In this document: one piece after another, positions 1-64,000 of the stretch
Layout: each line of letters opens with the position of its first letter
Numbering within the stretch: the first letter of the stretch is position 1
Origin: a virus
Taxonomy: Duplodnaviria > Caudoviricetes
Length of the DNA: 64,000 bases
Direction: 5' to 3' (one strand)
Virus record (IMG/VR): IMGVR_UViG_3300038530_004004
Span: 15,589 to 79,588 of that record
Notes under the pieces: generated by a model
What the model was told of the DNA's origin: nothing
What the model saw: only the letters and a program-made list of their open reading frames with translations
The model's database searches: none
Position numbers and translations under genes: made by a program

Positions 1-1200
1 GACAACAATAAAAAACGTCAGGATGGTGTAGGTACAAACGCAAGGGCACTTATTCGTAATCTTGATGCTCTCCGTGAGAAAGGTAGTTTGTCTAAAGGCG
101 TGAGAATAGATAAAGGTAAAGGTCTAATATGCGTGAAAATGGTTAAACGTGAAGGCTTACCGGAAGATTTTGACCTTTCTGTGCCGGATAATGAAATCAT
201 TAGCGTTGCATTAAATCAAAAAAATGAAAACCCAAAAAGAAAAGTTGTCGTGGTCACACGAGATATTAACATGCGTGTTAAATGCGATTCTTTGGGTTTG
301 ACGACGGAGGATTTTCAATCAGATCAAGTTGTAAAAGATACAGATAATATTTATACTGGCTTTACTAATCACTTGGTTGACGGCCCGGTTTTAGATCGGT
401 TTTATTCAGGAGAAGAAGTCTACATAGAGGAAGAAGAATTAAAATTAAATCCAAATCAGTTTCTAATGCTGATATCAAATCAAAATGAAAAAAAGACGGC
501 TCTCGGAAAGTTTGAATCTTATGAGAAACCCCTAAAGTTGCTCAATCCCGGCAATAAAAAAAGACTTTGGGGTTTAAAACCTAGAAATAAAGAGCAAATT
601 TTTGCCATGGATTTGTTGGAAGACCCAAAAATAAATGTTGTAACTTTAGTGGGTAAGGCTGGTTGCGGTAAAACCTTAATGGCAATCGCAGCTGGTCTTA
701 GCCAGGTTGTAGAAAAGGAAACTTATAGCAGACTTGTAGTATCTAGGCCAATTCAGCCCATGGGTAGAGATATCGGATTTCTACCAGGAACAATGGAGGA
801 AAAAATGTCTCCTTGGGTTGCACCAATCAGAGATAATCTAGAGTATCTAATGGCAAATGACAAAGCAACGTTGGAAACTTACATGGATAGAGGTAAAATA
901 GAAGTTGAGGCTTTAACATACATAAGAGGACGATCAATAGCAAACGCATTTATTATTATCGATGAAGCACAAAATCTTACAGCCCATGAACTCAAAACTA
1001 TCCTTACCCGCGTTGGTGAAGGAACAAAAATTATTTTAACTGGTGATGTGGAACAGATCGATAACGTTTATTTAGACGAGACGTCAAATGGTCTTACACA
1101 CGCAGTTGAAAAATTCAAAAATTTTGAAATTTCTGGCCATGTAACACTTTTAAAAGGTGAGAGATCCAAAATAGCAACAATCGCCTCTAAAATTCTTTAA
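1..1200 (+). CDS. phoH: PIN-domain PhoH-family ATPase (YlaK/PhoH2-like), 5'-truncated by the window edge
   Basis: Frame is open from base 1 (DNNKKRQDGVGTNARALIRNLDALREKG, PIN helix). It has PIN motif VVVTRDINMRVK, Walker A GKAGCGKT, and PhoH motifs GRDIGFLPG, YIRGRSI, IIDEAQN, TRVGEGTKIILTGD. Confidence 0.93.
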   Translation, partial: DNNKKRQDGVGTNARALIRNLDALREKGSLSKGVRIDKGKGLICVKMVKREGLPEDFDLSVPDNEIISVALNQKNENPKRKVVVVTRDINMRVKCDSLGLTTEDFQSDQVVKDTDNIYTGFTNHLVDGPVLDRFYSGEEVYIEEEELKLNPNQFLMLISNQNEKKTALGKFESYEKPLKLLNPGNKKRLWGLKPRNKEQIFAMDLLEDPKINVVTLVGKAGCGKTLMAIAAGLSQVVEKETYSRLVVSRPIQPMGRDIGFLPGTMEEKMSPWVAPIRDNLEYLMANDKATLETYMDRGKIEVEALTYIRGRSIANAFIIIDEAQNLTAHELKTILTRVGEGTKIILTGDVEQIDNVYLDETSNGLTHAVEKFKNFEISGHVTLLKGERSKIATIASKIL

Positions 1201-1207
1201 ATTATCG

Positions 1208-1216
1208 ACTATTTAT
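1208..1216 (+). promoter_or_regulatory. Candidate phage promoter motif (A)CTAnTTA
   Basis: ACTATTTAT in the intergenic gap before ATG 1243; the same motif recurs in four other intergenic gaps. Confidence 0.4.
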
Positions 1217-1242
1217 GTTATATTTTGTTAAAAGGAGTGTTT

Positions 1243-1488
1243 ATGTCTATAGAAAATGAAAACCCAGATTTGCTAAAGCCAGTACAATCTGAAAATGAAA
1301 TGAAAAAGTGGCTTGTAAATTATGTTGGACAAAAATTAAATCCAGAAAATGACGAAGTAAACGTTGAAATGATTATTCAGGTTATGGCTAGTGAATTTCC
1401 AGAGTTTCTTTTAGCAATCGCAGAAGAAAATTTTATTAGAGGTTATAGACAAGGCTTAACTGACGCAGATAAAGAAGTTGCCGCATAA
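1243..1488 (+). CDS. Hypothetical protein (~81 aa)
   Basis: ORF with AAGGAG upstream of ATG 1243; no recognisable motif. Confidence 0.7.
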   Translation: MSIENENPDLLKPVQSENEMKKWLVNYVGQKLNPENDEVNVEMIIQVMASEFPEFLLAIAEENFIRGYRQGLTDADKEVAA

Positions 1489-2154
1489 ATGTTCGAATAT
1501 ATTTTGGAATCATCTAAAAAATCAAAAAAAGAAAATGAGAAAATAAATATATATGATGTACCTTTTATTTTCTCACAGCCTTTTGAAAAAGACATTGATT
1601 TAAATTATATAAAAAATAAGATAGAGAGTTTAACCCCAGAATATTTTTTTGATAATGTTGATGGTTTTTTTGTCGGCTACGTTGAAGAGTTTTTTAAAGA
1701 TGGTCGTGAATATAATGCGATGTTTAAAGATGGTGCGATTTATATTTCGCCGGATCAAGATAATGAAGCAGATTTATTAGATGATATATTGCATGAGGTT
1801 GCACATGCCGTTGAAAAAACGCACGAAGATCAAATATATGGAGATGGCCGGCTAGAGCGAGAGTTTATATATAAGAGAAAATATTTATATTATCTTTTAG
1901 GTGATAAGGAATATGACATAGAGGCATATGCCAACCCAGAATATGATTATGAGTTTGATCAACATTTATATAAAAATGTTGGATACAATACTTTAAGAGG
2001 TGTCTCCGCAGAATTATTTTACTCTCCGTATGCTATTACAGCTTTGAGAGAGTATTGGGCAAATGGTTTTGAGAACTATTTACTAGGAGTTAGAGGTAAG
2101 TTAAAAGAAATTAGCCCAGTATTATATAACAAAGTTGACCAGTTTTTTGAATAA
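1489..2154 (+). CDS. Putative zinc metallopeptidase-like protein (HEXXH)
   Basis: DDILHEVAHAVE (HEXXH) and a downstream LREYWANGFENY that could provide the third ligand (E-x-x-A pattern). Confidence 0.55.
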   Translation: MFEYILESSKKSKKENEKINIYDVPFIFSQPFEKDIDLNYIKNKIESLTPEYFFDNVDGFFVGYVEEFFKDGREYNAMFKDGAIYISPDQDNEADLLDDILHEVAHAVEKTHEDQIYGDGRLEREFIYKRKYLYYLLGDKEYDIEAYANPEYDYEFDQHLYKNVGYNTLRGVSAELFYSPYAITALREYWANGFENYLLGVRGKLKEISPVLYNKVDQFFE

Positions 2155-2172
2155 TAATTTAGGAGAAACGTT

Positions 2173-2571
2173 TTGATTATAAATATAGAAAAAATAAAAC
2201 AAGAAAAACAAAATCAATATTTTAAAGCAACAATCTATAGTAGGTCTAGAACAAGAAAACACTATATGCATCAGAAAGATGTGATAAGAGAAATAGTTAA
2301 AAAGTATGATTTGAAAAAATATGAGTTAATACCAGAAAATAGTTCTGGCGCCTTGAACAAGGATCAACCCAGTGGGATATATGTTTTAAAGGTTGAGGAT
2401 AAACCAGTTGACATCTTAAAAAATAATGTTAAAATAGATACAACAAAAATAGAAGCTGAAGCTCCTCAAGTTGAAGAGCAAAAAAATAAGGCTTCGTTGC
2501 CCAATGGTCTTAAAAACATTACAAAGACTAAAAGAAAAAGGGCGACAAAAAATAAAAAAACAGAGGAATAA
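2173..2571 (+). CDS. Hypothetical protein with basic C-terminus
   Basis: TTG start after AGGAG; Lys-rich tail TKTKRKRATKNKK; abuts the next gene. Confidence 0.6.
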   Translation: MIINIEKIKQEKQNQYFKATIYSRSRTRKHYMHQKDVIREIVKKYDLKKYELIPENSSGALNKDQPSGIYVLKVEDKPVDILKNNVKIDTTKIEAEAPQVEEQKNKASLPNGLKNITKTKRKRATKNKKTEE

Positions 2572-3378
2572 ATGTCTCACATATCCTACTCCGAACTTAA
2601 AGAGTGGACAACTTGCGCTTGGAAACACAAGTTAAATTATATTGAAAAAATAAATCAGTTTAAAGGAAATGAACATACCGCTTTCGGTTCGGCACTTCAT
2701 ACAGTTTGTGAAGTTATAGTTCAAGATCACGATGAAAATAAAAAATCTAAAGATTTAGAACAGCTTTTTGAAAAAGAGTTTCTGCAAAATCTACAGAGAA
2801 TAAAAACTGCATCAAGCGAAATTGAATTTTCAGCTGATCTTTTAACTTCAATGCGTCAACAAGGAAAACATTTAATACAATTTATTTTACCTGCACTTAA
2901 AAAGTATTTTGGAAATTTTAAAATGATTTCTGTTGAGGAAAAAATATATGAAGATATTGAAAACAAGATTGTAGACAAAAAATTTAAGGGGTTTATTGAT
3001 TTAGTAATATACACCCCAGATACTAAAAAATATCATATTATTGACTGGAAAACTTGCTCCTGGGGTTGGGATAGTCGAAAGAAAACTGATAAAATGATAA
3101 CCTATCAACTCACCCTCTACAAACACTTTTGGGCAAAAAAGCACGGTAAAAATTATAAAGATATTACAACTCATTTTGCTTTGTTAAAAAGAACGGCCAA
3201 GAAAAATAATGTAGAACTATTTAAAGTCACAAACGGTGAAAAGAAAATAGGTAATGCTCTTAAATTATTAAATAAAGCCGTATATAATATCAATAAATGC
3301 AATCATGTCAAAAATAGACTTTCCTGTTATGGTAAGTATGGCGTGTGCGAATACTACAAAACAAAACATTGCTCATGA
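2572..3378 (+). CDS. PD-(D/E)XK exonuclease, Cas4/AddB/RecB-like, probable 4Fe-4S
   Basis: ISYSELKEWTTC, FGSALH, FKGFIDLV, IIDWKT, YQLTLY motifs; one N-terminal Cys plus a C-terminal Cys cluster (C..SC..C..C). Confidence 0.88.
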   Translation: MSHISYSELKEWTTCAWKHKLNYIEKINQFKGNEHTAFGSALHTVCEVIVQDHDENKKSKDLEQLFEKEFLQNLQRIKTASSEIEFSADLLTSMRQQGKHLIQFILPALKKYFGNFKMISVEEKIYEDIENKIVDKKFKGFIDLVIYTPDTKKYHIIDWKTCSWGWDSRKKTDKMITYQLTLYKHFWAKKHGKNYKDITTHFALLKRTAKKNNVELFKVTNGEKKIGNALKLLNKAVYNINKCNHVKNRLSCYGKYGVCEYYKTKHCS

Positions 3379-3385
3379 GGTTTAA

Positions 3386-4654
3386 ATGGATAAAAAAATT
3401 AAGGTCTTCACTCTTAGTGATATGCCTCTTAGTCCTAGTGGCGTTGGAACTCAAACTAGGTATATTTGTGAAGCGTTATTAAAAACAGGAAAGTTTCAAA
3501 TTCGTTCTTTCGGGGGCGCAATCAAACACCCAAAATATGAACCCATCAAAACAGAACAATATGGCGATGACTGGATTATGTTTCCAGTAGATAGCTATGG
3601 TAACAAAGAGATGGTGCGCTCATTAATTCGTCAAGAAAAACCAGATATTCTTTGGTTTATGACCGACCCACGCTTTTGGCATTGGCTATGGGAAATGGAA
3701 AATGAAATTAGACCCCTTATGCCTATGGTTTATTATCATGTTTGGGATAATTACCCCTATCCTACTTTTAATAAATCATTTTATGAGTCTAATGATTTTA
3801 TTGCAACAATATCAAAAGTAACAGATGATATTGTAAAAACTGTTGCTCCTGACGTCAAAAGTCAATACATCCCTCATGCGGTTAATAGTAATATATTTAA
3901 ACCTATTGAAGATAAAGACATTATGACTAGGTTTAAAGAGCAAGCGCTTGGAGAATATTATGAACCAGATAAGTTTATTTTCTTTTGGAATAATCGAAAT
4001 GCTAGAAGAAAACAATCTGGGTCTTTAATTTTTTGGTTTAAAGAATTTTTAGATAAAGTTGGTCACGACAAAGCTTGCTTAATTATGCATACTGAAGTAC
4101 AGGATCCCAATGGACAAGATCTTCAGGCAATTGTAGAACATTTAGATTTAGTGAACGGCCAAGTATTATTTAGCCAAACAAAAGTTAACTTAAGTAAGCT
4201 AGCGCTTATGTATAACATGGCTGATTGCACAATCAATATTTCAGACGCAGAGGGCTTTGGTTTAGCAACACTTGAATCACTTTCTTGTGGCACCCCGATT
4301 ATAGTTAATATGACGGGAGGACTTCAAGAACAAGTCACAGATGGTGAAAATGAATTTGGCATCCCTCTACAACCGGCTTCAAAAGCAATTATTGGCTCCC
4401 AGGCCATTCCTTGGATTCGAGAAGATAGATTAAATGGTGACGATGTTGTTGATGCAATGTATAAGATGTTTAATTTATCAAAAGAAGAAAGAGATAACAT
4501 GGGTAAGCTTGGTCGTAAACATGTAATGAAAAATTATAATTTTGATGATTTTAACAAAACTTGGATTGACACCATGATTAATATTTACGAACAAGAAGGA
4601 TCATGGGATAAAAGAAAATATAACAAAAGATGGACTTTGGAGGAGGTTGCCTAA
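3386..4654 (+). CDS. Glycosyltransferase, GT-B (GT4-like)
   Basis: SGVGTQ, YIPHAVN, NRNARRKQ and AEGFGLATLESLSCGTPII (E-x7-E) motifs. Confidence 0.9.
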   Translation: MDKKIKVFTLSDMPLSPSGVGTQTRYICEALLKTGKFQIRSFGGAIKHPKYEPIKTEQYGDDWIMFPVDSYGNKEMVRSLIRQEKPDILWFMTDPRFWHWLWEMENEIRPLMPMVYYHVWDNYPYPTFNKSFYESNDFIATISKVTDDIVKTVAPDVKSQYIPHAVNSNIFKPIEDKDIMTRFKEQALGEYYEPDKFIFFWNNRNARRKQSGSLIFWFKEFLDKVGHDKACLIMHTEVQDPNGQDLQAIVEHLDLVNGQVLFSQTKVNLSKLALMYNMADCTINISDAEGFGLATLESLSCGTPIIVNMTGGLQEQVTDGENEFGIPLQPASKAIIGSQAIPWIREDRLNGDDVVDAMYKMFNLSKEERDNMGKLGRKHVMKNYNFDDFNKTWIDTMINIYEQEGSWDKRKYNKRWTLEEVA

Positions 4655-5928
4655 TGAAAGTCTTAGTAAGAGGTCCAGCGCTAACTCGCACCGGCTACGG
4701 TGAACACTGTCGTTTTGTATTGAGATGTTTAAGAGAGTGTAAAAATTTAGATATTTACTTATTACCAGTTAATTGGGGAGAGTCAGCTTGGGTATGGGAA
4801 GACACAGAAGAAAGGTCTTGGATTGATGAAATAGTTAAAAAAACTGCCATGTATAATCAACAAAAAGGCCAATATGATATGTCTATTCAAGTTACTATTC
4901 CTAACGAATGGCAGCGTATGGCTCCGGTAAATATTGGTGTTACAGCTGGTATTGAAACAACAAAAGTTTCACCGGTGTGGCTACAAAAATGCAATGAGAT
5001 GGATAAAATTGTTACTATTTCCGAACACTCTAAAAATTCTTTTTTAGATTCAGTGTATCAAGGTGTAGATCAAAATGGCAACCCAGCTTTTTTACGATGT
5101 CAAAAGCCAATAGAGATTGTTCACTATCCTGTTAAAAAAGATATACTGGACAATACAAAAAATCTTTTAAATCTGAAATTGTCAACAAAATTTAATTTTC
5201 TAACAGTGGCCCAATGGGGTGCAAGAAAAAACCTTGGTGCAACAGTTGAGTGGTTTATCGAAGAATTTATTGACAATCCTGAAGTGGGACTAGTCGTCAA
5301 AACTTTTGTCCGCGGCGGCAGTATAATGGATAAGCGCCTTATGTTTAAAGAATTAAAAAGATTGTTAGATAAATATAAAAATAGAAAGTGTAAAGTGTAC
5401 CTTCTTCATGGAGATTTAAGTGATGAGGAAATGCACTCACTGTATAGAGATAAAAACATCAGCGCACTAGTGAGCCTTACTCATGGAGAAGGATTTGGAT
5501 TGCCTTTGTTTGAAGCAGCTTATTGTGGTCTACCAGTCATAGCGACAGATTGGTCTGGACATGTTGATTTTCTTTACAAGCCAGTTAAGAATAAAAAGGG
5601 AAAACAAAAAAGCAAAGCGCACTTTGGTAAAGTTGATTATGAACTAAAACCTGTCGCCCCAGACGCAGTTTGGGATGGAGTCGTGCAGGCCGATTCAATG
5701 TGGGCATATGCCAATCCTGGTTCATACAAAATGAAATTGCGTGAGGTTTACAAAGATTATGGTCGCTTTAAATCACAAGCAAAAACTCTTATGAAGTGGA
5801 TTCACTCTGAATTTGAAGAGAGCAAACAACGTCAAAAATTTAATGATTGTTTAAAAGAATTTACCGAAGAATTGGATATTGATGATTGGTTGGATAAGTT
5901 AGAACAAGAATCGGTTACTTATGAATAA
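4654..5928 (+). CDS. Glycosyltransferase, GT-B (GT4-like)
   Basis: TGYGEH, RKNLG and GEGFGLPLFEAAYCGLPVIATDWSGH motifs; ATG overlaps the upstream TAA (TAATG). Confidence 0.9.
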   Translation: MKVLVRGPALTRTGYGEHCRFVLRCLRECKNLDIYLLPVNWGESAWVWEDTEERSWIDEIVKKTAMYNQQKGQYDMSIQVTIPNEWQRMAPVNIGVTAGIETTKVSPVWLQKCNEMDKIVTISEHSKNSFLDSVYQGVDQNGNPAFLRCQKPIEIVHYPVKKDILDNTKNLLNLKLSTKFNFLTVAQWGARKNLGATVEWFIEEFIDNPEVGLVVKTFVRGGSIMDKRLMFKELKRLLDKYKNRKCKVYLLHGDLSDEEMHSLYRDKNISALVSLTHGEGFGLPLFEAAYCGLPVIATDWSGHVDFLYKPVKNKKGKQKSKAHFGKVDYELKPVAPDAVWDGVVQADSMWAYANPGSYKMKLREVYKDYGRFKSQAKTLMKWIHSEFEESKQRQKFNDCLKEFTEELDIDDWLDKLEQESVTYE

Positions 5929-6763
5929 TGGTTACGTTTTTGTATCAGATTTTTTTTCTGATGAAATATTAGGAGGTGGAGAGTTAAATGATCAAGAGGC
6001 CATAAGTATTTTGTCAAAGAAGAATGATGTTATTAGAATTAAGAGTCAAAAGGTTGACTTATCATTTTTAAAAAAAAACATTAAAAAAAAATTTATAATT
6101 TCTAATTTTATTTTATTATCAAACGATTGTATAAAATTTTTGCAAGAAAATTGCAAATATATAATTTACGAGCATGATCATAAATATCTTGTTGGCAGAA
6201 ACCCATCGATCTATCCTAATTTTTTAGCACCAAAACAAAGCATAATCAACCATTCATTTTATAAAAACGCATGTAGTGTTTTTTGTCAATCTGGTTTTCA
6301 CAAAAATATATTACAAAAAAATTTGCAAATAAATAATTTAGTTAACTTAAGTGGTAATCTTTGGTCTGATGATACTTTAGATATTTTAGAAAAACACTCT
6401 GCTAAACAAAAAGTACAAAAAGCATCTATAATGTTATCAAATATTAAGCATAAAAACACCAAAGCATCTGTACTTTATTGTGAAAAAAAGAGTATTGATT
6501 ATGAACTAATACCGAGTTTAGGTTATCATGATTTTTTAAGTGCAATGAGTAATAATGATAAACTTGTATTCTTCCCTAAAACCCCAGAGACGTTATCGAG
6601 AATTGTTGTTGAGTGTCGAATGATGGGAATGAAAGTTATAACAAACAAATTAGTTGGAGCTTCAATGGAGCCATGGTTTAAATTAAAAGGTAAAGACTTA
6701 ATATTATTTATGAAAAATAAAAAAAATGATATTTTATTAAAAATAGAAGAGGCTTTTAAATGA
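5921..6763 (+). CDS. Putative GT-B-derived glycosyltransferase
   Basis: GGGELND at the N-terminus, YEHDHKY, and PETLSRIVVECRMMGMKVITN resembling the GT-B E-x7-E region; lies within the GT cluster. Confidence 0.55.
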   Translation: MNNGYVFVSDFFSDEILGGGELNDQEAISILSKKNDVIRIKSQKVDLSFLKKNIKKKFIISNFILLSNDCIKFLQENCKYIIYEHDHKYLVGRNPSIYPNFLAPKQSIINHSFYKNACSVFCQSGFHKNILQKNLQINNLVNLSGNLWSDDTLDILEKHSAKQKVQKASIMLSNIKHKNTKASVLYCEKKSIDYELIPSLGYHDFLSAMSNNDKLVFFPKTPETLSRIVVECRMMGMKVITNKLVGASMEPWFKLKGKDLILFMKNKKNDILLKIEEAFK

Positions 6764-7503
6764 TTAATTTTAAAGTAGTCATTCCTGTATATAACGCTGA
6801 AAAGTGGGTTCATTTATGTTTGAGAAGTTTAAAAAGACAAAGCTACAAGAATTTTCAGTGCTATATAGTAGATGACTTATCGACTGATAATACGTACAAG
6901 ATAGCATCCAACGAAATAAAAAATGATGAAAGGTTTTTCTTGCTTAAGCCAAGCCAAAAAGGATACCCTTTAGGAAGTTTAAATTTTGCTCTTGAAAATG
7001 CTAATATTGAAGATGAAGATGTTGTGGTTATATTAGATGGAGATGATTGGTTTTATAGTGAAAAAACCCTGCAAATTGTAAAAGAAATGTATGATAAAAC
7101 TGGTTGTTATTTGACATATGGAAGTTATGTTGAATATCCATCAAAAAAAAGAGGTAAATTCTCTAGAGAAGTGCCAAAACACATTGTAGAAAACAAGCTT
7201 TATAGAAGGTCGGAATGGATGACTAGTCATATGAGGACTTTTAAATATAAACTATGGAAGAGCATAGATAAGGACGATTTAAAAGATGAGAATGGCCGCT
7301 TTTATAAAAAGGCCGGCGATTTGGCTTCTACTTTTTGCATGTTAGAATTAGCGGGTAATAAAATTTCTTATATAAACGATATATTGTACGTTTACAATCG
7401 TGATAATCCGTTAAATGAGGATAAAGTTAATCACACAGAGCAACTTTTAGCCGAAAACAAAATAAGAAATTCAAAAGTATATGAAACATTGAAGGAGGAC
7501 TAA
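6760..7503 (+). CDS. Glycosyltransferase family 2 (GT-A)
   Basis: VVIPVYNAEKW, IVDDLSTD and ILDGDDW (DxD) motifs. Confidence 0.92.
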   Translation: MINFKVVIPVYNAEKWVHLCLRSLKRQSYKNFQCYIVDDLSTDNTYKIASNEIKNDERFFLLKPSQKGYPLGSLNFALENANIEDEDVVVILDGDDWFYSEKTLQIVKEMYDKTGCYLTYGSYVEYPSKKRGKFSREVPKHIVENKLYRRSEWMTSHMRTFKYKLWKSIDKDDLKDENGRFYKKAGDLASTFCMLELAGNKISYINDILYVYNRDNPLNEDKVNHTEQLLAENKIRNSKVYETLKED

Positions 7504-7504
7504 C

Positions 7505-8365
7505 TTGAACTTTTTTAAAGAAGACAAATTATATTTAATAACCGGAGCCACTGGTTTTTTGGGTGAGTGCCTAGTGAAAGAGCTTTTGAAAAAAAACATC
7601 AAATTAAGAGTTGTTTCACGCAACGAAGGTAAATTAATAGAACTTAAGCAAAAGTTTCCTTCAATTGAAATATACACCGGTGATGTATCAAATAAGTTTG
7701 ACACACATCAAGCCTGTAAAGGAGTTTCGGGGGTATACCATCTCGCAGCTTACAAACACGTTGGATTGGCGGAAAAGTTTTCTAAAGAATGTACTCAATC
7801 AAATGTTATTGCTTCATTAAATATTTTAGAAGAATCACTACAAAACAAATTTGATTTCGTTATTGGAATTAGCACTGACAAAGCTGCGCAGGTTAGTGGT
7901 GTTTACGGTGCAACAAAATACTTGATGGAAACACTGTTTCAACAATATGAACGCCTAAATCCAGAAACTCAATACAGATTAGTTCGTTATGGTAATGTTC
8001 TTTACTCGACTGGATCTGTGCTATGCAAGTGGAAAAAGTTATTACAAGAGGGCGGCGAAGTCGTTGTCACAGACACAAATGCAACAAGATTTTTTTGGAC
8101 AAGAGATGAAGCTGTACAACTAATTTTTGATTGTTTACAAAAAGCAGAAAATTCAAATCCATATGTTCCACATATGAAAGCCATGTCTATTGGTTCTTTA
8201 TTGGATGCTATGGCAGCTAAATATCTTCCAGCTGGGAGTGAGTTAAAAATAAAAACCATAGGATTGCAACCAGGGGAAAACCTTCATGAAAAAATATTAC
8301 AAGAAGGTCCGTACTCAAACGAGGTTGATTTTTTTACTGTTGAAGAAATTATGGAGAAAATCTAA
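7505..8365 (+). CDS. UDP-GlcNAc 4,6-dehydratase, PseB/FlaA1-like (Polysacc_synt_2)
   Basis: GATGFLG, HLAAYKHV, STDKA (T-D-K triad), YGATK, RYGNVLYSTGSV and GLQPGENLHE motifs; TTG start. Confidence 0.8.
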   Translation: MNFFKEDKLYLITGATGFLGECLVKELLKKNIKLRVVSRNEGKLIELKQKFPSIEIYTGDVSNKFDTHQACKGVSGVYHLAAYKHVGLAEKFSKECTQSNVIASLNILEESLQNKFDFVIGISTDKAAQVSGVYGATKYLMETLFQQYERLNPETQYRLVRYGNVLYSTGSVLCKWKKLLQEGGEVVVTDTNATRFFWTRDEAVQLIFDCLQKAENSNPYVPHMKAMSIGSLLDAMAAKYLPAGSELKIKTIGLQPGENLHEKILQEGPYSNEVDFFTVEEIMEKI

Positions 8366-9966
8366 TGAAAGTAGCTGGATTGTGCTCGGGCCATGACTGT
8401 GCCTTTGCGATTTTAGAAGATGGAGTTCCAATCCTCCATGCAGAATTAGAAAGATATTTAAGAGTTAAAGAGCCGTTAGGTGATTCTTTAGAATTTTTAT
8501 TTAAAACTTATGATTCATATGATGAAATAACTCATTTCACCCATTGTTTAGATAGCTGGAATGGAGGGATATCAAAAAGATACCCAGAAACTTTTAAGAA
8601 AATGAACGATCTTATTGAAAAAAGCAATGGAGAATATTTTGTCCCCGGCCACCATGAGTGTCATGCTGCAAACGCTTTCTTCTCAAGTAATTTTGAAGAT
8701 GCTTTAATAGTGACTATTGACGGCGGCGGAAGAGATTATGACAAGAATGGTAATGAATTTATTACAACTTTCACTATATGGGAGGGTAAAGGAAATAAAA
8801 TAAAACCAATAGCGATACTACCAGAGGATAAAATTAATTTGGGTGTGATGTGGTCTTTTTGCACAAAAAATATTTTTGGTTTGTCTGATGGATATCCAAA
8901 AGGAAATCAAGCTGGCTCCGTAATGGCCATGGCTGTGATGGGAGATCCGACAGAACACTTTGATTATTTTCACAGTTTTAAAGGTAAATTAAATAATAGA
9001 TTTGATTATAAGAGATTAAGACAATTAGCAGAGACATCAGAGGAACAAAGATTTAATATTGCAGCCGCATTACAAAAAACAACAGAAGTCATGACTAAAG
9101 CTATCATTGATAAGTATATTGATAAAAGTTCTTCTAGAAATTTATGTTTGGCTGGTGGTGTGGTGCTTAATTCTGTTATGTCTGGAAAAATGTTTGATTG
9201 GTATAATGATAGATTTGATGACATTTACATGTGCCCAGTGCCTTATGATGCGGGTTTAGCCATTGGCGCAGCGCAGTGGGTGTGGCATCAAAAATTAGAT
9301 AATCCAAGAATAAAATGGGATGACAATGCAACACCGTATTTAGGTGAGCTTTATAGTGCTGATCAGGTAAAAAAGGACATTGATAGCTATGGTGAGAGGA
9401 TTATAACAAAAACCACAACCGATGATGAAGTTTTAGATCTTTTGGCTAAAGGAAAGATAGTTTCTGTGTTCGGCGGCGGTTCGGAATCAGGAAGGCGTGC
9501 ATTGGGGAATAGAAGTATTCTGGCAGATCCACGTAGTCCAAAAATGAAAGACAAGATTAATGAAAAAGTAAAACATAGACAATGGTACAGGCCATTTGCA
9601 CCAGCTATACTAAAGGAAAGAGTAAAAGACTGGTTTGTTAGAGATATAGACAGTCCTTATATGGGCTTTGTTATAAAATTTAAACAAGAGGCCAAAGATA
9701 AAGTACCAGCCGTTGTGCATTATGATGGAAGCGGAAGACTACAGACAGTCAGCGAAAAAGATAATTATTGGTTCTATAATTTTCTTAAACAGTGGGAAAA
9801 AGTATCAGGCGTCCCAATACTTTTAAATACTAGTTTTAATGATAGAGAGCCAATTGTAGAAACTGCCTCACACGCAGTTAACTGCTTTCTAGGGACTAAA
9901 ATTGATTACTTGTATTTTTATGATGAAAAAATACTAGTTGAAAAAAGTGGTGCTGATAATGCCTAA
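8365..9966 (+). CDS. O-carbamoyltransferase, NodU/CmcH/NovN family
   Basis: GHDCA, ELER, HHECHAANAF, IDGGG, LAGGVVLN, DAGLAIGAA, GRRALGNRSILADPR, KHRQWYRPFAP, HYDGSGRLQTV and LLNTSFN motifs. Confidence 0.95.
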   Translation: MKVAGLCSGHDCAFAILEDGVPILHAELERYLRVKEPLGDSLEFLFKTYDSYDEITHFTHCLDSWNGGISKRYPETFKKMNDLIEKSNGEYFVPGHHECHAANAFFSSNFEDALIVTIDGGGRDYDKNGNEFITTFTIWEGKGNKIKPIAILPEDKINLGVMWSFCTKNIFGLSDGYPKGNQAGSVMAMAVMGDPTEHFDYFHSFKGKLNNRFDYKRLRQLAETSEEQRFNIAAALQKTTEVMTKAIIDKYIDKSSSRNLCLAGGVVLNSVMSGKMFDWYNDRFDDIYMCPVPYDAGLAIGAAQWVWHQKLDNPRIKWDDNATPYLGELYSADQVKKDIDSYGERIITKTTTDDEVLDLLAKGKIVSVFGGGSESGRRALGNRSILADPRSPKMKDKINEKVKHRQWYRPFAPAILKERVKDWFVRDIDSPYMGFVIKFKQEAKDKVPAVVHYDGSGRLQTVSEKDNYWFYNFLKQWEKVSGVPILLNTSFNDREPIVETASHAVNCFLGTKIDYLYFYDEKILVEKSGADNA

Positions 9967-11719
9967 AATATATATTCCAATATGTGATAACAATCTTTGG
10001 GTTTTAAAAATTTATGCCTTTTTGTTTGAAAAATTTTGGGGCAATGAACAACAAGTTGTCATAATGGGGTTTTCAAAACCAGAGTTTTCTCTACCTGATA
10101 ACTTTTCATTTGTTTCTTTGGCAAAAGAGCAAATTGGCGGCGCCAAAAAGTGGACTAGATATATATACAATTATTTGAGCACAGTAGAGGATGAGTATGT
10201 TATTTTCTCTCTAGAAGACTTTTTTCCTACATGTCCACCACGAATGGATCTTGTCAGTGATATTATTGAGTTGATGAAAAAAGATAGCTCAATTGGCCGA
10301 GCAGATCTAACTTGGGACTCGTTTATTAATGTTTTTGATAAAAATAATAAAGTTGTTCACCGAAATCAATATAAACAACTGTGTAAAATTAGAGGAACGA
10401 GTGTTTTAAATCTTCCAAAAGGAGCACCATATAGAATTTCAACACAACCCGCGCTGTGGAAAAAAGAGTATCTTTTAAAATTTCTTGATAATGATTGGTC
10501 CCCATGGGATTTTGAAGTTCTTGGCAGCATGGCTTCTAATTCGATGGATGAAAAGATTATTGCTTGTGCAGATAGCTCTTTTGTAAATTATCCTACAAAG
10601 TGGGTTCACAAAGGTGCTGCATCAAGATATCATGAAGATAAAATAAATGTTTTGGGATTAGATGTAGATACCATAAAAGAGCTAGTCGAAAACAAACTAG
10701 TAAAAGAAGAAAAACTACAGTGGGGTCAATGGAACGGACCCGTTCCAAGTTTTGATGAATTGTGTGGATACGATTTTGATCCTAAAATGATGCCCTATCA
10801 TCCAGCATCACCAACAAACTGGAAAGAATATACACCGACTTATAATTCAACTAAAGAGATTATAAACGTATTTGATAACACATTTTCTCACACAAAAGAT
10901 CTTTGGGGTTATATTACAGCCACTGGTGTTGATATGTGGGGACGCCCTCAAGATGTGTTTTTTGTTGAAAATAAAATGAAGTATGATGGTATTACTTTTT
11001 TTGTAGATCATTTTATATCGAATATTCCGCTAGTTGAAAAAGTAAAAAGCAAATATAAAGTCGCATGGCTTTTAGAACCAAAAGCGCTTAAACCTCAACC
11101 ATATGAGGCTATATTAAATCATCATGACAAGTTTGATTTAGTTATAACTCATGATCAAAACCTAATTGAAAAGTTTGATAATTGTGTCTATATGCAGCAG
11201 GCCGAGTGTCGAGTTGAACCAGAAAGTTGGGGCATACACAACAAGACTAAAAAAACTTCTTTAATTGCTGCTAAAAAGAAAATTCTAGAGGGACACAGGT
11301 TTAGATACGAAGTAGCAGAAAAATTACACGATAAGCATGGTTTTGACCTGTGGGGTGCCGCATTTGATAATAGATTTGAAAACAAAACTGATGCTTTAAA
11401 AGATTATATGTTTTCAATAACAATACACAATACTATAGAAAATAATTTTTTTACCGATGGCATTGTTGACTGTTTTGCTCTAGGCACCATACCTATTTTT
11501 AGAGGCTGTCCGAACATAGGCGATTTTTTTGATAAAAATGGAATTATATCCTTTACAACAATAGAAGAATTAGATATAATATTGAGTGAGCTATCTGAAA
11601 AAGATTATTACGAACGTCTTGAATCAGTTAAAAATAATTATGAAATAGCTAAAAAATTCAAGAAAACAAATGAAGACCAAATAATACACAAAGTAAGGGA
11701 GTTTCTATATCGTGAGTAA
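9959..11719 (+). CDS. Two-domain glycosyltransferase: GT-A-like N-domain plus GT10 (fucosyltransferase)-like C-domain
   Basis: N-domain YVIFSLEDFF...YRISTQPALWKK...WSPWDFE; C-domain KDYMFSITIHNT..NNFFTDGIVDCFALGTIPIFRG, which follows the GT10 alpha-1,3-FucT motif layout. Confidence 0.65.
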   Translation: MPKIYIPICDNNLWVLKIYAFLFEKFWGNEQQVVIMGFSKPEFSLPDNFSFVSLAKEQIGGAKKWTRYIYNYLSTVEDEYVIFSLEDFFPTCPPRMDLVSDIIELMKKDSSIGRADLTWDSFINVFDKNNKVVHRNQYKQLCKIRGTSVLNLPKGAPYRISTQPALWKKEYLLKFLDNDWSPWDFEVLGSMASNSMDEKIIACADSSFVNYPTKWVHKGAASRYHEDKINVLGLDVDTIKELVENKLVKEEKLQWGQWNGPVPSFDELCGYDFDPKMMPYHPASPTNWKEYTPTYNSTKEIINVFDNTFSHTKDLWGYITATGVDMWGRPQDVFFVENKMKYDGITFFVDHFISNIPLVEKVKSKYKVAWLLEPKALKPQPYEAILNHHDKFDLVITHDQNLIEKFDNCVYMQQAECRVEPESWGIHNKTKKTSLIAAKKKILEGHRFRYEVAEKLHDKHGFDLWGAAFDNRFENKTDALKDYMFSITIHNTIENNFFTDGIVDCFALGTIPIFRGCPNIGDFFDKNGIISFTTIEELDIILSELSEKDYYERLESVKNNYEIAKKFKKTNEDQIIHKVREFLYRE

Positions 11720-12473
11720 AAATGATAAAGTGATCATAAGCGTTTTATGTCCAACTCGTGGCCGAACAGCGCTTATGAAAAGAGCGTTAGAGAGTTGCTT
11801 TTCCACATGTGCAAATCCTGCTCAAATTGAGTTTGTCTTTGGGCTAGATGACGATGATTTAGAGTCAATAAAAATGGCTCAAGAGTTAGAGGATCTATAC
11901 CCAGATAAAAACATCTCACACACCATATGGCCAAGAAAAAAGTTTAAGTTTTCAGATTTGATGAACCAGTGTTCTAAAGCCGCTTGTGGTGAGATATTTG
12001 GTTTATTTTCTGATGATGCCATATATAACAGTAAAAACTGGGATGATATAGTAGTTAAATTTTTTAATGAATGTGAGCATAGAGATAAATTATATTTATT
12101 ACAAACATCTGGCGGCGCGAATGCTCAAACTGGTTTCCCCTTTATGCATAAAAATTGGCGGACTGCAGCTGGATATTTACTAGCTCCAATCTTTAATGGT
12201 GATTGGGGGGATTACTGGCTGGCAGACGTTATAAATGGTATTGGACGTGAAAGGTTTGTTTTTCGTAGAGACATTGAAATAAAGCATTTGCATGTTGAAT
12301 GGGGCAAGATGGAAAAAGACCAAACATATTTTGAACATCTTAAAGAAAGAAAAGAACAAGAAAATTTACCTAGAAATCTTCACCCATATCACGGAGATGA
12401 AGGCCAGAGACTAAAAGCACTAGAAATAGAAAATTTGCGTAATTTCATAAAAAATTTTAAAGAGGAGGAATAA
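11712..12473 (+). CDS. GT2-like (GT-A fold) glycosyltransferase
   Basis: ISVLCPTRGR, FGLDDDD and FSDDAIY (DxD-like) motifs, plus HLH near the C-terminus. Confidence 0.7.
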   Translation: MSKNDKVIISVLCPTRGRTALMKRALESCFSTCANPAQIEFVFGLDDDDLESIKMAQELEDLYPDKNISHTIWPRKKFKFSDLMNQCSKAACGEIFGLFSDDAIYNSKNWDDIVVKFFNECEHRDKLYLLQTSGGANAQTGFPFMHKNWRTAAGYLLAPIFNGDWGDYWLADVINGIGRERFVFRRDIEIKHLHVEWGKMEKDQTYFEHLKERKEQENLPRNLHPYHGDEGQRLKALEIENLRNFIKNFKEEE

Positions 12474-12889
12474 TGAGTACAAGAAAATATCTTCCTACTC
12501 TATCTGAATTAGTTGACAGGCTTTCAATAGCTCAATTAAAAGAGGTTTTTATACCTGATCATAAAGATGAATATGCTGAAGAAATATCACAAATTCTTCA
12601 CGATATTAACTTAATATTACAAGAAAAAAGTGCTATAGTGGATAGTGATGTTATCAGGGCAATCGTAGTGTTGTCTCAAATGAATCTTCACATTTGGCAT
12701 AATGAATCAAACTATAGAAAAGGCATAAAAGACGGTAATAATCTAGAGCTTACTCATGGTTTGAACGGCATCAGAAACACTGCAAAAAACAAAATCCAAG
12801 AGATTGTAGGTGGTAGAAAAGACTACAAAATAGATTGCTTGGCATCTGAATTTAAAGATTGGGAAATAAGTTGGAGTAAAAATGAGTAA
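12473..12889 (+). CDS. Uncharacterised helical protein (DUF6165/DUF4254-like), paralog of 17752-18162
   Basis: LSELVDRLSIAQLKE...MNLHIWHNE...NGIRN; clear similarity to 17752-18162. The DUF resemblance is from memory. Confidence 0.6.
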   Translation: MSTRKYLPTLSELVDRLSIAQLKEVFIPDHKDEYAEEISQILHDINLILQEKSAIVDSDVIRAIVVLSQMNLHIWHNESNYRKGIKDGNNLELTHGLNGIRNTAKNKIQEIVGGRKDYKIDCLASEFKDWEISWSKNE

Positions 12890-13841
12890 AAAGAATGTTT
12901 TAATTTGTGGCGCTACAGGGTTCATGGGTAGAAATATTAGTGAGCATTTTTTAAATTTAGAAAATTATAATGTTTTCATGACTGGGTTGAAAAGAGACGT
13001 AGAGCATCCAAACTTTAAAAAAGTTGACTTGACTAATAAGCAGCAAATTAATAAACTTTTTTCTGAAAATAAGTTTGAAGTTGTAATACAGGCCGCTGCC
13101 AACACATCAGGCTCCAAGGATATCATCTCCAAGCCATACTTGCATGTTACCGATAACGCAGTTATGAATGCGCTCTTGTTGCAGGCGTGCTATGATTACA
13201 ATGTAGAGCACTTTTTGTTCTTAAGCTGTGGAGTTATGTATAACCCAGATAGATCACCAGTTACTGAAGAAGATTTTTATCTAGATGAGGGAATATTCCA
13301 TAGATATTTTGGCGTTGGCTGGACTAAAGTTTACGTAGAAAAATTGTGTAAATTTTATTCAACCCTTGGCAAAACAAAACATACTGTCATCAGACACAGC
13401 AACACCTATGGCCCTCACGATAAATATGATTTAGAAAAATCTCACATGTTTGGAGCCACAATAACAAAAGTTATGTCCGCAAAAGAAAATGACGTTATTG
13501 AGGTATGGGGTGACGGGCTAACAGAGAGAGATCTACTATATGTGGATGACGTAGTTGATTTTATTCAAAAAGCTATTGAAAGGCAAGAAACAGACTATGA
13601 GCTTTATAATGTAGGATATGGCGAATCTATATCCGTTAAAGATATAGTGCAGAAAATTATTGATGCATCAGGTAAAAACCTTACCATAGAGTATGATTTG
13701 TCAAAGCCTAGCATTAATACAAAGCTAGCTTTAATTTCCGATAAAGCAAAAAAAGAATTAGGCTGGGAAAGAAAAATAACAATTGAAGAAGGAATAGCAA
13801 AAACCATTGATTGGTACAAGTCAAATTGCGAGGATGTATAA
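12882..13841 (+). CDS. Extended SDR, GDP-L-fucose synthase (Fcl/WcaG)-like epimerase/reductase, atypical active site
   Basis: GATGFMG, QAAANTSG, YGPHD, VWGDG..RDLLYVDD and YNVGYG motifs; the YxxxK position reads VGWTK. Confidence 0.8.
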   Translation: MSKKNVLICGATGFMGRNISEHFLNLENYNVFMTGLKRDVEHPNFKKVDLTNKQQINKLFSENKFEVVIQAAANTSGSKDIISKPYLHVTDNAVMNALLLQACYDYNVEHFLFLSCGVMYNPDRSPVTEEDFYLDEGIFHRYFGVGWTKVYVEKLCKFYSTLGKTKHTVIRHSNTYGPHDKYDLEKSHMFGATITKVMSAKENDVIEVWGDGLTERDLLYVDDVVDFIQKAIERQETDYELYNVGYGESISVKDIVQKIIDASGKNLTIEYDLSKPSINTKLALISDKAKKELGWERKITIEEGIAKTIDWYKSNCEDV

Positions 13842-14482
13842 TGAACATTTTTATACCGGAAAAGTTTAGAAACAAACAAGTTAAAGATGTTACTCTTACA
13901 GAACAAGATCTACTTGATTTTGAGATTAGGGTAAAAGATGAATATGAAAAAGCCACAATTAGTGGCCCGGTTCATTTGTCAAAAGGCAATGAAAAACAAT
14001 TAATTGAGGTTTTTAAATATATTGATCCTGAAGACTGGGTTTTTTCTTCGTGGAGAAATCACTATCACGCTCTTTTACATGGAGTTCCAGAGGAACACCT
14101 TTGGAATCTGATTGTCGCAGGTAAAAGCATGAGCGTTTTCAGTGAGGATCCAAAACTTTATACATCGTCAATTGTAGGTGGTGTGTTACCAATTGCACTT
14201 GGTGCATCAATAGCACTAAAATCAAAAGGATCTGATAAGAAAGCTTGGGTTTTTGTAGGAGATATGACAGCTGAAACCGGTGTTTTTCATGAGGTTTATA
14301 AATACTCTAGACGACATAATCTACCTCTAGAATTTGTTGTGGAAGACAACGATATGAGCACAAATACCCCAACTAGTGAGACATGGAATAATATAAAAAC
14401 TGATTTCCCAAAAGACGTTTTTTATTATTTTTACGAACGAGGATATCCCCACCACGGCACCGGCCAATGGATTTTATTTTAA
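13841..14482 (+). CDS. ThDP-dependent enzyme, E1-alpha-like subunit (short, ~213 aa)
   Basis: GPVHLSKGNE, SSWRNHYHAL, SSIVGG and the ThDP motif GDMTAETGVFHE...EDN. Confidence 0.85.
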   Translation: MNIFIPEKFRNKQVKDVTLTEQDLLDFEIRVKDEYEKATISGPVHLSKGNEKQLIEVFKYIDPEDWVFSSWRNHYHALLHGVPEEHLWNLIVAGKSMSVFSEDPKLYTSSIVGGVLPIALGASIALKSKGSDKKAWVFVGDMTAETGVFHEVYKYSRRHNLPLEFVVEDNDMSTNTPTSETWNNIKTDFPKDVFYYFYERGYPHHGTGQWILF

Positions 14483-14499
14483 AATAAAAAGGAGAATAA

Positions 14500-15033
14500 A
14501 TGAAGTATGTTGATCATCTAGTCAAATCAATGGAATATTTGGCAGAAAATCCAAAAACTGTTTTTATTGGCCAATCAGTGGCTTATAGTGGAAACTCTAT
14601 TTATAATACTTTAAAAACAATACCAAAAGATAGAAAAATTGAAACTCCTGTTTTTGAAGAAACTCAAATGGGATTATCAATAGGTTTAGCAATGGAAGGC
14701 TACATTCCAGTTACTTGCTATCCAAGGTTTGATTTTTTGTTATTAGCTGTAAATCAATTGGTTAACCACCTAGATAAAATGGAAGAAATGACATGGGGAA
14801 CTTTTAAGCCAAGAATAATTATACGAACTGCAATTGGCGCCAAAACCCCTCTAGATGGTGGATTACAGCACACTCAAGACCACACAGAGGCATTTAGACA
14901 TTTACTAACAAATGTTGATGTTGTTTTATTAGAAAATAAAGAAGATATATTTGCAGCTTACGAAAAAGCCTTAAACAGAGAAGATAGCAAATCAACTTTA
15001 ATGGTTGAGGTTGGAGAATATTATAATCTATGA
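14500..15033 (+). CDS. ThDP-dependent enzyme, E1-beta-like pyrimidine-binding subunit (no C-terminal domain)
   Basis: FIGQSV, PVFEETQMGLSIGLAMEG, NQLVNH and GLQHTQD motifs; only 177 aa. Confidence 0.82.
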   Translation: MKYVDHLVKSMEYLAENPKTVFIGQSVAYSGNSIYNTLKTIPKDRKIETPVFEETQMGLSIGLAMEGYIPVTCYPRFDFLLLAVNQLVNHLDKMEEMTWGTFKPRIIIRTAIGAKTPLDGGLQHTQDHTEAFRHLLTNVDVVLLENKEDIFAAYEKALNREDSKSTLMVEVGEYYNL

Positions 15034-15845
15034 AACTAGATTTAAAAGACATCAAAACCAGGGTCAACCAACATAGAAAAAAAATAATAAAAATTATTAA
15101 TAAAGCTGGTAAAGGTCACGTTGGAGGGGCCTTTTCTTGTTTAGATTTGTTGGGTGTCCTGTATTATGGTGGTTTTTTAAATATTTCTGCTGAAAACTAT
15201 AAGAAACTTAACAGGAATAGGTTTATTTTAAGCAAAGGACACGCTAGTATTGCACAATATGTAGTTCTGCAAGATTTAGGTTTCTTTGAAGAACAAGAAT
15301 TGTTTAATATGAATAATGGTGGTATTCTTGGCGAACACCCAGATAATAATATTCCAGGTATTGAATTTATTTCTGGATCTCTAGGTCATGGACTAGCTGT
15401 GTCTGTTGGTTTTGCATTGAACGCTAAATTGAGTGGCCTCCCTTACATTAGTTATGTTATTTTAGGTGATGGTGAATGTCACGAAGGTTCAGTTTGGGAG
15501 GCTGCAAGTTTAGCTTCACACTTAAATTTATCAAATTTAGTTGCAATAGTAGATAGAAATAAGTTGTGTATACATGGTTCAACTGAAACCATAAACTCTT
15601 TAGAGCCTTTGGGTAAAAGATTTGAAGCGTTTGGGTGGAATGTTGTTGAGATTGATGGCCACAATTATCAAGAAATATTCGATGCCTTAAGTCAAAGACA
15701 CTCTGTAAAGCCAACAATGATTATCGCGAACACAATTAAAGGCAAAGGAGTCAGCTTCATGGAAAATAAAAGCGAGTGGCATCATGGAGCAATAACCGAT
15801 GATATTTTGAAACTAGCAATCGAGGAGTTATCACAAAATGATTGA
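15030..15845 (+). CDS. Transketolase-like, N-terminal ThDP-binding subunit
   Basis: GHVGGAFS, RFILSKGHAS, HPD, GSLGHGL, GDGECHEGSVWEA...N and TIKGKGVSFME motifs. Confidence 0.93.
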   Translation: MKLDLKDIKTRVNQHRKKIIKIINKAGKGHVGGAFSCLDLLGVLYYGGFLNISAENYKKLNRNRFILSKGHASIAQYVVLQDLGFFEEQELFNMNNGGILGEHPDNNIPGIEFISGSLGHGLAVSVGFALNAKLSGLPYISYVILGDGECHEGSVWEAASLASHLNLSNLVAIVDRNKLCIHGSTETINSLEPLGKRFEAFGWNVVEIDGHNYQEIFDALSQRHSVKPTMIIANTIKGKGVSFMENKSEWHHGAITDDILKLAIEELSQND

Positions 15846-16770
15846 CATGCGCGATGCCTTTTTTAATCGGTTGTACGATTATGTTTCTAAAGATAAAAAT
15901 GTTTTAGTGCTTACTGCTGATCATGGCGCCTTTGGTTTAAAGAAAATAGAAAAAGATTTTCCAGAGCAATATCTAAATGTTGGAATCGCAGAGCAAACTT
16001 TAATAAGTTTAGCTGCCGGTCTTGCAAGTTGCGGAAAAAAAGTTTATGTCTATGCAATTAATAACTTTGTGTCATTAAGAGTTTTGGAACAAGTAAATGT
16101 TGATATATGCGCGATGAATCTAGACGTTAACATAATAGGTGTCGGCGCAGGATTTACATATAGCACTGACGGGCCAACGCACCACGGAGTGCAAGATGTA
16201 GCAGCTATGATAAATTTGCCTAGATTACATGTTTATAATGCAACTGATGATATTAATACTAAAAAGTTAGTTGATTTGTCGTATCTAAACAAACATCCAA
16301 AATATTTTAGAATTGAAAAAGGTCTTTTACCGAGATTGTATTCAGAAGAAGACGATATAAATCTAGGGGTCAAACAACTAGAGACAACGACCAGTGATAC
16401 AATTGTCTTCTCTTCCGGTTTTATGACGCACACGACACAAAACGTTATAAACACAATCAAACAAAACGGGATCGATGTTTCTCATTGTGATCTTTTTTGC
16501 CTAAATCCACTTCCTGAACAAAACATTCTAAATTTGTGTGAAAACAAACGTGTTATTGTAGTAGAGGAAAACATTAAAAGTGGAGGTATAGGGCAAAAAC
16601 TATTTTCGTTGTTGAAAGAAAATGGTCACAAAAAAGATGTATTGAACATATCACTAGATAATGATTTTTATTTTAGCTTTGGAGATCGCAATCTACTTCA
16701 TAAAGTAACACACCTAGATGAATCCTCGATAAATCAAAAAATTACAGATTTTATTAAAAAGGCGGTTTAA
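15838..16770 (+). CDS. Transketolase-like, C-terminal subunit
   Basis: MRDAF, LTAD, NVGIAEQ, DGPTHH and VVEEN...GGIG motifs. Confidence 0.93.
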   Translation: MIDMRDAFFNRLYDYVSKDKNVLVLTADHGAFGLKKIEKDFPEQYLNVGIAEQTLISLAAGLASCGKKVYVYAINNFVSLRVLEQVNVDICAMNLDVNIIGVGAGFTYSTDGPTHHGVQDVAAMINLPRLHVYNATDDINTKKLVDLSYLNKHPKYFRIEKGLLPRLYSEEDDINLGVKQLETTTSDTIVFSSGFMTHTTQNVINTIKQNGIDVSHCDLFCLNPLPEQNILNLCENKRVIVVEENIKSGGIGQKLFSLLKENGHKKDVLNISLDNDFYFSFGDRNLLHKVTHLDESSINQKITDFIKKAV

Positions 16771-16771
16771 A

Positions 16772-17749
16772 ATGTATGATGGCAAAAACGTTCTAGTTGC
16801 TGGCGGCACCGGAACTATTGGTATACCTTTAGTAAAAATGTTGTTGGAAAGAAATGCAAATGTGTCTGTTGTTTCTCTAGACTCTGAAGAGTATGCAAAA
16901 AAAGTTTTTAACAATGAAGTGCCCTTTGAAAGACAGGATCTTACAGACATGAATAACTGTCTTAAGGTGACAAAAAATCAAGACTATGTATTCAATTTGA
17001 TTGGTATAAAAGGATCAGTAGGTATTGGTGAAACAAAAGTGGCTAGCTATTTTGTTCCGATGTTAAGATACCAAACTAATCTCATGGATGCAGCTTTTAA
17101 ATCGGATGTTGATAAATTCATGTTTGTTAGTAGTGTTTGTATATATCCACAAGCTTCAGAGCACTTTGAAGATAATGCATGGAATGGTATGCCAAAACAA
17201 AATGATCGCATACCTGGATTAGCTAAACGTATAGGAGAAATACAAGGTGAGACATACTTGAAAGAATATGGTTGGGATGCGGTAAAGATTTTAAGGCCAA
17301 GCAATGTATATGGACCATTTGATGATTTAAACCCTAAAACAGCTCAAGTTATTCCCTCTCTTATATCCAGAGTTCTGCATGGAGAAAATCCACTAAAAGT
17401 ATGGGGAGATGGATCTGCAATAAGAGATTTTATTTATTCTAAAGAAGTTGCTTATTGGCTTTTAGAAGCTTTAGAAAAAGCTCCACCCTGTGTTCCTATA
17501 AATCTAGGGTCAGGTAATGGCTATAGCATTAAAGAAGTAGCAGAAACTATCTGTAATACCCAAAAGAATCCAATAAAAATCGAGTGGGATGTGACAAAAC
17601 CGTCTGGTGATCCAATAAGAATCATGAACATGGATAGAGCCAAGAAACTTTTGAATTTTGAAAGAAAATATTCTTTAGAAGATGGCATAAGTGAAACAAT
17701 TGAATGGATAAAAAACAATAAAGAATTAGCAACATTAAAAGGATTTTAA
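16772..17749 (+). CDS. Extended SDR, Fcl-like epimerase/reductase, atypical active site
   Basis: GGTGTIG, SSVCIYP, NVYGPFD, VWGDGSAIRDFIY and INLGSG motifs; the YxxxK position reads PGLAK. Confidence 0.82.
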   Translation: MYDGKNVLVAGGTGTIGIPLVKMLLERNANVSVVSLDSEEYAKKVFNNEVPFERQDLTDMNNCLKVTKNQDYVFNLIGIKGSVGIGETKVASYFVPMLRYQTNLMDAAFKSDVDKFMFVSSVCIYPQASEHFEDNAWNGMPKQNDRIPGLAKRIGEIQGETYLKEYGWDAVKILRPSNVYGPFDDLNPKTAQVIPSLISRVLHGENPLKVWGDGSAIRDFIYSKEVAYWLLEALEKAPPCVPINLGSGNGYSIKEVAETICNTQKNPIKIEWDVTKPSGDPIRIMNMDRAKKLLNFERKYSLEDGISETIEWIKNNKELATLKGF

Positions 17750-17751
17750 TT

Positions 17752-18162
17752 ATGACTGATAGACAATTTGTACTTCCGGCCGCGGAGCTGATAGATAGAT
17801 TATCTGTAGACCAGATAAAAGAGATGCTTTTTGATAACAACACCAGTATAACTCAAGAGATATCTAAACTGTCTCATGATATCGATTTAATTTTATCTGA
17901 AAATAATGTTAAACTAAATGCAAGGTTTATAAGAATAATCATGGTTCTCTCTCAAATCAATGTTCATATTTGGTATTTGAAAGACGAAATGCAAAAAAAT
18001 GAAGAGAAATACAATGATTTATTAAAGCTAGCGCATCAAATTAATGGTGTGAGAAATAGAATGAAAAATCTTTTATTAGAAGAGTTCGGTGATAAAGAAA
18101 AAAGTTTATTAAGAAGCAACCTAGAAACTGATGGATTAAAAGGGTGGGAACCGAGTATCTAA
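17752..18162 (+). CDS. Uncharacterised helical protein (DUF6165/DUF4254-like), paralog of 12473-12889
   Basis: AAELIDRLSVDQIKE...INVHIWYLKD...NGVRN. Confidence 0.6.
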   Translation: MTDRQFVLPAAELIDRLSVDQIKEMLFDNNTSITQEISKLSHDIDLILSENNVKLNARFIRIIMVLSQINVHIWYLKDEMQKNEEKYNDLLKLAHQINGVRNRMKNLLLEEFGDKEKSLLRSNLETDGLKGWEPSI

Positions 18163-19260
18163 ATGAATTTTCTAAAAAATAATTTTTTTGAAAAAAACGT
18201 TTCACAAATTGCATTAGGAGTTAATAAAACTGGTAACAAAAATTCCACCGATTCAGAATGTTTTGAAAAGCAAAGAATTTATTTTTATCACAAAGCAATG
18301 TCCTTGGGTGTTAACTTTTTTGATACCGCAGAATTATATGGCGGCGGATACTCTGAAGAAGTTTTAGGACTAGCTCTGAAAAACAAAAGACAGCAAAATG
18401 TAATCTGCACCAAGTTTAATGCCAGAAACTCTGATAGTAAAAGCTTGAGATTGTCTTTAGAAAACAGTTTGAGAAGATTAAAGACTGATTATATAGATAT
18501 ATACTTGGCTCATTGGGTTAGCCCCTATACTCCTTTAGAAGACCTAATTGATTCGTTAAATAAATTTACCAATGAAGGAAAAATATTAAGTTATGGTATA
18601 GGTAACGCTACCGAAACTGAAATTAAAGATTTTTATTTTAAAAACAAGTGCAAACCATTTATAATTGAGAATGAATACAACTTGTTAGAACAAGACGCAG
18701 AAAAAGAAATCATACCTTTTTGCAAAGAAAATGATTGCTTATTCATGTCATATAGTCCCTTTTTACAGGGCACCAAAGTTGAATTTAACAAAGATATAAT
18801 CGCCATTAAAAACAAATACAGCTGCACAACAAATCAGTTAATGTTAGCTTGGGTCGCTAAACAAAATGTCATATCTGTGGTTAGAACACTAAACCTGCAA
18901 CATTTACAAGAAAATATTGATGCGCTAAAAATTGATTTAACAAACTTTGAACTTGACACGATTAGTAATTGCTTTCGTATAAAGACTAGTGACATTGATA
19001 TTGATGATGTTGATATCGAAAATGAAAATTGTGACTATTTTTCTTGCGAAGACGCAATACAAAACAAGTTGGATTTAATACCAAGCCCAGAGCTTTTGTC
19101 CACTAGGGTTGAAAAAGGTTTTGATTTGCCACCCTTAAGGACTAGATACAGGAATGGAAAGTATCAAATTTTAAAAGATTTTTATTTTTCAGAAATTAAA
19201 AAATATTGGGCCTGGAAACTAACAAACAAAAAAACTATAAAGGTGTATGTTTTTCCATGA
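18163..19260 (+). CDS. Aldo/keto reductase with degenerate C-terminal ParB/Srx-like extension
   Basis: AKR tetrad motifs FDTAELYG, ICTK and YLAHW, plus SLRRLKTDYID; extra ~90-aa tail paralogous to that of the next gene. Confidence 0.85.
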   Translation: MNFLKNNFFEKNVSQIALGVNKTGNKNSTDSECFEKQRIYFYHKAMSLGVNFFDTAELYGGGYSEEVLGLALKNKRQQNVICTKFNARNSDSKSLRLSLENSLRRLKTDYIDIYLAHWVSPYTPLEDLIDSLNKFTNEGKILSYGIGNATETEIKDFYFKNKCKPFIIENEYNLLEQDAEKEIIPFCKENDCLFMSYSPFLQGTKVEFNKDIIAIKNKYSCTTNQLMLAWVAKQNVISVVRTLNLQHLQENIDALKIDLTNFELDTISNCFRIKTSDIDIDDVDIENENCDYFSCEDAIQNKLDLIPSPELLSTRVEKGFDLPPLRTRYRNGKYQILKDFYFSEIKKYWAWKLTNKKTIKVYVFP

Positions 19261-20360
19261 AATATAGTAAATTAGGAAATAGTGAAGATTTAATTTCTGT
19301 TATAGGTTTTGGCACTGGCTTTCATCTTCCTGAAAACGAAAGTGGAACCAGTATAGAACAAACTATAAAAGCGTCTTTAGATAATGGAGTCAATTTTGTT
19401 GACACGGCCCCAGTGTACGGAGATGGAGCATCCGAGAAATTATTGGGTGAAACGTTGTCAAAGATAGGTAGAAAAAATGTTTTTTTGGCGAGTAAGGTAT
19501 CTCCAAAAGATGTGACACATGACGGCGTTATAAAATCTTGTGAAGCTAGTTTAAGTAGATTGCAAACAGATGTGATTGACTTATTACAGGTACACTGGTC
19601 AAATCCAAATATTCCTTTGAGTGAAACACTATCTGGAATGGAAAAACTAGTGAGTGACGGTAAAGTAAGACACATAGGTGTGAGCAACTTTACATTTAAT
19701 GAAGTCGAGCAAACAATATCAAACTTAAAGAACAGTACATTGTCATCAATTCAAACAGAATATAATTTATTTGAGAGATCAATAGAAGAAAAACTATTGC
19801 CTTATTGTGTTGATAATGATATAACTTTAATAGCTTATAGCCCTTTAGCTCAAGGTAAATTGGCAAACGGTAAAAATCAAGTCGATCTGTTACATAAAAT
19901 ATCTAAAAAATATAATTGCACTCCTGGTCAAGTTGTGTTAAACTGGTTAACTGCGCAATCAAGAGTTGTTGTTATTCCTAACACATCTAAAGAAAAACGT
20001 GCAATTGAAAATGCAAAGTCAACAAACTTTAATTTATCACCGGAAGATCTTAAGTTAATTGACGAAAACTTAAAAACCCCAGTGAGCTATGTTGATGTTA
20101 ATGAAATTAAAGTTTCTAATGATTACAACAGAAAAGTTTATACGACTGTTCAAGAAGCTTTAGATAATAAAATGAACTTGACCCCTTCTCCTGTTCAGTT
20201 AGCAGAAGAGATGAAAAAAGGGTTTTTCTTGAAACCAATAAGACTAAAACAAATACAAGATAATAGATACGATTTAATAGAAGGTAGATTAAGATATTGG
20301 GCATGGGTGATAGCGTTTGGTAATAGCAAAAAAATACCAGCGTTGGTTTGGAAGAAATAA
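19257..20360 (+). CDS. Aldo/keto reductase with C-terminal ParB/Srx-like domain
   Basis: VDTAPVYG, LASK, LQVHW, GVSNF, YSPLAQG motifs; tail LAEEMKKGFFLKPIRL...YDLIEGRLRYWA. Confidence 0.88.
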   Translation: MKYSKLGNSEDLISVIGFGTGFHLPENESGTSIEQTIKASLDNGVNFVDTAPVYGDGASEKLLGETLSKIGRKNVFLASKVSPKDVTHDGVIKSCEASLSRLQTDVIDLLQVHWSNPNIPLSETLSGMEKLVSDGKVRHIGVSNFTFNEVEQTISNLKNSTLSSIQTEYNLFERSIEEKLLPYCVDNDITLIAYSPLAQGKLANGKNQVDLLHKISKKYNCTPGQVVLNWLTAQSRVVVIPNTSKEKRAIENAKSTNFNLSPEDLKLIDENLKTPVSYVDVNEIKVSNDYNRKVYTTVQEALDNKMNLTPSPVQLAEEMKKGFFLKPIRLKQIQDNRYDLIEGRLRYWAWVIAFGNSKKIPALVWKK

Positions 20361-20372
20361 AGGAGAGTACTG

Positions 20373-21131
20373 ATGGCTGACAACAACACAAAAATTTTAA
20401 CATATGACAATGAATCAGAAAAAAGTGCAAGAGACGAAATGTATAACCTGCTTAAAAAGTGTCCTATTCCAGAAGAGCAAGTTCTGTCAAATTTGGGACT
20501 ATTTTTAAATTCTAAAAACCTCTCCAGAATATTGTTCATGAATTACATATATCAAAAACAAATTGATGTGCATGGTGTATTAATGGAGTTTGGCACTAGA
20601 TGGGGCCAAAATGTAGCTTTGTTTGCTGCTCTGCGCGGGATGTATGAGCCATTTAATAGACATAAAAAGCTGATAGCTTTTGATACATTTGAAGGCTTTC
20701 CAGAAATTACCGAAGAGGACGGTACTTCATCAATGATGGTTAAAGGAGAACTGGCATTGACAACTGATTATGATAAGTATCTATCTGAAGTTGTTCAGAA
20801 TATTGAAAATGATAATCCTCTATCTCACATTAAAAAGTTTGAACTCGTAAAAGGTGATGCTACAAAAACAATACACACGTATTTGAAAGACAATCCTGAA
20901 ACGATTGTTTCTTTAGCTTATTTCGATTTTGATTTGTATAAACCTACTAAAGAGTGTTTAGAGGCTATTAAGCCTAGACTAACAAAAGGCAGTGTAGTTG
21001 CTTTTGATGAATTGAATGATCCTGACTCACCGGGAGAAACTTTAGCTTTGATGGAAGTTTTTGGTTTGCAGAATGTAAAACTAAAGCGCTTTCCTTATGC
21101 TTCCCGCGTTTCATATTTCATAGTGGAGTAA
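20373..21131 (+). CDS. TylF/MycF/NovP-family sugar O-methyltransferase
   Basis: MEFGTRWG, FDTFEGFP, LVKGD, YFDFDLYKPT and VVAFDE motifs. Confidence 0.82.
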   Translation: MADNNTKILTYDNESEKSARDEMYNLLKKCPIPEEQVLSNLGLFLNSKNLSRILFMNYIYQKQIDVHGVLMEFGTRWGQNVALFAALRGMYEPFNRHKKLIAFDTFEGFPEITEEDGTSSMMVKGELALTTDYDKYLSEVVQNIENDNPLSHIKKFELVKGDATKTIHTYLKDNPETIVSLAYFDFDLYKPTKECLEAIKPRLTKGSVVAFDELNDPDSPGETLALMEVFGLQNVKLKRFPYASRVSYFIVE

Positions 21132-21134
21132 AAA

Positions 21135-22124
21135 ATGAAAAATATTTTAGATAATTCGAAAGTGTTGGTTACTGGTGGCACCGGAATGATTGGCCGCTAT
21201 TTGGTTGATAAACTGTTGGCAAAAAAATGCCAAGTGACAGTTGTATCTTTGGACGATCCTGGTGATTTACCGTCTGAAGTAAAGTTTATGAAATTAGACT
21301 TAACTGTTTTAGAAAACTGTATGAAAGCGTGCGAAGGCCAAGATTACGTTTTTAATCTTATTGGAATCAAAGGCTCTCCAAAAATGTCTCGTGAAAAACC
21401 AGCGAGTTTTATGGTACCCATGCTTATGTTTAATACCGCCATGATGGAAGCAGCAATGCGATGCAATGTCAAATGGTATCTCTATACTAGTTCTGTCGGT
21501 GTATATCATCCTGCAGAGGTGTTTAAAGAAGACGATGTTTGGAAAACTTTCCCATCGGATAATGACAAGCACCCTGGCTGGGCGAAAAGAATCGGTGAAC
21601 TTCAAGCTGATGCGTATAAAATTCAATACGGAAGAGATAATATTTCTATAGTAAGACCAGCAAATGTATACGGTAAGTGGGATAACTTTGACCCGGAGAA
21701 CGCAATGGTTGTTCCATCTTTGATAAACAGAATTGTTTCGGGTGAATCTCCGCTAGTCTGTTGGGGCGACGGCACGCCAATTAGAGATTTTATTTATGCT
21801 GGTGATTGCGCTGAAGGCATGATACACATGGTTGAAAATGGTGTAACAGACCCAGTTAATTTAGGCAGCGGTGATGGCGTCTCCATTAAAGAGGTTGCAG
21901 AAACAATCCGTGATTGTTTTAATAAAGAAGTTGGTATTGAATGGGATGTAACAAAGCCAAAAGGTGATGCAAGAAGGTTAATGGATACCACACGAGCAGA
22001 AAGTCATGGATTTAAATGTTCTACTTCCATTAAAGATGGCGTTAGGGAAACGTTGGAGTGGTTCTTACAAAATCGTGACTTATACAAAACAAGAAACAAC
22101 TATTTTAAAGGAAATGAAAGTTGA
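21135..22124 (+). CDS. Extended SDR, Fcl-like epimerase/reductase, atypical active site; close paralog of 16772-17749
   Basis: GGTGMIG, TSSVGVY, NVYGKWD, WGDGTPIRDFIY and EWDVTKP motifs; the YxxxK position reads PGWAK. Confidence 0.82.
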   Translation: MKNILDNSKVLVTGGTGMIGRYLVDKLLAKKCQVTVVSLDDPGDLPSEVKFMKLDLTVLENCMKACEGQDYVFNLIGIKGSPKMSREKPASFMVPMLMFNTAMMEAAMRCNVKWYLYTSSVGVYHPAEVFKEDDVWKTFPSDNDKHPGWAKRIGELQADAYKIQYGRDNISIVRPANVYGKWDNFDPENAMVVPSLINRIVSGESPLVCWGDGTPIRDFIYAGDCAEGMIHMVENGVTDPVNLGSGDGVSIKEVAETIRDCFNKEVGIEWDVTKPKGDARRLMDTTRAESHGFKCSTSIKDGVRETLEWFLQNRDLYKTRNNYFKGNES

Positions 22125-22636
22125 TAATTAAAGATACCAAGCTACATGGAGTAAAGTTAATAATTCCAGAGGTTTTTGAAGATCACCGCGGTTCTTATGT
22201 AGAATTGTATGATAGTGAGAAATTTAACTCGGCTATTGGTGAAGTTAATTTTGTTCAAGACGATATATCAATTTCTAGAAGAAATGTCCTTAGAGGTCTA
22301 CACGGCGACTTCAAAACAACAAAACTAGTTACGGTCTTAAAGGGTAGTGGATATGCACTGATCGCTGATAATAGAACATATTCTCCTACCTACAAAAAAT
22401 GGCAAGCATTTACTCTTAATGGAGAAAACAGAAAACAATTATTGTTACCACCAGGAATAGGTAATTCTATACTTGCATTAGACGAAGAAATAGTGTATTA
22501 TTACAAACAAGATACTCATTTTACAGATGGCAAACAGTTTACCATTAAGTGGAATGATAGTGATTGGGATTTTTGGTGGCCAATAAAAAACCCCATACTT
22601 TCAATGAGAGATGAAAAGGGAGATTATGTCAGTTAA
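22121..22636 (+). CDS. rmlC: NDP-4-keto-6-deoxy-sugar 3,5-epimerase (RmlC/RfbC cupin)
   Basis: FEDHRG, FVQDDISISRRNVLRGLH, KLVTV and WPIKNPILSMRD motifs. Confidence 0.88.
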   Translation: MIIKDTKLHGVKLIIPEVFEDHRGSYVELYDSEKFNSAIGEVNFVQDDISISRRNVLRGLHGDFKTTKLVTVLKGSGYALIADNRTYSPTYKKWQAFTLNGENRKQLLLPPGIGNSILALDEEIVYYYKQDTHFTDGKQFTIKWNDSDWDFWWPIKNPILSMRDEKGDYVS

Positions 22637-23636
22637 TTGTTTAATTACAGGTATTACAGGGATGGTTGGTTCCCATCTGGCTGATTTTTTATTAGAAAAA
22701 ACAGACTGGAATGTTTTTGGGTTAATGAGGTGGAATGACAGAACTGATAATATAGAGCACTTATTCCCAAGAATAAATGATAAAAATAGAGTTTTTTTAG
22801 AATATGGGGACATTAATGACTTATCATCATTGTTGCATGTTTTTGATAAAGTAAAACCTGATTATGTTTTTCATTTGGCCGCTCAAAGCTACCCAAAAAC
22901 TAGTTTTGAATCTCCTCTAGAAACACTAGAGACTAATATTCTTGGGACAGCAAAAGTATTAGATGCAATAAAAAAACTTAATTTGAATCCTGTTATTCAT
23001 GTTTGTGCATCATCAGAGGTTTTTGGTAGAGTGCCAAAAGAGTTGTTACCAATCCATGAGGACGTTACGTTCCACCCGGCTTCTCCATATGCTATATCAA
23101 AAGTAGGAACAGACCTAATAGGTCGCTTTTATGCTGAAGCATATGGATTAACAGTAATGACAACCAGAATGTTCACCCACACAGGCCCCCGGCGCGGTGA
23201 CGTCTTTGCAGAATCAACCTTTGCAAAGCAGATTGCAATGATAGAGGCTGGATTGCAAGAGCCCGTTATTAAAGTTGGTAATTTAAATTCTTTAAGAACT
23301 TGGTCTGATGTTCGTGATGCAGTGAGAGCATATTATCTTCTGGTTACTAAAAACCCTACGGCTGGTGAATATTATAATATAGGCGGTTCCTTTACATGTA
23401 GTGTCAAAGAAATGTTGGACTATTTGATATCTTTATCAACTGTTAGAAATATCTCAATAGAAATAGACCCAGAAAGATTACGCCCCATAGATGCTGATCT
23501 TCAAGTGCCAAACACTGATAAGTTTAAATCACATACAGGCTGGCAACCACAAATTAGTTTTGAAAAAACTATGTTAGATTTGTTAAACTATTGGAGAGAT
23601 AAGATAAGTGGAAACAAGAACTTTCTCATCAGGTAA
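22626..23636 (+). CDS. GDP-sugar 4,6-dehydratase, DmhA/WcbK (GDP-manno-heptose) subfamily of Gmd-like enzymes
   Basis: GITGMVGSHLAD, HLAAQSYP, SSEVFG, SPYAISK, THTGPRRGDVFAESTFAKQIA and RLRPID motifs; strongly resembles the Yersinia DmhA sequence as recalled. Confidence 0.85.
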   Translation: MSVNCLITGITGMVGSHLADFLLEKTDWNVFGLMRWNDRTDNIEHLFPRINDKNRVFLEYGDINDLSSLLHVFDKVKPDYVFHLAAQSYPKTSFESPLETLETNILGTAKVLDAIKKLNLNPVIHVCASSEVFGRVPKELLPIHEDVTFHPASPYAISKVGTDLIGRFYAEAYGLTVMTTRMFTHTGPRRGDVFAESTFAKQIAMIEAGLQEPVIKVGNLNSLRTWSDVRDAVRAYYLLVTKNPTAGEYYNIGGSFTCSVKEMLDYLISLSTVRNISIEIDPERLRPIDADLQVPNTDKFKSHTGWQPQISFEKTMLDLLNYWRDKISGNKNFLIR

Positions 23637-23639
23637 AGA

Positions 23640-24377
23640 ATGAAAAACGATGTATTAGTAATAGGAGAATCTTGTGTTGATGTTTTTTGTTATGGATCTT
23701 GCCATAGACTAGCACCGGCAGCGCCAGCACCGGTTTTTGTTCCCATGGATCAAACTTCAAACCCTGGTATGGCCATGAATGTCCAAAGAAATTTAAAATC
23801 TTTAGGGGTTTCTTGTTCAATTCACACTAATGACAACTGGCAATCAGTTTCAAAAACAAGATATGTCCACCTAGATACAAATCAAATGTTTTTAAGGGTT
23901 GATAAGAATGATGATGAGATAAATAAATGTGATTTAAAACAAATCAATTTGGATGAATATAAAATAATAGTTATATCTGATTATAATAAAGGTTTTTTAT
24001 CAAAAGAAGATATTGAAATTATATGCGCTAATCATTCTAACGTTTTTTTAGATACAAAGAAAAAATTAGGAAATTGGTGTGTAAATTCAAAATTTATAAA
24101 AATAAACAAAAAAGAATATAATGATTCAAGAGATACGCTCCCAAAAGATATAATGAACAAATTAATAGTAACTTTAGGTGAAAACGGCTGCATGTATAAA
24201 GGAGAAGTATTTTCAGTGGAAAAGGTAGAAATTAAAGATGTGTCCGGCGCAGGAGACACTTTTTTCGCAGGATTAATTACTAAATATTTGAATACTGGTG
24301 ATATTTTTAAATCAATTAAGTTTGCAAATGAATGCGCTAGCAAAGTTGTGCAAAGAAAAGGTGTTTCGATAGTATGA
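23640..24377 (+). CDS. Heptose-7-phosphate kinase, RfaE/HldE domain I (PfkB family)
   Basis: VIGESCVD, RLAPAAPAPV, GMAMNV, KTRY, ISDYNKG and DVSGAGDTF motifs. Confidence 0.88.
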   Translation: MKNDVLVIGESCVDVFCYGSCHRLAPAAPAPVFVPMDQTSNPGMAMNVQRNLKSLGVSCSIHTNDNWQSVSKTRYVHLDTNQMFLRVDKNDDEINKCDLKQINLDEYKIIVISDYNKGFLSKEDIEIICANHSNVFLDTKKKLGNWCVNSKFIKINKKEYNDSRDTLPKDIMNKLIVTLGENGCMYKGEVFSVEKVEIKDVSGAGDTFFAGLITKYLNTGDIFKSIKFANECASKVVQRKGVSIV

Positions 24378-25081
24378 AAAAAGTTTTTACAAATGGATGC
24401 TTTGATATATTACACAGAGGTCACATCGAACTTTTGCAATATTGTAAAACTCTAGGCACTGTAATTGTTGGATTAAACAGTGATAATAGTGTAAGAAGAC
24501 TAAAAGGCTCGCAAAGGCCCATAAACAAACAAAAAGATAGAAAAAAACTTCTTGAGGCTCTCGATTGTGTAGACCATGTTGTTATTTTTTCTGAAAACAC
24601 TCCATTAGAATTAATAAAAGAGATAAAACCTGATATAATTGTAAAAGGTGGAGATTATAAAGAAAGTGAAGTTGTGGGCTCCGATTTAGCAGAAGTAAAA
24701 ATATTTAATTTTATTGAGGGGTATTCAACCACTAAAACTATTTCAAAAGTAACAAACAAAAAAACTTACGTCGTTGACATAGATGGCACGATATGTACAA
24801 ACACAAATGGAGATTATGAAAACGCAAAGCCTCTATATGATAGAATAAATAAAATTAATCAATTATACAGTTTAGGAAATACAATAATATTTCAAACTGC
24901 AAGAGGAATGGGAAGACACAATAACAAAGCAGATCTTGCGCGCTATGATTTTTATAATTTTACAAAAAAACAGCTTGATTCTTGGGGCGTAAAATACCAC
25001 CAGCTTTTTCTAGGAAAGCCGGCAGGAGATAAATACATAGACGATAAAGGAATAACTGATGTCGAATTCTTTAGAGATTAA
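24374..25081 (+). CDS. Heptose-1-phosphate nucleotidyltransferase (RfaE/HldE domain II) fused to a BcbF/EcbF-like HAD phosphatase
   Basis: N-domain FTNGCFDILHRGH, GLNSD, KGGDY, EGYSTT; C-domain VVDIDGT, TARG, GKP, YIDDK. Confidence 0.88.
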   Translation: MKKVFTNGCFDILHRGHIELLQYCKTLGTVIVGLNSDNSVRRLKGSQRPINKQKDRKKLLEALDCVDHVVIFSENTPLELIKEIKPDIIVKGGDYKESEVVGSDLAEVKIFNFIEGYSTTKTISKVTNKKTYVVDIDGTICTNTNGDYENAKPLYDRINKINQLYSLGNTIIFQTARGMGRHNNKADLARYDFYNFTKKQLDSWGVKYHQLFLGKPAGDKYIDDKGITDVEFFRD

Positions 25082-25418
25082 ATTTGTTTCAAAAGGCTGG
25101 GGCTTTGAAAAATGGATTGTTAATAAGCCAGAGTATTGTGGAAAACTACTGTTTTTTAAAAATGGAAAAAGGTGCTCATGGCACTATCACAAAATAAAAG
25201 ATGAAGTATTTTATTTACAATCAGGCAAACTAATGGTTTATTATTCAGACGACGATGAAATAAACAACGCAAAACAGAAAATTTTGTTGCCTGGGGATAA
25301 TTTTCACGTTTATGTTGGCTTAAGACACCAGATGGTAGCGCTTGAAGATTCCGAATTATTTGAGTTTTCAACACAACATTTTGATGAGGATAGTTATAGA
25401 ATTTTAAAAGGAGACTAA
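25059..25418 (+). CDS. Cupin, sugar(-phosphate) isomerase-like
   Basis: KGWGFEKWIVN..YCGK, CSWHYHKIKDE and HQMVA cupin metal-binding motifs. Confidence 0.75.
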   Translation: MSNSLEIKFVSKGWGFEKWIVNKPEYCGKLLFFKNGKRCSWHYHKIKDEVFYLQSGKLMVYYSDDDEINNAKQKILLPGDNFHVYVGLRHQMVALEDSELFEFSTQHFDEDSYRILKGD

Positions 25419-25419
25419 T

Positions 25420-25641
25420 ATGAGTGAGATAAAACATACAAATTTATCAAAACAAGCGATTGGCGCATTGATGATGGCATTACAAAAATCCTTAATGGAA
25501 CAATCCGACATTGTACCGGTTTTACAAGGGTTTAAGATGTCAAATTCTCCAGAAGGATTGGTTGTTTTAAATCCACCCATAGTTAAACTTAATGAAAAAA
25601 CAACTGCCGATTGGGACGTCATATGTGACCAACCGGAGTAA
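25420..25641 (+). CDS. Hypothetical protein
   Basis: GGAG upstream; tightly packed ORF. Confidence 0.65.
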   Translation: MSEIKHTNLSKQAIGALMMALQKSLMEQSDIVPVLQGFKMSNSPEGLVVLNPPIVKLNEKTTADWDVICDQPE

Positions 25642-25652
25642 GGAGAATTAAA

Positions 25653-25901
25653 TTGCCTATTTATGTTTACCAGTGTGGAGATTGCTTGGGAGAGTGGAAA
25701 GAAAACCACTTGATGGGCGAAACGATAGAAGACTGCCCTTGGTGTGATTCTAAAAACATCGGAAGAAAACCAACAAACTTTTCTTATAATGCCAAAAAAC
25801 AAAAGAAAAAAAGCAAAACTGGTGATCTAACAGAGGAGTTTATTAAAAACTCTAAAGAGGATTTAAAAAATCAAAAAAAGGAACTAGATAATAGCAGATG
25901 A
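25653..25901 (+). CDS. FmdB-family zinc-ribbon protein
   Basis: MPIYVYQCGDC...CPWCDS, the CxxC-CxxC pattern of FmdB/CxxC_CXXC_SSSS. Confidence 0.8.
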   Translation: MPIYVYQCGDCLGEWKENHLMGETIEDCPWCDSKNIGRKPTNFSYNAKKQKKKSKTGDLTEEFIKNSKEDLKNQKKELDNSR

Positions 25902-26185
25902 CGCACTTTTTCTTGGCCCTCTCAATAATCTTTAACTTTGTTTTAGTATGGTATGTTGTTAAGCTTTTAAATCGATTTTTAACTTTTCAAGATGAGTTAG
26001 ATAATTTTAGTGAAACTTTAGAAGAATACCAAGTACACATTGAGATTGTAAACAAACTTGAACGTTTTTATGGTGATGAAACTTTAGGAAATCTACTTCG
26101 TCACTCAAAAGCACTTGTTGAGGAGTGTCAAAGTTTTCAAAGTGTCTTAAGACAAGAGGAAGAATATGCCGAGGAAGAGAACTAA
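25898..26185 (+). CDS. Hypothetical protein with N-terminal transmembrane helix
   Basis: FFLALSIIFNFVLVWYVV hydrophobic stretch followed by an amphipathic helix. Confidence 0.6.
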   Translation: MTHFFLALSIIFNFVLVWYVVKLLNRFLTFQDELDNFSETLEEYQVHIEIVNKLERFYGDETLGNLLRHSKALVEECQSFQSVLRQEEEYAEEEN

Positions 26186-26864
26186 AAACCATTATTTCAG
26201 AAAAGAACATCAAGATGCAATAGTTCAATATTGCCAAACACAAGATCCCAAGATAAGAAATGAGCTATATAAAGTTTATATCGGCCCAGTTTTTGATGAG
26301 ATGGTCGATAAAATAGTCTACACTTATAAATTTACTTCGCTCCCAAATATTGACTCCCTTAAAGAAGATTGCAAAAACTGGTTAATTACAGTTTTAAACA
26401 ATTTTGATCCCGAGAAAGGTTCCAAAGCATTTACCTATTTTAGTGTCGTGTCTAAAAATTGGTTTATTGCCGAGGTAAAGAAAACCTCCAAAAAAGCAAA
26501 GAGAGAGACACATTTAGAAGAATATTTTTTAACTCAAACAGAACAATCAAACACACCCGCCATTCAAAAATTAGTTGTGCATAATACCTACATTGAGGAT
26601 CGCAACAAACATGAATTCTTTTTATATCTTAATAAAGAAATACAATCTTGGAAAAAAATGCCACTCCGAGAAAATGAAGTTAAGACCATTCAAGCGATTG
26701 AAATTCTTTTTAGCGAAGCAAACAATATAGAGATTTTTAATAAAAAAGCTATTTACTTGTATATCAGAGAAATTACCGGCTTGAATACAAAGCAAGTTGT
26801 AAGCTCTCTAAACAAAGTAAGAAAACGTTACGCGGAGTTTAAAAAAGAATGGGACGATCAGTAA
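26166..26864 (+). CDS. Phage RNA polymerase sigma-like factor (gp55/sigma70 region-2-like, with C-terminal HTH)
   Basis: NHYF..EHQDAIVQY at the N-terminus; NFDPEKGSKAFTYFSVVSKNWF (sigma region 2); IYLYIREITGLNTKQVVSSLNKVR (HTH-like). Confidence 0.7.
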   Translation: MPRKRTKNHYFRKEHQDAIVQYCQTQDPKIRNELYKVYIGPVFDEMVDKIVYTYKFTSLPNIDSLKEDCKNWLITVLNNFDPEKGSKAFTYFSVVSKNWFIAEVKKTSKKAKRETHLEEYFLTQTEQSNTPAIQKLVVHNTYIEDRNKHEFFLYLNKEIQSWKKMPLRENEVKTIQAIEILFSEANNIEIFNKKAIYLYIREITGLNTKQVVSSLNKVRKRYAEFKKEWDDQ

Positions 26865-27145
26865 AAGAATTAGAGACTTACATACAAGAAGCAATTCAAA
26901 ACATACGTGATGATCGCGACATTACCTCCACTTTACTTACTCAAGTGTTTGCAGAAATAACCAACGGGTCAGAAACTCACAAAGATCTAGGTTTCATCGC
27001 AGCTAAATATGTAGAAACTTTACAACGATCCAATGAACAATTAGTAAAACTTACGTCCATTATGGCCAAGAAAACTGATTCTGGTGTACAACTATCAGAA
27101 GAAGATAAAAGAGAGCTTTTTGATGTAATACAAGGGGATAAATAA
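26849..27145 (+). CDS. Hypothetical helical protein
   Basis: Coupled ORF between the sigma gene and the structural module. Confidence 0.65.
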   Translation: MGRSVKELETYIQEAIQNIRDDRDITSTLLTQVFAEITNGSETHKDLGFIAAKYVETLQRSNEQLVKLTSIMAKKTDSGVQLSEEDKRELFDVIQGDK

Positions 27146-27147
27146 GT

Positions 27148-29892
27148 ATGAGTGGTATCAACTTCGTACAAAATAATTTCCCAGTTAGAAGTAAAGTTGT
27201 TGATTATAGCAAGACTGATTCATCACCAATACCCTTAATTAGAGAGGTAGTCAAAAGAGCAAACACCCCAAATGGTTTTGAAACCGCAAACATATTAACA
27301 GGAGACTTTATATTTCAAGTTTTAGAGGGTGACACTAGCACTAGTTTTTTGTTTGATGATTTCCTCGCAGCAGCTAAAATATCAAACAGATTAGACTTTA
27401 CTCCAGGCGTTGGAAATTTTAAGCCTTTTCTAGCTATTGTTAACATTCCTCAAATAACAATGGTAGAAACACCCAAACAAATAGATTTAGCAAATCCTGA
27501 TTTTAATAGAAGGATCAGAAATATAATCACAACGATAGGAGTTTTTAAAAAATATAATTATGTTGGCCATGAATTTGCACTTCCAAATTATGGCGATCCT
27601 GTTCAAGTTACATTTTCAGATATGGACGATTTTAGAGATCCCATATTCATTGGGCCACTAAATACAGGTATTGTAAACAATATGGGCACGTCCAATATGA
27701 ATAATTCCGGCCCGTCCAATTATGTTAATGATTGCAGTGGAAAACCAAACGTAAGGACTAACATCAGAAGAGGTACTGCTGCACCAAAGTCTATAATCAC
27801 ATCTACGGAAAAAATAGATAAATTTATAACCTCCCTTGATCAAGTTGATATAAAAAAAGGTACATCTCCTCTTGGCTCACCAAACAAAGGTGCTTCAGCG
27901 AATTCAATTCCATATCAAATAGCGATACCAAAAAACATTAATAAATCAAAACCTGTAACTGTATTTTTAATGTTTCACGGCGATGGTAGTGGTTATAATG
28001 CATCGATAAAAAATTTAATAACAATGGGACCATCCCATATACCAGATGGATATAACATTGTTTTACTAAGGCCATTTTTAGCAAAAACACCTAGTAAAAA
28101 TAAATCAAGAACTGTTCAGGCTGGGTTTGTAACGGGCGTTTTAGTATCACATGGATTGGCTCCTGGTGATATAGTTAGTTTTTCTCACAGCGGCGGGGGT
28201 AGTGCGCATGGTTGGTATTTAAAACAATTAGTCGACCAAGGCACATTTGAAAGCAAAATATCCGCAGCGCGTTTTTTAGACTCTGATTACGGTTGGAATA
28301 GCGTAACAAAATTATTTGAAACCGGCGGGTTTAATCAATCAAAAATAACATTTTTAACAGAGGCTGGTAAAAAGCCGGATCAAATCGCAACTGGTAAATT
28401 TAATAAAGATCGTTATAATAGTGTTTATAAAACCGGTGCAAGGGTGATACGAACTAATATACCTCATGGCGAATGTGCGCATCAAATAGGACCTGAATAC
28501 TTAATACCGAAAGTAGTTGAAGTTATTGGACCAGCGCCACCTAAAAACCCAGCAAAGAAAGCTGCTTCAAAAACGGTGGAGTCTAAAAAGCCAACTTCTA
28601 CAGAGCCGGAAGATCCAAAAATTGCTAAACTTAAGCAAGACATACAGACAGATAAGTCAATTGTGGTAAATTATAGAAAAAATAAAGATATAATATTATC
28701 AAAATACCCAAATAACACACTTGATCAAGGCACAATACAATCTCTTGCAGGGACACCAGCTTTTTTCACAGCATTTGCCGATAGGAAAAAAATAAATAAA
28801 TTAGATGAATCTATCAAACGTGTGCAAAAAAAAATAATCACAAAAGAAATAAATCTTGAGGCTTTAATGGGTAATGCGGGGGATCAAGAAAAAATTCAAA
28901 AAGCTTTAGAGGCAGGTAATACACCGCCAAAACCAGATGATAAAAAAGTTAACTCTGTTACTCCAAGTACGAATAGACCAGCTCAATCAAAGAAAGTAGA
29001 CGAAGAAAAAAACACTTGTAGCTATGGTAATTACAATTATTCAGGAGCAACGCCTGAAGATTTAAAGTGGGTTAAATATTCATCTGGCTATAACAATAGA
29101 GTTTGGCAACTTCCAAACTGTAAAAGTTATGGCTATGGCACCTTAAAAATGGAAAGATACTTAAAGGGATTGGCGAATGTCCCTGGTGGAGAAGATATAG
29201 GCAAAGGCTACAAAAATAATCCGGCGATTAGCAAAAAAATAACCGATACGAATAGACAACCTCCGACATGGTTAAAACCTGGATGGTGGTTTGGACACAT
29301 TTCGATAAAAAGAGGTGGTGACAATGCCGGCCATATAACTCATGAAGCAGGAATCGGTATAGACTTAACTTTTCCCACCATTTATACTGACGCCAATGGA
29401 AAGCGTTTTCGCGGCGTAAATCTTGGCGAATATACCTATAGGGGCAAAACTGGTACAAGTATGCTAGGGGCAAAAAACGGCAGCCCATTGCTTTGGAATA
29501 GAGATATCGACCAGTTTGCATTTATGGAATATCTCAGATATTCTATACCGTTTTGCAGCAGTATAATTTTTGCTAGACCGTGGGTCAGGCCGGTTAAAAA
29601 GCTAATAGAAGAATTTTCTGCACAAAGCAAAAACGGATGGAGTCTAACCCATCCGGCTTATGTAGATTTTAAAAATAGAAAATGTAGACTTTCTGGCGAC
29701 AATCATACTCATAGTAATCACTTTCATATAAGACTGCGATTGCCCGGTATCGCTCCTGGTCCGTTTAAAGGAACATACGCACCAGCTGGTGGGCCTGGAT
29801 TTGACAAGAAGAGAAAGAATGGACGTATTGATGAAGGCACCCCAGGATATGTACCATATGAACAGCAAAAAGGATTGTATACGCCTAAATAG
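27148..29892 (+). CDS. gp5-like baseplate hub protein: OB-fold + alpha/beta-hydrolase + MepA(M74)-like murein endopeptidase
   Basis: LPNYGDPVQVTFSD..PIFIGP (gp5/VgrG OB-fold-like); FLMFHGDG, SFSHSGGG, FLDSD, PHG (hydrolase); GHISIKRGG..GHITHEAGIGID and HFHIRL (MepA H-x6-D / HxH). Confidence 0.68.
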   Translation: MSGINFVQNNFPVRSKVVDYSKTDSSPIPLIREVVKRANTPNGFETANILTGDFIFQVLEGDTSTSFLFDDFLAAAKISNRLDFTPGVGNFKPFLAIVNIPQITMVETPKQIDLANPDFNRRIRNIITTIGVFKKYNYVGHEFALPNYGDPVQVTFSDMDDFRDPIFIGPLNTGIVNNMGTSNMNNSGPSNYVNDCSGKPNVRTNIRRGTAAPKSIITSTEKIDKFITSLDQVDIKKGTSPLGSPNKGASANSIPYQIAIPKNINKSKPVTVFLMFHGDGSGYNASIKNLITMGPSHIPDGYNIVLLRPFLAKTPSKNKSRTVQAGFVTGVLVSHGLAPGDIVSFSHSGGGSAHGWYLKQLVDQGTFESKISAARFLDSDYGWNSVTKLFETGGFNQSKITFLTEAGKKPDQIATGKFNKDRYNSVYKTGARVIRTNIPHGECAHQIGPEYLIPKVVEVIGPAPPKNPAKKAASKTVESKKPTSTEPEDPKIAKLKQDIQTDKSIVVNYRKNKDIILSKYPNNTLDQGTIQSLAGTPAFFTAFADRKKINKLDESIKRVQKKIITKEINLEALMGNAGDQEKIQKALEAGNTPPKPDDKKVNSVTPSTNRPAQSKKVDEEKNTCSYGNYNYSGATPEDLKWVKYSSGYNNRVWQLPNCKSYGYGTLKMERYLKGLANVPGGEDIGKGYKNNPAISKKITDTNRQPPTWLKPGWWFGHISIKRGGDNAGHITHEAGIGIDLTFPTIYTDANGKRFRGVNLGEYTYRGKTGTSMLGAKNGSPLLWNRDIDQFAFMEYLRYSIPFCSSIIFARPWVRPVKKLIEEFSAQSKNGWSLTHPAYVDFKNRKCRLSGDNHTHSNHFHIRLRLPGIAPGPFKGTYAPAGGPGFDKKRKNGRIDEGTPGYVPYEQQKGLYTPK

Positions 29893-29920
29893 TTAATATG
29901 ATATAATAAAGGAGTAAAGT

Positions 29921-30889
29921 GTGAAAGTACCTGCAGTTAAAGATTTGCAGACAGCACAGGCAAAAATAAGACAAGGTAAATCACCAAATAGAGCAAACTA
30001 CTTGGGTATTAGAGGAGATTATCTCCCAGAGTCTTATATTCTACCTGATAGGGCTCCAAGTGAAAAAAGATTCGCCGGTGAAAATGGTCAATTGATTAGT
30101 ATGATCAGAGACACTGAAACTGATATTGGCACTGGCTATGGAAATCAAACTGGCGCCGCGGCGATAAGTGTAGCAGTTGGGTTTAATTCTGAAAATGCTA
30201 TTTCAACAACAAAACAAATTTCTCGATCACCTGGTGACATTGAGCCTGTTTTTGGTATAAGAGATATGGAAAAAGTCGCCGCCGAAGTGTATATAAGTCA
30301 AAAAACCCGTGCGGATAGATACTTTGCTGACGGTAACATTGGTTCCGTTAATGCGAAATCAGCCATAACAATGAAAGCAGATGGTTTAAGAATGTGGGCC
30401 GTTGAAGGAGTTAAATTTGTAACCGGTGGCACTGAAAAAAATTCAGGCGGTGGTAAAGTTAGAAGTGTTCCGAGATTTAATTTTATAGCTGGAAATGATG
30501 ATTCAGATTTACAGCCTGTTGCTAAAGCTGACTCATTAAATTCAGTTATTGAGGATCTATATGATCATATAGATAAGCTAAACAGCATGTTAGATTCTTT
30601 TATTACTTCTCAAACGGAGTTCAATACAGAACTTATGACACATCAACACTTTGATTTGACATTGATGCTAATTGGGTTAATCGCAGGCGGCAATCCATTT
30701 GCTGTAAATGACGGCAAAACTTTACAGAGTTCAGAATTGATTTCAAAAGGTATGAAAACGCTTCCTGCGGAATATAGCACTAAAATAGATGCTGTTTTAC
30801 AAAAACTTCAAGTAGCTATAGCAAAGATTGTTACAACCAATCCAGCAGGCCATGAAAATGCTTCTAGCCCCAGCCTCTATACAACATAA
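29921..30889 (+). CDS. Putative baseplate spike / gp5 C-terminal-like virion protein
   Basis: GTG start with AAGGAG; short beta-strand repeats (KSAITMKADGLRMWAVEGVKFVTG), a late H-x-H (THQHF), and position between the gp5-like and gp25-like genes. Confidence 0.45.
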   Translation: MKVPAVKDLQTAQAKIRQGKSPNRANYLGIRGDYLPESYILPDRAPSEKRFAGENGQLISMIRDTETDIGTGYGNQTGAAAISVAVGFNSENAISTTKQISRSPGDIEPVFGIRDMEKVAAEVYISQKTRADRYFADGNIGSVNAKSAITMKADGLRMWAVEGVKFVTGGTEKNSGGGKVRSVPRFNFIAGNDDSDLQPVAKADSLNSVIEDLYDHIDKLNSMLDSFITSQTEFNTELMTHQHFDLTLMLIGLIAGGNPFAVNDGKTLQSSELISKGMKTLPAEYSTKIDAVLQKLQVAIAKIVTTNPAGHENASSPSLYTT

Positions 30890-30907
30890 GGGATAAGTGA
30901 TTATAAA

Positions 30908-33900
30908 ATGAGTTTTTTCCACAGATGGTACATACAAGATCCAATAAAAAAGATTAATTCAGAACAAGCAATGAAATTATTAAAAGATATTGATAATGAT
31001 TGGCCTGAAGCACTAACAGATGAACAAAAAGAAGAAATTATTGATGATGCCGGTGAGATTTATCATTGTAATGCAAAACTACCATTAGGCCGGTTTAAAA
31101 AGCTATTAGGATTAGCCGAAGATAGCAATGTAACTAAAGCCAATTATGCTTCGGTATTTAACCAGCAAGAAAACCCTGATATTTTTACTGATTTTATTAG
31201 ATATCTCGGAGACACTATCATGTTCGATTTCAAAGAACATGAACAGGATAAAATTAAAAAAGTTGGACAATATCTTAGGAATGATGAATCTTTAGAGTTA
31301 CCTGCGCTTAAGCGAGCCCTGCAACCAAACGAAGGTTTAAATTTAGCGATGCAGATCGCTAAAACCTCTCAGTACGTATACACAGGCAAGCTTTATATAG
31401 AAACCGGCGGTAAAATTACCAGTGATCAGCAGCCTTCATTGGTATGTGTGCAAGCCTTGTTGTTTATTCCTGAAAGATTAGTTTCGGGCACGCCCGAAGC
31501 AGAAGATGGTGTAACTCCCCTTTCATTAAATGAAATCAGATTGATAGCTTGTAGTCCTAAAAAAAGTAAAAAAAGAAAACAAAAAACTGATGATCCCGGC
31601 GCCGAAAGCGGCAATGAAAAAGGCTACAAAACAAGACAAGACAAAAGAAATAAGGAATTAACTGCTCAACAAAAAATAACAATTGCAGAGCAAGTTCGCT
31701 CTAGGATACTACAAGTATCAGATTCAAGCTTTCTAAATGCCCTAGCAAATTGCGATAAAATAAAGACAACAAGAGATGCGTTTGACTTTTGTTTAAACGT
31801 AATACCCTTAAGAGAAATGCTACAAATAGCTTTAGAGTGTGCAAAAAAATATATTAATCAGTCACCTGAAGACATAGTGTGCAAAACTATTATGGATAAT
31901 CTGGAACATGAAGATGTTCAAAACATTTTAAAGTATGTCGGTAGAAATGCGACTACTGATTCTGTTGCTGCTAGTTTTAGAACTTATATTATAGGTGAAT
32001 TTGATAAAGTGACAAATTCAACTTTAGAGGCTGATCCAACTAGGTTCTCGGCACCCTTTAGAGATTTTTTAGTACAGCAATATCAAACTAGTGTAACCGA
32101 TAGACAAATTATTTGTTCTATGATTTTTCTTGCCGTCCCTGCTGCCATCGTTCTTCTAGGGTTATACATAGAGCAAGACATTACGAAGTTAAACGAAGAT
32201 GGAACGTGTGCAGATCCCTTAAGCCCCGCCGCAGCCGCAGTGAAGGGAGCATTAGAAAATCCCGTAAAAGATGCATTAATTTATATAAAAGATACTTTGT
32301 ATTCGCATCCTGTTTTGGGACACGCAACAAATCTTGTTGATAATTTGATCGATCAAGTAATCTTGTTCATCGATGAAATAGTCACATTATCAGTGGCAAC
32401 AATTCTACAAGAGTTAGCTTACTTGTGTGAGGACTCTAGTAAAAGTGATCTGGCAAATGTATTAAATTCTAGTAGTGCACATGACTCTAACATTGATGAT
32501 ATTTTAACATCTAGACAGGCTTATGACGATGCAGGTAATTATATTGATGAAAAAGATGTAGATGATATTATAGATGGTTGCGAGGAATTATTTGAAAGTA
32601 GTGATTTAATTGAAGACTTTTTCAATGATATTCCCGGTGTTTTAACCCATTCAGAAGTATGTATTTTATTTAATGGTGATCCAGAGTCATTAAACTACAA
32701 AATAGCTTTAGACAAAATTTATTATGGCTTGATGGCCATAAATAAATACGAGTGCTTGGCAAAAGTGTTTGATTCAAAAAATGAATTTGCGGATTGGCTA
32801 AATATTTTTGGACAATATATTGATGAAATAAAGTGTCAAAAAAGAGTAGAGGATCATACTAAAAGTAAAAAATTATTATCTGAATTGTGTAAAAGCTCTG
32901 ATGATGGATTTATTGATGATCTAGAAGAAAAAGCAGGTGAAGATTTAATTGATGACATATTAAATCGAGAAGAAGATCTTTTAAATGAACTGCTGAATGC
33001 GATTAAAAAGCTAGCTGCATCACCAATCCCAGAAGTATTTTGTGGCCCTGAAGCAGAAAATAGTGGTAAAACGCCTTTATTGCCATCTTTTCAAGAGGAT
33101 AGCCAGCTGCACATCGGAGGTCAATATTTACAATCTATTTTCACTGCGGCAGAAAAACTTTTTGAAGCAGAAATTGGCAACTTTAAAGCAATATTAACTA
33201 GTGCGGTTGACATTAGCCAGCCTTTAGATAATTTTTTCAACGCTGCTAATGAGATAACTTCTGCTATGAACGCGCTGTATGAGCTAGATCTAGAAGATAA
33301 AGCTGGAAATTTGCTTCCATCTGATAAGGAAGCGATGAAAGAAATTCTAGATAATATCACCACGGCAAATAAAATTGTTGCTCCACGCGTAAAAGAAAAT
33401 CTAATAGGTCTACAGTCTAATCTTCATGTGACCTCTTTTAGCCCTAACGTCTTCCAAATCAAAGCATTAATAGGAGACTATGGACAAATATTTTATATTT
33501 TGAATTATCAATATGATGATTTTATCATACCTGGTGATGTGCAAGACTCACTTGGTGGTGACAGTACGGTCCCTGGCCGCAGCTCAAAACTAATATTCGT
33601 TACCAATGCAGCACTTGAAGAACCCGGAACCGGCGCAGCAGTTTATGAGTCTGTCTTGCCTCAAAGCGCATCTCCTCTCCTTCCATCAAGTATTTTTGTT
33701 GGTGGACAGGCGATTTTCTTCAACGCTGTAAATACCGATGACAGTTCTCCGTATTTAAATAAAATAAAAGACAGCATATATAGTTCGAGTTTTTTCGCAA
33801 ACATTATAGAACAAATAATCAGAGAACATGCAGAATTTATTAGCGCGAATGATCTTTTTAAAAAAACAGCCTTTAACGAATTAAAATTATCTAAAAACAA

Positions 33901-36421
33901 TTTTTGTGGCGATTCTTTATTTAATTGTAGTGATATTGTAGACAAATTGAATGCCAGAGCAAAAAAAGTAGAGTGCTATACTGGCATTGGCAAAATACCC
34001 ACTCCATCAGAGAAAGTGTTGATAGGTTCTGTTTATGAAGCTATGGTGCGTACAGTTGTCGCGGCCGAAATGTTAAAAAGCTTTTTTGTTTTTGCATCAT
34101 TTGGTTTGGAGGCTATACTCCCATCAGCTGAAGACGACGATCAAACACTAAATTCTTTTTATTATGATTTTATTTCAGAGCAAGTTGCAGTTAAGGTAGA
34201 TGACTTAATACCTGAAGATAAAACTGAATTAGTTGAAACAGCTGTTGAGCAGGTTGTTGCAGCAGACAAAGGTTCAAACAGTTCAGATGAACAATTTTCT
34301 GTAATAAGAAGGCAATTAATACAAGATTCAATCTCCTCTTTACAAGGGGCGATGAAGAAAAAACTAGATGACGCTGGGTTTAAAACAAACATATACGCAC
34401 AAAGCTTGGACAGTGAATTAACCGAAGGAGTACTAGCCACCGAGTTTGATATTGCAACACGACTAAAAAGCGCCGGGAATGTACTTTCTTTTGTTGTTAA
34501 CAATATTCAATCAGTACAGGGTGCAGGTATAGTTCCACTACCACCACCAACAGTTAAAAATCTAATATCAACATCCGGCGCCGCCATCGGAGGGCCAAAC
34601 GGTGGTGCAACCGCTATAGAAATTGAGCCATTGTATTCTACAAACCCAAGATTAAAAAATGGAGGATTTTTTATAGAAGAGGGTCTTGAGATAATTCATA
34701 ATCGACAGGGCACAGAATCACCCGTTCGAGGTCGTGTTAACGCTATTACATCTGATGAAATAGATCAATTATTACGTGCCCTTCCAAACCGCGCATATGG
34801 CAATCCCGCTGGTAAAAGTATGTTTGAATTAGCTGAATATGAGGGTTTTAATGCCGGCGCCGGCTTCCCGGATACTACTTCCGACAATCTTCTAACCTAT
34901 TTGGGCCGAAAAATAACCACTGATACGGCTGAAAATTCACCTGGGAAAATACTAGCGTCCGAGGCGCAGTCTCTAGGATCCGACGCATTAATAGTAGAAA
35001 TAATGCAGCGATTTTTATTTGGAGGACAAAGATTTACTAGCGCCACGGCTGGAGACAACGGCCATACATCTACTTTCTTTAGTTCAGATTATCCTTTTGG
35101 TTATGATTTTAAGGGCGGTTCTGATGGTATACCTTTAGACGCTATGGTTGAATTTTTAAACTCTAGCGGGAGACTCCCGCTGGGGAGCGGCAAAACCTTC
35201 CAATCTTTCTACAGCGCTGAAGGTACCTTCACCACTGCTGGTTTAGCTTCACAAGGGATCAAGTCAGCAATTCATTATTTTGCAAAAAATTTAAGAGCGG
35301 GATTGGAGAAAGCCAATGAAGTCGGCGGTGGTTTTGTTGACTCTAAAACAGTTTTAAACAGTCTTTATGGTTTCGGAGGAATTGGCGATCAAACCGAGAC
35401 TCCACAAACCCTTAAACCTGGAGAAAATCCTTTTTATGACACTGAAGAAGAAGCCGAAGCTTATTGGGGCGAAAAAGGCTATAAATTTGAAGAAATAGAC
35501 GCGATTCTTGCAGGCGCTTTTATACCTGAAGGATATGAACAATACGCTCCAGGTAGCACAACATTTGTCTCGGATATTTCAGCTCAATTAAACTTTTTAG
35601 ATGCTAGAATGAGAAGTTATGATACATATTTTTATAAGTTTGGATCTTATCAAACTCTTAATATTCTCATAAGAGCAGAGGCTTTTGGTCTTTCGAATGA
35701 TATTGATCAGTTGCTGAATAATATGAGTGGTGGCAATAATGACGAATCAAGTTTTTCCTCATTCGCTAATGTAGCTTTAGAGAAAAAATTTCTTATAAAA
35801 GATAACGGCATATTTTATTTCAAACTTCCCATTGCATATGTCTATAAACCATTTAGCGATGGCACAACTGTACAAGGGTCGGATCCTCTACCTCTAGAAG
35901 ATATAACCCCTCCTAGTGTGCTTTCTGCAATTGTAGATGGGACCAACACCGCTAATTTGGATCAATTTGTTTCGTCTTTTCAGTACGATAGTATATTGTC
36001 TTTTGTGTCAATATTTGTAACCTCTACTTTGAAAAATGAATATCCTGCATTGGAATCACTTTTTGATAAAACATTGCTGGCGCTTCAAAGTGCGTTATTA
36101 AATCAATTAGCAATGTGCGATAGGGAAAATAATCAAAAATATTATGAAAACGATTTTAATAAACAACAATTGATTCAATTTCAACAGCCAGATATGAGTT
36201 TATTAGCTTTGCTTCTAGAAGCTGTTATTAAAGCGGTGGCAAACATAACAGATCCCACATGGCGAACTCCATGGTTTTTACCAGGCCCTGTAACAGCTTG
36301 TGGCATTTTAGCTAAAATACTAGATGGATCAGATGACATTGATGATCCTAATCAGGCAAAGGCAGTAAACAAAGGCTCGGCCAAACCACAAACAGAACTT
36401 TTTGATTGCACAGACGAATAA
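30908..36421 (+). CDS. Large acidic hypothetical virion protein (1837 aa)
   Basis: Long uninterrupted ORF within the baseplate module; no recognisable catalytic motif. Confidence 0.6.
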   Translation: MSFFHRWYIQDPIKKINSEQAMKLLKDIDNDWPEALTDEQKEEIIDDAGEIYHCNAKLPLGRFKKLLGLAEDSNVTKANYASVFNQQENPDIFTDFIRYLGDTIMFDFKEHEQDKIKKVGQYLRNDESLELPALKRALQPNEGLNLAMQIAKTSQYVYTGKLYIETGGKITSDQQPSLVCVQALLFIPERLVSGTPEAEDGVTPLSLNEIRLIACSPKKSKKRKQKTDDPGAESGNEKGYKTRQDKRNKELTAQQKITIAEQVRSRILQVSDSSFLNALANCDKIKTTRDAFDFCLNVIPLREMLQIALECAKKYINQSPEDIVCKTIMDNLEHEDVQNILKYVGRNATTDSVAASFRTYIIGEFDKVTNSTLEADPTRFSAPFRDFLVQQYQTSVTDRQIICSMIFLAVPAAIVLLGLYIEQDITKLNEDGTCADPLSPAAAAVKGALENPVKDALIYIKDTLYSHPVLGHATNLVDNLIDQVILFIDEIVTLSVATILQELAYLCEDSSKSDLANVLNSSSAHDSNIDDILTSRQAYDDAGNYIDEKDVDDIIDGCEELFESSDLIEDFFNDIPGVLTHSEVCILFNGDPESLNYKIALDKIYYGLMAINKYECLAKVFDSKNEFADWLNIFGQYIDEIKCQKRVEDHTKSKKLLSELCKSSDDGFIDDLEEKAGEDLIDDILNREEDLLNELLNAIKKLAASPIPEVFCGPEAENSGKTPLLPSFQEDSQLHIGGQYLQSIFTAAEKLFEAEIGNFKAILTSAVDISQPLDNFFNAANEITSAMNALYELDLEDKAGNLLPSDKEAMKEILDNITTANKIVAPRVKENLIGLQSNLHVTSFSPNVFQIKALIGDYGQIFYILNYQYDDFIIPGDVQDSLGGDSTVPGRSSKLIFVTNAALEEPGTGAAVYESVLPQSASPLLPSSIFVGGQAIFFNAVNTDDSSPYLNKIKDSIYSSSFFANIIEQIIREHAEFISANDLFKKTAFNELKLSKNNFCGDSLFNCSDIVDKLNARAKKVECYTGIGKIPTPSEKVLIGSVYEAMVRTVVAAEMLKSFFVFASFGLEAILPSAEDDDQTLNSFYYDFISEQVAVKVDDLIPEDKTELVETAVEQVVAADKGSNSSDEQFSVIRRQLIQDSISSLQGAMKKKLDDAGFKTNIYAQSLDSELTEGVLATEFDIATRLKSAGNVLSFVVNNIQSVQGAGIVPLPPPTVKNLISTSGAAIGGPNGGATAIEIEPLYSTNPRLKNGGFFIEEGLEIIHNRQGTESPVRGRVNAITSDEIDQLLRALPNRAYGNPAGKSMFELAEYEGFNAGAGFPDTTSDNLLTYLGRKITTDTAENSPGKILASEAQSLGSDALIVEIMQRFLFGGQRFTSATAGDNGHTSTFFSSDYPFGYDFKGGSDGIPLDAMVEFLNSSGRLPLGSGKTFQSFYSAEGTFTTAGLASQGIKSAIHYFAKNLRAGLEKANEVGGGFVDSKTVLNSLYGFGGIGDQTETPQTLKPGENPFYDTEEEAEAYWGEKGYKFEEIDAILAGAFIPEGYEQYAPGSTTFVSDISAQLNFLDARMRSYDTYFYKFGSYQTLNILIRAEAFGLSNDIDQLLNNMSGGNNDESSFSSFANVALEKKFLIKDNGIFYFKLPIAYVYKPFSDGTTVQGSDPLPLEDITPPSVLSAIVDGTNTANLDQFVSSFQYDSILSFVSIFVTSTLKNEYPALESLFDKTLLALQSALLNQLAMCDRENNQKYYENDFNKQQLIQFQQPDMSLLALLLEAVIKAVANITDPTWRTPWFLPGPVTACGILAKILDGSDDIDDPNQAKAVNKGSAKPQTELFDCTDE

Positions 36422-36438
36422 GAAAATAGTTTTTTTAA

Positions 36439-36447
36439 ACTACTTAT
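36439..36447 (+). promoter_or_regulatory. Candidate phage promoter motif (A)CTAnTTA
   Basis: ACTACTTAT upstream of the AAGGAG and ATG 36466. Confidence 0.45.
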
Positions 36448-36465
36448 GTTTAAGGAGAAATACTA

Positions 36466-36882
36466 ATGACTAGCAATCTAAATATGACAATTGGTTTGGA
36501 TGCAGCACTCCCCTTGACGCAAGATAATGATGATTTGTTTTACAAATTACATAAAGACTTAAGAGAAAACGTAAAACAAAATATAAGAATGTTAATGTAT
36601 ACAAATCCTGGCGAAAGAGTCATGGTGCCCAATTATGGAATTGGCTTGAGAAGATTTTTATTTGAACAATTTCCAGAAGCAGATATTCGATTAAGAATAT
36701 CACAACAAGTAGCTGCATATTTACCACAAATATCAATTGTGTCTTTAGTTATTTCAAGAGATGATGAAAGGATGGTAGCCAAAGCGGGTCAAAAAAATCT
36801 GCTAGCTATAGAATTAATATATGATATTAACGGCTACAATATTAGAGACTCTGTTATACTAGCAGATACGTCACCAAATTAA
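36466..36882 (+). CDS. Baseplate wedge protein, gp25/GPW-like
   Basis: NIRMLMYTNPGERVMVPNYGIGLRRFLFE signature. Confidence 0.88.
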   Translation: MTSNLNMTIGLDAALPLTQDNDDLFYKLHKDLRENVKQNIRMLMYTNPGERVMVPNYGIGLRRFLFEQFPEADIRLRISQQVAAYLPQISIVSLVISRDDERMVAKAGQKNLLAIELIYDINGYNIRDSVILADTSPN

Positions 36883-36900
36883 AAAGGATTAGTTAATAGA

Positions 36901-38697
36901 ATGTCAAAAAAGAAACCAGCAATAAATTATACAAGTCGTGATTTTGAGTCAATTAAATCAGATTTAGTGAATTATGCCAGAAGATATTACCCCGATACGT
37001 TTAAAGATTTTTCTATTAACTCCTTTGGCTCTTTAATGCTTGACACTGTTTCATATGTTGGTGATATTTTATCATTTTATTTAGATTATCAGGTTAATGA
37101 AAGCTTCTTATCAACTGCAACTGAATATGACAATGTTTTAAAGATATCTAAACAACTAGGTCTGAAAGCAGATTTAGCAGCTGCATCATTCGGCACATTA
37201 GCTTTTTTTATTGAAATACCTGCTAGTTCAAATGGTTCTCCTGATTATGATTATGCTCCATTCTTAAAAGCAGGTAGTCAATTTTCAACTCGTGATGGAA
37301 AATTATTCACTCTTTTAGAAGATGTCAATTTTAAAGATATTGAGCAAAATGAAGTGGTTCCTGGCCAAATTAACAATCAAACTTCTGTGCCAACTACATA
37401 CGCTATTAGAGCTAGAGGACAGGCAATTTCTGGTGAGCTAGCAGTGCATGAAGAAGTGCTTGGAAGTTATCAAAGGTTTAGAAAGGTTGAGATACCAGGA
37501 AACAATATAACTGAAATAGTATCTGTCATTGATTCAGAGGGTAATAACTATTTTGAGGTAGATTATTTAACTCAAAATACAATATATGTGCCCATCGCAA
37601 ATCAAAACCAAAACATGTCCAAAGTGCCAAACATATTAAAGCCAATTTCAATTCCAAGAAGATATGTTGTACTTAAAGAGAGGGAAAGAGTTTTCCTACA
37701 GTTTGGGTTCGGCACTAATGAAAATGTTTCAAGTGTTTTAGATCCAAGCACTGTAATGTTACAGCAACACGGTAAAAATTATGTGACAGATGACTCTTTT
37801 GATCCCGCATCTTTAACAAAAACAGATAGTCTAGGTATAAGCCCATCAGACACAATTTTAACTATAATTTATCGAGTTAATTCTGCTGAAAATACCAACA
37901 CGGCAGCAGCCACGATAGTGAATGTGAAAAATGCAATAATAGATTTTCAAAGTGAATTTGATTTAGACGTGTCATTGGTACAAGGTGTGCGCGGGAGTTT
38001 AGAAGTTATCAATGAAGAGGCTTTTATTGGATCAAGTCCATTGCCAAACGCAGATGAAATACGAGAGCGTGCTTTTGGTGTATATGGTATGCAAAACAGA
38101 ATAGTGACAAAAGATGATTTAATAACTGCCACATACAACATGCCCAGACAGTTTGGATCAATATCAAAAGCTATGGCATATCAAGACTCTGATTCATTTA
38201 ATCAAAGAAACATAAATTTATATGTTATGTCTAAAGGGTCCAATGGAAAATTTCAAAAATCGAATGAAGTAATTAAAAATAATTTAAAAACTTATCTATC
38301 TAGATTTAAAATGATCAATGACTCAATAGATATTTTAGATGCAAACATTATTAATCTTAGAATAAGTTATAAGATTATATGCTTTCCTGATGTTAATAAA
38401 TTTACGGCATTAGAAAACTCTAAAACGGATTTGATAAACTATTTTAGCAATAGAAGAGATTTTGAAATAGGAGAACCTTTTTTGATAACTGATGTTTTTG
38501 CAGTGCTTAAAAATTCACCGTTGGTGTTGGATGTTATTGAGGTGGACGCTGTAACCAAAACTGGTCCTTCGTATTCTGATTCAAATTTTAATGTAGAAGA
38601 CAGTAAAAGCACAGACGGTAGAAAAATTCTTTGCCCAATTGATTCTATTTTTGAAATTAAATTTCCCAACACTGACATTGTAGGGGAACTTGAATAA
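36901..38697 (+). CDS. Baseplate wedge protein, T4 gp6 / baseplate J-like
   Basis: INYTSRDFESIKSDL, YVGDILSFYLDYQVNESFL, LQFGFG and QNRIVTKDD motifs. Confidence 0.88.
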   Translation: MSKKKPAINYTSRDFESIKSDLVNYARRYYPDTFKDFSINSFGSLMLDTVSYVGDILSFYLDYQVNESFLSTATEYDNVLKISKQLGLKADLAAASFGTLAFFIEIPASSNGSPDYDYAPFLKAGSQFSTRDGKLFTLLEDVNFKDIEQNEVVPGQINNQTSVPTTYAIRARGQAISGELAVHEEVLGSYQRFRKVEIPGNNITEIVSVIDSEGNNYFEVDYLTQNTIYVPIANQNQNMSKVPNILKPISIPRRYVVLKERERVFLQFGFGTNENVSSVLDPSTVMLQQHGKNYVTDDSFDPASLTKTDSLGISPSDTILTIIYRVNSAENTNTAAATIVNVKNAIIDFQSEFDLDVSLVQGVRGSLEVINEEAFIGSSPLPNADEIRERAFGVYGMQNRIVTKDDLITATYNMPRQFGSISKAMAYQDSDSFNQRNINLYVMSKGSNGKFQKSNEVIKNNLKTYLSRFKMINDSIDILDANIINLRISYKIICFPDVNKFTALENSKTDLINYFSNRRDFEIGEPFLITDVFAVLKNSPLVLDVIEVDAVTKTGPSYSDSNFNVEDSKSTDGRKILCPIDSIFEIKFPNTDIVGELE

Positions 38698-40196
38698 TGG
38701 CAATAAAGAGATATTACGCTACAAAAGACAATACTATTACAAACGCTTTTAAGTCAAATCTACAAACTCGTGGCGTTAGTGGCAATATGGGCCAATCAGA
38801 CATTCTTGAAGTGTTCAGTATCTACGGTCAAGCGAGTTCCAGCGTTTCTGGGCTATCCTCTGAACTCTCTCGCGTGTTAATTGAGTTTGATGTGACTCAA
38901 ATAAATGCGGACAGAACTAGCGGTGTTATTCCTGCATCTGGTAGTGTTAATTTTTTCTTGAGAATGTATGATGCAGAACACACCCAAACAACACCAAAAA
39001 ATTATACTCTTGTTGTATCGGCCATTTCACAGTCTTGGAGTGAGGGCCTTGGTCTGGATATGGAAGAATACACAGATCTTGATGCTTCAAATTGGGTATC
39101 AGCTTCTGATGGTGTTAAATGGATTGATCATCAAGATGTGCTACAACCTGGAGGTAGCTATAAAACCGGCTCCGATGCTTTGCCAAATGAATATCTTTTT
39201 AGTCAATCATTTGACACAGGCTTTGAAAATCTTGATCTAGATGTTAGTCACTTGGTGGAAGATTGGATTAAAGGTGATTTAAATAATTATGGCTTTGGAA
39301 TTCGCTTAACAAGTTCAAATGAAACTGCAGAACAGTCTTATTACACTAAAATGTTCTTTGCTCGTGGATCTCAATTTTTCCACAAACGCCCAGTTATTGA
39401 GGCAAGATTTGATGATAGTAAAAAAGACAATAGAGGCGATTTTTTCTTAAGTTCATCTCTCGTTCCCGCGGCTGATAATTTAATGAATTTATACCTATAC
39501 AATGTGGTTAGAGGTGAATTGAAAGATATCCCTGGACTTGGCACCAGTGACGGTGTTCAGGTATTAAATGTTAATATATATAGTGGATCCACTGGTCCGC
39601 TTGGATCCAAGCTTAAATTGCCTGTTGGTGGTAATGTTAAAGCTGATGGACATACAAATATCACTGCATCTCGCATCGAGACTGGTATTTACTCTTGCTC
39701 TTTTGCATATGTTTCATCATCCATTACATCTATTTTTGATGTTTGGAATAGTGGGAGTATAGAGTACCACACTGGTTCAGCAATAACAGTTAAAACATTT
39801 AATAGTCAAAATTATAACTTTGATCAGAAATACATTTCTAAAGTTACTAACTTACGCTCAACCTACAATCAAGGAGAGAAGGTTAGATTTAGATTATATA
39901 CTCGTCAAAAAGATTGGTCTCCAACTATTTATACAGTAGCGAGTAGCGACATAGAAACAACTATAGTTGATAATGCTTATTATCGTTTTACTAGAGTGAG
40001 TGATAATCTAGACGTTATTCCTTTTGGGACTGGTTCCCTAAACCACACTCGATTGTCTTATGATACGAGTGGTAGCTATTTTGATCTAGAGATGAGCTTG
40101 TTTGATACTGACACTGTATATGAATTAAGTTTTGCATATCTAATTAATGGAAGCTACGTTGAGCAACCAGAAAGGTTTAGGTTTAGAGTAGAGTAA
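38697..40196 (+). CDS. Virion structural protein, DNRLRE-like N-terminal domain
   Basis: ATKDNTI...G.SDILEV...SRVLIEFD, SWSEG.G and NYGFGI pattern; located in the baseplate module. Confidence 0.55.
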   Translation: MAIKRYYATKDNTITNAFKSNLQTRGVSGNMGQSDILEVFSIYGQASSSVSGLSSELSRVLIEFDVTQINADRTSGVIPASGSVNFFLRMYDAEHTQTTPKNYTLVVSAISQSWSEGLGLDMEEYTDLDASNWVSASDGVKWIDHQDVLQPGGSYKTGSDALPNEYLFSQSFDTGFENLDLDVSHLVEDWIKGDLNNYGFGIRLTSSNETAEQSYYTKMFFARGSQFFHKRPVIEARFDDSKKDNRGDFFLSSSLVPAADNLMNLYLYNVVRGELKDIPGLGTSDGVQVLNVNIYSGSTGPLGSKLKLPVGGNVKADGHTNITASRIETGIYSCSFAYVSSSITSIFDVWNSGSIEYHTGSAITVKTFNSQNYNFDQKYISKVTNLRSTYNQGEKVRFRLYTRQKDWSPTIYTVASSDIETTIVDNAYYRFTRVSDNLDVIPFGTGSLNHTRLSYDTSGSYFDLEMSLFDTDTVYELSFAYLINGSYVEQPERFRFRVE

Positions 40197-40197
40197 T

Positions 40198-43100
40198 ATG
40201 TCCTTAAAAGATTTATTTAAAGAAGAAAAATTCAAAAACCTATCAAACGTCTCTTTAAATTCTTTGACGTCTAGTGGTGTAGAATCACCTGAATATATTA
40301 AAGCATTTATAGAACAAAAAAATAAATTTGTTCCCTTGGTTGATTATTCAAAACCAGAAAACTTTGCTCGTTTTGGATCTGCTGAAAAATATTATTATGA
40401 TTCTATAACAAGAATTTATAATTCATATCCATATGATGGTTCCAAAAAAGAAAAATTACTTTGGGAATTATCATCTTCTAATCTAGACATTCATACGTTT
40501 AATAATGGATACCCAAGAACAACAGGATATGGGGTATTTTCAACAGCCAGTATAACAGCCACTGATGTATCAACTGACCATACCGTTTGGGGTTCGTATG
40601 GTGCCGCTGGCACTGGAACATATGAATATGTTTCTTTTAACGGTGGGCCTCACGCCGGCGTAGGTTCAAAAATTCACATTGATCCTGATACTGGTGAGGC
40701 ACATTATAGAAAAGGCGCAAATTTATACGATCTATCAAAGAATCGTGAATGCAACTTAAAGATAGGCGGAAATGATGGAAATACCGTAGAGTTTTGGCTT
40801 AAAAAAGCTGCTTTTGATTCTGATGCTACCCAAACCGAGGTTTTGTTTGACATCTTCACTACTGCGTCAATATCTTCAAGTTTAGACTATGGGCGCATGA
40901 CCATTGAAATGTCTGGTACTGCAACTGCTTCTCCGTTTTTCGTAACTTACATGTCTGGAACTAATGGTATATCTAAACAGCAGATTGGCGAATCTTTAAC
41001 ACCAGCATCGATTACAGATAACAATTGGCACCACTACTCATTCAGATTTAAAAACGATGGCTCTAATACGTCAGTAGATCTCTTTATTGATGGTGAATTT
41101 AATCATAATGTTAAAGCCGGCACAACTGTAGATTATGTTAGTGGAACTATTGTTGGGGCCATCGGCGCCCTAGCAACAAACCCATCTGGTACAAATGCTG
41201 GCGCCCCGCAAGCTGGAAAAGGCTGGGGTAAGCTATCGGGTTCGTTAGATGAATTTAGGTTTTGGAAAGTTTGGAGAGATTCTAGACAAATTCAAACTAG
41301 ATGGTTTGATCAAGTAGGTGGCGGCACGAACACTGATGATGCCAATACTCACTTGGGACTGTACTACAAATTCAACGAAGGGCTAACGCTAACTTCATCT
41401 ACAGATTCTATTGTTCTAGATTACTCTGGTAGGGTTAGTAATGGTACGTGGACGGGCTACAACTCGTCTTACTCAAGAAAAACCGGTTCAGCAATTAATG
41501 AGTCCAACTTAAGCAACTTCACTGGTAGTGAATTTAGAGATCCAATAATTTATGCGCATCATCCTGAAGTTGTTAGCTTTTTAAATTTAAAAAGAAAAGA
41601 AGGTAGAAATTATGATTACAATAATCCATCTACAATATACTATTCTTTACCAAGCTGGATATTAGAAGAACATGATGCAAATGACCCAGATAATGAAGGC
41701 ATAATAGCAAACTCTCTATGGAATTTAACTCAAATATTGAGTAGCTATTTTGATGATGTATCAAATTTAGCTAAATCAGTGCCAGATTTAGGACAGACAA
41801 GTTATTTTAGTGGATCTCAAAAACCAATTCCTTTCATGAGTAGGATTTTAGAATCTAAAGGGTTTATAGCACCAGAAATATTTAACGCGATAGACGCACT
41901 GGAGCAATTTGAGAATAGAGACGATAATAGTCTGTATACAGAGCAAATATCAAACGTTAAAAATATCATATATAGAAACATCTATAACAACTTAAGTTTT
42001 ATAAATAAATCCAAAGGCACAGAAAAGTCTTTTAGAAATCTTATTCGTTGTTTTGGAATAGACGATAAAGTCTATAAATTAAACTATTACGCTAATAATG
42101 CTGATTATTTATTGCAAGACAACTTTAGAACAGTATCAGATAAATTTAAACTGGTTAATTTTAATCTAGAGGGCCACTCCACAGCGACTGTTTATCAATA
42201 TTCTTCTAGTTTAGACCCTGACCCCAATAGTGCAACTTTCATATCTGCTAGTAAGGATTTTGCTACTAACGTATCACAAGAATCTGGTATGTCATTTACA
42301 GTTGAAACGTCAATTATATGCCCTAATAGAGTTGATCAAAGCCAGTTTAGTACGCTACAAGAGAATTCTTCTCAATTTCAAAACAATTATTCATTAATGC
42401 TCACATCTAGTGTATATGGAATGCACACTGCAGATGATGCTAATCCATCTGATACTGTTTGGGCAAGCGATGATTATGCCAATTTTATTGTTAGAACAAT
42501 AAAACCAGAGTTCTTTTCGAATAAGGCAAAATTTGTTTTAACTGGTACCGTTGGCGGGTTTATTCCTGAACTAACCTCATCCTTCTTCAATTCTGTTTAT
42601 AACGATACTCCATGGAATTTAATGGTATCGTTATATCCAACAACATATCCTAATTCAAATGGTATCGATGGCGCTGGAGATTCTGACTATGTAGTGGAGT
42701 TTTCTGGAATTCAAAAAGTTTTAGATGAGACAATAAATAAATTTACAGTCACAGGGTCTATTACGTTAGATCAAGCAACTAAATTTTTAGCATCGCCAAA
42801 ACGAGTTTTTGTTGGTGCGCACAGAACAAATTTTAGTGGAACCTTACTTCAGCCAACTGATGTTGATGTTAATTCAATTAGAGTTTGGCAAAACAAATTA
42901 TCTATCGATGACTTATCGACTCATGCGTCAGATTTAAATAACTATAGTATTAAAAATCCAGATCAAAATGCTTACTTGTTTAATGATAAAATTAAAAACG
43001 TTTTTGTTCCCAATAAAGAAACTCTGTTATTGCATTGGAATTTTGATAGTGTCACTGGCTCTGATGCATCTGGTGAGTTTATTGTAGATGATTTTACATC

Positions 43101-46100
43101 AGGTTCAATAGGACAGATTCCAAGATACGGATTTTTAAGTAACATATTGAATAAACAATTCACCGGTCTGGGACACGGGTTTAGGGCCAGCTCCACGCGT
43201 GTCGTAAAAATAGATGATGTGGTAACAGCAAAACCAAACATACCGGAAGTTTTGGCAAATGAGAATACAATTCAAGTATTAACCAATGATGATAGATATT
43301 TTACTAGAGATAGCCGTCCCTCATTTTTTGATTTATATGTAGAGAAAAGTCCATATCAAAATATATCAGAGGAAATGTTAAAATTTATGTCAACGGTTGT
43401 TGACTTTAACAATCTCATTGGTCACGGTGTTGACAGGTATCGCGGCGAATATAAGTCCTTAAAACTATTAAGACAATTGTTTTTTCAAAGAACCGATACT
43501 CCTGATATTGATAAATATATTGAATATTTCAAATGGTTTGATCTTGCAGTCGCTGCTATGATTCAAAAATTAGCACCAATGTCTTCTGGGTTAGATGAGA
43601 GACCGTTAAGAAATATTATTGAGTCTCACATTTTAGAAAGAAATAAGTATGAATCAAAATTTCCAACTTATGAATTTAAACAGTCAGATCCTGAAGCTGT
43701 GTTGTTTGGTATTAACGAACTACTATACCCTTGGAAAGAAGGCCATGCGACCGAAAGCCTAGACGAATCAGTTAATTGTTTATGGTTTAAAGAGAGAGCA
43801 GAGCGTTCTGGTGAGATTTTAACTAGCGGTGACGCAGATGTAGACTCGGATCGTCAAGAAATATTAGATGTTATTAACAATCTAAATAATGCAACACCGC
43901 CAAATTTAAGTGATGGGACCAACAGCTATCAAGGTTCGGCGTATGCTTTACGACGCTTTGCAAGGCCGTATAAAATAAAAGCAGTAAAAGAACAACAGCT
44001 TCATGGCGGTGGTAATGCAGCCGAAAACAAAAAAGTTGGTTTTTGGGACTCTATAAGAAAGCGACCAACGCAGTCAACACCAGGAGAAGGCGGATTAATA
44101 TCAATTGAACCACCACAATCAAACCTTGAAGAGTTTAAAGGTTGTGATGATAATCTAGAGCTAAACAAAGGAAAGAGAAAATTTAAGTTTTCTGCTGCTG
44201 TCTTTGTTGACGGAACAGACAACCCTTATGAAGTTTATAAAGGCCAAATGGTATTTCCATTTAGTTTATACAGTTCTTCGGTCAACTCGAACCCGGCATA
44301 TGCCGATCTTGCCGACTTTCAAGAAAATCTTGCAATTACAAATCTACATCATGACAATTACGGACCTTTTGGTGATGTGCCATTGCAGGGGCCGTTTACA
44401 GAAAAATATGTTGGTGGGCGCGCCTATCGACATGTAATGACCAATTTTACACCTGATAATGATCCTCCTGATACTCAAGAGCTGGGGCGATTAGAAGGTT
44501 GGAAAATTAGTGCTGATAGCAGCGCGCTGGACTTATTAAATATAGATCCGCATGATCCAAAGTCTGTCTACTTTAGAGAAGAATATGCAAAGCGTCCTGT
44601 AAACATTAAAAACATCCAGCAGTTAACGAGTGCTGTCGAGACAGAAGACCAAGCTACAGATGCTTTCGGTGTCACAAAAATAGGAAACTATACTAATACT
44701 TATGAAATTGTAATGACCAACGGTCGTTCAATAAACAATAGGTATCTAGCAGAGGCTGACGGATTCTTACCAAGCATTACTCCTGATTCCACCGCTGTAT
44801 CGGGCGTGATTGATTTTTCACTGCCGCGAAGAGACTTAACTGGGTCAAATAAAGCAATAATTGTCAATAGGTTTTCTGCGCCGGGTGATCCAGCAACTAT
44901 GGGTGAGGGAATGTTAGATACAGCAGCTGCAGAATTTAGTATCTACAATGTTTTACCCTTTAGAAACTTATCTGTACGTCAACCACTACAAGAGTTTTTA
45001 ACCAATCACACAAATCAATTTGGGTATTTTAGTGACGCCAGAACTGTTGCGGATTTTGAAAGAGCATCTTGGAAAGATTATCCCGGTGGCTCTTCTTCTA
45101 TAAATGACCCAGGCGCAGACTTAAATTACATTGGCACTGGCTCGTTCCATAAAGTTAACAGAAATGGACGTAAACAACCAAAATATTCAAACGCTTTTAC
45201 TGGGGATCTAGGAACTATAGAGATAGATACCGCTTTCGATAACTTTTTTGTCCAACATCAAATTCCACAGACTGATGTACAGTATGCTTGGATTACGGCA
45301 AGTATAATAGAAAATTATACCGGCTCTGCTCTTTACGGTTTTGAAAAACCAGACTTTAAAAATGCAAGTCTTGCGTCAACAGATTTGACTTTTGTGTCAT
45401 CTAGTAATATCGCCATAGCCCAATTCTTTAACTTGGCCGCCGCGCCGACGATATTTGGCATCGTTTATAGGGACACTAATGCTCCTAACTTTGTAAATAC
45501 CAAGCCCTTCATAGGCGCCACAAATAATTTGAATTATTTGTTTTACGAGCCTGTATCATCTTCCACCAACACCCTTGGTCATCCAAGTGGCACCCCTATA
45601 ACCGATGGCACAACCACCTCGCTATTGAAAGGTGGTCCACTACAATACCGAAATATAAGAATGGGGACGAACATTGGTCATCCTTTTGAGCCGCCCCTCG
45701 AACTTGCGCAGGCCAGGGGCTTTCATGGTTTATTATATAAACGTCAAGGGCCGGCCGGAGGCGCAAGCTGGAAACTTTACAAAAAAGACAACCACCCAGT
45801 TGTTAGAATGCACAAAGCAGAAAATAGAATTAGCTATTTGAGGCCGGTGTTCGGTACGAACAGCGATAACAAACAAATACTTTTATCTGGTAGTAAAGGA
45901 TCAATAACTTCCTCTATCGAACCACCAATAACAAGTAAATATAAACCAATAACACATGCGGTTGTCGATGAAGTTGGGGGCGAGCCATCAGTGGTGACAA
46001 TTAACCACTCTTATATGAATAATATTAATTTTTTCACAGATCGTAGCGCAAACGAACCAAAAGTAAATTTAGACCAGTTTTTATTAGATCCGAAAAGAAA

Positions 46101-49100
46101 TGTAAAAACTGATCAACAAACGCTAGATGTCATAAACTATTATTTATATGAGTCAAATGATTTTATCGGAGCAGAAAATCTAAATCCAATAAAAGGCTTG
46201 GTAACTTTTATAACTAAAGAGACAATATATCCGAAAGAACAATATACATATCTATCTAGCCATCGGCAAAGACAGAATTACAAAAATAATTATTGGAGAG
46301 ATTCTGAATCAGATAGAAGATTAACTAATAAAGGTGTTTACGCAGAGAATGATGGTCCCGCAGATGCAACACCGACTCGCGGTGCTGTTCGGGATGCGTA
46401 TAACTTTCTTACCGACGCCGGCACGTTTTATTCAAGTAATGTGGACCGTGTATACACCAAACCAGAGATGAGCTTCAATACCGAAGAAGAAGGGTCTTTT
46501 ACTGGCAGTATTTGGCCGCTTGACGGTAGATTAGACTATGAAACAAATGACCCTGGTAAAATAAGACGTTACGGTGGCGAATTTGCAGAGGCGAAAGTGA
46601 TGGTCGGGAGCACTAGCGGATTCATGCCGGTGATATCAGGAGGGTCAGATGGAGCAGGTGTGCTCCAAAACAGTTTTTATCCATATGCAAATTATTGTTT
46701 TGGCTCATCTTCAATCGCAGGTCAAACAGCGGGTTTTAATCATATCCAATATGCGCCGCTATTCCCACAGTATAACAGAAGAGTTGCAGGTGTCATAGAT
46801 AGCGATCTCCTTCATCAGTACAAATTTGGTGACACAAAATGGGACGCCGGCGCCCAATCAGATAAAACACCAACTTATGACACATATTCTGAATTTATAG
46901 AGGATATTAAAAGAGTTGGAAAAGACCACACAATAATACCAGAGTTTAGAATTTCTAATCACATGGACTTTTATTTAAATGAGGCACCGCAAGGGTTTTT
47001 AAGTAAGCCTGACTCATTCCTTGAATTAACAGGAGCAGCAGAATTTCCAAATACAGAGCCTTTTGATTCTAGTGTGAATAATTTTTTCAAAACCTATTCA
47101 CATTCTGACTTCTTAAAAACCTTTTCTGTAGTAAGTAATATATACGGCGAAGAAACTGAAGCTTCAAAAGTAACATTGTCTGTAAAAGCATTATTAAAAT
47201 TCTTACCATATGATGGTTTCTACCCTGCAGACAGAGTACAGGATCTAGCTAGATTGTTTTACGAAAGCTACAAAAGTAGTTTTGCAATTACCGGATCAAG
47301 TATAGATGAAATCGGTGTCGCGACCGAGTATAACTTTGGCGATACAATCAGAGGCGATCACTTGGGAATGATTAACCCAGTGTGGAAAGCTTTTTTTGCT
47401 CCTGGTATTTTATTTAACTCAATAAAATCTGGAATTGGAGTAGACTACCCAGTTCATACCGCCGACGTAAGCATGGCTTTTACCGGCTCTAATCAAGCGA
47501 CCGATGGTGTTCCAGAGCGCTACGATAGCAATAAATATTTAGCATCTATTCCTAGAATAAGTTCTAGTTTTGATTTAAGAATACCTTTTGATGGTCTCCT
47601 AGAGCCAGAAAAGTATATCAATCAGTATATAATAGATAACGAACCGCACCCGTCAGCTAGTGCTGATCTTTCTGCTTCTATATCAACAGCAGGTAGTTTA
47701 AATTATAAACTAGCAATGAGTAATTTTCTCGCATCTACAATTGATTTCTTTAAACCAGGCGGAAATTTAACAACAATAATTTCGGCCCCTGATGGTGAAC
47801 CAAGCAACTTTGGACAAGATTTTGATCCAAATATAGAGTACCGAATGAGAATTGCATTATATAACGGACAGTTTGGATCATTAAAAACATTAAATAGCCA
47901 AATAGAGAAAGGTATCGCCGCTGGTACTTTAGATAGAAATAGCGTATCGTATGAAGTTAATCCACCTACATGCGTCATGTACGCACAAACTGGATCTAGT
48001 AATACAAAGTCATCAGATTACTATGGATCAGCGTTTGGCCCACCGGTGGCTAATGACTCTTTCTTAACAACCGGTGAAGAAGGGACATACCCATTGTATG
48101 GGTCGGCATCATTCGAGCCATTTACACCGCCGTATTATGATGGTTATAGTCACGTAGAACTTGTTTTTAGACCATCCGAGGCAGTTATTCCTGATGGAGA
48201 GTCTCTTAACATTCTGAATATTATGTCTAATGTTCAAGAAAATGGCCTTCGGTTTAAAAGATTTGTGACAGGATATGGCGAGGGCGAAAACAATTCAGGA
48301 TGGGACGATCCCGACAATACTAGTGTTGCAACGCGCAATAGAATGAACCTTACCGCTAGTATAGATTTCAAAGTTGTGCAACAGGCATCTGTTGATTTTG
48401 ATGAGTTCGGAAACCCGCTCGTGATTAAGAAAGGACCAGGAGATGGTTCAAACATTTTAACGATACAGCCAAAATGGGAAACTCCGATTTTAAATTTTAA
48501 AAACGTAGATGTTTCCGTGCCATCCATTGGCGAGGGCGCCCTTGCCCGAGGTATGTGGCACCAATATGGTGTTAAGCCTGGAGAAGCTGAAGGCATTTTT
48601 ATGCAGGTTCAAGATATAGATAGCTCTGAATTTGCACCCACCGGGATTACTCCGACCGGCTCACTAGCAACTCTTTTAGGGATCGACCCGAAGCCGAGAA
48701 AGCTTGGCCAAGTTGCCTTTAAAAAGAAAATATCTGAAGCGATTGTAGCAATACCCTTTTATAAGACAGCCTATAATACTATTCAAAAATATAAATTATC
48801 AAAAGAAACCGTAGCTAAAGCAAAGGAATATGCGGAACTTAAAGGAGCGGAACAAAGTCCAAACATTGGAACACCCGGTTTCCCAGATGCAGGCATTGTA
48901 GATATGGTGCGAAAAATGCAAAAATTTGTGATTCCTCCTCATTTAGATTTTATAAAGAGTCCTGACGATATAGATCCTTTTGCGATGTTTATTATTGATT
49001 TTGAAGTAGAGCTAAAACAACAAGATTTAACAGATATTTGGCAAAACTTGACCCCAGACATAGGTATAGATTTTATAGAGAAAGAGGTCGAGTTACCGGG

Positions 49101-49989
49101 TGAAATATTTGTCAGTCAGGGAGGCGGAACAGCTGCTGATCATCTAATGCCATTCTTTAAAGAGGACACAAGGTGGATGATCTTTAAAGTAAAACAAAGA
49201 TCGGCATATAATTATTTTGAAAAAACTGCAGATTCAGCAGACGACACTAATTTTAAATTCCAGTTCAACTTTGGAGATGGTGAGTCGGCAAAAACTGGAT
49301 CGCCTTCTTTTAGTTATAATTGGCCATTTGATTTCTTTAGTTTGATAGAATTGGTTAAAATAGACGCTAATGTAGCATCAATACCATACGGTTTGCCGCC
49401 AGAACCAACAGCCATAGAAGCAATAGAGGCAGGACCATTTAAGGGTGAAGGAAAATTCTTGCCAGATGAAAATCTAGGCGTTGAAACATCCCCTGAAAAT
49501 TCTCCAAAAGAAATGAATCCGGAGAAAAAAGCAGGATTGAGTAAAACGGAAACCGCGGAAGCAGCGCGAAAAAGAGCCCTGGCACTTAAAGAAGAGGCTG
49601 CAAGGAAAAAAAGAGAAGCCGACGAGTCTCGGGCTAGGAAAGAGAAAGAAGCTGCCAAAAAAGCTGAAGAAGCTTTCGAAGCGGAACAAGAAGCAAGAAG
49701 GGCCTTTAAGGAAGCAGAGAGGGCCAAGAATAAACAGGAAGAAATAGAATCAGCTGCCAGAGCTTCAAATGAGAAGAAAAAAGCTATTGCCGCAGCAAAA
49801 GAAGCCGAGCTAGCTAAACAAAAGCAAAAAGAAAAAGAAACGGCCGCACAGAATTCAATCGCAGCACAGGCTGCAGCTGCCGCCGCGGCTGAAGCTGCTG
49901 CAGACCGAGCAGCACGCAGTCGAAATCGTAATACTTCTGGTCGTTCTTCACGCGGCCGCGGCAGCGGCGGTGGTGGCAGCTATGGGTGA
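40198..49989 (+). CDS. Giant baseplate protein (3263 aa), P2 gpI/T4 gp7-like with LamG/concanavalin domains and a charged helical tail
   Basis: LamG motifs TVEFWLK, NNWHHYSF, GSLDEFRFW; KSKGTEKSFRNLIRCFG (KGT motif of gpI/gp7-like wedge proteins, nt ~42013); A/E/K/R-rich C-terminus. Confidence 0.7.
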   Translation: MSLKDLFKEEKFKNLSNVSLNSLTSSGVESPEYIKAFIEQKNKFVPLVDYSKPENFARFGSAEKYYYDSITRIYNSYPYDGSKKEKLLWELSSSNLDIHTFNNGYPRTTGYGVFSTASITATDVSTDHTVWGSYGAAGTGTYEYVSFNGGPHAGVGSKIHIDPDTGEAHYRKGANLYDLSKNRECNLKIGGNDGNTVEFWLKKAAFDSDATQTEVLFDIFTTASISSSLDYGRMTIEMSGTATASPFFVTYMSGTNGISKQQIGESLTPASITDNNWHHYSFRFKNDGSNTSVDLFIDGEFNHNVKAGTTVDYVSGTIVGAIGALATNPSGTNAGAPQAGKGWGKLSGSLDEFRFWKVWRDSRQIQTRWFDQVGGGTNTDDANTHLGLYYKFNEGLTLTSSTDSIVLDYSGRVSNGTWTGYNSSYSRKTGSAINESNLSNFTGSEFRDPIIYAHHPEVVSFLNLKRKEGRNYDYNNPSTIYYSLPSWILEEHDANDPDNEGIIANSLWNLTQILSSYFDDVSNLAKSVPDLGQTSYFSGSQKPIPFMSRILESKGFIAPEIFNAIDALEQFENRDDNSLYTEQISNVKNIIYRNIYNNLSFINKSKGTEKSFRNLIRCFGIDDKVYKLNYYANNADYLLQDNFRTVSDKFKLVNFNLEGHSTATVYQYSSSLDPDPNSATFISASKDFATNVSQESGMSFTVETSIICPNRVDQSQFSTLQENSSQFQNNYSLMLTSSVYGMHTADDANPSDTVWASDDYANFIVRTIKPEFFSNKAKFVLTGTVGGFIPELTSSFFNSVYNDTPWNLMVSLYPTTYPNSNGIDGAGDSDYVVEFSGIQKVLDETINKFTVTGSITLDQATKFLASPKRVFVGAHRTNFSGTLLQPTDVDVNSIRVWQNKLSIDDLSTHASDLNNYSIKNPDQNAYLFNDKIKNVFVPNKETLLLHWNFDSVTGSDASGEFIVDDFTSGSIGQIPRYGFLSNILNKQFTGLGHGFRASSTRVVKIDDVVTAKPNIPEVLANENTIQVLTNDDRYFTRDSRPSFFDLYVEKSPYQNISEEMLKFMSTVVDFNNLIGHGVDRYRGEYKSLKLLRQLFFQRTDTPDIDKYIEYFKWFDLAVAAMIQKLAPMSSGLDERPLRNIIESHILERNKYESKFPTYEFKQSDPEAVLFGINELLYPWKEGHATESLDESVNCLWFKERAERSGEILTSGDADVDSDRQEILDVINNLNNATPPNLSDGTNSYQGSAYALRRFARPYKIKAVKEQQLHGGGNAAENKKVGFWDSIRKRPTQSTPGEGGLISIEPPQSNLEEFKGCDDNLELNKGKRKFKFSAAVFVDGTDNPYEVYKGQMVFPFSLYSSSVNSNPAYADLADFQENLAITNLHHDNYGPFGDVPLQGPFTEKYVGGRAYRHVMTNFTPDNDPPDTQELGRLEGWKISADSSALDLLNIDPHDPKSVYFREEYAKRPVNIKNIQQLTSAVETEDQATDAFGVTKIGNYTNTYEIVMTNGRSINNRYLAEADGFLPSITPDSTAVSGVIDFSLPRRDLTGSNKAIIVNRFSAPGDPATMGEGMLDTAAAEFSIYNVLPFRNLSVRQPLQEFLTNHTNQFGYFSDARTVADFERASWKDYPGGSSSINDPGADLNYIGTGSFHKVNRNGRKQPKYSNAFTGDLGTIEIDTAFDNFFVQHQIPQTDVQYAWITASIIENYTGSALYGFEKPDFKNASLASTDLTFVSSSNIAIAQFFNLAAAPTIFGIVYRDTNAPNFVNTKPFIGATNNLNYLFYEPVSSSTNTLGHPSGTPITDGTTTSLLKGGPLQYRNIRMGTNIGHPFEPPLELAQARGFHGLLYKRQGPAGGASWKLYKKDNHPVVRMHKAENRISYLRPVFGTNSDNKQILLSGSKGSITSSIEPPITSKYKPITHAVVDEVGGEPSVVTINHSYMNNINFFTDRSANEPKVNLDQFLLDPKRNVKTDQQTLDVINYYLYESNDFIGAENLNPIKGLVTFITKETIYPKEQYTYLSSHRQRQNYKNNYWRDSESDRRLTNKGVYAENDGPADATPTRGAVRDAYNFLTDAGTFYSSNVDRVYTKPEMSFNTEEEGSFTGSIWPLDGRLDYETNDPGKIRRYGGEFAEAKVMVGSTSGFMPVISGGSDGAGVLQNSFYPYANYCFGSSSIAGQTAGFNHIQYAPLFPQYNRRVAGVIDSDLLHQYKFGDTKWDAGAQSDKTPTYDTYSEFIEDIKRVGKDHTIIPEFRISNHMDFYLNEAPQGFLSKPDSFLELTGAAEFPNTEPFDSSVNNFFKTYSHSDFLKTFSVVSNIYGEETEASKVTLSVKALLKFLPYDGFYPADRVQDLARLFYESYKSSFAITGSSIDEIGVATEYNFGDTIRGDHLGMINPVWKAFFAPGILFNSIKSGIGVDYPVHTADVSMAFTGSNQATDGVPERYDSNKYLASIPRISSSFDLRIPFDGLLEPEKYINQYIIDNEPHPSASADLSASISTAGSLNYKLAMSNFLASTIDFFKPGGNLTTIISAPDGEPSNFGQDFDPNIEYRMRIALYNGQFGSLKTLNSQIEKGIAAGTLDRNSVSYEVNPPTCVMYAQTGSSNTKSSDYYGSAFGPPVANDSFLTTGEEGTYPLYGSASFEPFTPPYYDGYSHVELVFRPSEAVIPDGESLNILNIMSNVQENGLRFKRFVTGYGEGENNSGWDDPDNTSVATRNRMNLTASIDFKVVQQASVDFDEFGNPLVIKKGPGDGSNILTIQPKWETPILNFKNVDVSVPSIGEGALARGMWHQYGVKPGEAEGIFMQVQDIDSSEFAPTGITPTGSLATLLGIDPKPRKLGQVAFKKKISEAIVAIPFYKTAYNTIQKYKLSKETVAKAKEYAELKGAEQSPNIGTPGFPDAGIVDMVRKMQKFVIPPHLDFIKSPDDIDPFAMFIIDFEVELKQQDLTDIWQNLTPDIGIDFIEKEVELPGEIFVSQGGGTAADHLMPFFKEDTRWMIFKVKQRSAYNYFEKTADSADDTNFKFQFNFGDGESAKTGSPSFSYNWPFDFFSLIELVKIDANVASIPYGLPPEPTAIEAIEAGPFKGEGKFLPDENLGVETSPENSPKEMNPEKKAGLSKTETAEAARKRALALKEEAARKKREADESRARKEKEAAKKAEEAFEAEQEARRAFKEAERAKNKQEEIESAARASNEKKKAIAAAKEAELAKQKQKEKETAAQNSIAAQAAAAAAAEAAADRAARSRNRNTSGRSSRGRGSGGGGSYG

Positions 49990-50008
49990 TGGCAAATTTA
50001 ACGGAGTT

Positions 50009-50017
50009 TCTAATTAT
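50009..50017 (+). promoter_or_regulatory. Candidate phage promoter motif CTAnTTA
   Basis: TCTAATTAT just upstream of ATG 50023. Confidence 0.35.
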
Positions 50018-50022
50018 TAAAC

Positions 50023-51105
50023 ATGAGTTATTTAGATTCAAAAGAAAAAGTACTTGATTTACAACTTACCCCATATGGTAAATTTTTATTATCGATTGGC
50101 AAGCTAAAACCCGTTTATTACGCTTATTTTGATGATGATATTATATACAACAGCGCCAAAGCTGAAATAGTTAATGAGGGTCAAAGTTTAATAGAACCAA
50201 GAATACAAGAAGAAACACCTAGATTTTCTGCACAAACAACTGTAGATGGCATAGAAACTGATTTTGTTGTAAGAAAAGAAACCTTTGAAACAATCGAGGC
50301 CCTCGCGGACATTTATCCGACGATAGATAATTTGTCAGAGGAGGAAACCCTTAAATTTTTTAAAAGAATACCCGAGCCTGCAATAAAAACATTAAGAGAT
50401 CAGTCTATAGGGAGATATAAAAACTCTAGTGGTTACGCACCAGCGTGGAACGCATCTTTTCTTAAATCGCGTTTATCCTCATCATCTGATTTTTTAGAAA
50501 TCTCTGGTTCAAAAGGTAAATCTTTTTACAATATACCTCAACTAAATGTTGATATTAGATATACAAATCAAAGAAACTCCAGTGCTTTTAACTCAAAGTT
50601 TATCCCAGAAGTTTTTGTTGATGAATACGATCCTGATGAGTTAGGCTTTATGGCAAAAAAACTTGGATTAAAAGATGAAATTTCATTTTTACGATTTAAG
50701 AATGGCTCCTCAATTTTTACAGTAAAAGATTTTGTAGCTATTCGCCTAGAGGAGTCAAATACAAATTTTGAAAAGCAAAACTTTGAAGTTGAATTTTATG
50801 AAGTTTATGAAGATTCAAAAGGCGAAGAGCAATTACTTAAAAGAAAATTCTATAAAGATTACAGCCAGTTTGCAGAAGATTCAATAAATAGCTCTATTGG
50901 TGCCGACAAAATGTCAGTTGAAAATGATTTCAATTTATTTTTTGATGGGGACATTGATCCAGAAGTAATGTGCCCATTGATAGTAAAAGACAAAACAAAA
51001 CAATTTTATAATAAAAAAATATTTAATTGTGAAGATTTAATTGAAAAACAAATTGCTGATAATATATACACAGATGTTGATGATACAGGAGATGTTTGCG
51101 ACTAA
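50023..51105 (+). CDS. Virion protein, N-terminus paralogous to 58434-59423
   Basis: LDLQLTPYGKFLLSIGKLKPVYYAYFDDDIIY aligns with LDAVLTDAGRKRLAQGDGSFRVVKFAFGDDEIDY. Confidence 0.6.
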   Translation: MSYLDSKEKVLDLQLTPYGKFLLSIGKLKPVYYAYFDDDIIYNSAKAEIVNEGQSLIEPRIQEETPRFSAQTTVDGIETDFVVRKETFETIEALADIYPTIDNLSEEETLKFFKRIPEPAIKTLRDQSIGRYKNSSGYAPAWNASFLKSRLSSSSDFLEISGSKGKSFYNIPQLNVDIRYTNQRNSSAFNSKFIPEVFVDEYDPDELGFMAKKLGLKDEISFLRFKNGSSIFTVKDFVAIRLEESNTNFEKQNFEVEFYEVYEDSKGEEQLLKRKFYKDYSQFAEDSINSSIGADKMSVENDFNLFFDGDIDPEVMCPLIVKDKTKQFYNKKIFNCEDLIEKQIADNIYTDVDDTGDVCD

Positions 51106-54100
51106 TGCTTTCTATACCAAGTTTATCTCAAGAGTTGTTACCTAACGTTTATATAAAAAGATTATCTTTAGAAACAACATATGCTACTAAAATCACTCCA
51201 CCAAAGAACGACGGCTATACAGTTCCACAATACGCTCTAGAAAAACAAATGGTCCCAGCCGGCAGTCTAGTTGCTAACTTAACCTTGGCAATAAAATTTT
51301 CCAGAGGTGACGGTGATTATAAGTCCGATCTAATAAAATTATTAGAATCTGAATATATGCAAAACTATAACATATACATTCACCAATTAGGTAAAAAATC
51401 TCAATTTGATTATCTTGACTCAACAAACCCGGTAATATATGATTCACAAGGCCAGCTTTCAAATTTAGCCAAAGGTGTTTTAATAAATGAGAGTCCGTTT
51501 GCCGAAAGCGTCGGAACCCAAACAAAAGTTATAAATTTCAAAAATTTATATTATGGTTCTCTATACCCTGGTTCAAACCCAGATGGCGGCTCAATATATA
51601 TTGAACAGGGGTCAAGTGCGCTTGGTCAGGATGATACATTCGAGAATCTTCCGGTACAAATATTAAGTGACGGCACCAGATTAGTTGAAATAGTAGCAAA
51701 CATTAAGTTTGAAAACATAACTAAAAATCAAGACTTTTTGGGATATGCAATAGTTTCTTCTGTTTCAAACCCAGATCTAGATGATAATATTTATGTTTCT
51801 GCTGTGACAAGAGACATTGCAATATTAGATGGTAAATTTCAAGATAAAGGTTTAATTTTTACGATTGCCCAATATCCAGCAAATGAGCCGAATGTCGACA
51901 AACTTTTAAAGTATGGCAACCCTGGAGATATTTGGGCTGGTCCAGTCCATTATCATCAGCCCACTGACTCTTTTATGGCCGGCGCAGCCCATGTAAGCAG
52001 TAAGCCTCATCCTAAATTAGATTATGCAATTGTCAGAAATACAAGATTTGTTGACAATAGAGTTTTTGATAAAATTCAAAAAGTTTTATACAACGCATCA
52101 AAAGATTTTAGTTTTTTAGATGGTGGACAGTCACCATTCTACGGTGCTTTTGATCCATCCAATTGGCTCGATTATAAAAAGGTAGCTTATATAAGTGATA
52201 TATCACTAACTCAAGATAGGCTGGGAAATGTTGAAGGGTACTTCGCTATAGATAAAGAAGAAATTATAGCCGACAAATGTTTTTTTAGGACTTTTTTTGC
52301 AAGTGTTGCACAACTACAAGGACAAGAAGCATATTACGGTGATTTAAATACACAACAAATATTAAATTCTGCAAAACTTTTAAGGTGTGCAATTAAAAAT
52401 GGTAATGAGGTTTTAGCGGTGATGGATGACGATAATTCTTCTACTCCGCAGATTTTTGAATACGGCCCAAATTCTTCTTATACTAGTTCTCAAACAAAAT
52501 CGTTTACAGTTGAAAAAATTAACATGTTCTCACCCGGACTTTACGAAAATGAGCAAGTCTTTGGCGATTTCGGTACCCTTGTTCCCAGGAATCCATTTGA
52601 TACTAGAGAAGTTTTTGTTTTTAAACATAAAATAGGTAATCAAAATAGAACTGGTCCTATAACCACCACTCAAAACTATTCACTGGAGGTTGAATATAGT
52701 GATCCAACTATTGATTTTGTTAAAATGATGAGAAATGGTGTTACCACTGCTTTAACAGATGTCAAAAAAGTAATAAAATTTGTTGAATTTCATGCTGCAC
52801 CGTTGATTAATAATCTTATCGGTGGGAATTTAAAATCAGGTTTCGACCCCATTACCGGTCAAATACACCCATCTGTAATAACTATGATGGTGGACTCGGG
52901 ATTCACTGAATTTACTGATATCCCCCTGGCCGGCGCACAACAGATTAATCTAAATGCTGATATTGGTATATTACTTTTAACATCATTGATGCCTGATAAT
53001 CTTATGTATAGTTACATATATGCATTTTTATATTCAAATAAGTTAAAAGACAAACTATCAGCGATTGATTTCGCGAAATACTTTATCAATCTTGGAAATA
53101 TTTATACAATCACAAATGAAAAGTTAATCCAGTTAGAATCTTTGCTTAGATATATACAGTATACTCTTAATTTGGCTTTAGAGCCAGTTGGCGCAAAAGC
53201 TCTAAAAGTAAGCCGCGGATCTGGATACATTGATAGCATAAGCCAGGGCAACGTTAAAAAGACATCTAAACAAAAAACAATTAAAACTGAATCAAGCAAA
53301 CAATCAACAATAACAACATCTGATCACGGCTATGATTTTACAGGGATTATCGACAGTGATGCGTTTCAACAAGGAAAGGCATCAAACACATCTTTTGGTA
53401 ATTTTTTCTTTAATGGATCTTCTTACCCAGAGGCTGCTGGTAGAAATAAAGAGGCGTTTCTTGATATATTTTTAGCTGATTATGAACTCGCTAGTTTATA
53501 TAACTATTTCGAGTTAACCAAGAACTCTTCTACGCCTGAAAATTTTACTTTTTCGATTAAAGGCACGACTAAAGATTTTAACGCGCTTGATATGCTATAC
53601 TCATATTTGCATACTCCGTGTTTGGATAGCTTGCTTAAGCGTGCTCTAATTTCGACTGTTGTATTACCCCAAAGCGTTTTTGTAGGCAAAAAAAATGTTA
53701 GCCCACAAATAATATTTACATCTATTGCAAAAATCAAAAGGGATATATTAGAAAACAACAGAATTTTTATTAATCAAGCGCCAAACCAGTTTGGAGGAAA
53801 CGCTGTCGCCATATCTTTAGCAGAAGATCTTATTACACTGCACGCAAGACAGGGCACTACTTTTCCTGAAATAACTCAAGGTGAATTTTTTAAAATACAA
53901 AACCAACAGGAGGCCCTTTCACCTAATGATAATGATATTGGCGAAGCAGAGGGAGAAAATTTAGATAATTTTATTCCAGGTTATAAATTTAATTATAATT
54001 TTAAACAAGTTGAAATAAAAAGAAATAATCTAATGAATTCTCTTTTCAGCAAACAAGCACTGAATAAATTTACAAATAATTTTAGGCTTAATTATAATAA

Positions 54101-54617
54101 ACAAATAGAAAACTTGGAAATAACTGACCAGCAGAAAGTAAACATAGAACTCGGTAAAGAATCGCTTGAGAGTTTATCTTTGGTCGTAAAGGATGGTACA
54201 GCTAGCCAATTTAAAGATTATTTAAATAGTGATCAAGGTTACATCGTGAATGGGATTATTGACCCCAGTAGAATATCCCAATTCTTTTTCGTGCATCAAA
54301 ATATTGTTAGAGTTGAATATTTAAGTGGCTATGAGTTTATGAATTATGATATAATATATAATCCTGAAGATAGTCCATATACTAAAGCAGTAATAACAGT
54401 TTACAAAAGCAATATTAAAAAACCGATTTGGAGAACTTTAAACAAAGAGGTTATAGATACGTTTAGACAGTCTTCAAACGCGGAAAGTAAATTATTGTGT
54501 AGGTTGGTGAGATATGACTCTCCTTACATTAATAAATTTTTTGCTAAAAATTTTGATATGCCTTTGGTACACTCTTATTTTACTTTGAATAATGGTGGTC
54601 CGCAAGTAATTGTTTAA
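51105..54617 (+). CDS. Large hypothetical virion protein (~1170 aa)
   Basis: Long ORF; ATG overlaps the upstream TAA (TAATG). Confidence 0.6.
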   Translation: MLSIPSLSQELLPNVYIKRLSLETTYATKITPPKNDGYTVPQYALEKQMVPAGSLVANLTLAIKFSRGDGDYKSDLIKLLESEYMQNYNIYIHQLGKKSQFDYLDSTNPVIYDSQGQLSNLAKGVLINESPFAESVGTQTKVINFKNLYYGSLYPGSNPDGGSIYIEQGSSALGQDDTFENLPVQILSDGTRLVEIVANIKFENITKNQDFLGYAIVSSVSNPDLDDNIYVSAVTRDIAILDGKFQDKGLIFTIAQYPANEPNVDKLLKYGNPGDIWAGPVHYHQPTDSFMAGAAHVSSKPHPKLDYAIVRNTRFVDNRVFDKIQKVLYNASKDFSFLDGGQSPFYGAFDPSNWLDYKKVAYISDISLTQDRLGNVEGYFAIDKEEIIADKCFFRTFFASVAQLQGQEAYYGDLNTQQILNSAKLLRCAIKNGNEVLAVMDDDNSSTPQIFEYGPNSSYTSSQTKSFTVEKINMFSPGLYENEQVFGDFGTLVPRNPFDTREVFVFKHKIGNQNRTGPITTTQNYSLEVEYSDPTIDFVKMMRNGVTTALTDVKKVIKFVEFHAAPLINNLIGGNLKSGFDPITGQIHPSVITMMVDSGFTEFTDIPLAGAQQINLNADIGILLLTSLMPDNLMYSYIYAFLYSNKLKDKLSAIDFAKYFINLGNIYTITNEKLIQLESLLRYIQYTLNLALEPVGAKALKVSRGSGYIDSISQGNVKKTSKQKTIKTESSKQSTITTSDHGYDFTGIIDSDAFQQGKASNTSFGNFFFNGSSYPEAAGRNKEAFLDIFLADYELASLYNYFELTKNSSTPENFTFSIKGTTKDFNALDMLYSYLHTPCLDSLLKRALISTVVLPQSVFVGKKNVSPQIIFTSIAKIKRDILENNRIFINQAPNQFGGNAVAISLAEDLITLHARQGTTFPEITQGEFFKIQNQQEALSPNDNDIGEAEGENLDNFIPGYKFNYNFKQVEIKRNNLMNSLFSKQALNKFTNNFRLNYNKQIENLEITDQQKVNIELGKESLESLSLVVKDGTASQFKDYLNSDQGYIVNGIIDPSRISQFFFVHQNIVRVEYLSGYEFMNYDIIYNPEDSPYTKAVITVYKSNIKKPIWRTLNKEVIDTFRQSSNAESKLLCRLVRYDSPYINKFFAKNFDMPLVHSYFTLNNGGPQVIV

Positions 54618-54620
54618 AAC

Positions 54621-54629
54621 ACTAATTAA
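54621..54629 (+). promoter_or_regulatory. Candidate phage promoter motif (A)CTAnTTA
   Basis: ACTAATTAA upstream of ATG 54644. Confidence 0.4.
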
Positions 54630-54643
54630 TAGAAAGGTTCTAT

Positions 54644-54868
54644 ATGGAAGATTTTATTAACACTTCATTTAATCAAATTTTGTCTAGCTTACAGGGTGGT
54701 TCTGATCAGACACTGATGGATGTAAACCCATTTGGGTTGGGAGAAGTCCCCGGGCCAATATACGGAGAGGGTGCAGCGGAACCACTAGACACCGCGGTAA
54801 ATCCAAATCCAATATATGGAGAGGGTGAACCAGAGCCAGCAGACACTGCGGAGCCTCCAAATGCTTAA
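54644..54868 (+). CDS. Small acidic Pro/Gly-rich protein with internal duplication
   Basis: AGAAAGG upstream; two copies of PIYGEG..EP.DTA. Confidence 0.5.
   Translation: MEDFINTSFNQILSSLQGGSDQTLMDVNPFGLGEVPGPIYGEGAAEPLDTAVNPNPIYGEGEPEPADTAEPPNA
54755..54862 (+). repeat. Two-copy tandem repeat, 54-bp period, imperfect
   Basis: ccaatatacggagagggtgcagcggaaccactagacaccgcggtaaatccaaat at 54755 and ccaatatatggagagggtgaaccagagccagcagacactgcggagcctccaaat at 54809. Confidence 0.85.
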
Positions 54869-54880
54869 ACAAGGTGATAT

Positions 54881-57800
54881 ATGGAAATCATAGACTCGGT
54901 ACCCCAGCTGATAACCGAACCGCCCGGATACTACACTAATTTTATTTATCTATTTAATGATCCAAACCAAGTAGTATTATCACTTATAACCAAAGACCTC
55001 ATCGAACAAAGCGGCATTGATCAAAAAGCCGGGTTGTATTTTGATGCAAAAAATTCAGTGCGCCCAGAAGCGTCTTTACAACAATTTTTGCGTAAAAACG
55101 CTATTAACGTTGCAGTAAAAACCTTCAATGACAACGTAGGCGCCGTAGGCGTCGCATCTATCAGGCTTGGCGACTTTCCTGAAGGCTCTTCTGCCCCAAG
55201 CGATTATTTAGGTAATATAAGAAAAGAAAATAGAGACGTTTCGGTGGAAGCTGAATTAGAGGGTAACGGTTATTATAAAAAAGGCGCTTACATGTTCACA
55301 AACATGGCGAGCAGTAATAAACAAAGGGCTTTTTTCAGAACTTCAAATGATATAGCTTTGAGTCCATTTAATAGACACAATTTTCAAATTGGGCAAAGCT
55401 TCACTCCGCAAGGTGGAGCCGGCGAGGTGCAACAAGCAATAGCATACAAGTATGACAAAATTACATCCTACCCAGGAGATCTTTTTGATGCCAGCGCCTT
55501 CCATGCTCCATTCTTGGATCGAATAGGCGCTGCAGAGTTTGGTGAAAGTGGTATTCAGGACGCACAACAGAGATCGAAGACAGTCGTTTTAATTGCCGGC
55601 AAGTATGTTGCAGTAACATTTAAACCCCAGGGTCTATTAGGTTTAAATACTAATGCATATAAGGAATATGTGCTTAAAAGCAATGGTGGAGGCCCGGGCA
55701 GTCCTGGGTATAAAACAGGCTTCAACCCACAAGATTATGAGTTAAAGCCTTTAGGAAATTTCACTAGCCCAGCACGCTTTACATTCACGCAAGATTTTTG
55801 GATTCAAGTGAGAACGAGCGAGGACAGTGCACCTAATGGCTTCTTTCATACCCAGGCCGTGCAACGATATTTTGACAATCTTATTTTTGAAAGCGGACCA
55901 GTATCAAATATCAACAATCCACGTAGACTAATTTTAGATTCTGCAACAAAAATGGGTGTACCAAGTGGCCAGGGCGCATTTGACACAACACTGTCCCAGG
56001 CCGGCGTTAAAGATATGGAGCCAAGATATGAGGGTTTTTACAATTATTATGATTCTCAATATGAGCCGAGTGTCACATTTGATGGGTTCAATATACTCTT
56101 GGGCCATGGCATACTGCCTAGTATTTATGATTTTCTTTATTTACCTAATCAGTTTAATCAATTAAGTACTATATTATCTTTTGGAACCCCAGAATTAGAA
56201 TCCGAAGCTTCAAATTTATTTACTTTAAAGAATATAAACAATTATCTAGATAATCTATCCAAAACTTATAGGGAATATATAAAAGGTTTTCTTGTAAACC
56301 TAGATCCGGCTGGAGAAGATAAAACCAATACTCTCTTTGCCGGCTATTTAAAAGACTTTCAATATCCCGATTTTGGACCGGCGGGTGCACCGGCGAACGT
56401 TGTTTATAATACACCAATAGCAGGTTTTTTTGATAACTATAAAAATAAGTTTTTGCATAATCTTGCAACAAGAGAAGATTTTCGACAACAAGTATTAAGC
56501 AAAAGAACATCTATTCCAAGTTTTCTTAACGAAATAAAAAATGGCATATATTTTTCAGAAAAAACTTTAGATCTTTTTAATCAAGCGCAACAATTAAAAA
56601 CTACTTTTCCGTTTGTAATGAAAATTGATATTCCTACCGAAGATATGGGGCCAATAGCCAAACTTTTATCAGAAATTGACTTATTAGATTCTATAAATAC
56701 CCACGCAGCTTCATTGACCATGCCTTTTGACGTGAACAATCAGCTTGACTCTCTAAACAATTTAAACGATTTTGGTTATTCGGATTTTGAAACAATAGGA
56801 AAATTTTATGGCGGCACGGTACTGTCGGAGCCGGAAAGTGGCCAATTTAACTTATTTGATGAAATTAATTTAAAAACATTTAGAATGCATTTTGTGAAAT
56901 CACCAGAATCTGAAGGTGCGTACTCTTATCAGGATGATCCATTTCTTTTTACTGACACGATTCCAAATGAGGGATTCAATTCTGAAAATGATCCTTTAGC
57001 AGTATTCAAATCTCCAGCTGATATTTATTTAGACAGTTTTCAAGAGATAGGACTAGACTCTCCAAAAAATGTTTTTGTATATCGTGAAGATCCCCTCAAA
57101 AATACTACATTGTTTTCAAATTTACTTAAAACAATCCAAGGTGAAGAATTTTTGTCTCGCATTAAAAACCTCTTTGTTGAAGGTAGATTAATGAGAACTC
57201 CAAAAGAAATACAAGATGGAAGACTAGCACATCAAGAAACGTTAATGTATGAGATCGCAAAATATAACTTTGTAGCTGGTTTCGACACCCCCAGGTATGT
57301 ACAAAGCATATTTGTGCCTATTTCAGAATTTAGTAATATTCCTTATATAGATACACAAGTTATTCCACATGCAAACTATCTATACAAAATTTTTACTCAT
57401 AAAGTTATCGTGGGTACAAAATACAGAATGAACAAGTTTGAAAAGGGAACCAACCCAAACACAGGTTTAGAAGAGATAATAGAAAGAGTAGCAGATGATT
57501 TGTATAAACACAATTATTTAGTGCAACCTTATTTACAGTTTGTTAGAGTTCCTTACCACAACTCTGAAATGGTAAATACAGCTCTAAATCCTATAAACTA
57601 TTCTAGAATTGATGATTTTCCTCCACTTCCGCCTCAAATACAAATTGTTCCATATAAAGGGGTAAATAATAAACTATTGTTTTTGTTTAATGGGTCAGTG
57701 GGAGAAGTTAGCGAAAGCCCAATACCTATATTTGAAGGCGAAGATGTTATGTTCCAGAACATAATTTTAAGTCAGAAATACAAAAACCTTTTACGGAGGG

Positions 57801-58405
57801 TAGGCGACCCTGGTGGTAAGTATGAAGTAATATTTAAAGGTGATGATATTTTAAACTCTGTTCAAGTGTTTAGGATTAGTAACAAACCAACAAGTTATAA
57901 AGATTTTATAAACGATCCAACTTTTAATTTTGAGACGGTTGACACAGAAGAGGCCGCGGCCGCATCATTTATAGACAACATCATTCCAAATCAACATTAT
58001 TATTACTTTTTTAGAGGAATAGATATTCATGGTAACATGTCAAACCCCAGTTCAGTTTATAAAATTGTAATGATATCTGATATAAATTCTGCGCCATATT
58101 TAAAAGTTGAACTATTTAATTTTGAGAAAACAGAAAAATTTGTGGATTCAAAAACTTTTCAAAAATATTTATTTTTTGAAGCAAACAGTGACCACGATGT
58201 TGTTTCTTTTCCCGATTTGTCAACAGATTTAGATGGTAACGTATTTGGTGATTATGAAAACCAAAAGGTCGTCGTTGGCAAAAGCGGTGGATCGACTGTC
58301 CTTGGAAAGAAATATAAATTAAGAATAACATCAAAACAAACTGGTAGAAAAATAGACATTAACGTAAGGTTCAAAGAACCTAAAGATACCATAAATGATA
58401 TATAA
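54881..58405 (+). CDS. Large hypothetical virion protein with possible C-terminal FN3/Ig-like domain
   Basis: PPLPPQIQIVPY and FIDNIIPNQHYYYFFRGIDIHGNMSNPS (FN3-like 'P...Y.Y.+R..D..GN.S' pattern). Confidence 0.55.
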   Translation: MEIIDSVPQLITEPPGYYTNFIYLFNDPNQVVLSLITKDLIEQSGIDQKAGLYFDAKNSVRPEASLQQFLRKNAINVAVKTFNDNVGAVGVASIRLGDFPEGSSAPSDYLGNIRKENRDVSVEAELEGNGYYKKGAYMFTNMASSNKQRAFFRTSNDIALSPFNRHNFQIGQSFTPQGGAGEVQQAIAYKYDKITSYPGDLFDASAFHAPFLDRIGAAEFGESGIQDAQQRSKTVVLIAGKYVAVTFKPQGLLGLNTNAYKEYVLKSNGGGPGSPGYKTGFNPQDYELKPLGNFTSPARFTFTQDFWIQVRTSEDSAPNGFFHTQAVQRYFDNLIFESGPVSNINNPRRLILDSATKMGVPSGQGAFDTTLSQAGVKDMEPRYEGFYNYYDSQYEPSVTFDGFNILLGHGILPSIYDFLYLPNQFNQLSTILSFGTPELESEASNLFTLKNINNYLDNLSKTYREYIKGFLVNLDPAGEDKTNTLFAGYLKDFQYPDFGPAGAPANVVYNTPIAGFFDNYKNKFLHNLATREDFRQQVLSKRTSIPSFLNEIKNGIYFSEKTLDLFNQAQQLKTTFPFVMKIDIPTEDMGPIAKLLSEIDLLDSINTHAASLTMPFDVNNQLDSLNNLNDFGYSDFETIGKFYGGTVLSEPESGQFNLFDEINLKTFRMHFVKSPESEGAYSYQDDPFLFTDTIPNEGFNSENDPLAVFKSPADIYLDSFQEIGLDSPKNVFVYREDPLKNTTLFSNLLKTIQGEEFLSRIKNLFVEGRLMRTPKEIQDGRLAHQETLMYEIAKYNFVAGFDTPRYVQSIFVPISEFSNIPYIDTQVIPHANYLYKIFTHKVIVGTKYRMNKFEKGTNPNTGLEEIIERVADDLYKHNYLVQPYLQFVRVPYHNSEMVNTALNPINYSRIDDFPPLPPQIQIVPYKGVNNKLLFLFNGSVGEVSESPIPIFEGEDVMFQNIILSQKYKNLLRRVGDPGGKYEVIFKGDDILNSVQVFRISNKPTSYKDFINDPTFNFETVDTEEAAAASFIDNIIPNQHYYYFFRGIDIHGNMSNPSSVYKIVMISDINSAPYLKVELFNFEKTEKFVDSKTFQKYLFFEANSDHDVVSFPDLSTDLDGNVFGDYENQKVVVGKSGGSTVLGKKYKLRITSKQTGRKIDINVRFKEPKDTINDI

Positions 58406-58406
58406 T

Positions 58407-58415
58407 ACTATTTAG
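58407..58415 (+). promoter_or_regulatory. Candidate phage promoter motif (A)CTAnTTA
   Basis: ACTATTTAG upstream of the GAGGAG and ATG 58434. Confidence 0.45.
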
Positions 58416-58433
58416 TTAAAGAGGAGATTGTAA

Positions 58434-59423
58434 ATGGCTTTCTTAGATAATTCAGGTGATATTATATTAGATGCTGTATTGACAGATGCAGGAAGAAAAA
58501 GACTGGCTCAAGGAGATGGTTCCTTTAGAGTGGTAAAGTTCGCTTTTGGCGACGATGAAATTGACTATGAATCATTTCATGGTGGCCACCCATCCGGCTC
58601 TGCATACTTTGATTTAGAAATTCTACAAACACCAATTTTTGAAGCCTTCACGAACAATACTTCGACCATGAAGACCAAGTTGATTAGTTTAACAAATAAC
58701 AATCTTCTTTTTCTGCCGATTATAAAGTTAAATGAAAAGCTTTTTTCTACCGCGCCGACCGCTGAAGGCAGCGTATCACCGGGGACGCCGGACCCCTCCG
58801 CGTTTGGGTCTGGCTCTCATGTTGTTTATGTTGATCAAGATACTAAAAATTCATTGGACGAAATCGGCATCGATGTTAATACTTTTAGTGGCTACATTAA
58901 TGGGTATACAACAAATGATAATGAGAATCACATTAGAGTCGACCAAGGCTTGGATACCGATGAAATATCACCAGCTTTTAATATTGATCCCGAGTTAAAA
59001 GAAACACAATATATTGTTGAAATGGATTCTAGATTGTTAAGAATTTATGATATTAAGAGTGAAACAAAGGCGCTAGCGGCACCGTCTTTTATTGATGACG
59101 ATTTGATAGCTAGCTATTATCTAACTAAAACTGCCGGCAGTTATATTTCCGATATGTTACCTGGCAATACTGATGTGGATGGCGTAACAGAGTTGGGCGA
59201 AGATAATATTCAAGGCCCTCGCGGAACCAAGTTAAGATTAGGACTTTTAGCAGCAACTGACGTTGTTTCTTCAGATTTCTTGTTTAATACAATTGGAACC
59301 CAGCCTGGGGACACGGATGGAACAAATCCTTTCGCTTTTATTGACACTAACATTAGAATTACCGGCGTTACAACTGGTTACAAGATAGATATCCCAGTGA
59401 GAGTACTAAAAATTATAGACTAA
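58434..59423 (+). CDS. Virion protein resembling the N-half of a tail-collar fibre (DUF3751/P2 gpH N-terminal) domain
   Basis: AVLTDAGRKRLAQG...VVKFAFGD pattern; GAGGAG SD upstream. Confidence 0.55.
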   Translation: MAFLDNSGDIILDAVLTDAGRKRLAQGDGSFRVVKFAFGDDEIDYESFHGGHPSGSAYFDLEILQTPIFEAFTNNTSTMKTKLISLTNNNLLFLPIIKLNEKLFSTAPTAEGSVSPGTPDPSAFGSGSHVVYVDQDTKNSLDEIGIDVNTFSGYINGYTTNDNENHIRVDQGLDTDEISPAFNIDPELKETQYIVEMDSRLLRIYDIKSETKALAAPSFIDDDLIASYYLTKTAGSYISDMLPGNTDVDGVTELGEDNIQGPRGTKLRLGLLAATDVVSSDFLFNTIGTQPGDTDGTNPFAFIDTNIRITGVTTGYKIDIPVRVLKIID

Positions 59424-59435
59424 AAGGAAAAATAA

Positions 59436-60566
59436 ATGGCTACTACATTTAAAACTTTGTTAAATAGCGACATTGCTAACACACGAACCCTACTGCATGA
59501 GGCGATTCCGATTACAGGAACAATTGCTTCAGGAACTTATCAAAACAGCTCTGCAGGTCCCGAGGAGAATATTAAAACATTTGCTCATGGCATGTTTGAG
59601 GGAGTGTTTGATTATCCTTTTTTAAGCTCCTCTGCTAATCATATTTTTGATCTTTCTGTGGGATATAGTCCAAGAAGTTCACTATCATCATCTGAAAATG
59701 TGCAAAATGCAAAAAAGATTAACATCTATAATCAACACGCTCAAGTTTTAGTTGGCTATGATGTAACTGGGTCAATTCAGGATTTTGACCGAGATGGTAA
59801 TATCCTCAAAGGCGGCGACAAAATGGGCGAATGTTTTTTCGTAAATTTTGCTAGACTGCTAACAAAAGATGAAATCAAAAAAGATTCATTTAGACTTAGC
59901 TTTTATAGTAGCGCTAGTAATGTTACTGCAAGTAATAATAGACACGCATTGGAAACACTTGGGGATTACGGTGCAGTTACAAATTATAAAGTAAACTCAC
60001 CGGCAGGCGAATATGGCTTGCTTTATACCTCATCAACCGGTCAAAACGTTATCGAGGCAGGTACCGGGGTTAACCTTAACCCGCCACTTGGACACGTTTA
60101 TTATCAAGCGGGAATAGCTGTTTTAACCGCCTCGATATTTCAAGGTGCATTTAGTGACCCACAATCGATACCAGAGCCTTTAAGTGACGGCATCGAAGGC
60201 GGCGGATCAGGCGTGGTACAACCAATAAATGTCGTGTTAACAGGCTCAACCATAACTCAAGCATCTAATGGTTTCCGAGTAATGTTGGATGGTGTTGAGT
60301 TTAATAACACAACAGAATTAAATTCCACCATATACTTCTGCCGTGCAAATACACAAGATTACAACTACAGCTCAAATCCGACTTACGTAACTGGAAGTAA
60401 GATTAGAGTTAAAAATGATAATCCAAAAGCAGAACCAGTTGCTTACATTACAACTGTGGGTCTTTATTCTGCTGATAATGAGCTATTAGCGGTAGCTAAA
60501 TTATCGGAACCATTAAAGAAAACTCCTTCAAATGAAATAACCTTGAGGGTTAGATTAGACTACTAA
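59436..60566 (+). CDS. Virion protein with C-terminal DUF3751-like half
   Basis: YFCRA..DYNYSSNPTY...YITTVGLYSADNELLAVAKLSEPLKK...LRVRLDY. Confidence 0.55.
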   Translation: MATTFKTLLNSDIANTRTLLHEAIPITGTIASGTYQNSSAGPEENIKTFAHGMFEGVFDYPFLSSSANHIFDLSVGYSPRSSLSSSENVQNAKKINIYNQHAQVLVGYDVTGSIQDFDRDGNILKGGDKMGECFFVNFARLLTKDEIKKDSFRLSFYSSASNVTASNNRHALETLGDYGAVTNYKVNSPAGEYGLLYTSSTGQNVIEAGTGVNLNPPLGHVYYQAGIAVLTASIFQGAFSDPQSIPEPLSDGIEGGGSGVVQPINVVLTGSTITQASNGFRVMLDGVEFNNTTELNSTIYFCRANTQDYNYSSNPTYVTGSKIRVKNDNPKAEPVAYITTVGLYSADNELLAVAKLSEPLKKTPSNEITLRVRLDY

Positions 60567-60567
60567 A

Positions 60568-61776
60568 ATGCCTTATTATAAGTTTGGCCCAAAGGACATA
60601 TTAAGAAACAGGATAAAAGCCTATCCTGATAATACGTTTTTTGTTCACAGCGCTAGTGTTTATTATCGAAATAGAAATGATATAGCTGGTGCAAATGTAA
60701 GCAATGTAACACATGTGCCTACAGGTTTTGTTAGTTTGTATGAGCTTAATATTGATAGGGATTTTAGTAAACACACTTACGATCCAGATTCCAATACCGG
60801 CGTAAAAGCAAAAATATTTCCTTTTATTAGTAAGGGTTCATCTTTAAATTCTTTTAAAACAATTAGTGATAATAACTTTAATCAATTTTTATATGGTGAT
60901 ATAATAACAGGTAGTTATCCTTTATCTGCTTCAATCGTCAGAGAAACGTTTGAAAGCAGTACGAACCCTACTGGTTCGCACCTACTAGCGCTTAAGAATA
61001 CTTTAGATTATTATAAAACAACAAGCAAACACTATGCTTTTTCATCATCTGGAGATTGGGACAAATCACAACAAGATGTAACACTTATAAGCATACCAAG
61101 CATTTTTTATAGTTCACAAATACATAAGAAATCTGTTAAATTAGATTTTTTTATGTCTGGCGCTTTGGTGGCTAGATGCGAGGATTTGTACAGCAATGGA
61201 GAACTAATACAAACGAGCGGCACCGCATTTGCCCAATCAAATGGATCAGGTTCAGTTGCTGGTGTTGTTCTTTATAATGAGGGGTTTATATTACTAACTG
61301 GAAGCTGGAAGCTAACAGAAGAATCACATGATTTTGGCGTTCCGACACGCCAAGGGCAATGGTTAGACTTTGCAGCCGGAGCAAACGATGGGTTGTCTGG
61401 AACAGATTTAACACCTTCGGCCAGTTTTGCTTTAAGCTTTCAAGGTACGAATTACATAAATACGATGACAATGCATTGTGATGCGCCGTTAGGTGAATTA
61501 AATTATTCATCTAATCCAACTTTCACTGAATCGTCTGTTGAAGTTGGTATGGTTTCAAGTAGTGCTGGGTACTTTCAAGACAATACGGTTCTTATCACAA
61601 ATACTGTTAGTTCATCTTTCTATGATTATAACGCAGATTTTAAACCACAAACATTCATTAGTAAGATAGGCATATATGATGAAGATAGAAATCTCATCGC
61701 CGTAGCCAAGCTAGCAAAGCCAGTGAAAAAAACACAAGATATAGACTACACGTTTAAATTAAAATTAGACATTTAA
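60568..61776 (+). CDS. Virion protein, C-terminal paralog of 59436-60566
   Basis: LNYSSNPTF...FISKIGIYDEDRNLIAVAKLAKPVKK...FKLKLDI. Confidence 0.55.
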   Translation: MPYYKFGPKDILRNRIKAYPDNTFFVHSASVYYRNRNDIAGANVSNVTHVPTGFVSLYELNIDRDFSKHTYDPDSNTGVKAKIFPFISKGSSLNSFKTISDNNFNQFLYGDIITGSYPLSASIVRETFESSTNPTGSHLLALKNTLDYYKTTSKHYAFSSSGDWDKSQQDVTLISIPSIFYSSQIHKKSVKLDFFMSGALVARCEDLYSNGELIQTSGTAFAQSNGSGSVAGVVLYNEGFILLTGSWKLTEESHDFGVPTRQGQWLDFAAGANDGLSGTDLTPSASFALSFQGTNYINTMTMHCDAPLGELNYSSNPTFTESSVEVGMVSSSAGYFQDNTVLITNTVSSSFYDYNADFKPQTFISKIGIYDEDRNLIAVAKLAKPVKKTQDIDYTFKLKLDI

Positions 61777-61788
61777 GGAAACCATCAT

Positions 61789-62301
61789 ATGATATTAGGA
61801 TTAGATATAAGCACCAGCATAACTGGTTTTTGTATCTTGGACGGTGAAGGAGAGATAATTCGCTCCGGAGTTTGGGACACAAGAAATAAAAACAAGTTTG
61901 AAACATTTTTTGATAAAGTTCAACATGTCAAAGATGGCTTACAAGAAATAAAAGCACAGTACCCAATCCAGAAAGTATTTATAGAGAAACCTTTTATATT
62001 TTTTGGATCAGGAGGGTCTACAGCAAAAACTATGGCAGCTTTGCAAAAGTTTAATGGTACAATCTCTTGGATATGCTATGAGACGTTCAAGCATCAACCA
62101 ACCTACTTTACTGCCCAGCAAGCACGAAAACTTAACGAAATAAAGGTAGAAAAAGGTAAAGATACTAAAAAACAAATCCTACAATGGGTGCTTGACAATT
62201 GCCCTGACTTTAGTGTAGAATATACTCATAAAGGAAACCCACGACCAAAATATTTTGATATTGCTGATGCAATAGTAGTAGCGAAGGCAGGGCTAAAATG
62301 A
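61789..62301 (+). CDS. RuvC-like Holliday junction resolvase
   Basis: ILGLDISTSITG, VFIEKP and DIADAIVVA acidic catalytic motifs. Confidence 0.8.
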   Translation: MILGLDISTSITGFCILDGEGEIIRSGVWDTRNKNKFETFFDKVQHVKDGLQEIKAQYPIQKVFIEKPFIFFGSGGSTAKTMAALQKFNGTISWICYETFKHQPTYFTAQQARKLNEIKVEKGKDTKKQILQWVLDNCPDFSVEYTHKGNPRPKYFDIADAIVVAKAGLK

Positions 62302-62759
62302 ACTGGACTACCGGTGCAGGTAAATCCATTAACTTTTTCGATATCACACAAAAAATAAAATCTCATAATAAAAACAAAGGACAAGTCATTGTAGGTACAG
62401 ATTCTCATATTAAGATGGGAAAATGCACTTTTACAACCACCATTGTTCTTATCGGCGCAGAAAATCAAAAAGGAGGTCTTTACTTTTATAAAATAGAAAA
62501 GTATAATGACCCTGATAGATTTTATAACCGCATTCTTAAGGAAGCAGAGAAGTCAATAAACATGGCCATGAAAATAACAGAACTGTGCCCATCAACAAAT
62601 GTAGAAATACATATTGACATTTCACCAGAAGAATGTAATAATAGAACCTCACCTATGGCTAAAATGCTAGTAGGCTACGCAGTTGGATCTGGATTTGCTT
62701 GTAAAATCAAGCCTGATTCTTTTGCAGCTTCAGTAGTCGCAGACAAACATTCTAAATGA
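62298..62759 (+). CDS. RNase H-like protein (YkuK/DUF458 family)
   Basis: VIVGTDSH, RILKEAEKSI, EIHIDI, GYAVGSG and KPDSFAASVVADKH motifs. Confidence 0.75.
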   Translation: MNWTTGAGKSINFFDITQKIKSHNKNKGQVIVGTDSHIKMGKCTFTTTIVLIGAENQKGGLYFYKIEKYNDPDRFYNRILKEAEKSINMAMKITELCPSTNVEIHIDISPEECNNRTSPMAKMLVGYAVGSGFACKIKPDSFAASVVADKHSK

Positions 62760-63682
62760 GAAATAAAAAAAATATATTACGAGAAGTCCTTGGATCTGGG
62801 TATGATTCAAGAGACGAAACACTTTATCATTGTCCCTTTTGCAAACACCATAAAAAGAAACTGTCAGTCAATGTGACCAAAGGTTTTTTTAAATGCTGGG
62901 TTTGTGATACAAAAGGTGCAATATCTTACCTTATAAAACGTTTTGGATCTATAGATGACCGCCATGATTGGGCTCTATTGGATCAAGAAGTGGACTTTTC
63001 TACGATGGATTTAATTTTTAATCAGCCAGAAGAAAAGCTGCCCCCTGTAAATTTACCACCAGAATATATTTGTTTAGCAAAGAAAGGCTTGCCTCCCGCA
63101 GCTAATGATGCCATATCTTATTTATGGTCGAGGGGTATAGGTCAAAAAGATATATTATACCATAAGATAGGATTTTGCTTGACAGGTAAATATAAAAAGC
63201 GTATAATAATACCGTCCTTTGACGATGAGGGTAATTGTAATTATTTCACGGCCAGGTCATACAGTGGCGACTGGCTGTCTTATAAGAACCCTCCGGCGTC
63301 AAAAAATATTATTTTTAACGATCTTTTGATTAATTGGGATGAACCAATAACCCTAGTTGAAGGGCCATTTGATTCTATAAAAATAAAAAACTCTATTCCT
63401 ATATTGGGATCGACCCTAAAAGAAACAACAAAATTATTTAAAAAGATTGTTGAAAAACAAACAAAAGTTTATATTGGTTTGGACGAAGATGCCTTAAACA
63501 AATCAATGAAAATTATATCTTTACTTCTTGAGTATGGATTAGATGTCTATAAATTAGACACTTCTGATATTGAAGATATCGGGTCCATAACAAAAACAGA
63601 AGCTGAAGATCTAAAACAAGAGGCATCACAGATCGATCTAGAAAGTATTTTTAATATTTATTGGAGTATGAATGAGCTATAA
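62756..63682 (+). CDS. DNA primase (zinc finger + TOPRIM)
   Basis: HCPFCKH...FKCWVC zinc finger, RIIIP, YKNPP, LVEGPFD and GLDEDA motifs. Confidence 0.88.
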   Translation: MRNKKNILREVLGSGYDSRDETLYHCPFCKHHKKKLSVNVTKGFFKCWVCDTKGAISYLIKRFGSIDDRHDWALLDQEVDFSTMDLIFNQPEEKLPPVNLPPEYICLAKKGLPPAANDAISYLWSRGIGQKDILYHKIGFCLTGKYKKRIIIPSFDDEGNCNYFTARSYSGDWLSYKNPPASKNIIFNDLLINWDEPITLVEGPFDSIKIKNSIPILGSTLKETTKLFKKIVEKQTKVYIGLDEDALNKSMKIISLLLEYGLDVYKLDTSDIEDIGSITKTEAEDLKQEASQIDLESIFNIYWSMNEL

Positions 63683-64000
63683 AATCGCCCATATCGCAGA
63701 CACGCATATAAAAAATCTAAAATACCACACAGAATATCGTGAGGTTTTCTCTAAACTTTTCGAGCGCTTACGTGAAGAGAAGGTGGATTATATTGTTCAC
63801 TGCGGAGACATTGCACACTCCAAAACTAACATCTCTCCAGAGTTTGTAAAAATGTGTTCAGAGTTTTTAAGTGGGTTAAGTTTTATTGCACCGACCTATA
63901 TAATACTTGGAAACCATGACGGCAACTTGAAAAATAGTAGCCGAGAAGATGCTATTACTCCAATAGTTGATGCTTTGGATCTTCCAAACCTCTTCTTGTT
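63672..64000 (+). CDS. Mre11/SbcD/gp47-like metallophosphoesterase nuclease, 3'-truncated
   Basis: Not in the ORF track. My translation from ATG 63672 gives MSYKIAHIADTHIKNL...VHCGDIAH...ILGNHDG (DxH, GD and GNHD motifs). Confidence 0.88.
   Translation, partial: MSYKIAHIADTHIKNLKYHTEYREVFSKLFERLREEKVDYIVHCGDIAHSKTNISPEFVKMCSEFLSGLSFIAPTYIILGNHDGNLKNSSREDAITPIVDALDLPNLFL

What the first reader, a model, noticed from the sequence alone, without database searches (positions are those of the whole stretch)
3386..25418. ~22-kb phage locus for building and transferring a heavily tailored, probably C-branched deoxy-heptose-type sugar
Seen: 24 translationally coupled genes, comprising 6 GT genes (7 GT-like domains), a PseB-like dehydratase, NodU, two ThDP enzyme pairs, three atypical SDRs, two AKR fusions, TylF, RmlC, a DmhA-like dehydratase and a heptose activation module, all inside a genome with phage baseplate and replication genes. 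Known: 4,6-dehydratase + RmlC + Fcl-like reductase makes 6-deoxy(heptose) sugars (Yersinia/Campylobacter/Burkholderia). ThDP enzymes add acyl branches to 4-keto sugars, and reductases then reduce the branch (yersiniose YerE/YerF logic). Inference: a complete, possibly undescribed viral pathway for an unusual sugar used to glycosylate the virion, remodel the host surface, or hypermodify phage DNA. The locus lies close upstream of the sigma and tail genes.
Basis: partly seen in the sequence, partly recalled or inferred. Interest (0 to 1): 0.88.

Follow-up and report, generated by a model that had tools for sequence, protein, structure and literature searches.

The report
Phage gene island for a tailored heptose glycan
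An uncultured marine tailed phage carries 25 tightly packed genes that probably make an unusual, likely carbon-branched 6-deoxy-heptose sugar and attach it to some target; the sugar-making core is shared with many ocean phages and with SAR11-type bacteria, and its product has never been identified.

Summary
Window 3386-25418 has 25 co-directional, soluble, tightly abutting genes: six glycosyltransferases (four clear, one by fold, one marginal), a PseB-like dehydratase, a carbamoyltransferase, a minimal E1-like ThDP pair, a split transketolase, three Fcl-like SDRs lacking the YxxxK tyrosine, two aldo-keto reductases, a methyltransferase, RmlC, a DmhA-type heptose 4,6-dehydratase and a kinase / nucleotidyltransferase-phosphatase / cupin module.

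It is not a chimera. Two viral contigs are collinear across 23 genes. In 186-194 kb relatives the island sits in the same slot, between an exonuclease and the late-sigma/baseplate genes.

The core (DmhA, RmlC, E1-like pair, atypical SDRs) occurs on at least 117 viral contigs. It also occurs in SAR11, SAR116, SAR202 and marine gammaproteobacterial genomes. Cultured cyanophages carry related sets: S-SM2 and P-TIM68 the fused E1-like pair with kinase, nucleotidyltransferase and phosphatase, Bellamy the dehydratase, cupin and carbamoyltransferase. Phages replace the bacterial HddA/HddC activation genes with a PfkB/HldE-type set plus a cupin, and carry their own glycosyltransferases.

Best reading: a phage-resident pathway to a tailored, probably C-branched 6-deoxyheptose, assembled in the cytoplasm. 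The target is unresolved; virion proteins are slightly favoured over host envelope, and DNA is unlikely.

This is a new variant of the known "LPS-like" clusters of marine myoviruses. First readers of this scan flagged similar E1 pairs on other genomes (sequence look-alikes in 25 windows of 19 genomes).

The parts
3386..4654 (+). GT4 glycosyltransferase (GT4a), 422 aa
   Evidence: Glycos_transf_1 E 1.4e-12. Homologs follow the exonuclease gene in 30 of 80 viral loci.
4630..5928 (+). GT4 glycosyltransferase (GT4b), 432 aa
   Evidence: Glycos_transf_1 E 4.7e-11. Found in 35 of 80 viral loci.
5921..6763 (+). Compact GT-B-fold protein, probable glycosyltransferase, 280 aa
   Evidence: No Pfam or PHROG hit. 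AlphaFold model pLDDT 87.8. Foldseek matches GT4 enzymes 2jjm, 3mbo and 8jjq at E 3e-6 to 1e-5, prob 1.00.
6760..7503 (+). GT2 glycosyltransferase (GT2a), 247 aa
   Evidence: Glycos_transf_2 E 3.7e-24.
7505..8365 (+). PseB/FnlA-like short SDR, probable UDP-HexNAc 4,6-dehydratase, 286 aa
   Evidence: Polysacc_synt_2 E 1.4e-64. PseB TIGR03589 scores 175 bits, below its cut-off of 407.
8365..9966 (+). NodU/CmcH-type O-carbamoyltransferase, 533 aa
   Evidence: Carbam_trans_C E 3.7e-61 and Carbam_trans_N E 1.4e-21.
9938..11719 (+). 593-aa fusion: unknown N-terminal domain of about 300 aa plus a GT10-like module (aa 309-579)
   Evidence: Glyco_transf_10 E 3.4e-6. The C-terminal half matches stand-alone 281-307-aa proteins that precede the DUF gene in relatives. 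The N-terminal part has no family; the Atlas gives only a weak GT2 lead.
11712..12473 (+). Marginal GT2-like protein (GT2b), 253 aa
   Evidence: Glycos_transf_2 E 0.0018, 18.6 bits, below the cut-off of 23.3.
12473..12889 (+). DUFa: conserved four-helix protein of unknown function, 138 aa
   Evidence: 37% identical to DUFb. Up to 85% identical in 46 of 80 viral loci but present in only 3 of 37 bacterial loci. Model pLDDT 85.5 with four helices. No informative fold match. Invariant polar residues D15, K23, N71, N98, R101, N102 and N106.
12882..13841 (+). SDR1: Fcl-like extended SDR with a Y-x6-K motif in place of YxxxK, 319 aa
   Evidence: Epimerase E 5.6e-42. Fcl NF047922 scores 144 bits, below its cut-off of 500. 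The motif YFGVGW(T/M)K is conserved across homologs.
13841..14482 (+). E1a: minimal E1-alpha-like ThDP (PP-domain) subunit, 213 aa
   Evidence: E1_dh E 1.7e-15. PDH E1-alpha hit E 3e-8 over the core only. GDM...EDND cofactor motif. 2651 homologs found.
14500..15033 (+). E1b: minimal E1-beta-like Pyr-domain subunit lacking the E2-docking C-domain, 177 aa
   Evidence: Transket_pyr E 1.3e-10. E1-beta hits cover only the N-terminal part of the chains, up to about residue 187. Fused to E1a in cyanophage P-TIM68.
15030..15845 (+). Split transketolase, N-terminal subunit, 271 aa
   Evidence: Transketolase_N E 1.7e-44. GDG...DRN motif.
15838..16770 (+). Split transketolase, C-terminal subunit, 310 aa
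   Evidence: Transket_pyr E 1.5e-25 and Transketolase_C E 7.2e-13.
16772..17749 (+). SDR2: Fcl-like SDR without the YxxxK tyrosine (PGLAK), 325 aa
17752..18162 (+). DUFb: paralog of DUFa, 136 aa
   Evidence: BLASTP E 9e-27, 37% identity to DUFa.
18163..19260 (+). Aldo-keto reductase 1 with a C-terminal extension, 365 aa
   Evidence: Aldo_ket_red E 2.9e-54 over aa 16-270.
19206..20360 (+). Aldo-keto reductase 2 with a C-terminal tail, 384 aa
   Evidence: Aldo_ket_red E 8.6e-63. The ParB_N match to the tail is only E 0.0068.
20373..21131 (+). SAM methyltransferase (Methyltransf_24, TylF-like), 252 aa
   Evidence: Methyltransf_24 28.6 bits; TylF 22.7 bits against a cut-off of 23.
21135..22124 (+). 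SDR3: Fcl-like SDR without the YxxxK tyrosine (PGWAK), 329 aa
   Evidence: Best PDB match is Fcl 7ll6 at E 3.5e-34. The motif (A/P)GWAKR(I/M)GE holds across the family. More than 7000 close homologs, auto-named 'GDP-L-fucose synthase'.
22121..22636 (+). RmlC-type 3,5-epimerase, 171 aa
   Evidence: dTDP_sugar_isom E 7.3e-44. Best PDB matches are the C. jejuni GDP-4-keto-heptose 3,5-epimerases 8dco and 8db5 at E 3e-32.
22611..23636 (+). DmhA-type NDP-heptose 4,6-dehydratase, 341 aa
   Evidence: 7us5 (GDP-D-glycero-D-manno-heptose 4,6-dehydratase) E 1.1e-112, 380 bits. SSE and YAISK catalytic motifs are present.
23640..24377 (+). Short PfkB kinase (HldE domain-I type), 245 aa
   Evidence: PfkB E 8e-19. 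rfaE_dom_I scores 112 bits, below its cut-off of 345. 48% identical to the P-TIM68 'carbohydrate kinase'.
24374..25081 (+). Heptose-1-P nucleotidyltransferase (HldE domain-II type) fused to an EcbF/BcbF-type phosphatase, 235 aa
   Evidence: rfaE_dom_II scores 166.7 bits against a cut-off of 181.5; EcbF-BcbF E 8e-13. The motif reads FIEGYSTT, with Tyr where promiscuous enzymes have Arg (PMC11573728). The two halves match separate P-TIM68 genes at 48% and 53% identity.
25059..25418 (+). Metal-type cupin, candidate sedoheptulose-7-P isomerase standing in for GmhA, 119 aa
   Evidence: Cupin_2 E 8.6e-6 and Lyx_isomer E 0.0036. HxH...E...H motif. 72% identical to Bellamy gene 216. 71-74% identical in relatives that have no SIS-type GmhA. 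Weak L-ribose isomerase hit, E 0.04.
2572..3378 (+). Exonuclease: conserved left flank of the island
   Evidence: phrog_69 E 5e-21. The order exonuclease, GT4a, GT4b recurs in relatives.
26166..26864 (+). gp55-like late sigma factor: conserved right flank of the island
   Evidence: phrog_234 E 1.7e-6. Follows the island in L022, L026, L069 and L071.

Best explanation
The locus is a long-resident, variable glycan island of an uncultured marine myovirus lineage whose near-complete relatives are about 186-194 kb. It sits between an exonuclease gene and the late-sigma/baseplate genes.

Inferred pathway:
1. The cupin isomerises sedoheptulose-7-P (inferred).
2. The PfkB kinase, the BcbF-type phosphatase and the HldE-type nucleotidyltransferase make an NDP-heptose (assigned by homology).
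3. The DmhA-type enzyme and RmlC convert it to an epimerised NDP-6-deoxy-4-keto-heptose (strong homology).
4. The minimal E1-like ThDP pair adds a C2 branch from a 2-oxo acid at the keto carbon. The split transketolase adds or extends a hydroxyacetyl unit (inferred from gene linkage and from precedent).
5. The atypical SDRs, the four-helix DUF proteins and the aldo-keto reductases process the keto and branch groups.
6. The methyltransferase and the carbamoyltransferase decorate the sugar or the glycan.
7. Six soluble glycosyltransferases build an oligosaccharide in the cytoplasm. The GT10-like one is linked to the core module in relatives.
8. The PseB-like enzyme probably feeds a second 6-deoxy-HexNAc sugar.

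Sub-probabilities:
- A 6-deoxyheptose-based sugar: about 0.75.
- C-branching by the ThDP enzymes: about 0.5.
- Acceptor: virion proteins about 0.45, host envelope precursors about 0.4.
For: Residence in the phage:
- L008 and L009 are collinear across 23 genes at 43-89% amino-acid identity.
- Relatives G003 (92% complete) and G004 (100% complete) carry gp6 homologs 12-15 kb from the island.
- In the E1a tree, viral sequences fall mostly in one half apart from SAR11 sequences: 6 label changes against about 30 in shuffles.

Linkage of the ThDP pair to the keto-sugar step:
- DmhA abuts E1a/E1b in SAR11 HIMB1412 and in a Dehalococcoidia MAG.
- Most relatives place a ColD-type 3-dehydratase directly after E1b (2gms E 3e-58, with His in place of Lys).
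- The E1 pair lacks the E2-docking parts but keeps the ThDP motif.

Transketolase sub-module:
- The transketolase co-occurs with the AKR(s) in L008, L009, L014, L053 and L120; the methyltransferase joins them in the four viral loci, and SDR2 and DUFb in L008, L009 and L120.

Precedent:
- Three ThDP families branch keto sugars: YerE-like, alpha-KADH2 and split transketolases (PMC12247030).

Cytoplasmic assembly and phage-specific parts:
- None of the 25 proteins has a membrane-spanning segment.
- The phage glycosyltransferases, the DUF and the activation genes are absent from the 37 bacterial loci that share the biosynthetic core.
- There is no SIS-type GmhA in complete relatives, yet the cupin is conserved there at 71-74% identity.
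Against: - Nothing here has been tested biochemically.
- The activation genes are of the HldE (beta-anomer, ADP) type, whereas the closest characterised dehydratase uses GDP-alpha-heptose. Bacterial relatives indeed use a GHMP kinase and an HddC-type transferase. The nucleotide and the anomer are therefore unresolved.
- All three Fcl-like SDRs lack the canonical catalytic tyrosine, so their reductase role is uncertain.
- The transketolase could simply supply sedoheptulose-7-P.
- The window lacks the ColD-type gene found in most relatives.
- No acceptor has been identified.
- Most family scores fall below the curated equivalog cut-offs.
Confidence: 0.6

Rival explanations
1. Host-surface remodelling. 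The phage makes the sugar nucleotide and adds it, through its soluble glycosyltransferases, to the host's lipid-linked O-antigen or capsule precursors. The host's own exporters then display the altered glycan. This would block superinfection or stop progeny from adsorbing to the infected cell.
For: The same biosynthetic core lies in envelope-glycan islands of SAR11, SAR116, SAR202 and marine gammaproteobacteria, next to an ABC transporter. This is the explanation the authors of PMC7029224 consider likely for LPS-type genes in pelagimyophage host-recognition clusters, and PMC12801897 also suggests host cell-surface modification for cyanophages. The variable gene content between relatives fits selection acting on a surface.
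Against: The island has no flippase, polymerase, phosphoglycosyl transferase, Gtr-type or other membrane protein. None of the phage glycosyltransferases has a homolog in the 37 bacterial loci that share the sugar pathway. That argues for a different acceptor or linkage.
Confidence: 0.38
2. The ThDP enzymes do not branch the sugar. The split transketolase only boosts sedoheptulose-7-P supply. The minimal E1 pair is a 2-oxo-acid decarboxylase that makes an acyl or aldehyde group for another purpose. The product would then be an unbranched 6-deoxyheptose.
For: Transketolase naturally makes sedoheptulose-7-P, the pathway's precursor. Marine phages are known to carry pentose-phosphate genes; a transaldolase lies near the P-TIM68 cluster. 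Sugar branching by a transketolase has never been shown in vitro (PMC12247030).
Against: E1a/E1b lie beside or within a few genes of DmhA, the ColD-type gene and the SDRs in phages and bacteria. The transketolase co-occurs with AKRs, a methyltransferase and, in bacteria and in viral locus L014, an ALS/YerE-like ThDP enzyme. These partners are not needed for precursor supply.
Confidence: 0.3
3. Sugar hypermodification of phage DNA, in the manner of T4-type glucosyl- or arabinosyl-hydroxymethylcytosine.
For: Phage glycosyltransferases are known to decorate DNA with diverse glycans (Pyle et al. 2024, cited in PMC12619734). The island follows replication and nucleotide-metabolism genes.
Against: There is no ThyA-family pyrimidine hydroxymethylase (PF00303) in this contig or in relatives that are 92% and 100% complete. 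Six glycosyltransferases plus methyl and carbamoyl tailoring are far more than known DNA modifications need. The adenylosuccinate-synthetase-like gene upstream resembles PurA more than PurZ.
Confidence: 0.04
4. Assembly chimera, or a recently captured bacterial O-antigen locus.
For: The GC skew is higher over 1-26 kb than downstream. One IMG/VR locus (L064) has an E1a identical to one on a contig binned in a gammaproteobacterial MAG (L122).
Against: The high-skew stretch also covers the phage PhoH and exonuclease genes. The island is collinear in L008 and L009 and is flanked by the same phage genes in 186-194 kb relatives. Viral E1a sequences group apart from the bacterial ones.
Confidence: 0.02

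Closest known systems
GDP-6-deoxy-heptose pathways of Campylobacter jejuni and Yersinia pseudotuberculosis (DmhA/DdahA dehydratase, RmlC-type epimerases, Fcl-type C4 reductases; PMC10680097, PMC10440746)
   Same: The dehydratase matches C. jejuni GDP-heptose 4,6-dehydratase 7us5 at E 1e-112. The epimerase's best matches are C. jejuni GDP-4-keto-heptose epimerases. Relatives add a ColD-type 3-dehydratase, as in the 3,6-dideoxyheptose route.
   Different: Activation is of the PfkB/HldE type plus a cupin, not GmhA/HddA/GmhB/HddC. The Fcl-like SDRs lack the catalytic tyrosine. There are extra ThDP, AKR, methyl and carbamoyl steps. The pathway is encoded by a phage.
ThDP-dependent branching of NDP-keto sugars: YerE (yersiniose A), alpha-KADH2 pairs (aldgarose, kibdelomycin KbDH-alpha/beta), and the proposed split transketolases of miharamycin and amipurimycin (PMC12247030)
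   Same: An E1 alpha/beta-type pair and a split transketolase sit in a deoxy-keto-sugar cluster. Relatives supply a 3,6-dideoxy-4-keto acceptor like YerE's.
   Different: The pair is stripped to 213 + 177 aa, with no E2-docking domain and a GDM motif. According to the 2025 review, alpha-KADH2 and transketolase branching are known or proposed only in secondary metabolites (the predicted transketolases all from Streptomycetes), and LPS branching only for YerE-like enzymes. Here the setting is marine phages and SAR11-type surface-glycan islands. No activity has been shown.
LPS / cell-wall-modification gene clusters in the hypervariable host-recognition region of marine T4-like cyanophages and pelagimyophages (S-SM2, P-TIM68, Bellamy, P-SSM2; PMC7029224, PMC12801897)
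   Same: The position next to tail genes is the same. Homologs include the kinase (48%), the nucleotidyltransferase (48%), the phosphatase (53%), the fused E1 pair (41-43%), DmhA (53%) and the cupin (72%), plus a carbamoyltransferase gene annotated in Bellamy. The function is unknown in all of them.
   Different: This is a different phage lineage: gp6 is only 32% identical to its best isolate match. The gene set is larger and duplicated (two DUFs, three SDRs, two ThDP systems, two AKRs). No cultured representative exists.
NDP-beta-D-manno-heptose biosynthetic enzymes (GmhA, HldE, GmhB), reported also in viruses (PMC11573728)
   Same: PfkB kinase, HldE domain-II nucleotidyltransferase with an xxGxSTT motif, and a phosphatase.
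   Different: There is no SIS-type isomerase. The phosphatase is of the BcbF type and is fused to the transferase. The fifth motif residue is Tyr rather than the Arg of promiscuous enzymes. The product is fed into a dehydratase pathway.
Virus-encoded virion glycosylation (mycobacteriophage capsid and tail glycans, Freeman et al. 2023, cited in PMC12801897; giant-virus sugar pathways, from my own knowledge)
   Same: Soluble virus-encoded glycosyltransferases without export machinery; in giant viruses, complete sugar-nucleotide pathways as well.
   Different: No glycosylated virion protein has been shown for this phage or its relatives.

Membership tests
GDP-6-deoxy-heptose pathway (DmhA/DmhB, Ddah, Mlgh type) | NDP-manno-heptose 4,6-dehydratase with the S/T-x-E and YxxxK motifs | tested here: met
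   7us5 at E 1.1e-112. SSE and YAISK are present.
GDP-6-deoxy-heptose pathway (DmhA/DmhB, Ddah, Mlgh type) | RmlC-fold C3/C5 epimerase | tested here: met
   8dco and 8db5 at E 3e-32. rmlC TIGR01221 scores 134 bits against a cut-off of 156.
GDP-6-deoxy-heptose pathway (DmhA/DmhB, Ddah, Mlgh type) | C4 reductase with the canonical SDR Ser-Tyr-Lys triad | tested here: not met
   All three Fcl-like SDRs have V or P at the Tyr position, and this is conserved across their families. Matches to the C. jejuni heptose reductases (7m13, 7cxt, 7anc) are weak and C-terminal only.
GDP-6-deoxy-heptose pathway (DmhA/DmhB, Ddah, Mlgh type) | GDP-alpha-heptose supply by a GHMP kinase (HddA) and an HddC-type transferase | tested here: not met
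   The window has PfkB and rfaE-II type genes instead. The GHMP kinase plus NTP_transferase pair is present in the bacterial loci L113 and L117.
ADP/NDP-beta-heptose enzymes (GmhA-HldE-GmhB) | HldE-type kinase and nucleotidyltransferase domains | tested here: inconclusive
   rfaE_dom_II scores 166.7 against 181.5; rfaE_dom_I scores 112 against 345. Both are below the curated cut-offs, although each is the best family hit.
ADP/NDP-beta-heptose enzymes (GmhA-HldE-GmhB) | SIS-fold sedoheptulose-7-P isomerase GmhA | tested here: not met
   No PF13580 match in G000, G001, G003 (92% complete) or G004 (100% complete). A conserved cupin is present instead.
ThDP sugar-branching enzymes, YerE-like (decarboxylase superfamily) | TPP_enzyme_N/M/C architecture of about 560 aa | tested here: not met
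   The window's ThDP proteins are of the E1_dh/Transket_pyr and transketolase types. An ALS/YerE-like 559-aa protein exists in SAR11 locus L106 but not in the window.
ThDP sugar-branching enzymes, alpha-KADH2 type (AviB1/B2, KbDH-alpha/beta) | E1 alpha/beta heteromer acting on an NDP-keto sugar with pyruvate | tested here: inconclusive
   The domain types match and the genes lie near or beside DmhA and the ColD-type gene. However, the subunits are truncated, no reference sequences were available for comparison, and activity cannot be tested here.
Split-gene transketolase branching (miharamycin/amipurimycin type) | Split transketolase N/C pair inside a keto-sugar cluster, transferring a hydroxyacetyl unit to a ketone | not testable with these tools
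   Architecture and clustering fit. The reaction is unproven even in the reference systems (PMC12247030).
Phage seroconversion systems (GtrABC, Oac, Wzy-type) | Membrane-embedded flippase, bactoprenol glycosyltransferase, or serotype-specific glycosyl- or acyl-transferase | tested here: not met
   No hydrophobic span compatible with a transmembrane helix in any of the 25 proteins.
Phage DNA sugar hypermodification (T4-like) | ThyA-family pyrimidine hydroxymethylase that provides the attachment point | tested here: not met
   No PF00303 match in G000, G001, G003 or G004, while the control genomes do match.
Marine T4-like phage LPS/CWSM cluster in the host-recognition region | Sugar-nucleotide and glycosyltransferase genes in the variable region next to baseplate and tail-fibre genes, with homologs in cultured cyanomyoviruses | tested here: met
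   Position is shown. Homology to S-SM2, P-TIM68 and Bellamy genes is shown. The region is described in PMC7029224.

The most novel reading that the evidence does not exclude
The minimal E1-like ThDP pair, the tyrosine-less Fcl-like SDRs and the four-helix DUF together form an uncharacterised enzymatic route to a C-branched (di)deoxyheptose. That sugar would be one of the most widespread unidentified sugars of the surface ocean, present on SAR11-type cells. This phage lineage would use its own copy, with phage-specific activation enzymes and glycosyltransferases, to glycosylate its virions. That would be the first such case for marine phages.
Probability: 0.2. Interest if true: 0.85.

Novelty: new variant of a known kind. 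Interest (0 to 1): 0.62.

Why it matters
Close relatives of the core enzymes number in the thousands in ocean metagenomes (2651 E1a homologs and more than 7000 SDR3 homologs). They occur both in SAR11-type genomes and in large marine phages, yet the sugar they make is unknown.

If the ThDP pair does branch a 6-deoxy-4-keto-heptose, E1-type sugar branching would extend from actinomycete antibiotics to surface glycans and to viruses. It would also define a minimal carboligase of use in biocatalysis.

Finding out whether the glycan ends up on virions or on the infected cell would address a question about the 'LPS genes' of marine myoviruses that the papers read here leave at the level of conjecture. 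Cultured cyanophages carrying homologous genes (S-SM2, P-TIM68, Bellamy) make that question testable now.

Tried and rejected
- Megablast of 25 kb against the phage collection gave no match.
- Single-protein scans of viral contigs found almost nothing. The alignment-based scan was the one that worked.
Gene neighbourhoods were therefore rebuilt from fetched loci with tblastn and blastp scripts.
- The DUF fold was searched with Foldseek and with VIA-align wide. Only generic helical-hairpin matches appeared (E at least 1; Z at most 7.3), which is uninformative. The Atlas returned only unnamed viral clusters.
- Promoter and terminator scans were at chance level and say nothing about operon structure.
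- No tRNA genes were found.
- The PHROG label 'PurZ-like' for the upstream adenylosuccinate-synthetase homolog suggested a 2-aminoadenine genome. The PDB scores favour PurA (E 1e-56) over PurZ (E 4.5e-20 and 1.6e-13), so I dropped this as unresolved.
- The chimera idea was rejected.
- DNA hypermodification was downgraded.
- The ParB-like tail of the AKRs was not pursued beyond a weak Pfam hit (E 0.007).
- The careful maximum-likelihood tree did not finish, so the quick tree was used. Its supports are moderate and its root is arbitrary.
- CheckV's 8% completeness for this record looks inconsistent with relatives of about 190 kb, and I did not use it.

Full report
**Observation**

The window is bases 15589-79588 of a 79,588-bp IMG/VR virus record. 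Between 3386 and 25418 there are 25 plus-strand ORFs. Their junctions range from a 55-nt overlap to a 17-nt gap, and the first ORF follows an exonuclease gene after 7 nt.

- two GT4 enzymes, one GT2, and a 593-aa protein whose residues 309-579 form a GT10-like module;
- a PseB-like short SDR and a NodU-type carbamoyltransferase;
- an E1_dh-like 213-aa protein paired with a Transket_pyr-only 177-aa protein;
- a split transketolase;
- three Fcl-like SDRs and two aldo-keto reductases;
- a Methyltransf_24/TylF-like methyltransferase;
- RmlC, and a dehydratase matching C. jejuni GDP-D-glycero-D-manno-heptose 4,6-dehydratase (7us5) at E 1e-112;
- a short PfkB kinase;
- an HldE-domain-II nucleotidyltransferase fused to an EcbF/BcbF-type phosphatase;
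- a 119-aa metal-type cupin.

The unassigned 280-aa protein models with pLDDT 87.8 and matches GT-B glycosyltransferases. Six glycosyltransferase genes are therefore reasonable. A seventh GT domain, the N-terminal 300 aa of the 593-aa protein, is only a weak lead.

The three SDRs lack the YxxxK tyrosine. The two small unknown proteins flanking the ThDP genes are paralogs at 37% identity.

Phage context is clear. PhoH and the exonuclease lie upstream. A gp55-like late sigma factor, gp25, gp6, RuvC, an RNase H-like protein and a primase zinc finger lie downstream.

**Is it really part of a phage?**

Yes. A search with the small ThDP subunit returned 2651 homologs at 60-87% identity, on contigs up to 217 kb. 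An alignment-based scan then found it on 117 viral contigs.

- Two of these contigs (L008 on 154.6 kb, L009 on 114.2 kb) are collinear with the window across 23 genes at 43-89% amino-acid identity.
- In other relatives the island sits in the same slot: exonuclease, GT4a, GT4b, variable genes, then the late sigma gene.
- Relatives G003 (185.7 kb, 92% complete) and G004 (193.8 kb, 100% complete) carry gp6 homologs (41-46% identity) 12-15 kb from the island.
- A quick maximum-likelihood tree of the ThDP subunit places most viral sequences in one half and the SAR11, gammaproteobacterial and SAR202 sequences in the other. That is 6 label changes against about 30 in shuffles. The window sits in a well-supported six-member viral clade.

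The refuting scenario of a chimera with a bacterial O-antigen locus is therefore very unlikely.

**What the comparison adds**

Across 80 viral loci the recurrent core is DUF, SDR1, E1a, E1b, SDR3, RmlC and DmhA. The PfkB kinase, the nucleotidyltransferase-phosphatase and the cupin often accompany it. The split transketolase was found in 7 of the 80 loci and the AKRs and the methyltransferase in 5.

Most relatives carry a DegT-family gene directly after E1b. It is of the ColD type: best match 2gms at E 3e-58, with His in place of the Schiff-base Lys. A lead from earlier first-reader notes pointed to this. A ColD-type enzyme would give a 3,6-dideoxy-4-keto sugar, the kind of acceptor used by YerE in yersiniose synthesis (PMC12247030). 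The window lacks this gene.

A scan of species-representative genomes found the ThDP subunit in 37 bacterial loci. These are mostly Pelagibacteraceae, including the 1.3-Mb contig of Ca. Pelagibacter HIMB1412, plus SAR116, SAR202/Chloroflexota and marine Gammaproteobacteria.

- The bacterial loci share E1a, E1b, the SDRs, RmlC and DmhA, and sometimes the split transketolase, the AKR and the methyltransferase.
- They have none of the phage glycosyltransferases, the PfkB kinase, the nucleotidyltransferase-phosphatase or the cupin. The DUF appears in only 3 of the 37.
- Instead, individual loci carry a GHMP kinase and an NTP_transferase near DmhA (L117, L113), an ABC transporter and an ALS/YerE-like ThDP enzyme (L106), and a B12-radical SAM protein (L117).

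The sugar-tailoring chemistry is thus shared between marine bacteria and phages. The phages have their own activation module and their own transferases.

**Relation to cultured phages and the literature**

- Cyanophages P-TIM68 and S-SM2 encode a fused E1a+E1b protein, annotated 'transketolase central region-containing protein', at 38-43% identity.
- P-TIM68 also encodes homologs of the kinase (48%), the nucleotidyltransferase (48%) and the phosphatase (53%, annotated 'phosphoheptose isomerase').
- Phage Bellamy has a DmhA homolog (53%), the cupin (72%, annotated 'cysteine dioxygenase') and an annotated carbamoyltransferase within a cluster spanning about 25 kb.
- LPS-type genes, including rfaE, in the hypervariable host-recognition region of pelagimyophages and cyanomyophages are described in PMC7029224. 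Cell-wall synthesis and modification genes of cyanomyoviruses are described in PMC12801897. No function has been demonstrated.
- NDP-heptose enzymes are reported in viruses (PMC11573728). The window's transferase reads FIEGYSTT, with Tyr where promiscuous enzymes have Arg.
- The 2025 review PMC12247030 places E1-type (alpha-KADH2) and split-transketolase sugar branching only in secondary-metabolite pathways (the predicted transketolases all from Streptomycetes), and only YerE-like enzymes in LPS.

**Mechanism proposed**

Shown by strong homology: an NDP-heptose 4,6-dehydratase, an RmlC-type epimerase, an HldE-type nucleotidyltransferase, and the ThDP, AKR, glycosyltransferase and carbamoyltransferase folds.

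Inferred steps:
1. The cupin stands in for GmhA. It has an HxH...E...H metal motif, weak lyxose- and ribose-isomerase similarity and 71-74% conservation. There is no SIS-type protein in complete relatives.
2. The minimal E1 pair adds a C2 unit to the 4-keto sugar. It keeps a GDM...EDND cofactor motif, lacks the E2-docking parts, and lies beside or within a few genes of DmhA and, in most relatives, directly before the ColD-type gene.
3. The transketolase, SDR2, DUFb, AKR and methyltransferase sub-module adds and processes a hydroxyacetyl unit.
4. The GT10-like enzyme transfers the finished 6-deoxy sugar. Its stand-alone homologs directly precede the DUF gene in relatives such as L022, L026, L069 and L071.

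**Where the glycan goes**

- None of the 25 proteins has a membrane span, and there is no flippase, polymerase or priming transferase.
- The phage glycosyltransferases are absent from the bacterial loci.
- The island adjoins the late-sigma, baseplate and fibre genes.

Together these points slightly favour glycosylation of virion proteins. Modification of host envelope precursors exported by host machinery remains nearly as likely, and is the explanation the pelagimyophage authors (PMC7029224) consider likely.

DNA hypermodification is unlikely. No ThyA-family hydroxymethylase is present in the contig or in the near-complete relatives. The upstream adenylosuccinate-synthetase homolog looks like PurA rather than PurZ.

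**Open problems**

- HldE-type activation (beta-anomer) does not fit the closest characterised dehydratase, which uses GDP-alpha-heptose.
- The SDR families have conserved, non-canonical motifs: YFGVGW(T/M)K and (A/P)GWAKR(I/M)GE. This implies unusual chemistry or a non-redox role.
- The DUF is a confidently modelled four-helix protein with invariant polar residues but no informative structural relative.
- The host is unknown. The gp6 protein is only 32% identical to its best isolate match, a Microcystis phage.

**Verdict**

This is a real, phage-resident, unusually large variant of the LPS-like glycan clusters of marine myoviruses. It is built around a widespread and chemically uncharacterised deoxyheptose-plus-ThDP module. 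First readers of this scan had flagged similar minimal E1 pairs on other genomes; sequence look-alikes turned up in 25 windows of 19 genomes.

Noticed in passing
L005:18474-18812 (Prochlorococcus phage P-TIM68, record KM359505.1): The gene annotated 'putative phosphoheptose isomerase' (112 aa) is 53% identical (E 9e-37) to the EcbF/BcbF-type phosphatase half of the window's nucleotidyltransferase fusion. It shows no similarity to the cupin. The public annotation is probably wrong.
   Followed up: partly
L007:12214-12564 (Synechococcus phage Bellamy gene 216): This gene is annotated 'cysteine dioxygenase' but is 72% identical to the window's cupin. It lies between the kinase and nucleotidyltransferase genes of a heptose cluster, so a sugar-phosphate isomerase role seems more plausible.
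   Followed up: partly
L002:7967-8977 (contig bases 7967-8977, upstream of the window): A short (336 aa) adenylosuccinate-synthetase homolog matches the PHROG family labelled as the PurZ type. By PDB scores it is closer to PurA (E 1.7e-56) than to PurZ structures (E 4.5e-20 and 1.6e-13). Whether the phage makes 2-aminoadenine DNA is unresolved.
   Followed up: partly
L064 (IMG/VR contig) and L122 (contig NZZP01000015.1 of a Gammaproteobacteria MAG): The two loci hold identical E1a sequences although one is classed as viral and the other is binned in a bacterial MAG. One classification is probably wrong, or the MAG bin includes DNA of an infecting phage.
   Followed up: no
L106:12025-13704 (Ca. 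Pelagibacter HIMB1412); similar-sized ORFs of about 550 aa in L014, L092, L117 and L120: In L106 the roughly 555-aa ORF before the split transketolase is an ALS/YerE-like ThDP enzyme (Pfam). Similar-sized ORFs, not scanned, hold the same position in L014, L092, L117 and L120. L106 therefore carries three different ThDP systems in one glycan island, and these others probably do too.
   Followed up: partly
Giant ORFs of 1837 aa (with a strongly hydrophobic segment near residue 401) and 3263 aa flank the gp25/gp6 baseplate genes.
   Followed up: no
L002:6056-7924 and L002:10576-12561: Upstream of the window lie a 622-aa protein with MopE-type copper-binding motifs plus a weak VWA hit, and a 661-aa protein with a cytidylyltransferase-like domain. 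Their functions are unknown.
   Followed up: no
window 1-26000 versus 26001-64000: GC skew is clearly higher (0.09-0.22) over the first 26 kb, which covers PhoH, the exonuclease and the sugar island, than over the structural-gene region (about 0-0.11). All genes are on the same strand. This may mark an early/late transcription unit or a replication-related boundary.
   Followed up: no

What the first reader, a model, noticed from the sequence alone, without database searches (positions are those of the whole stretch)
12473..18162. Mirror-ordered cassette: DUF - SDR - ThDP pair - ThDP pair - SDR - DUF
Seen: 12473 DUF-like, 12882 SDR, 13841/14500 E1-alpha/beta-like pair, 15030/15838 split transketolase, 16772 SDR, 17752 DUF-like. 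Each ThDP pair is flanked outward by its own SDR and its own small helical protein. No lipoyl E2/E3 genes are present in the window, so this is unlikely to be a pyruvate dehydrogenase. Inference: two parallel or sequential three-component carboligase modules (ThDP enzyme + atypical SDR + helical adaptor). One would transfer a pyruvate-derived C2 unit and the other a ketol unit, as in long branched sugars (yersiniose/erwiniose/caryophyllose type).
Basis: partly seen in the sequence, partly recalled or inferred. Interest (0 to 1): 0.78.

Follow-up and report, generated by a model that had tools for sequence, protein, structure and literature searches.

The report
Phage heptose-tailoring cassette with thiamine enzymes
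An uncultured ocean phage carries eight tightly packed genes, two thiamine-dependent enzyme pairs, two unusual reductase-like proteins and two copies of an unknown small helical protein. They are a rearranged copy of one sugar-tailoring pathway shared by bacteria of about eleven phyla, not two separate mirrored machines.

Summary
Eight co-directional, overlapping genes at 12473-18162 encode small helical protein, Fcl-like SDR, E1 alpha/beta-like pair, split transketolase-like pair, SDR and small helical protein. The two helical proteins are paralogues (37% identity), as are the SDRs (28%).

The window is a marine myovirus contig. The cassette lies in a ~22 kb nucleotide-heptose tailoring and glycosyltransferase operon.

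The reading as two parallel three-component modules is only partly supported. In 25 bacterial or archaeal loci from about 11 phyla the same genes form one pathway with two ThDP pairs but a single helical protein. There, SDR1 sits at the far end, away from the E1 pair. The mirror order occurs only in this phage lineage (three contigs).

One module idea does survive:
- SDR2 is followed directly by the helical protein in 22 of 24 cases and is fused to it in five proteins.
- The helical protein also occurs as a tandem pair fused to a methyltransferase-like protein.
- That methyltransferase-like protein is itself fused to the transketolase C-subunit.

Most likely the ThDP pairs add two-carbon units to a keto-heptose nucleotide. 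No product is known.

This scan has met the ThDP/heptose cassette before on other DNA. The fusion network around the helical protein did not turn up in three look-ups of the scan's earlier notes.

The parts
12473..12889 (+). DUF1: small four-helix protein (138 aa) of an unnamed family, paralogue of DUF2
   Evidence: It has no Pfam, NCBIfam or PDB match. It is 37% identical to DUF2. It is 68-84% identical (tblastn/BLASTP) to stand-alone genes of marine Flavobacteriales and Marinimicrobia.
12882..13841 (+). SDR1: Fcl-like extended SDR without the catalytic Tyr (VGWTK in place of YxxxK)
13841..14482 (+). Minimal E1-alpha-like ThDP (PP-domain) subunit, 213 aa
   Evidence: E1_dh profile positions 6-171 of 300 are matched. 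The GDM...EDN ThDP motif is kept. About 120 aa are missing compared with bacterial orthologues.
14500..15033 (+). Minimal E1-beta-like PYR-domain subunit, 177 aa, without the C-terminal domain
   Evidence: Only Transket_pyr is matched. The cofactor Glu (FEETQ) and the GGLQHTQ His are kept. Bacterial orthologues are 347-372 aa.
15030..15845 (+). Split transketolase-like N subunit
   Evidence: Transketolase_N, E 1.7e-44. The best solved match is the split-chain transketolase 6YAK at 223 bits.
15838..16770 (+). Split transketolase-like C subunit (PYR plus C domain) of a divergent subfamily
   Evidence: The family signature is GxGxG in place of the His461 region and R-x-D/E-K in place of R...R520.
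16772..17749 (+). SDR2: Fcl-like SDR without the catalytic Tyr (PGLAK), partner of DUF2
   Evidence: It occurs fused to the helical protein in L005, L007 and P0123-P0125.
17752..18162 (+). DUF2: small four-helix protein (136 aa), probable accessory or scaffold subunit
   Evidence: AlphaFold2 gives a four-helix bundle with pLDDT 81. The family has 520 representatives. Fusions link it to SDR2 and to the methyltransferase-like F1.
18163..20360 (+). Two tandem aldo/keto reductases with ~95-aa C-terminal tails, part of the same conserved pathway
20373..23636 (+). TylF-like methyltransferase, SDR3 (Tyr-less), RmlC-like epimerase and Gmd/DmhA-like 4,6-dehydratase
   Evidence: These genes are syntenic in the cellular clusters.
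23640..25418 (+). Heptose activation: HldE-domain-I-like kinase, HldE-domain-II-like nucleotidyltransferase fused to a HAD phosphatase, and a cupin
3386..12473 (+). Transfer and extra tailoring genes: two GT4, an unknown, a GT2, a Polysacc_synt_2 SDR, a carbamoyltransferase, a GT10-like and a GT2-like protein

Best explanation
The eight genes are the core of one nucleotide-heptose tailoring pathway that a marine myovirus lineage took from bacteria and rearranged. They are not two autonomous mirrored modules.

Shown:
- The same gene families recur in about 25 cellular loci, next to a GDP-heptose synthesis set. The usual order is 4,6-dehydratase, E1ab (or a second TK pair), TKab, optionally a methyltransferase-like F1 and a B12-radical-SAM enzyme, SDR2, the helical protein, AKR, AKR, O-methyltransferase, SDR3, RmlC and a third SDR.
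- The phage keeps this order, but SDR1 and the dehydratase have changed ends.
- The phage has added a second helical protein from another clade. It has lost F1 and the radical-SAM gene. It carries E1 subunits trimmed to bare PP and PYR domains.

Inferred:
- The kinase, the nucleotidyltransferase-phosphatase fusion and the cupin make an NDP-heptose.
- The Gmd-like dehydratase makes the 4-keto-6-deoxy intermediate, and RmlC epimerises it.
- The E1-like pair decarboxylates pyruvate or a related 2-oxo acid and adds the acyl-anion equivalent to a sugar carbonyl. The transketolase-like pair transfers a second two-carbon ketol unit.
- The AKRs and the Tyr-less SDRs reduce or otherwise process the new carbonyls. 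The methyltransferase caps a hydroxyl, and the upstream glycosyltransferases transfer the product.
- The helical protein is probably a dimerising accessory or scaffold subunit. It would tie SDR2, and in bacteria F1 and through F1 the transketolase, into one assembly.
For: Context:
- Phage genes flank the operon on both sides: PhoH and a PD-(D/E)XK nuclease upstream, a baseplate wedge protein, a RuvC-like resolvase and a primase downstream.
- Two other phage contigs keep the same order, and both carry the baseplate wedge gene elsewhere on the same contig (about 10 kb from the locus in L004).

One pathway:
- Synteny tables for L005-L029 and L064-L066 show the shared order.
- GDP-heptose genes (SIS isomerase, GHMP kinase, HAD phosphatase, NTP_transferase) sit in the same clusters.
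- The phage carries HldE-like activation genes instead.

ThDP enzymes look functional and specialised:
- The ThDP motifs, the cofactor Glu and the beta-subunit His are kept.
- The trimmed E1 lengths are conserved among the phage contigs at 79-87% identity.
- The TK C-subunit lacks two phosphate-binding positions in every family member.
- Marine heptose-activation clusters that lack the tailoring genes also lack the TK pair.

Fusion network:
- SDR2 fused to the helical protein.
- Tandem helical pair fused to F1, found inside the same cluster type.
- TK C-subunit fused to F1.

Chemical precedent: E1 alpha/beta-like proteins (AviB1/AviB2, Pau11/Pau12) are implicated in adding pyruvate-derived two-carbon branches to 4-keto sugars, and the branch keto group is then reduced (PMC4425429).
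Against: - No product, substrate or activity is known for any member, so all the chemistry is inferred from family membership and synteny.
- All three SDRs lack the catalytic Tyr, so their role as reductases is uncertain.
- The AlphaFold2 model of a natural SDR2-helical fusion has pTM of only 0.69 and a disordered linker. It therefore gives no confident interface.
- The helical protein matches no known fold or family.
- Its DUF1 clade lives outside sugar clusters. A role tied purely to SDR and ThDP enzymes cannot cover the whole family.
- The phage route looks like ADP-beta-heptose while the cellular clusters use GDP-alpha-heptose. This is unexplained.
Confidence: 0.55

Rival explanations
1. 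Two parallel or sequential three-component carboligase modules exist, E1ab+SDR1+DUF1 and TKab+SDR2+DUF2. Each ThDP pair works with its own SDR and its own helical adaptor.
For: The literal gene order in the window and in two related phage contigs fits this. DUF1/SDR1 overlap by 8 nt and SDR2/DUF2 are 2 nt apart. SDR-helical coupling is real for SDR2/DUF2. In marine clusters DUF1-type genes also follow an SDR.
Against: Cellular clusters with two ThDP pairs carry one helical protein (two adjacent copies in L027), and their third SDR is far from the E1 pair. Loci in which a second TK pair replaces the E1 pair still keep the third SDR (L008, L011, L015). DUF1's nearest relatives are stand-alone genes in genomes that have no close SDR1. 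In L066 the E1 pair sits directly before SDR2 and the helical protein. SDR2 and the helical protein are therefore not specific to the TK pair.
Confidence: 0.13
2. The ThDP enzymes act before nucleotide activation. They would lengthen or reshape sugar phosphates, for example transferring a ketol to heptose-7-phosphate to give a nonulose phosphate. That product would then be isomerised, phosphorylated and activated, much as the lincosamide octose is built.
For: Transketolases normally use phosphorylated sugars. The TK C-subunit keeps the Arg358 equivalent and has Lys at the Arg520 position. An isomerase-like cupin, a kinase, a phosphatase and a nucleotidyltransferase lie in the same operon.
Against: The His461 equivalent is lost in every family member. 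The TK and E1 pairs sit beside the 4,6-dehydratase and the late tailoring genes, not beside the activation genes. The TK C-subunit is fused to a methyltransferase-like tailoring protein. Activation-only clusters lack the TK pair.
Confidence: 0.15
3. The genes serve precursor supply only. The split transketolase would be an ordinary pentose-phosphate enzyme that boosts sedoheptulose-7-phosphate for heptose synthesis. The E1-like pair would be a decaying remnant.
For: Marine phages are known to carry carbon-metabolism and LPS-related auxiliary genes such as rfaE (PMC7029224). The TK N-subunit is well conserved, at 223 bits to a genuine split transketolase.
Against: The family-wide active-site changes in the TK C-subunit argue against an ordinary enzyme, as does its obligate synteny with tailoring genes across about 11 phyla. 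The trimmed E1 subunits keep their catalytic motifs and are 79-87% identical among phage contigs, more conserved than the TK pair. A second TK pair can replace the E1 pair in the same slot.
Confidence: 0.07

Closest known systems
E1 alpha/beta-type sugar-branching enzymes of actinomycete antibiotic pathways (AviB1/AviB2 of avilamycin, Pau11/Pau12 of paulomycin)
   Same: These are two-subunit PDH-E1-like ThDP enzymes without E2 or E3, placed inside a deoxysugar pathway. [quoted passage not shown]
   Different: The sugar here is a heptose nucleotide in a glycan-type operon, not a hexose or pentose of an antibiotic. The phage subunits are trimmed to 213 and 177 aa. A second, transketolase-type ThDP pair always accompanies the E1-like pair. 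Sequence similarity to AviB1/AviB2 was not tested.
YerE/YerF and ErwE/ErwF (yersiniose and erwiniose branching)
   Same: A ThDP-dependent addition of an acyl-anion equivalent to an NDP-4-keto-deoxysugar is followed by NAD(P)H-dependent reduction of the side chain (PMC9306805).
   Different: YerE and ErwE are single-chain, acetolactate-synthase-like enzymes acting on CDP-3,6-dideoxy-4-ketoglucose. In that scheme long branches come from one long 2-oxo acid donor, not from two successive C2 transfers. None of the eight cassette proteins has that architecture.
Split-chain transketolase (Carboxydothermus hydrogenoformans, PDB 6YAK/6YAJ)
   Same: The subunit split is the same, with a PP domain in one chain and PYR plus C domains in the other. 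It is the best solved match, at 223 and 100 bits.
   Different: The C-subunit family here lacks the His461 equivalent and has Lys for Arg520. It is confined to heptose-tailoring clusters and is often fused to a methyltransferase-like domain.
GDP-6-deoxy-heptose pathways of Campylobacter jejuni capsules and GDP-L-fucose synthase
   Same: The SDR domain of a bacterial SDR2 orthologue (68% identical to the window's SDR2) matches solved structures titled GDP-L-fucose synthase and C. jejuni GDP-6-deoxy-4-keto-heptose 4-reductase (8EWU, 7CXT). The operon also has a Gmd-type 4,6-dehydratase and an RmlC-type epimerase. That C. jejuni combines these three enzyme types in one pathway is recalled knowledge.
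   Different: All three SDRs here replace the catalytic Tyr with Pro or Val. The pathway adds two ThDP enzymes, two AKRs and the helical protein. The phage activation genes are of the ADP-heptose type.
LPS or glycan gene clusters in the host-recognition region of marine T4-like phages (pelagimyophages, cyanomyophages)
   Same: Sugar-synthesis genes including rfaE, together with glycosyltransferases, sit next to the tail-fibre module (PMC7029224).
   Different: That paper's AMG section, as retrieved with four search terms, names rfaE, UDP-glucose 6-dehydrogenase and glycosyltransferases; no passage on ThDP enzymes, SDRs or a helical protein was returned. Among GenBank phage records the helical protein has no tblastn match and the TK C-subunit matches at 39% identity or less.

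Membership tests
2-oxoacid (pyruvate) dehydrogenase complex E1 | Full-length E1-alpha and an E1-beta with the C-terminal domain that docks on E2 | tested here: not met
   The phage E1-alpha is 213 aa and E1-beta 177 aa with a PYR domain only. Bacterial orthologues are 316-335 and 347-372 aa.
2-oxoacid (pyruvate) dehydrogenase complex E1 | Partner E2 (lipoyl acyltransferase) and E3 | tested here: not met
   PF00198 and PF00364 give no match in the whole 79.6 kb contig, while the control genomes are positive. The contig is a fragment, so this shows absence from the cluster, not from the genome.
2-oxoacid (pyruvate) dehydrogenase complex E1 | ThDP-binding GDG...NN motif, cofactor-activating Glu and beta-subunit His | tested here: met
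   GDM-x27-EDN in the alpha subunit, and FEETQ and GGLQHTQ in the beta subunit.
E1-type sugar C2-branching enzymes (AviB1/AviB2, Pau11/Pau12) | E1 alpha/beta pair without E2 or E3, embedded in an NDP-deoxysugar pathway next to a 4,6-dehydratase | tested here: met
E1-type sugar C2-branching enzymes (AviB1/AviB2, Pau11/Pau12) | Transfer of a pyruvate-derived C2 unit to a 4-keto sugar | not testable with these tools
   This needs an enzyme assay.
E1-type sugar C2-branching enzymes (AviB1/AviB2, Pau11/Pau12) | Closer sequence kinship to AviB1/AviB2 than to metabolic E1s | not tested
YerE/ErwE acyl-branching ThDP enzymes | Single-chain TPP_enzyme_N/M/C (acetolactate-synthase-like) architecture | tested here: not met
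   Pfam finds E1_dh, Transket_pyr and Transketolase_N/C. The only TPP_enzyme_C hit is weak and partial, at 19 bits, below the cut-off.
Canonical (pentose-phosphate) transketolase | ThDP motif, cofactor Glu and the Asp469/His473 equivalents | tested here: met
   GIAEQ and DGPTHH are conserved in all 28 cluster sequences.
Canonical (pentose-phosphate) transketolase | Phosphate-binding Ser385, His461 and Arg520 equivalents | tested here: not met
   The His461 position is Gly, Ala or Pro, and Arg520 is Lys or Gly in every cluster sequence. Ser385 is absent in the window protein. These were read by eye from HMMER alignments to 6YAJ and human TK plus a family alignment. NCBIfam transketolase scores are 265 and 136 bits against a cut-off of 488.
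GDP-L-fucose synthase / heptose C4-reductase (extended SDR) | Rossmann GxxGxxG and the extended-SDR fold | tested here: met
   GGTGTIG is present. Foldseek matches a bacterial SDR2 orthologue model (68% identical to the window protein) to GFS, GME and 8EWU with TM up to 0.85 over the SDR domain.
GDP-L-fucose synthase / heptose C4-reductase (extended SDR) | Ser-Tyr-Lys catalytic triad (YxxxK) | tested here: not met
   Tyr136 of E. coli GFS aligns with Pro in SDR2. SDR1, SDR2 and SDR3 read VGWTK, PGLAK and PGWAK family-wide. As an alignment control, SDRs from marine DUF1 clusters keep YGWAK and YSLAK in the same alignment.
GDP-L-fucose synthase / heptose C4-reductase (extended SDR) | Score above the NCBIfam equivalog cut-off | tested here: not met
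   Scores are 144, 138 and 161 bits against a cut-off of 500.
Named Pfam families for the small helical protein (DUF7783, DUF4254, DUF6165) | Score above the gathering threshold | tested here: not met
   DUF7783 reaches 17 bits against 27, for DUF1 only. DUF4254 and DUF6165 give no hit on the contig at E<=10. One tandem relative gives DUF4254 at 20.7 bits, below the cut-off. The protein-atlas lead scored only 0.87-0.91. A remote relationship stays open.

The most novel reading that the evidence does not exclude
The Tyr-less Fcl-like SDRs may not be reductases. They could be nucleotide-sugar-holding subunits, and the small helical protein could be a dimerising hub that docks them onto the ThDP enzymes, in bacteria through the methyltransferase-like F1. 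Transketolase- and E1-type enzymes have no nucleotide-sugar site of their own. On this reading they would gain one in trans, giving a multi-enzyme carbon-carbon bond-forming assembly for nucleotide sugars. The phage's second helical protein would then form a heterodimer with the first, in place of the tandem-repeat form seen in bacteria.
Probability: 0.15. Interest if true: 0.85.

Novelty: new variant of a known kind. Interest (0 to 1): 0.6.

Why it matters
ThDP-dependent carbon branching of sugars is documented for only a handful of antibiotic sugars and a few LPS sugars. Here two ThDP enzyme types of the transketolase superfamily sit in a heptose pathway that spans about eleven phyla and has been captured by large marine phages, yet it has no known product.

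If the inference holds, an undescribed class of carbon-extended or carbon-branched heptoses decorates many uncultured microbes and something made during phage infection.

The fusion network around the helical protein gives concrete, testable protein-protein pairs. It also suggests a first role for a family of about 500 sequence clusters. The trimmed 213 + 177 aa E1 is a naturally minimal ThDP carboligase scaffold and may interest biocatalysis.

Tried and rejected
- Helical protein as the missing heptose-bisphosphate phosphatase. Rejected: the phage nucleotidyltransferase is already fused to a HAD phosphatase, and bacterial clusters with a full GmhA/HddA/GmhB/HddC set still carry the helical protein.
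- Helical protein as a MazG-like all-alpha NTP pyrophosphatase. No support from Pfam, a PDB profile search or two fold searches. The fold hits were generic helical hairpins covering only residues 55-116.
- DUF4254 and DUF6165 leads from the protein atlas. The HMMs do not hit the contig.
- Mirror order as an inverted or tandem duplication of a module. Rejected: all genes are co-directional, and each paralogue is closer to a different bacterial clade than to its partner. DUF1 is 84% identical to Flavobacteriales proteins and DUF2 63% to Planctomycetota proteins, against 37% to each other.
- Close relatives among GenBank phages. None were found by blastn or by tblastn with the helical protein. 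The TK C-subunit gives only matches at 39% identity or less.
- Literature searches for this cluster under several wordings found nothing specific.
- AlphaFold2 on a natural SDR2-helical fusion. Both domains are confident, but pTM is 0.69 and no coordinates or PAE are returned, so nothing can be said about an interface.
Neighbourhoods came from the search for related loci instead.

Full report
**1. What is there**

Spacing is operon-like, with overlaps of 8, 1, 4 and 8 nt and gaps of 17, 1 and 2 nt.

Pfam and NCBIfam give the following:
- Two Epimerase-type extended SDRs. The best model is GDP-fucose synthase, far below its cut-off.
- An E1_dh fragment and a lone Transket_pyr domain.
- A Transketolase_N protein.
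- A Transket_pyr + Transketolase_C protein.
- No family for the two small proteins.

The small proteins are paralogues (37% identity, E 9e-27), and so are the SDRs (28%, E 2e-30). E1-alpha most likely starts at the ATG at 13841 (213 aa), as its relatives do.

**2. Context**

The window is part of a 79.6 kb IMG/VR virus record. The following phage genes flank a one-strand sugar operon at about 3386-25418:
- PhoH-PIN and a PD-(D/E)XK nuclease.
- A baseplate wedge protein.
- ORFs of 1837 and 3263 aa.
- A RuvC-like resolvase and a primase.

The operon holds, in order:
- Five glycosyltransferase-like genes, a CapD-like SDR and a carbamoyltransferase.
- The cassette.
- Two AKRs, a TylF-like methyltransferase and a third Fcl-like SDR.
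- An RmlC-like epimerase and a Gmd-like 4,6-dehydratase.
- An HldE-domain-I-like kinase, an HldE-domain-II-like nucleotidyltransferase fused to a HAD phosphatase, and a cupin.

A simple hydropathy scan finds no convincing membrane protein in the operon; three isolated 19-residue windows pass the cut-off. Among GenBank phages the cassette DNA and the helical protein have no match, and the TK C-subunit matches only at 39% identity or less. The nearest structural relatives are a Microcystis phage and Flavobacterium phages at about 30% identity.

**3. Comparative genomics**

The DUF2 protein has 263 relatives in the 90%-clustered collection and 520 representatives in the 50%-clustered library.

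A scan of species-representative genomes returned 59 loci. tblastn and all-against-all labelling show that DUF2-type genes sit in one conserved cluster. By record title the carriers are Planctomycetota, Desulfobacterota, Chloroflexota, Bacillota (Heliobacterium mobile), Verrucomicrobiota, Pseudomonadota, Acidobacteriota, Bacteroidota, Patescibacteria, Actinomycetota and a Woesearchaeota bin.

The cluster order is:
- 4,6-dehydratase.
- E1ab, or a second TK pair in the same slot.
- TKab, optionally followed by F1 (methyltransferase-like, often fused to TKC) and a B12-radical-SAM enzyme.
- SDR2 and the helical protein.
- AKR, AKR, O-methyltransferase, SDR3, RmlC and a third SDR.
- GDP-heptose genes: GHMP kinase, SIS isomerase, NTP_transferase and HAD phosphatase.

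Each cluster has two ThDP pairs and three SDRs but one helical protein; L027 has two adjacent copies. The third SDR is not next to the E1 pair.

The phage order is the same string with SDR1 and the dehydratase at swapped ends and with DUF1 added. The palindromic order is found only in the window and in two related phage contigs (L003, L004). Both of those contigs also carry the baseplate wedge gene.

**4. DUF1 is a different clade**

DUF1 is 68-84% identical to proteins of marine Flavobacteriales and Marinimicrobia. In those genomes the gene stands alone in conserved housekeeping surroundings, for example beside infC and a YqeY-like gene. Those genomes have no close SDR1, with the best match at or below 31% identity.

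In a few marine loci (bins labelled Proteobacteria, Alphaproteobacteria, Bacteriovoracaceae, Thaumarchaeota and a Prochlorococcus single-cell genome) the DUF1-type gene lies in or beside a heptose-type gene set, flanked in various combinations by ordinary Tyr-containing SDRs and the kinase, nucleotidyltransferase and cupin genes. The family is therefore not bound to ThDP enzymes. The phage probably picked up DUF1 separately, possibly from a Flavobacteriales-like host.

**5. The module idea that survives**

SDR2 directly precedes the helical gene in 22 of 24 separately called cases. In L005, L007 and P0123-P0125 the two are one polypeptide of 468-483 aa, with the SDR at the N-terminus and the helical domain at the C-terminus.

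The exhaustive profile search also found two further forms:
- Tandem helical-helical proteins of about 290-307 aa.
- At least nine representatives of about 610 aa in which a tandem pair is fused to F1. P0127 residues 305-615 are 42% identical to F1.

These fusions lie in the same cluster type, immediately after SDR2 (L064-L066). F1 is in turn fused to the transketolase C-subunit in L005, L008, L011, L012 and L017. In L011, residues 330-636 are 47% identical to F1.

The fusions therefore connect TK, F1, the helical protein and SDR2. That pattern is what one expects of proteins that work in contact. The tandem forms suggest that the helical bundle acts as a dimer. The phage lacks F1 and the radical-SAM gene.

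**6. The enzymes**

*E1-like pair.* The phage subunits keep the ThDP motif (GDM...EDN), the cofactor Glu and the beta-subunit His. They lack about 120 aa of the alpha subunit and the whole C-terminal domain of the beta subunit. The trimmed forms are 79-87% identical among the phage contigs, so they are under selection. No E2 or lipoyl domain is on the contig.

*Transketolase-like pair.* The N-subunit is close to a genuine split transketolase (223 bits). All 28 cluster C-subunits keep the cofactor Glu and DGPTHH. All lack the His461 equivalent, and all have Lys or Gly at the Arg520 position. This was read by eye from the alignments.

*SDRs.* All three SDR families replace the catalytic Tyr, reading VGWTK, PGLAK and PGWAK, while they keep GxxGxxG, Ser and Lys. 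SDRs of the marine DUF1 clusters keep YxxxK in the same alignment, which serves as an alignment control.

*Helical protein.* AlphaFold2 predicts a four-helix bundle with pLDDT 81. It has many invariant polar residues. It has no fold or family match.

**7. Mechanism**

The best-supported reading is one pathway. In this reading an NDP-heptose is made and then 4,6-dehydrated and epimerised. The E1-like pair adds an acyl-anion equivalent derived from a 2-oxo acid. The TK-like pair adds a ketol unit. AKRs and SDRs then process the carbonyls, a methyltransferase caps a hydroxyl, and the glycosyltransferases transfer the product.

All of these steps are inferred. What is shown is limited to the gene families, the conserved synteny, the active-site features and the fusions.

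Two precedents bear on the chemistry:
- E1-like AviB1/AviB2 and Pau11/Pau12 are proposed to add a two-carbon branch to 4-keto sugars (PMC4425429).
- Erwiniose- and caryophyllose-type sugars are attributed to single-chain YerE-like enzymes that use long 2-oxo acids (PMC9306805). That is a different family from the one here.

They are weighed in their own sections.

**8. Novelty**

Marine myophages are known to carry LPS-type genes, including rfaE, beside tail-fibre genes (PMC7029224). Earlier notes of this scan describe the ThDP/heptose cassette, the minimal E1 and the Tyr-less SDRs on other DNA. These are AI notes, used only as leads. The Tyr loss and the E1 trimming were re-tested here.

Three look-ups of those notes returned none that discusses the small helical family.

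Noticed in passing
window 13841-15033: The phage E1-like pair is a naturally minimal ThDP enzyme of 213 + 177 aa, made of PP and PYR domains only. Bacterial orthologues in the same cluster are 316-335 and 347-372 aa. The trimmed lengths are conserved in two other phage contigs, and short forms 62-69% identical also appear in metagenome loci L068 and L076.
   Followed up: partly
window 12882-13841, 16772-17749, 21135-22124: All three Fcl-like SDRs, and their bacterial orthologues, replace the catalytic Tyr of YxxxK with Val or Pro while keeping GxxGxxG, Ser and Lys. SDRs from unrelated marine clusters keep the Tyr in the same alignment.
   Followed up: yes
window 12473-12889; loci L031-L061: DUF1 is 68-84% identical to a stand-alone gene of small-genome marine Flavobacteriales (beside infC in two of the loci, and beside YqeY and TPR genes) and of Marinimicrobia. 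This is unusually high conservation across phyla for a 134-aa protein of unknown function. It may hint at the phage's host group.
   Followed up: partly
window 23640-25418: The phage activation genes are of the ADP-beta-heptose type: an HldE-domain-I-like kinase, an HldE-domain-II-like nucleotidyltransferase fused to a BcbF-like HAD phosphatase, and a cupin where GmhA would be expected. The homologous cellular clusters use the GDP-alpha-heptose set. The tailoring enzymes are nevertheless 45-69% identical.
   Followed up: partly
window 18163-20360: The two tandem AKRs carry paralogous C-terminal tails of about 95 aa that lie outside the Aldo_ket_red domain. Both tails contain a YWAW motif. Bacterial orthologues are also 371-400 aa.
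   Followed up: no
window 3386-25418: A simple hydropathy scan finds no convincing membrane-spanning protein and the family searches find no Wzx, Wzy, ABC transporter or initiating transferase in the 22 kb operon. The acceptor may therefore be a soluble or virion component rather than a lipid-linked glycan. The operon lies just upstream of the baseplate and giant-ORF (probable tail-fibre) genes.
   Followed up: partly
L003, L004 compared with the window: Cassette proteins are 66-87% identical among the three phage contigs, while the baseplate wedge protein is only 40-41% identical. The sugar island is either exchanged between divergent phages or much more constrained than the structural genes.
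   Followed up: no
window 8365-11719: A carbamoyltransferase (533 aa) and a 593-aa protein with a C-terminal GT10 (fucosyltransferase-like) domain lie directly upstream of the cassette. A carbamoyltransferase homologue replaces SDR2 before the helical gene in locus L018.
   Followed up: no
loci L008, L011, L015, L018, L065: In some Desulfobacterota-type clusters a second, distinct split transketolase-like pair occupies the slot of the E1 alpha/beta pair. Its signatures are ADFGSPALD, YDVTGPTHH and RLDGK.
   Followed up: partly
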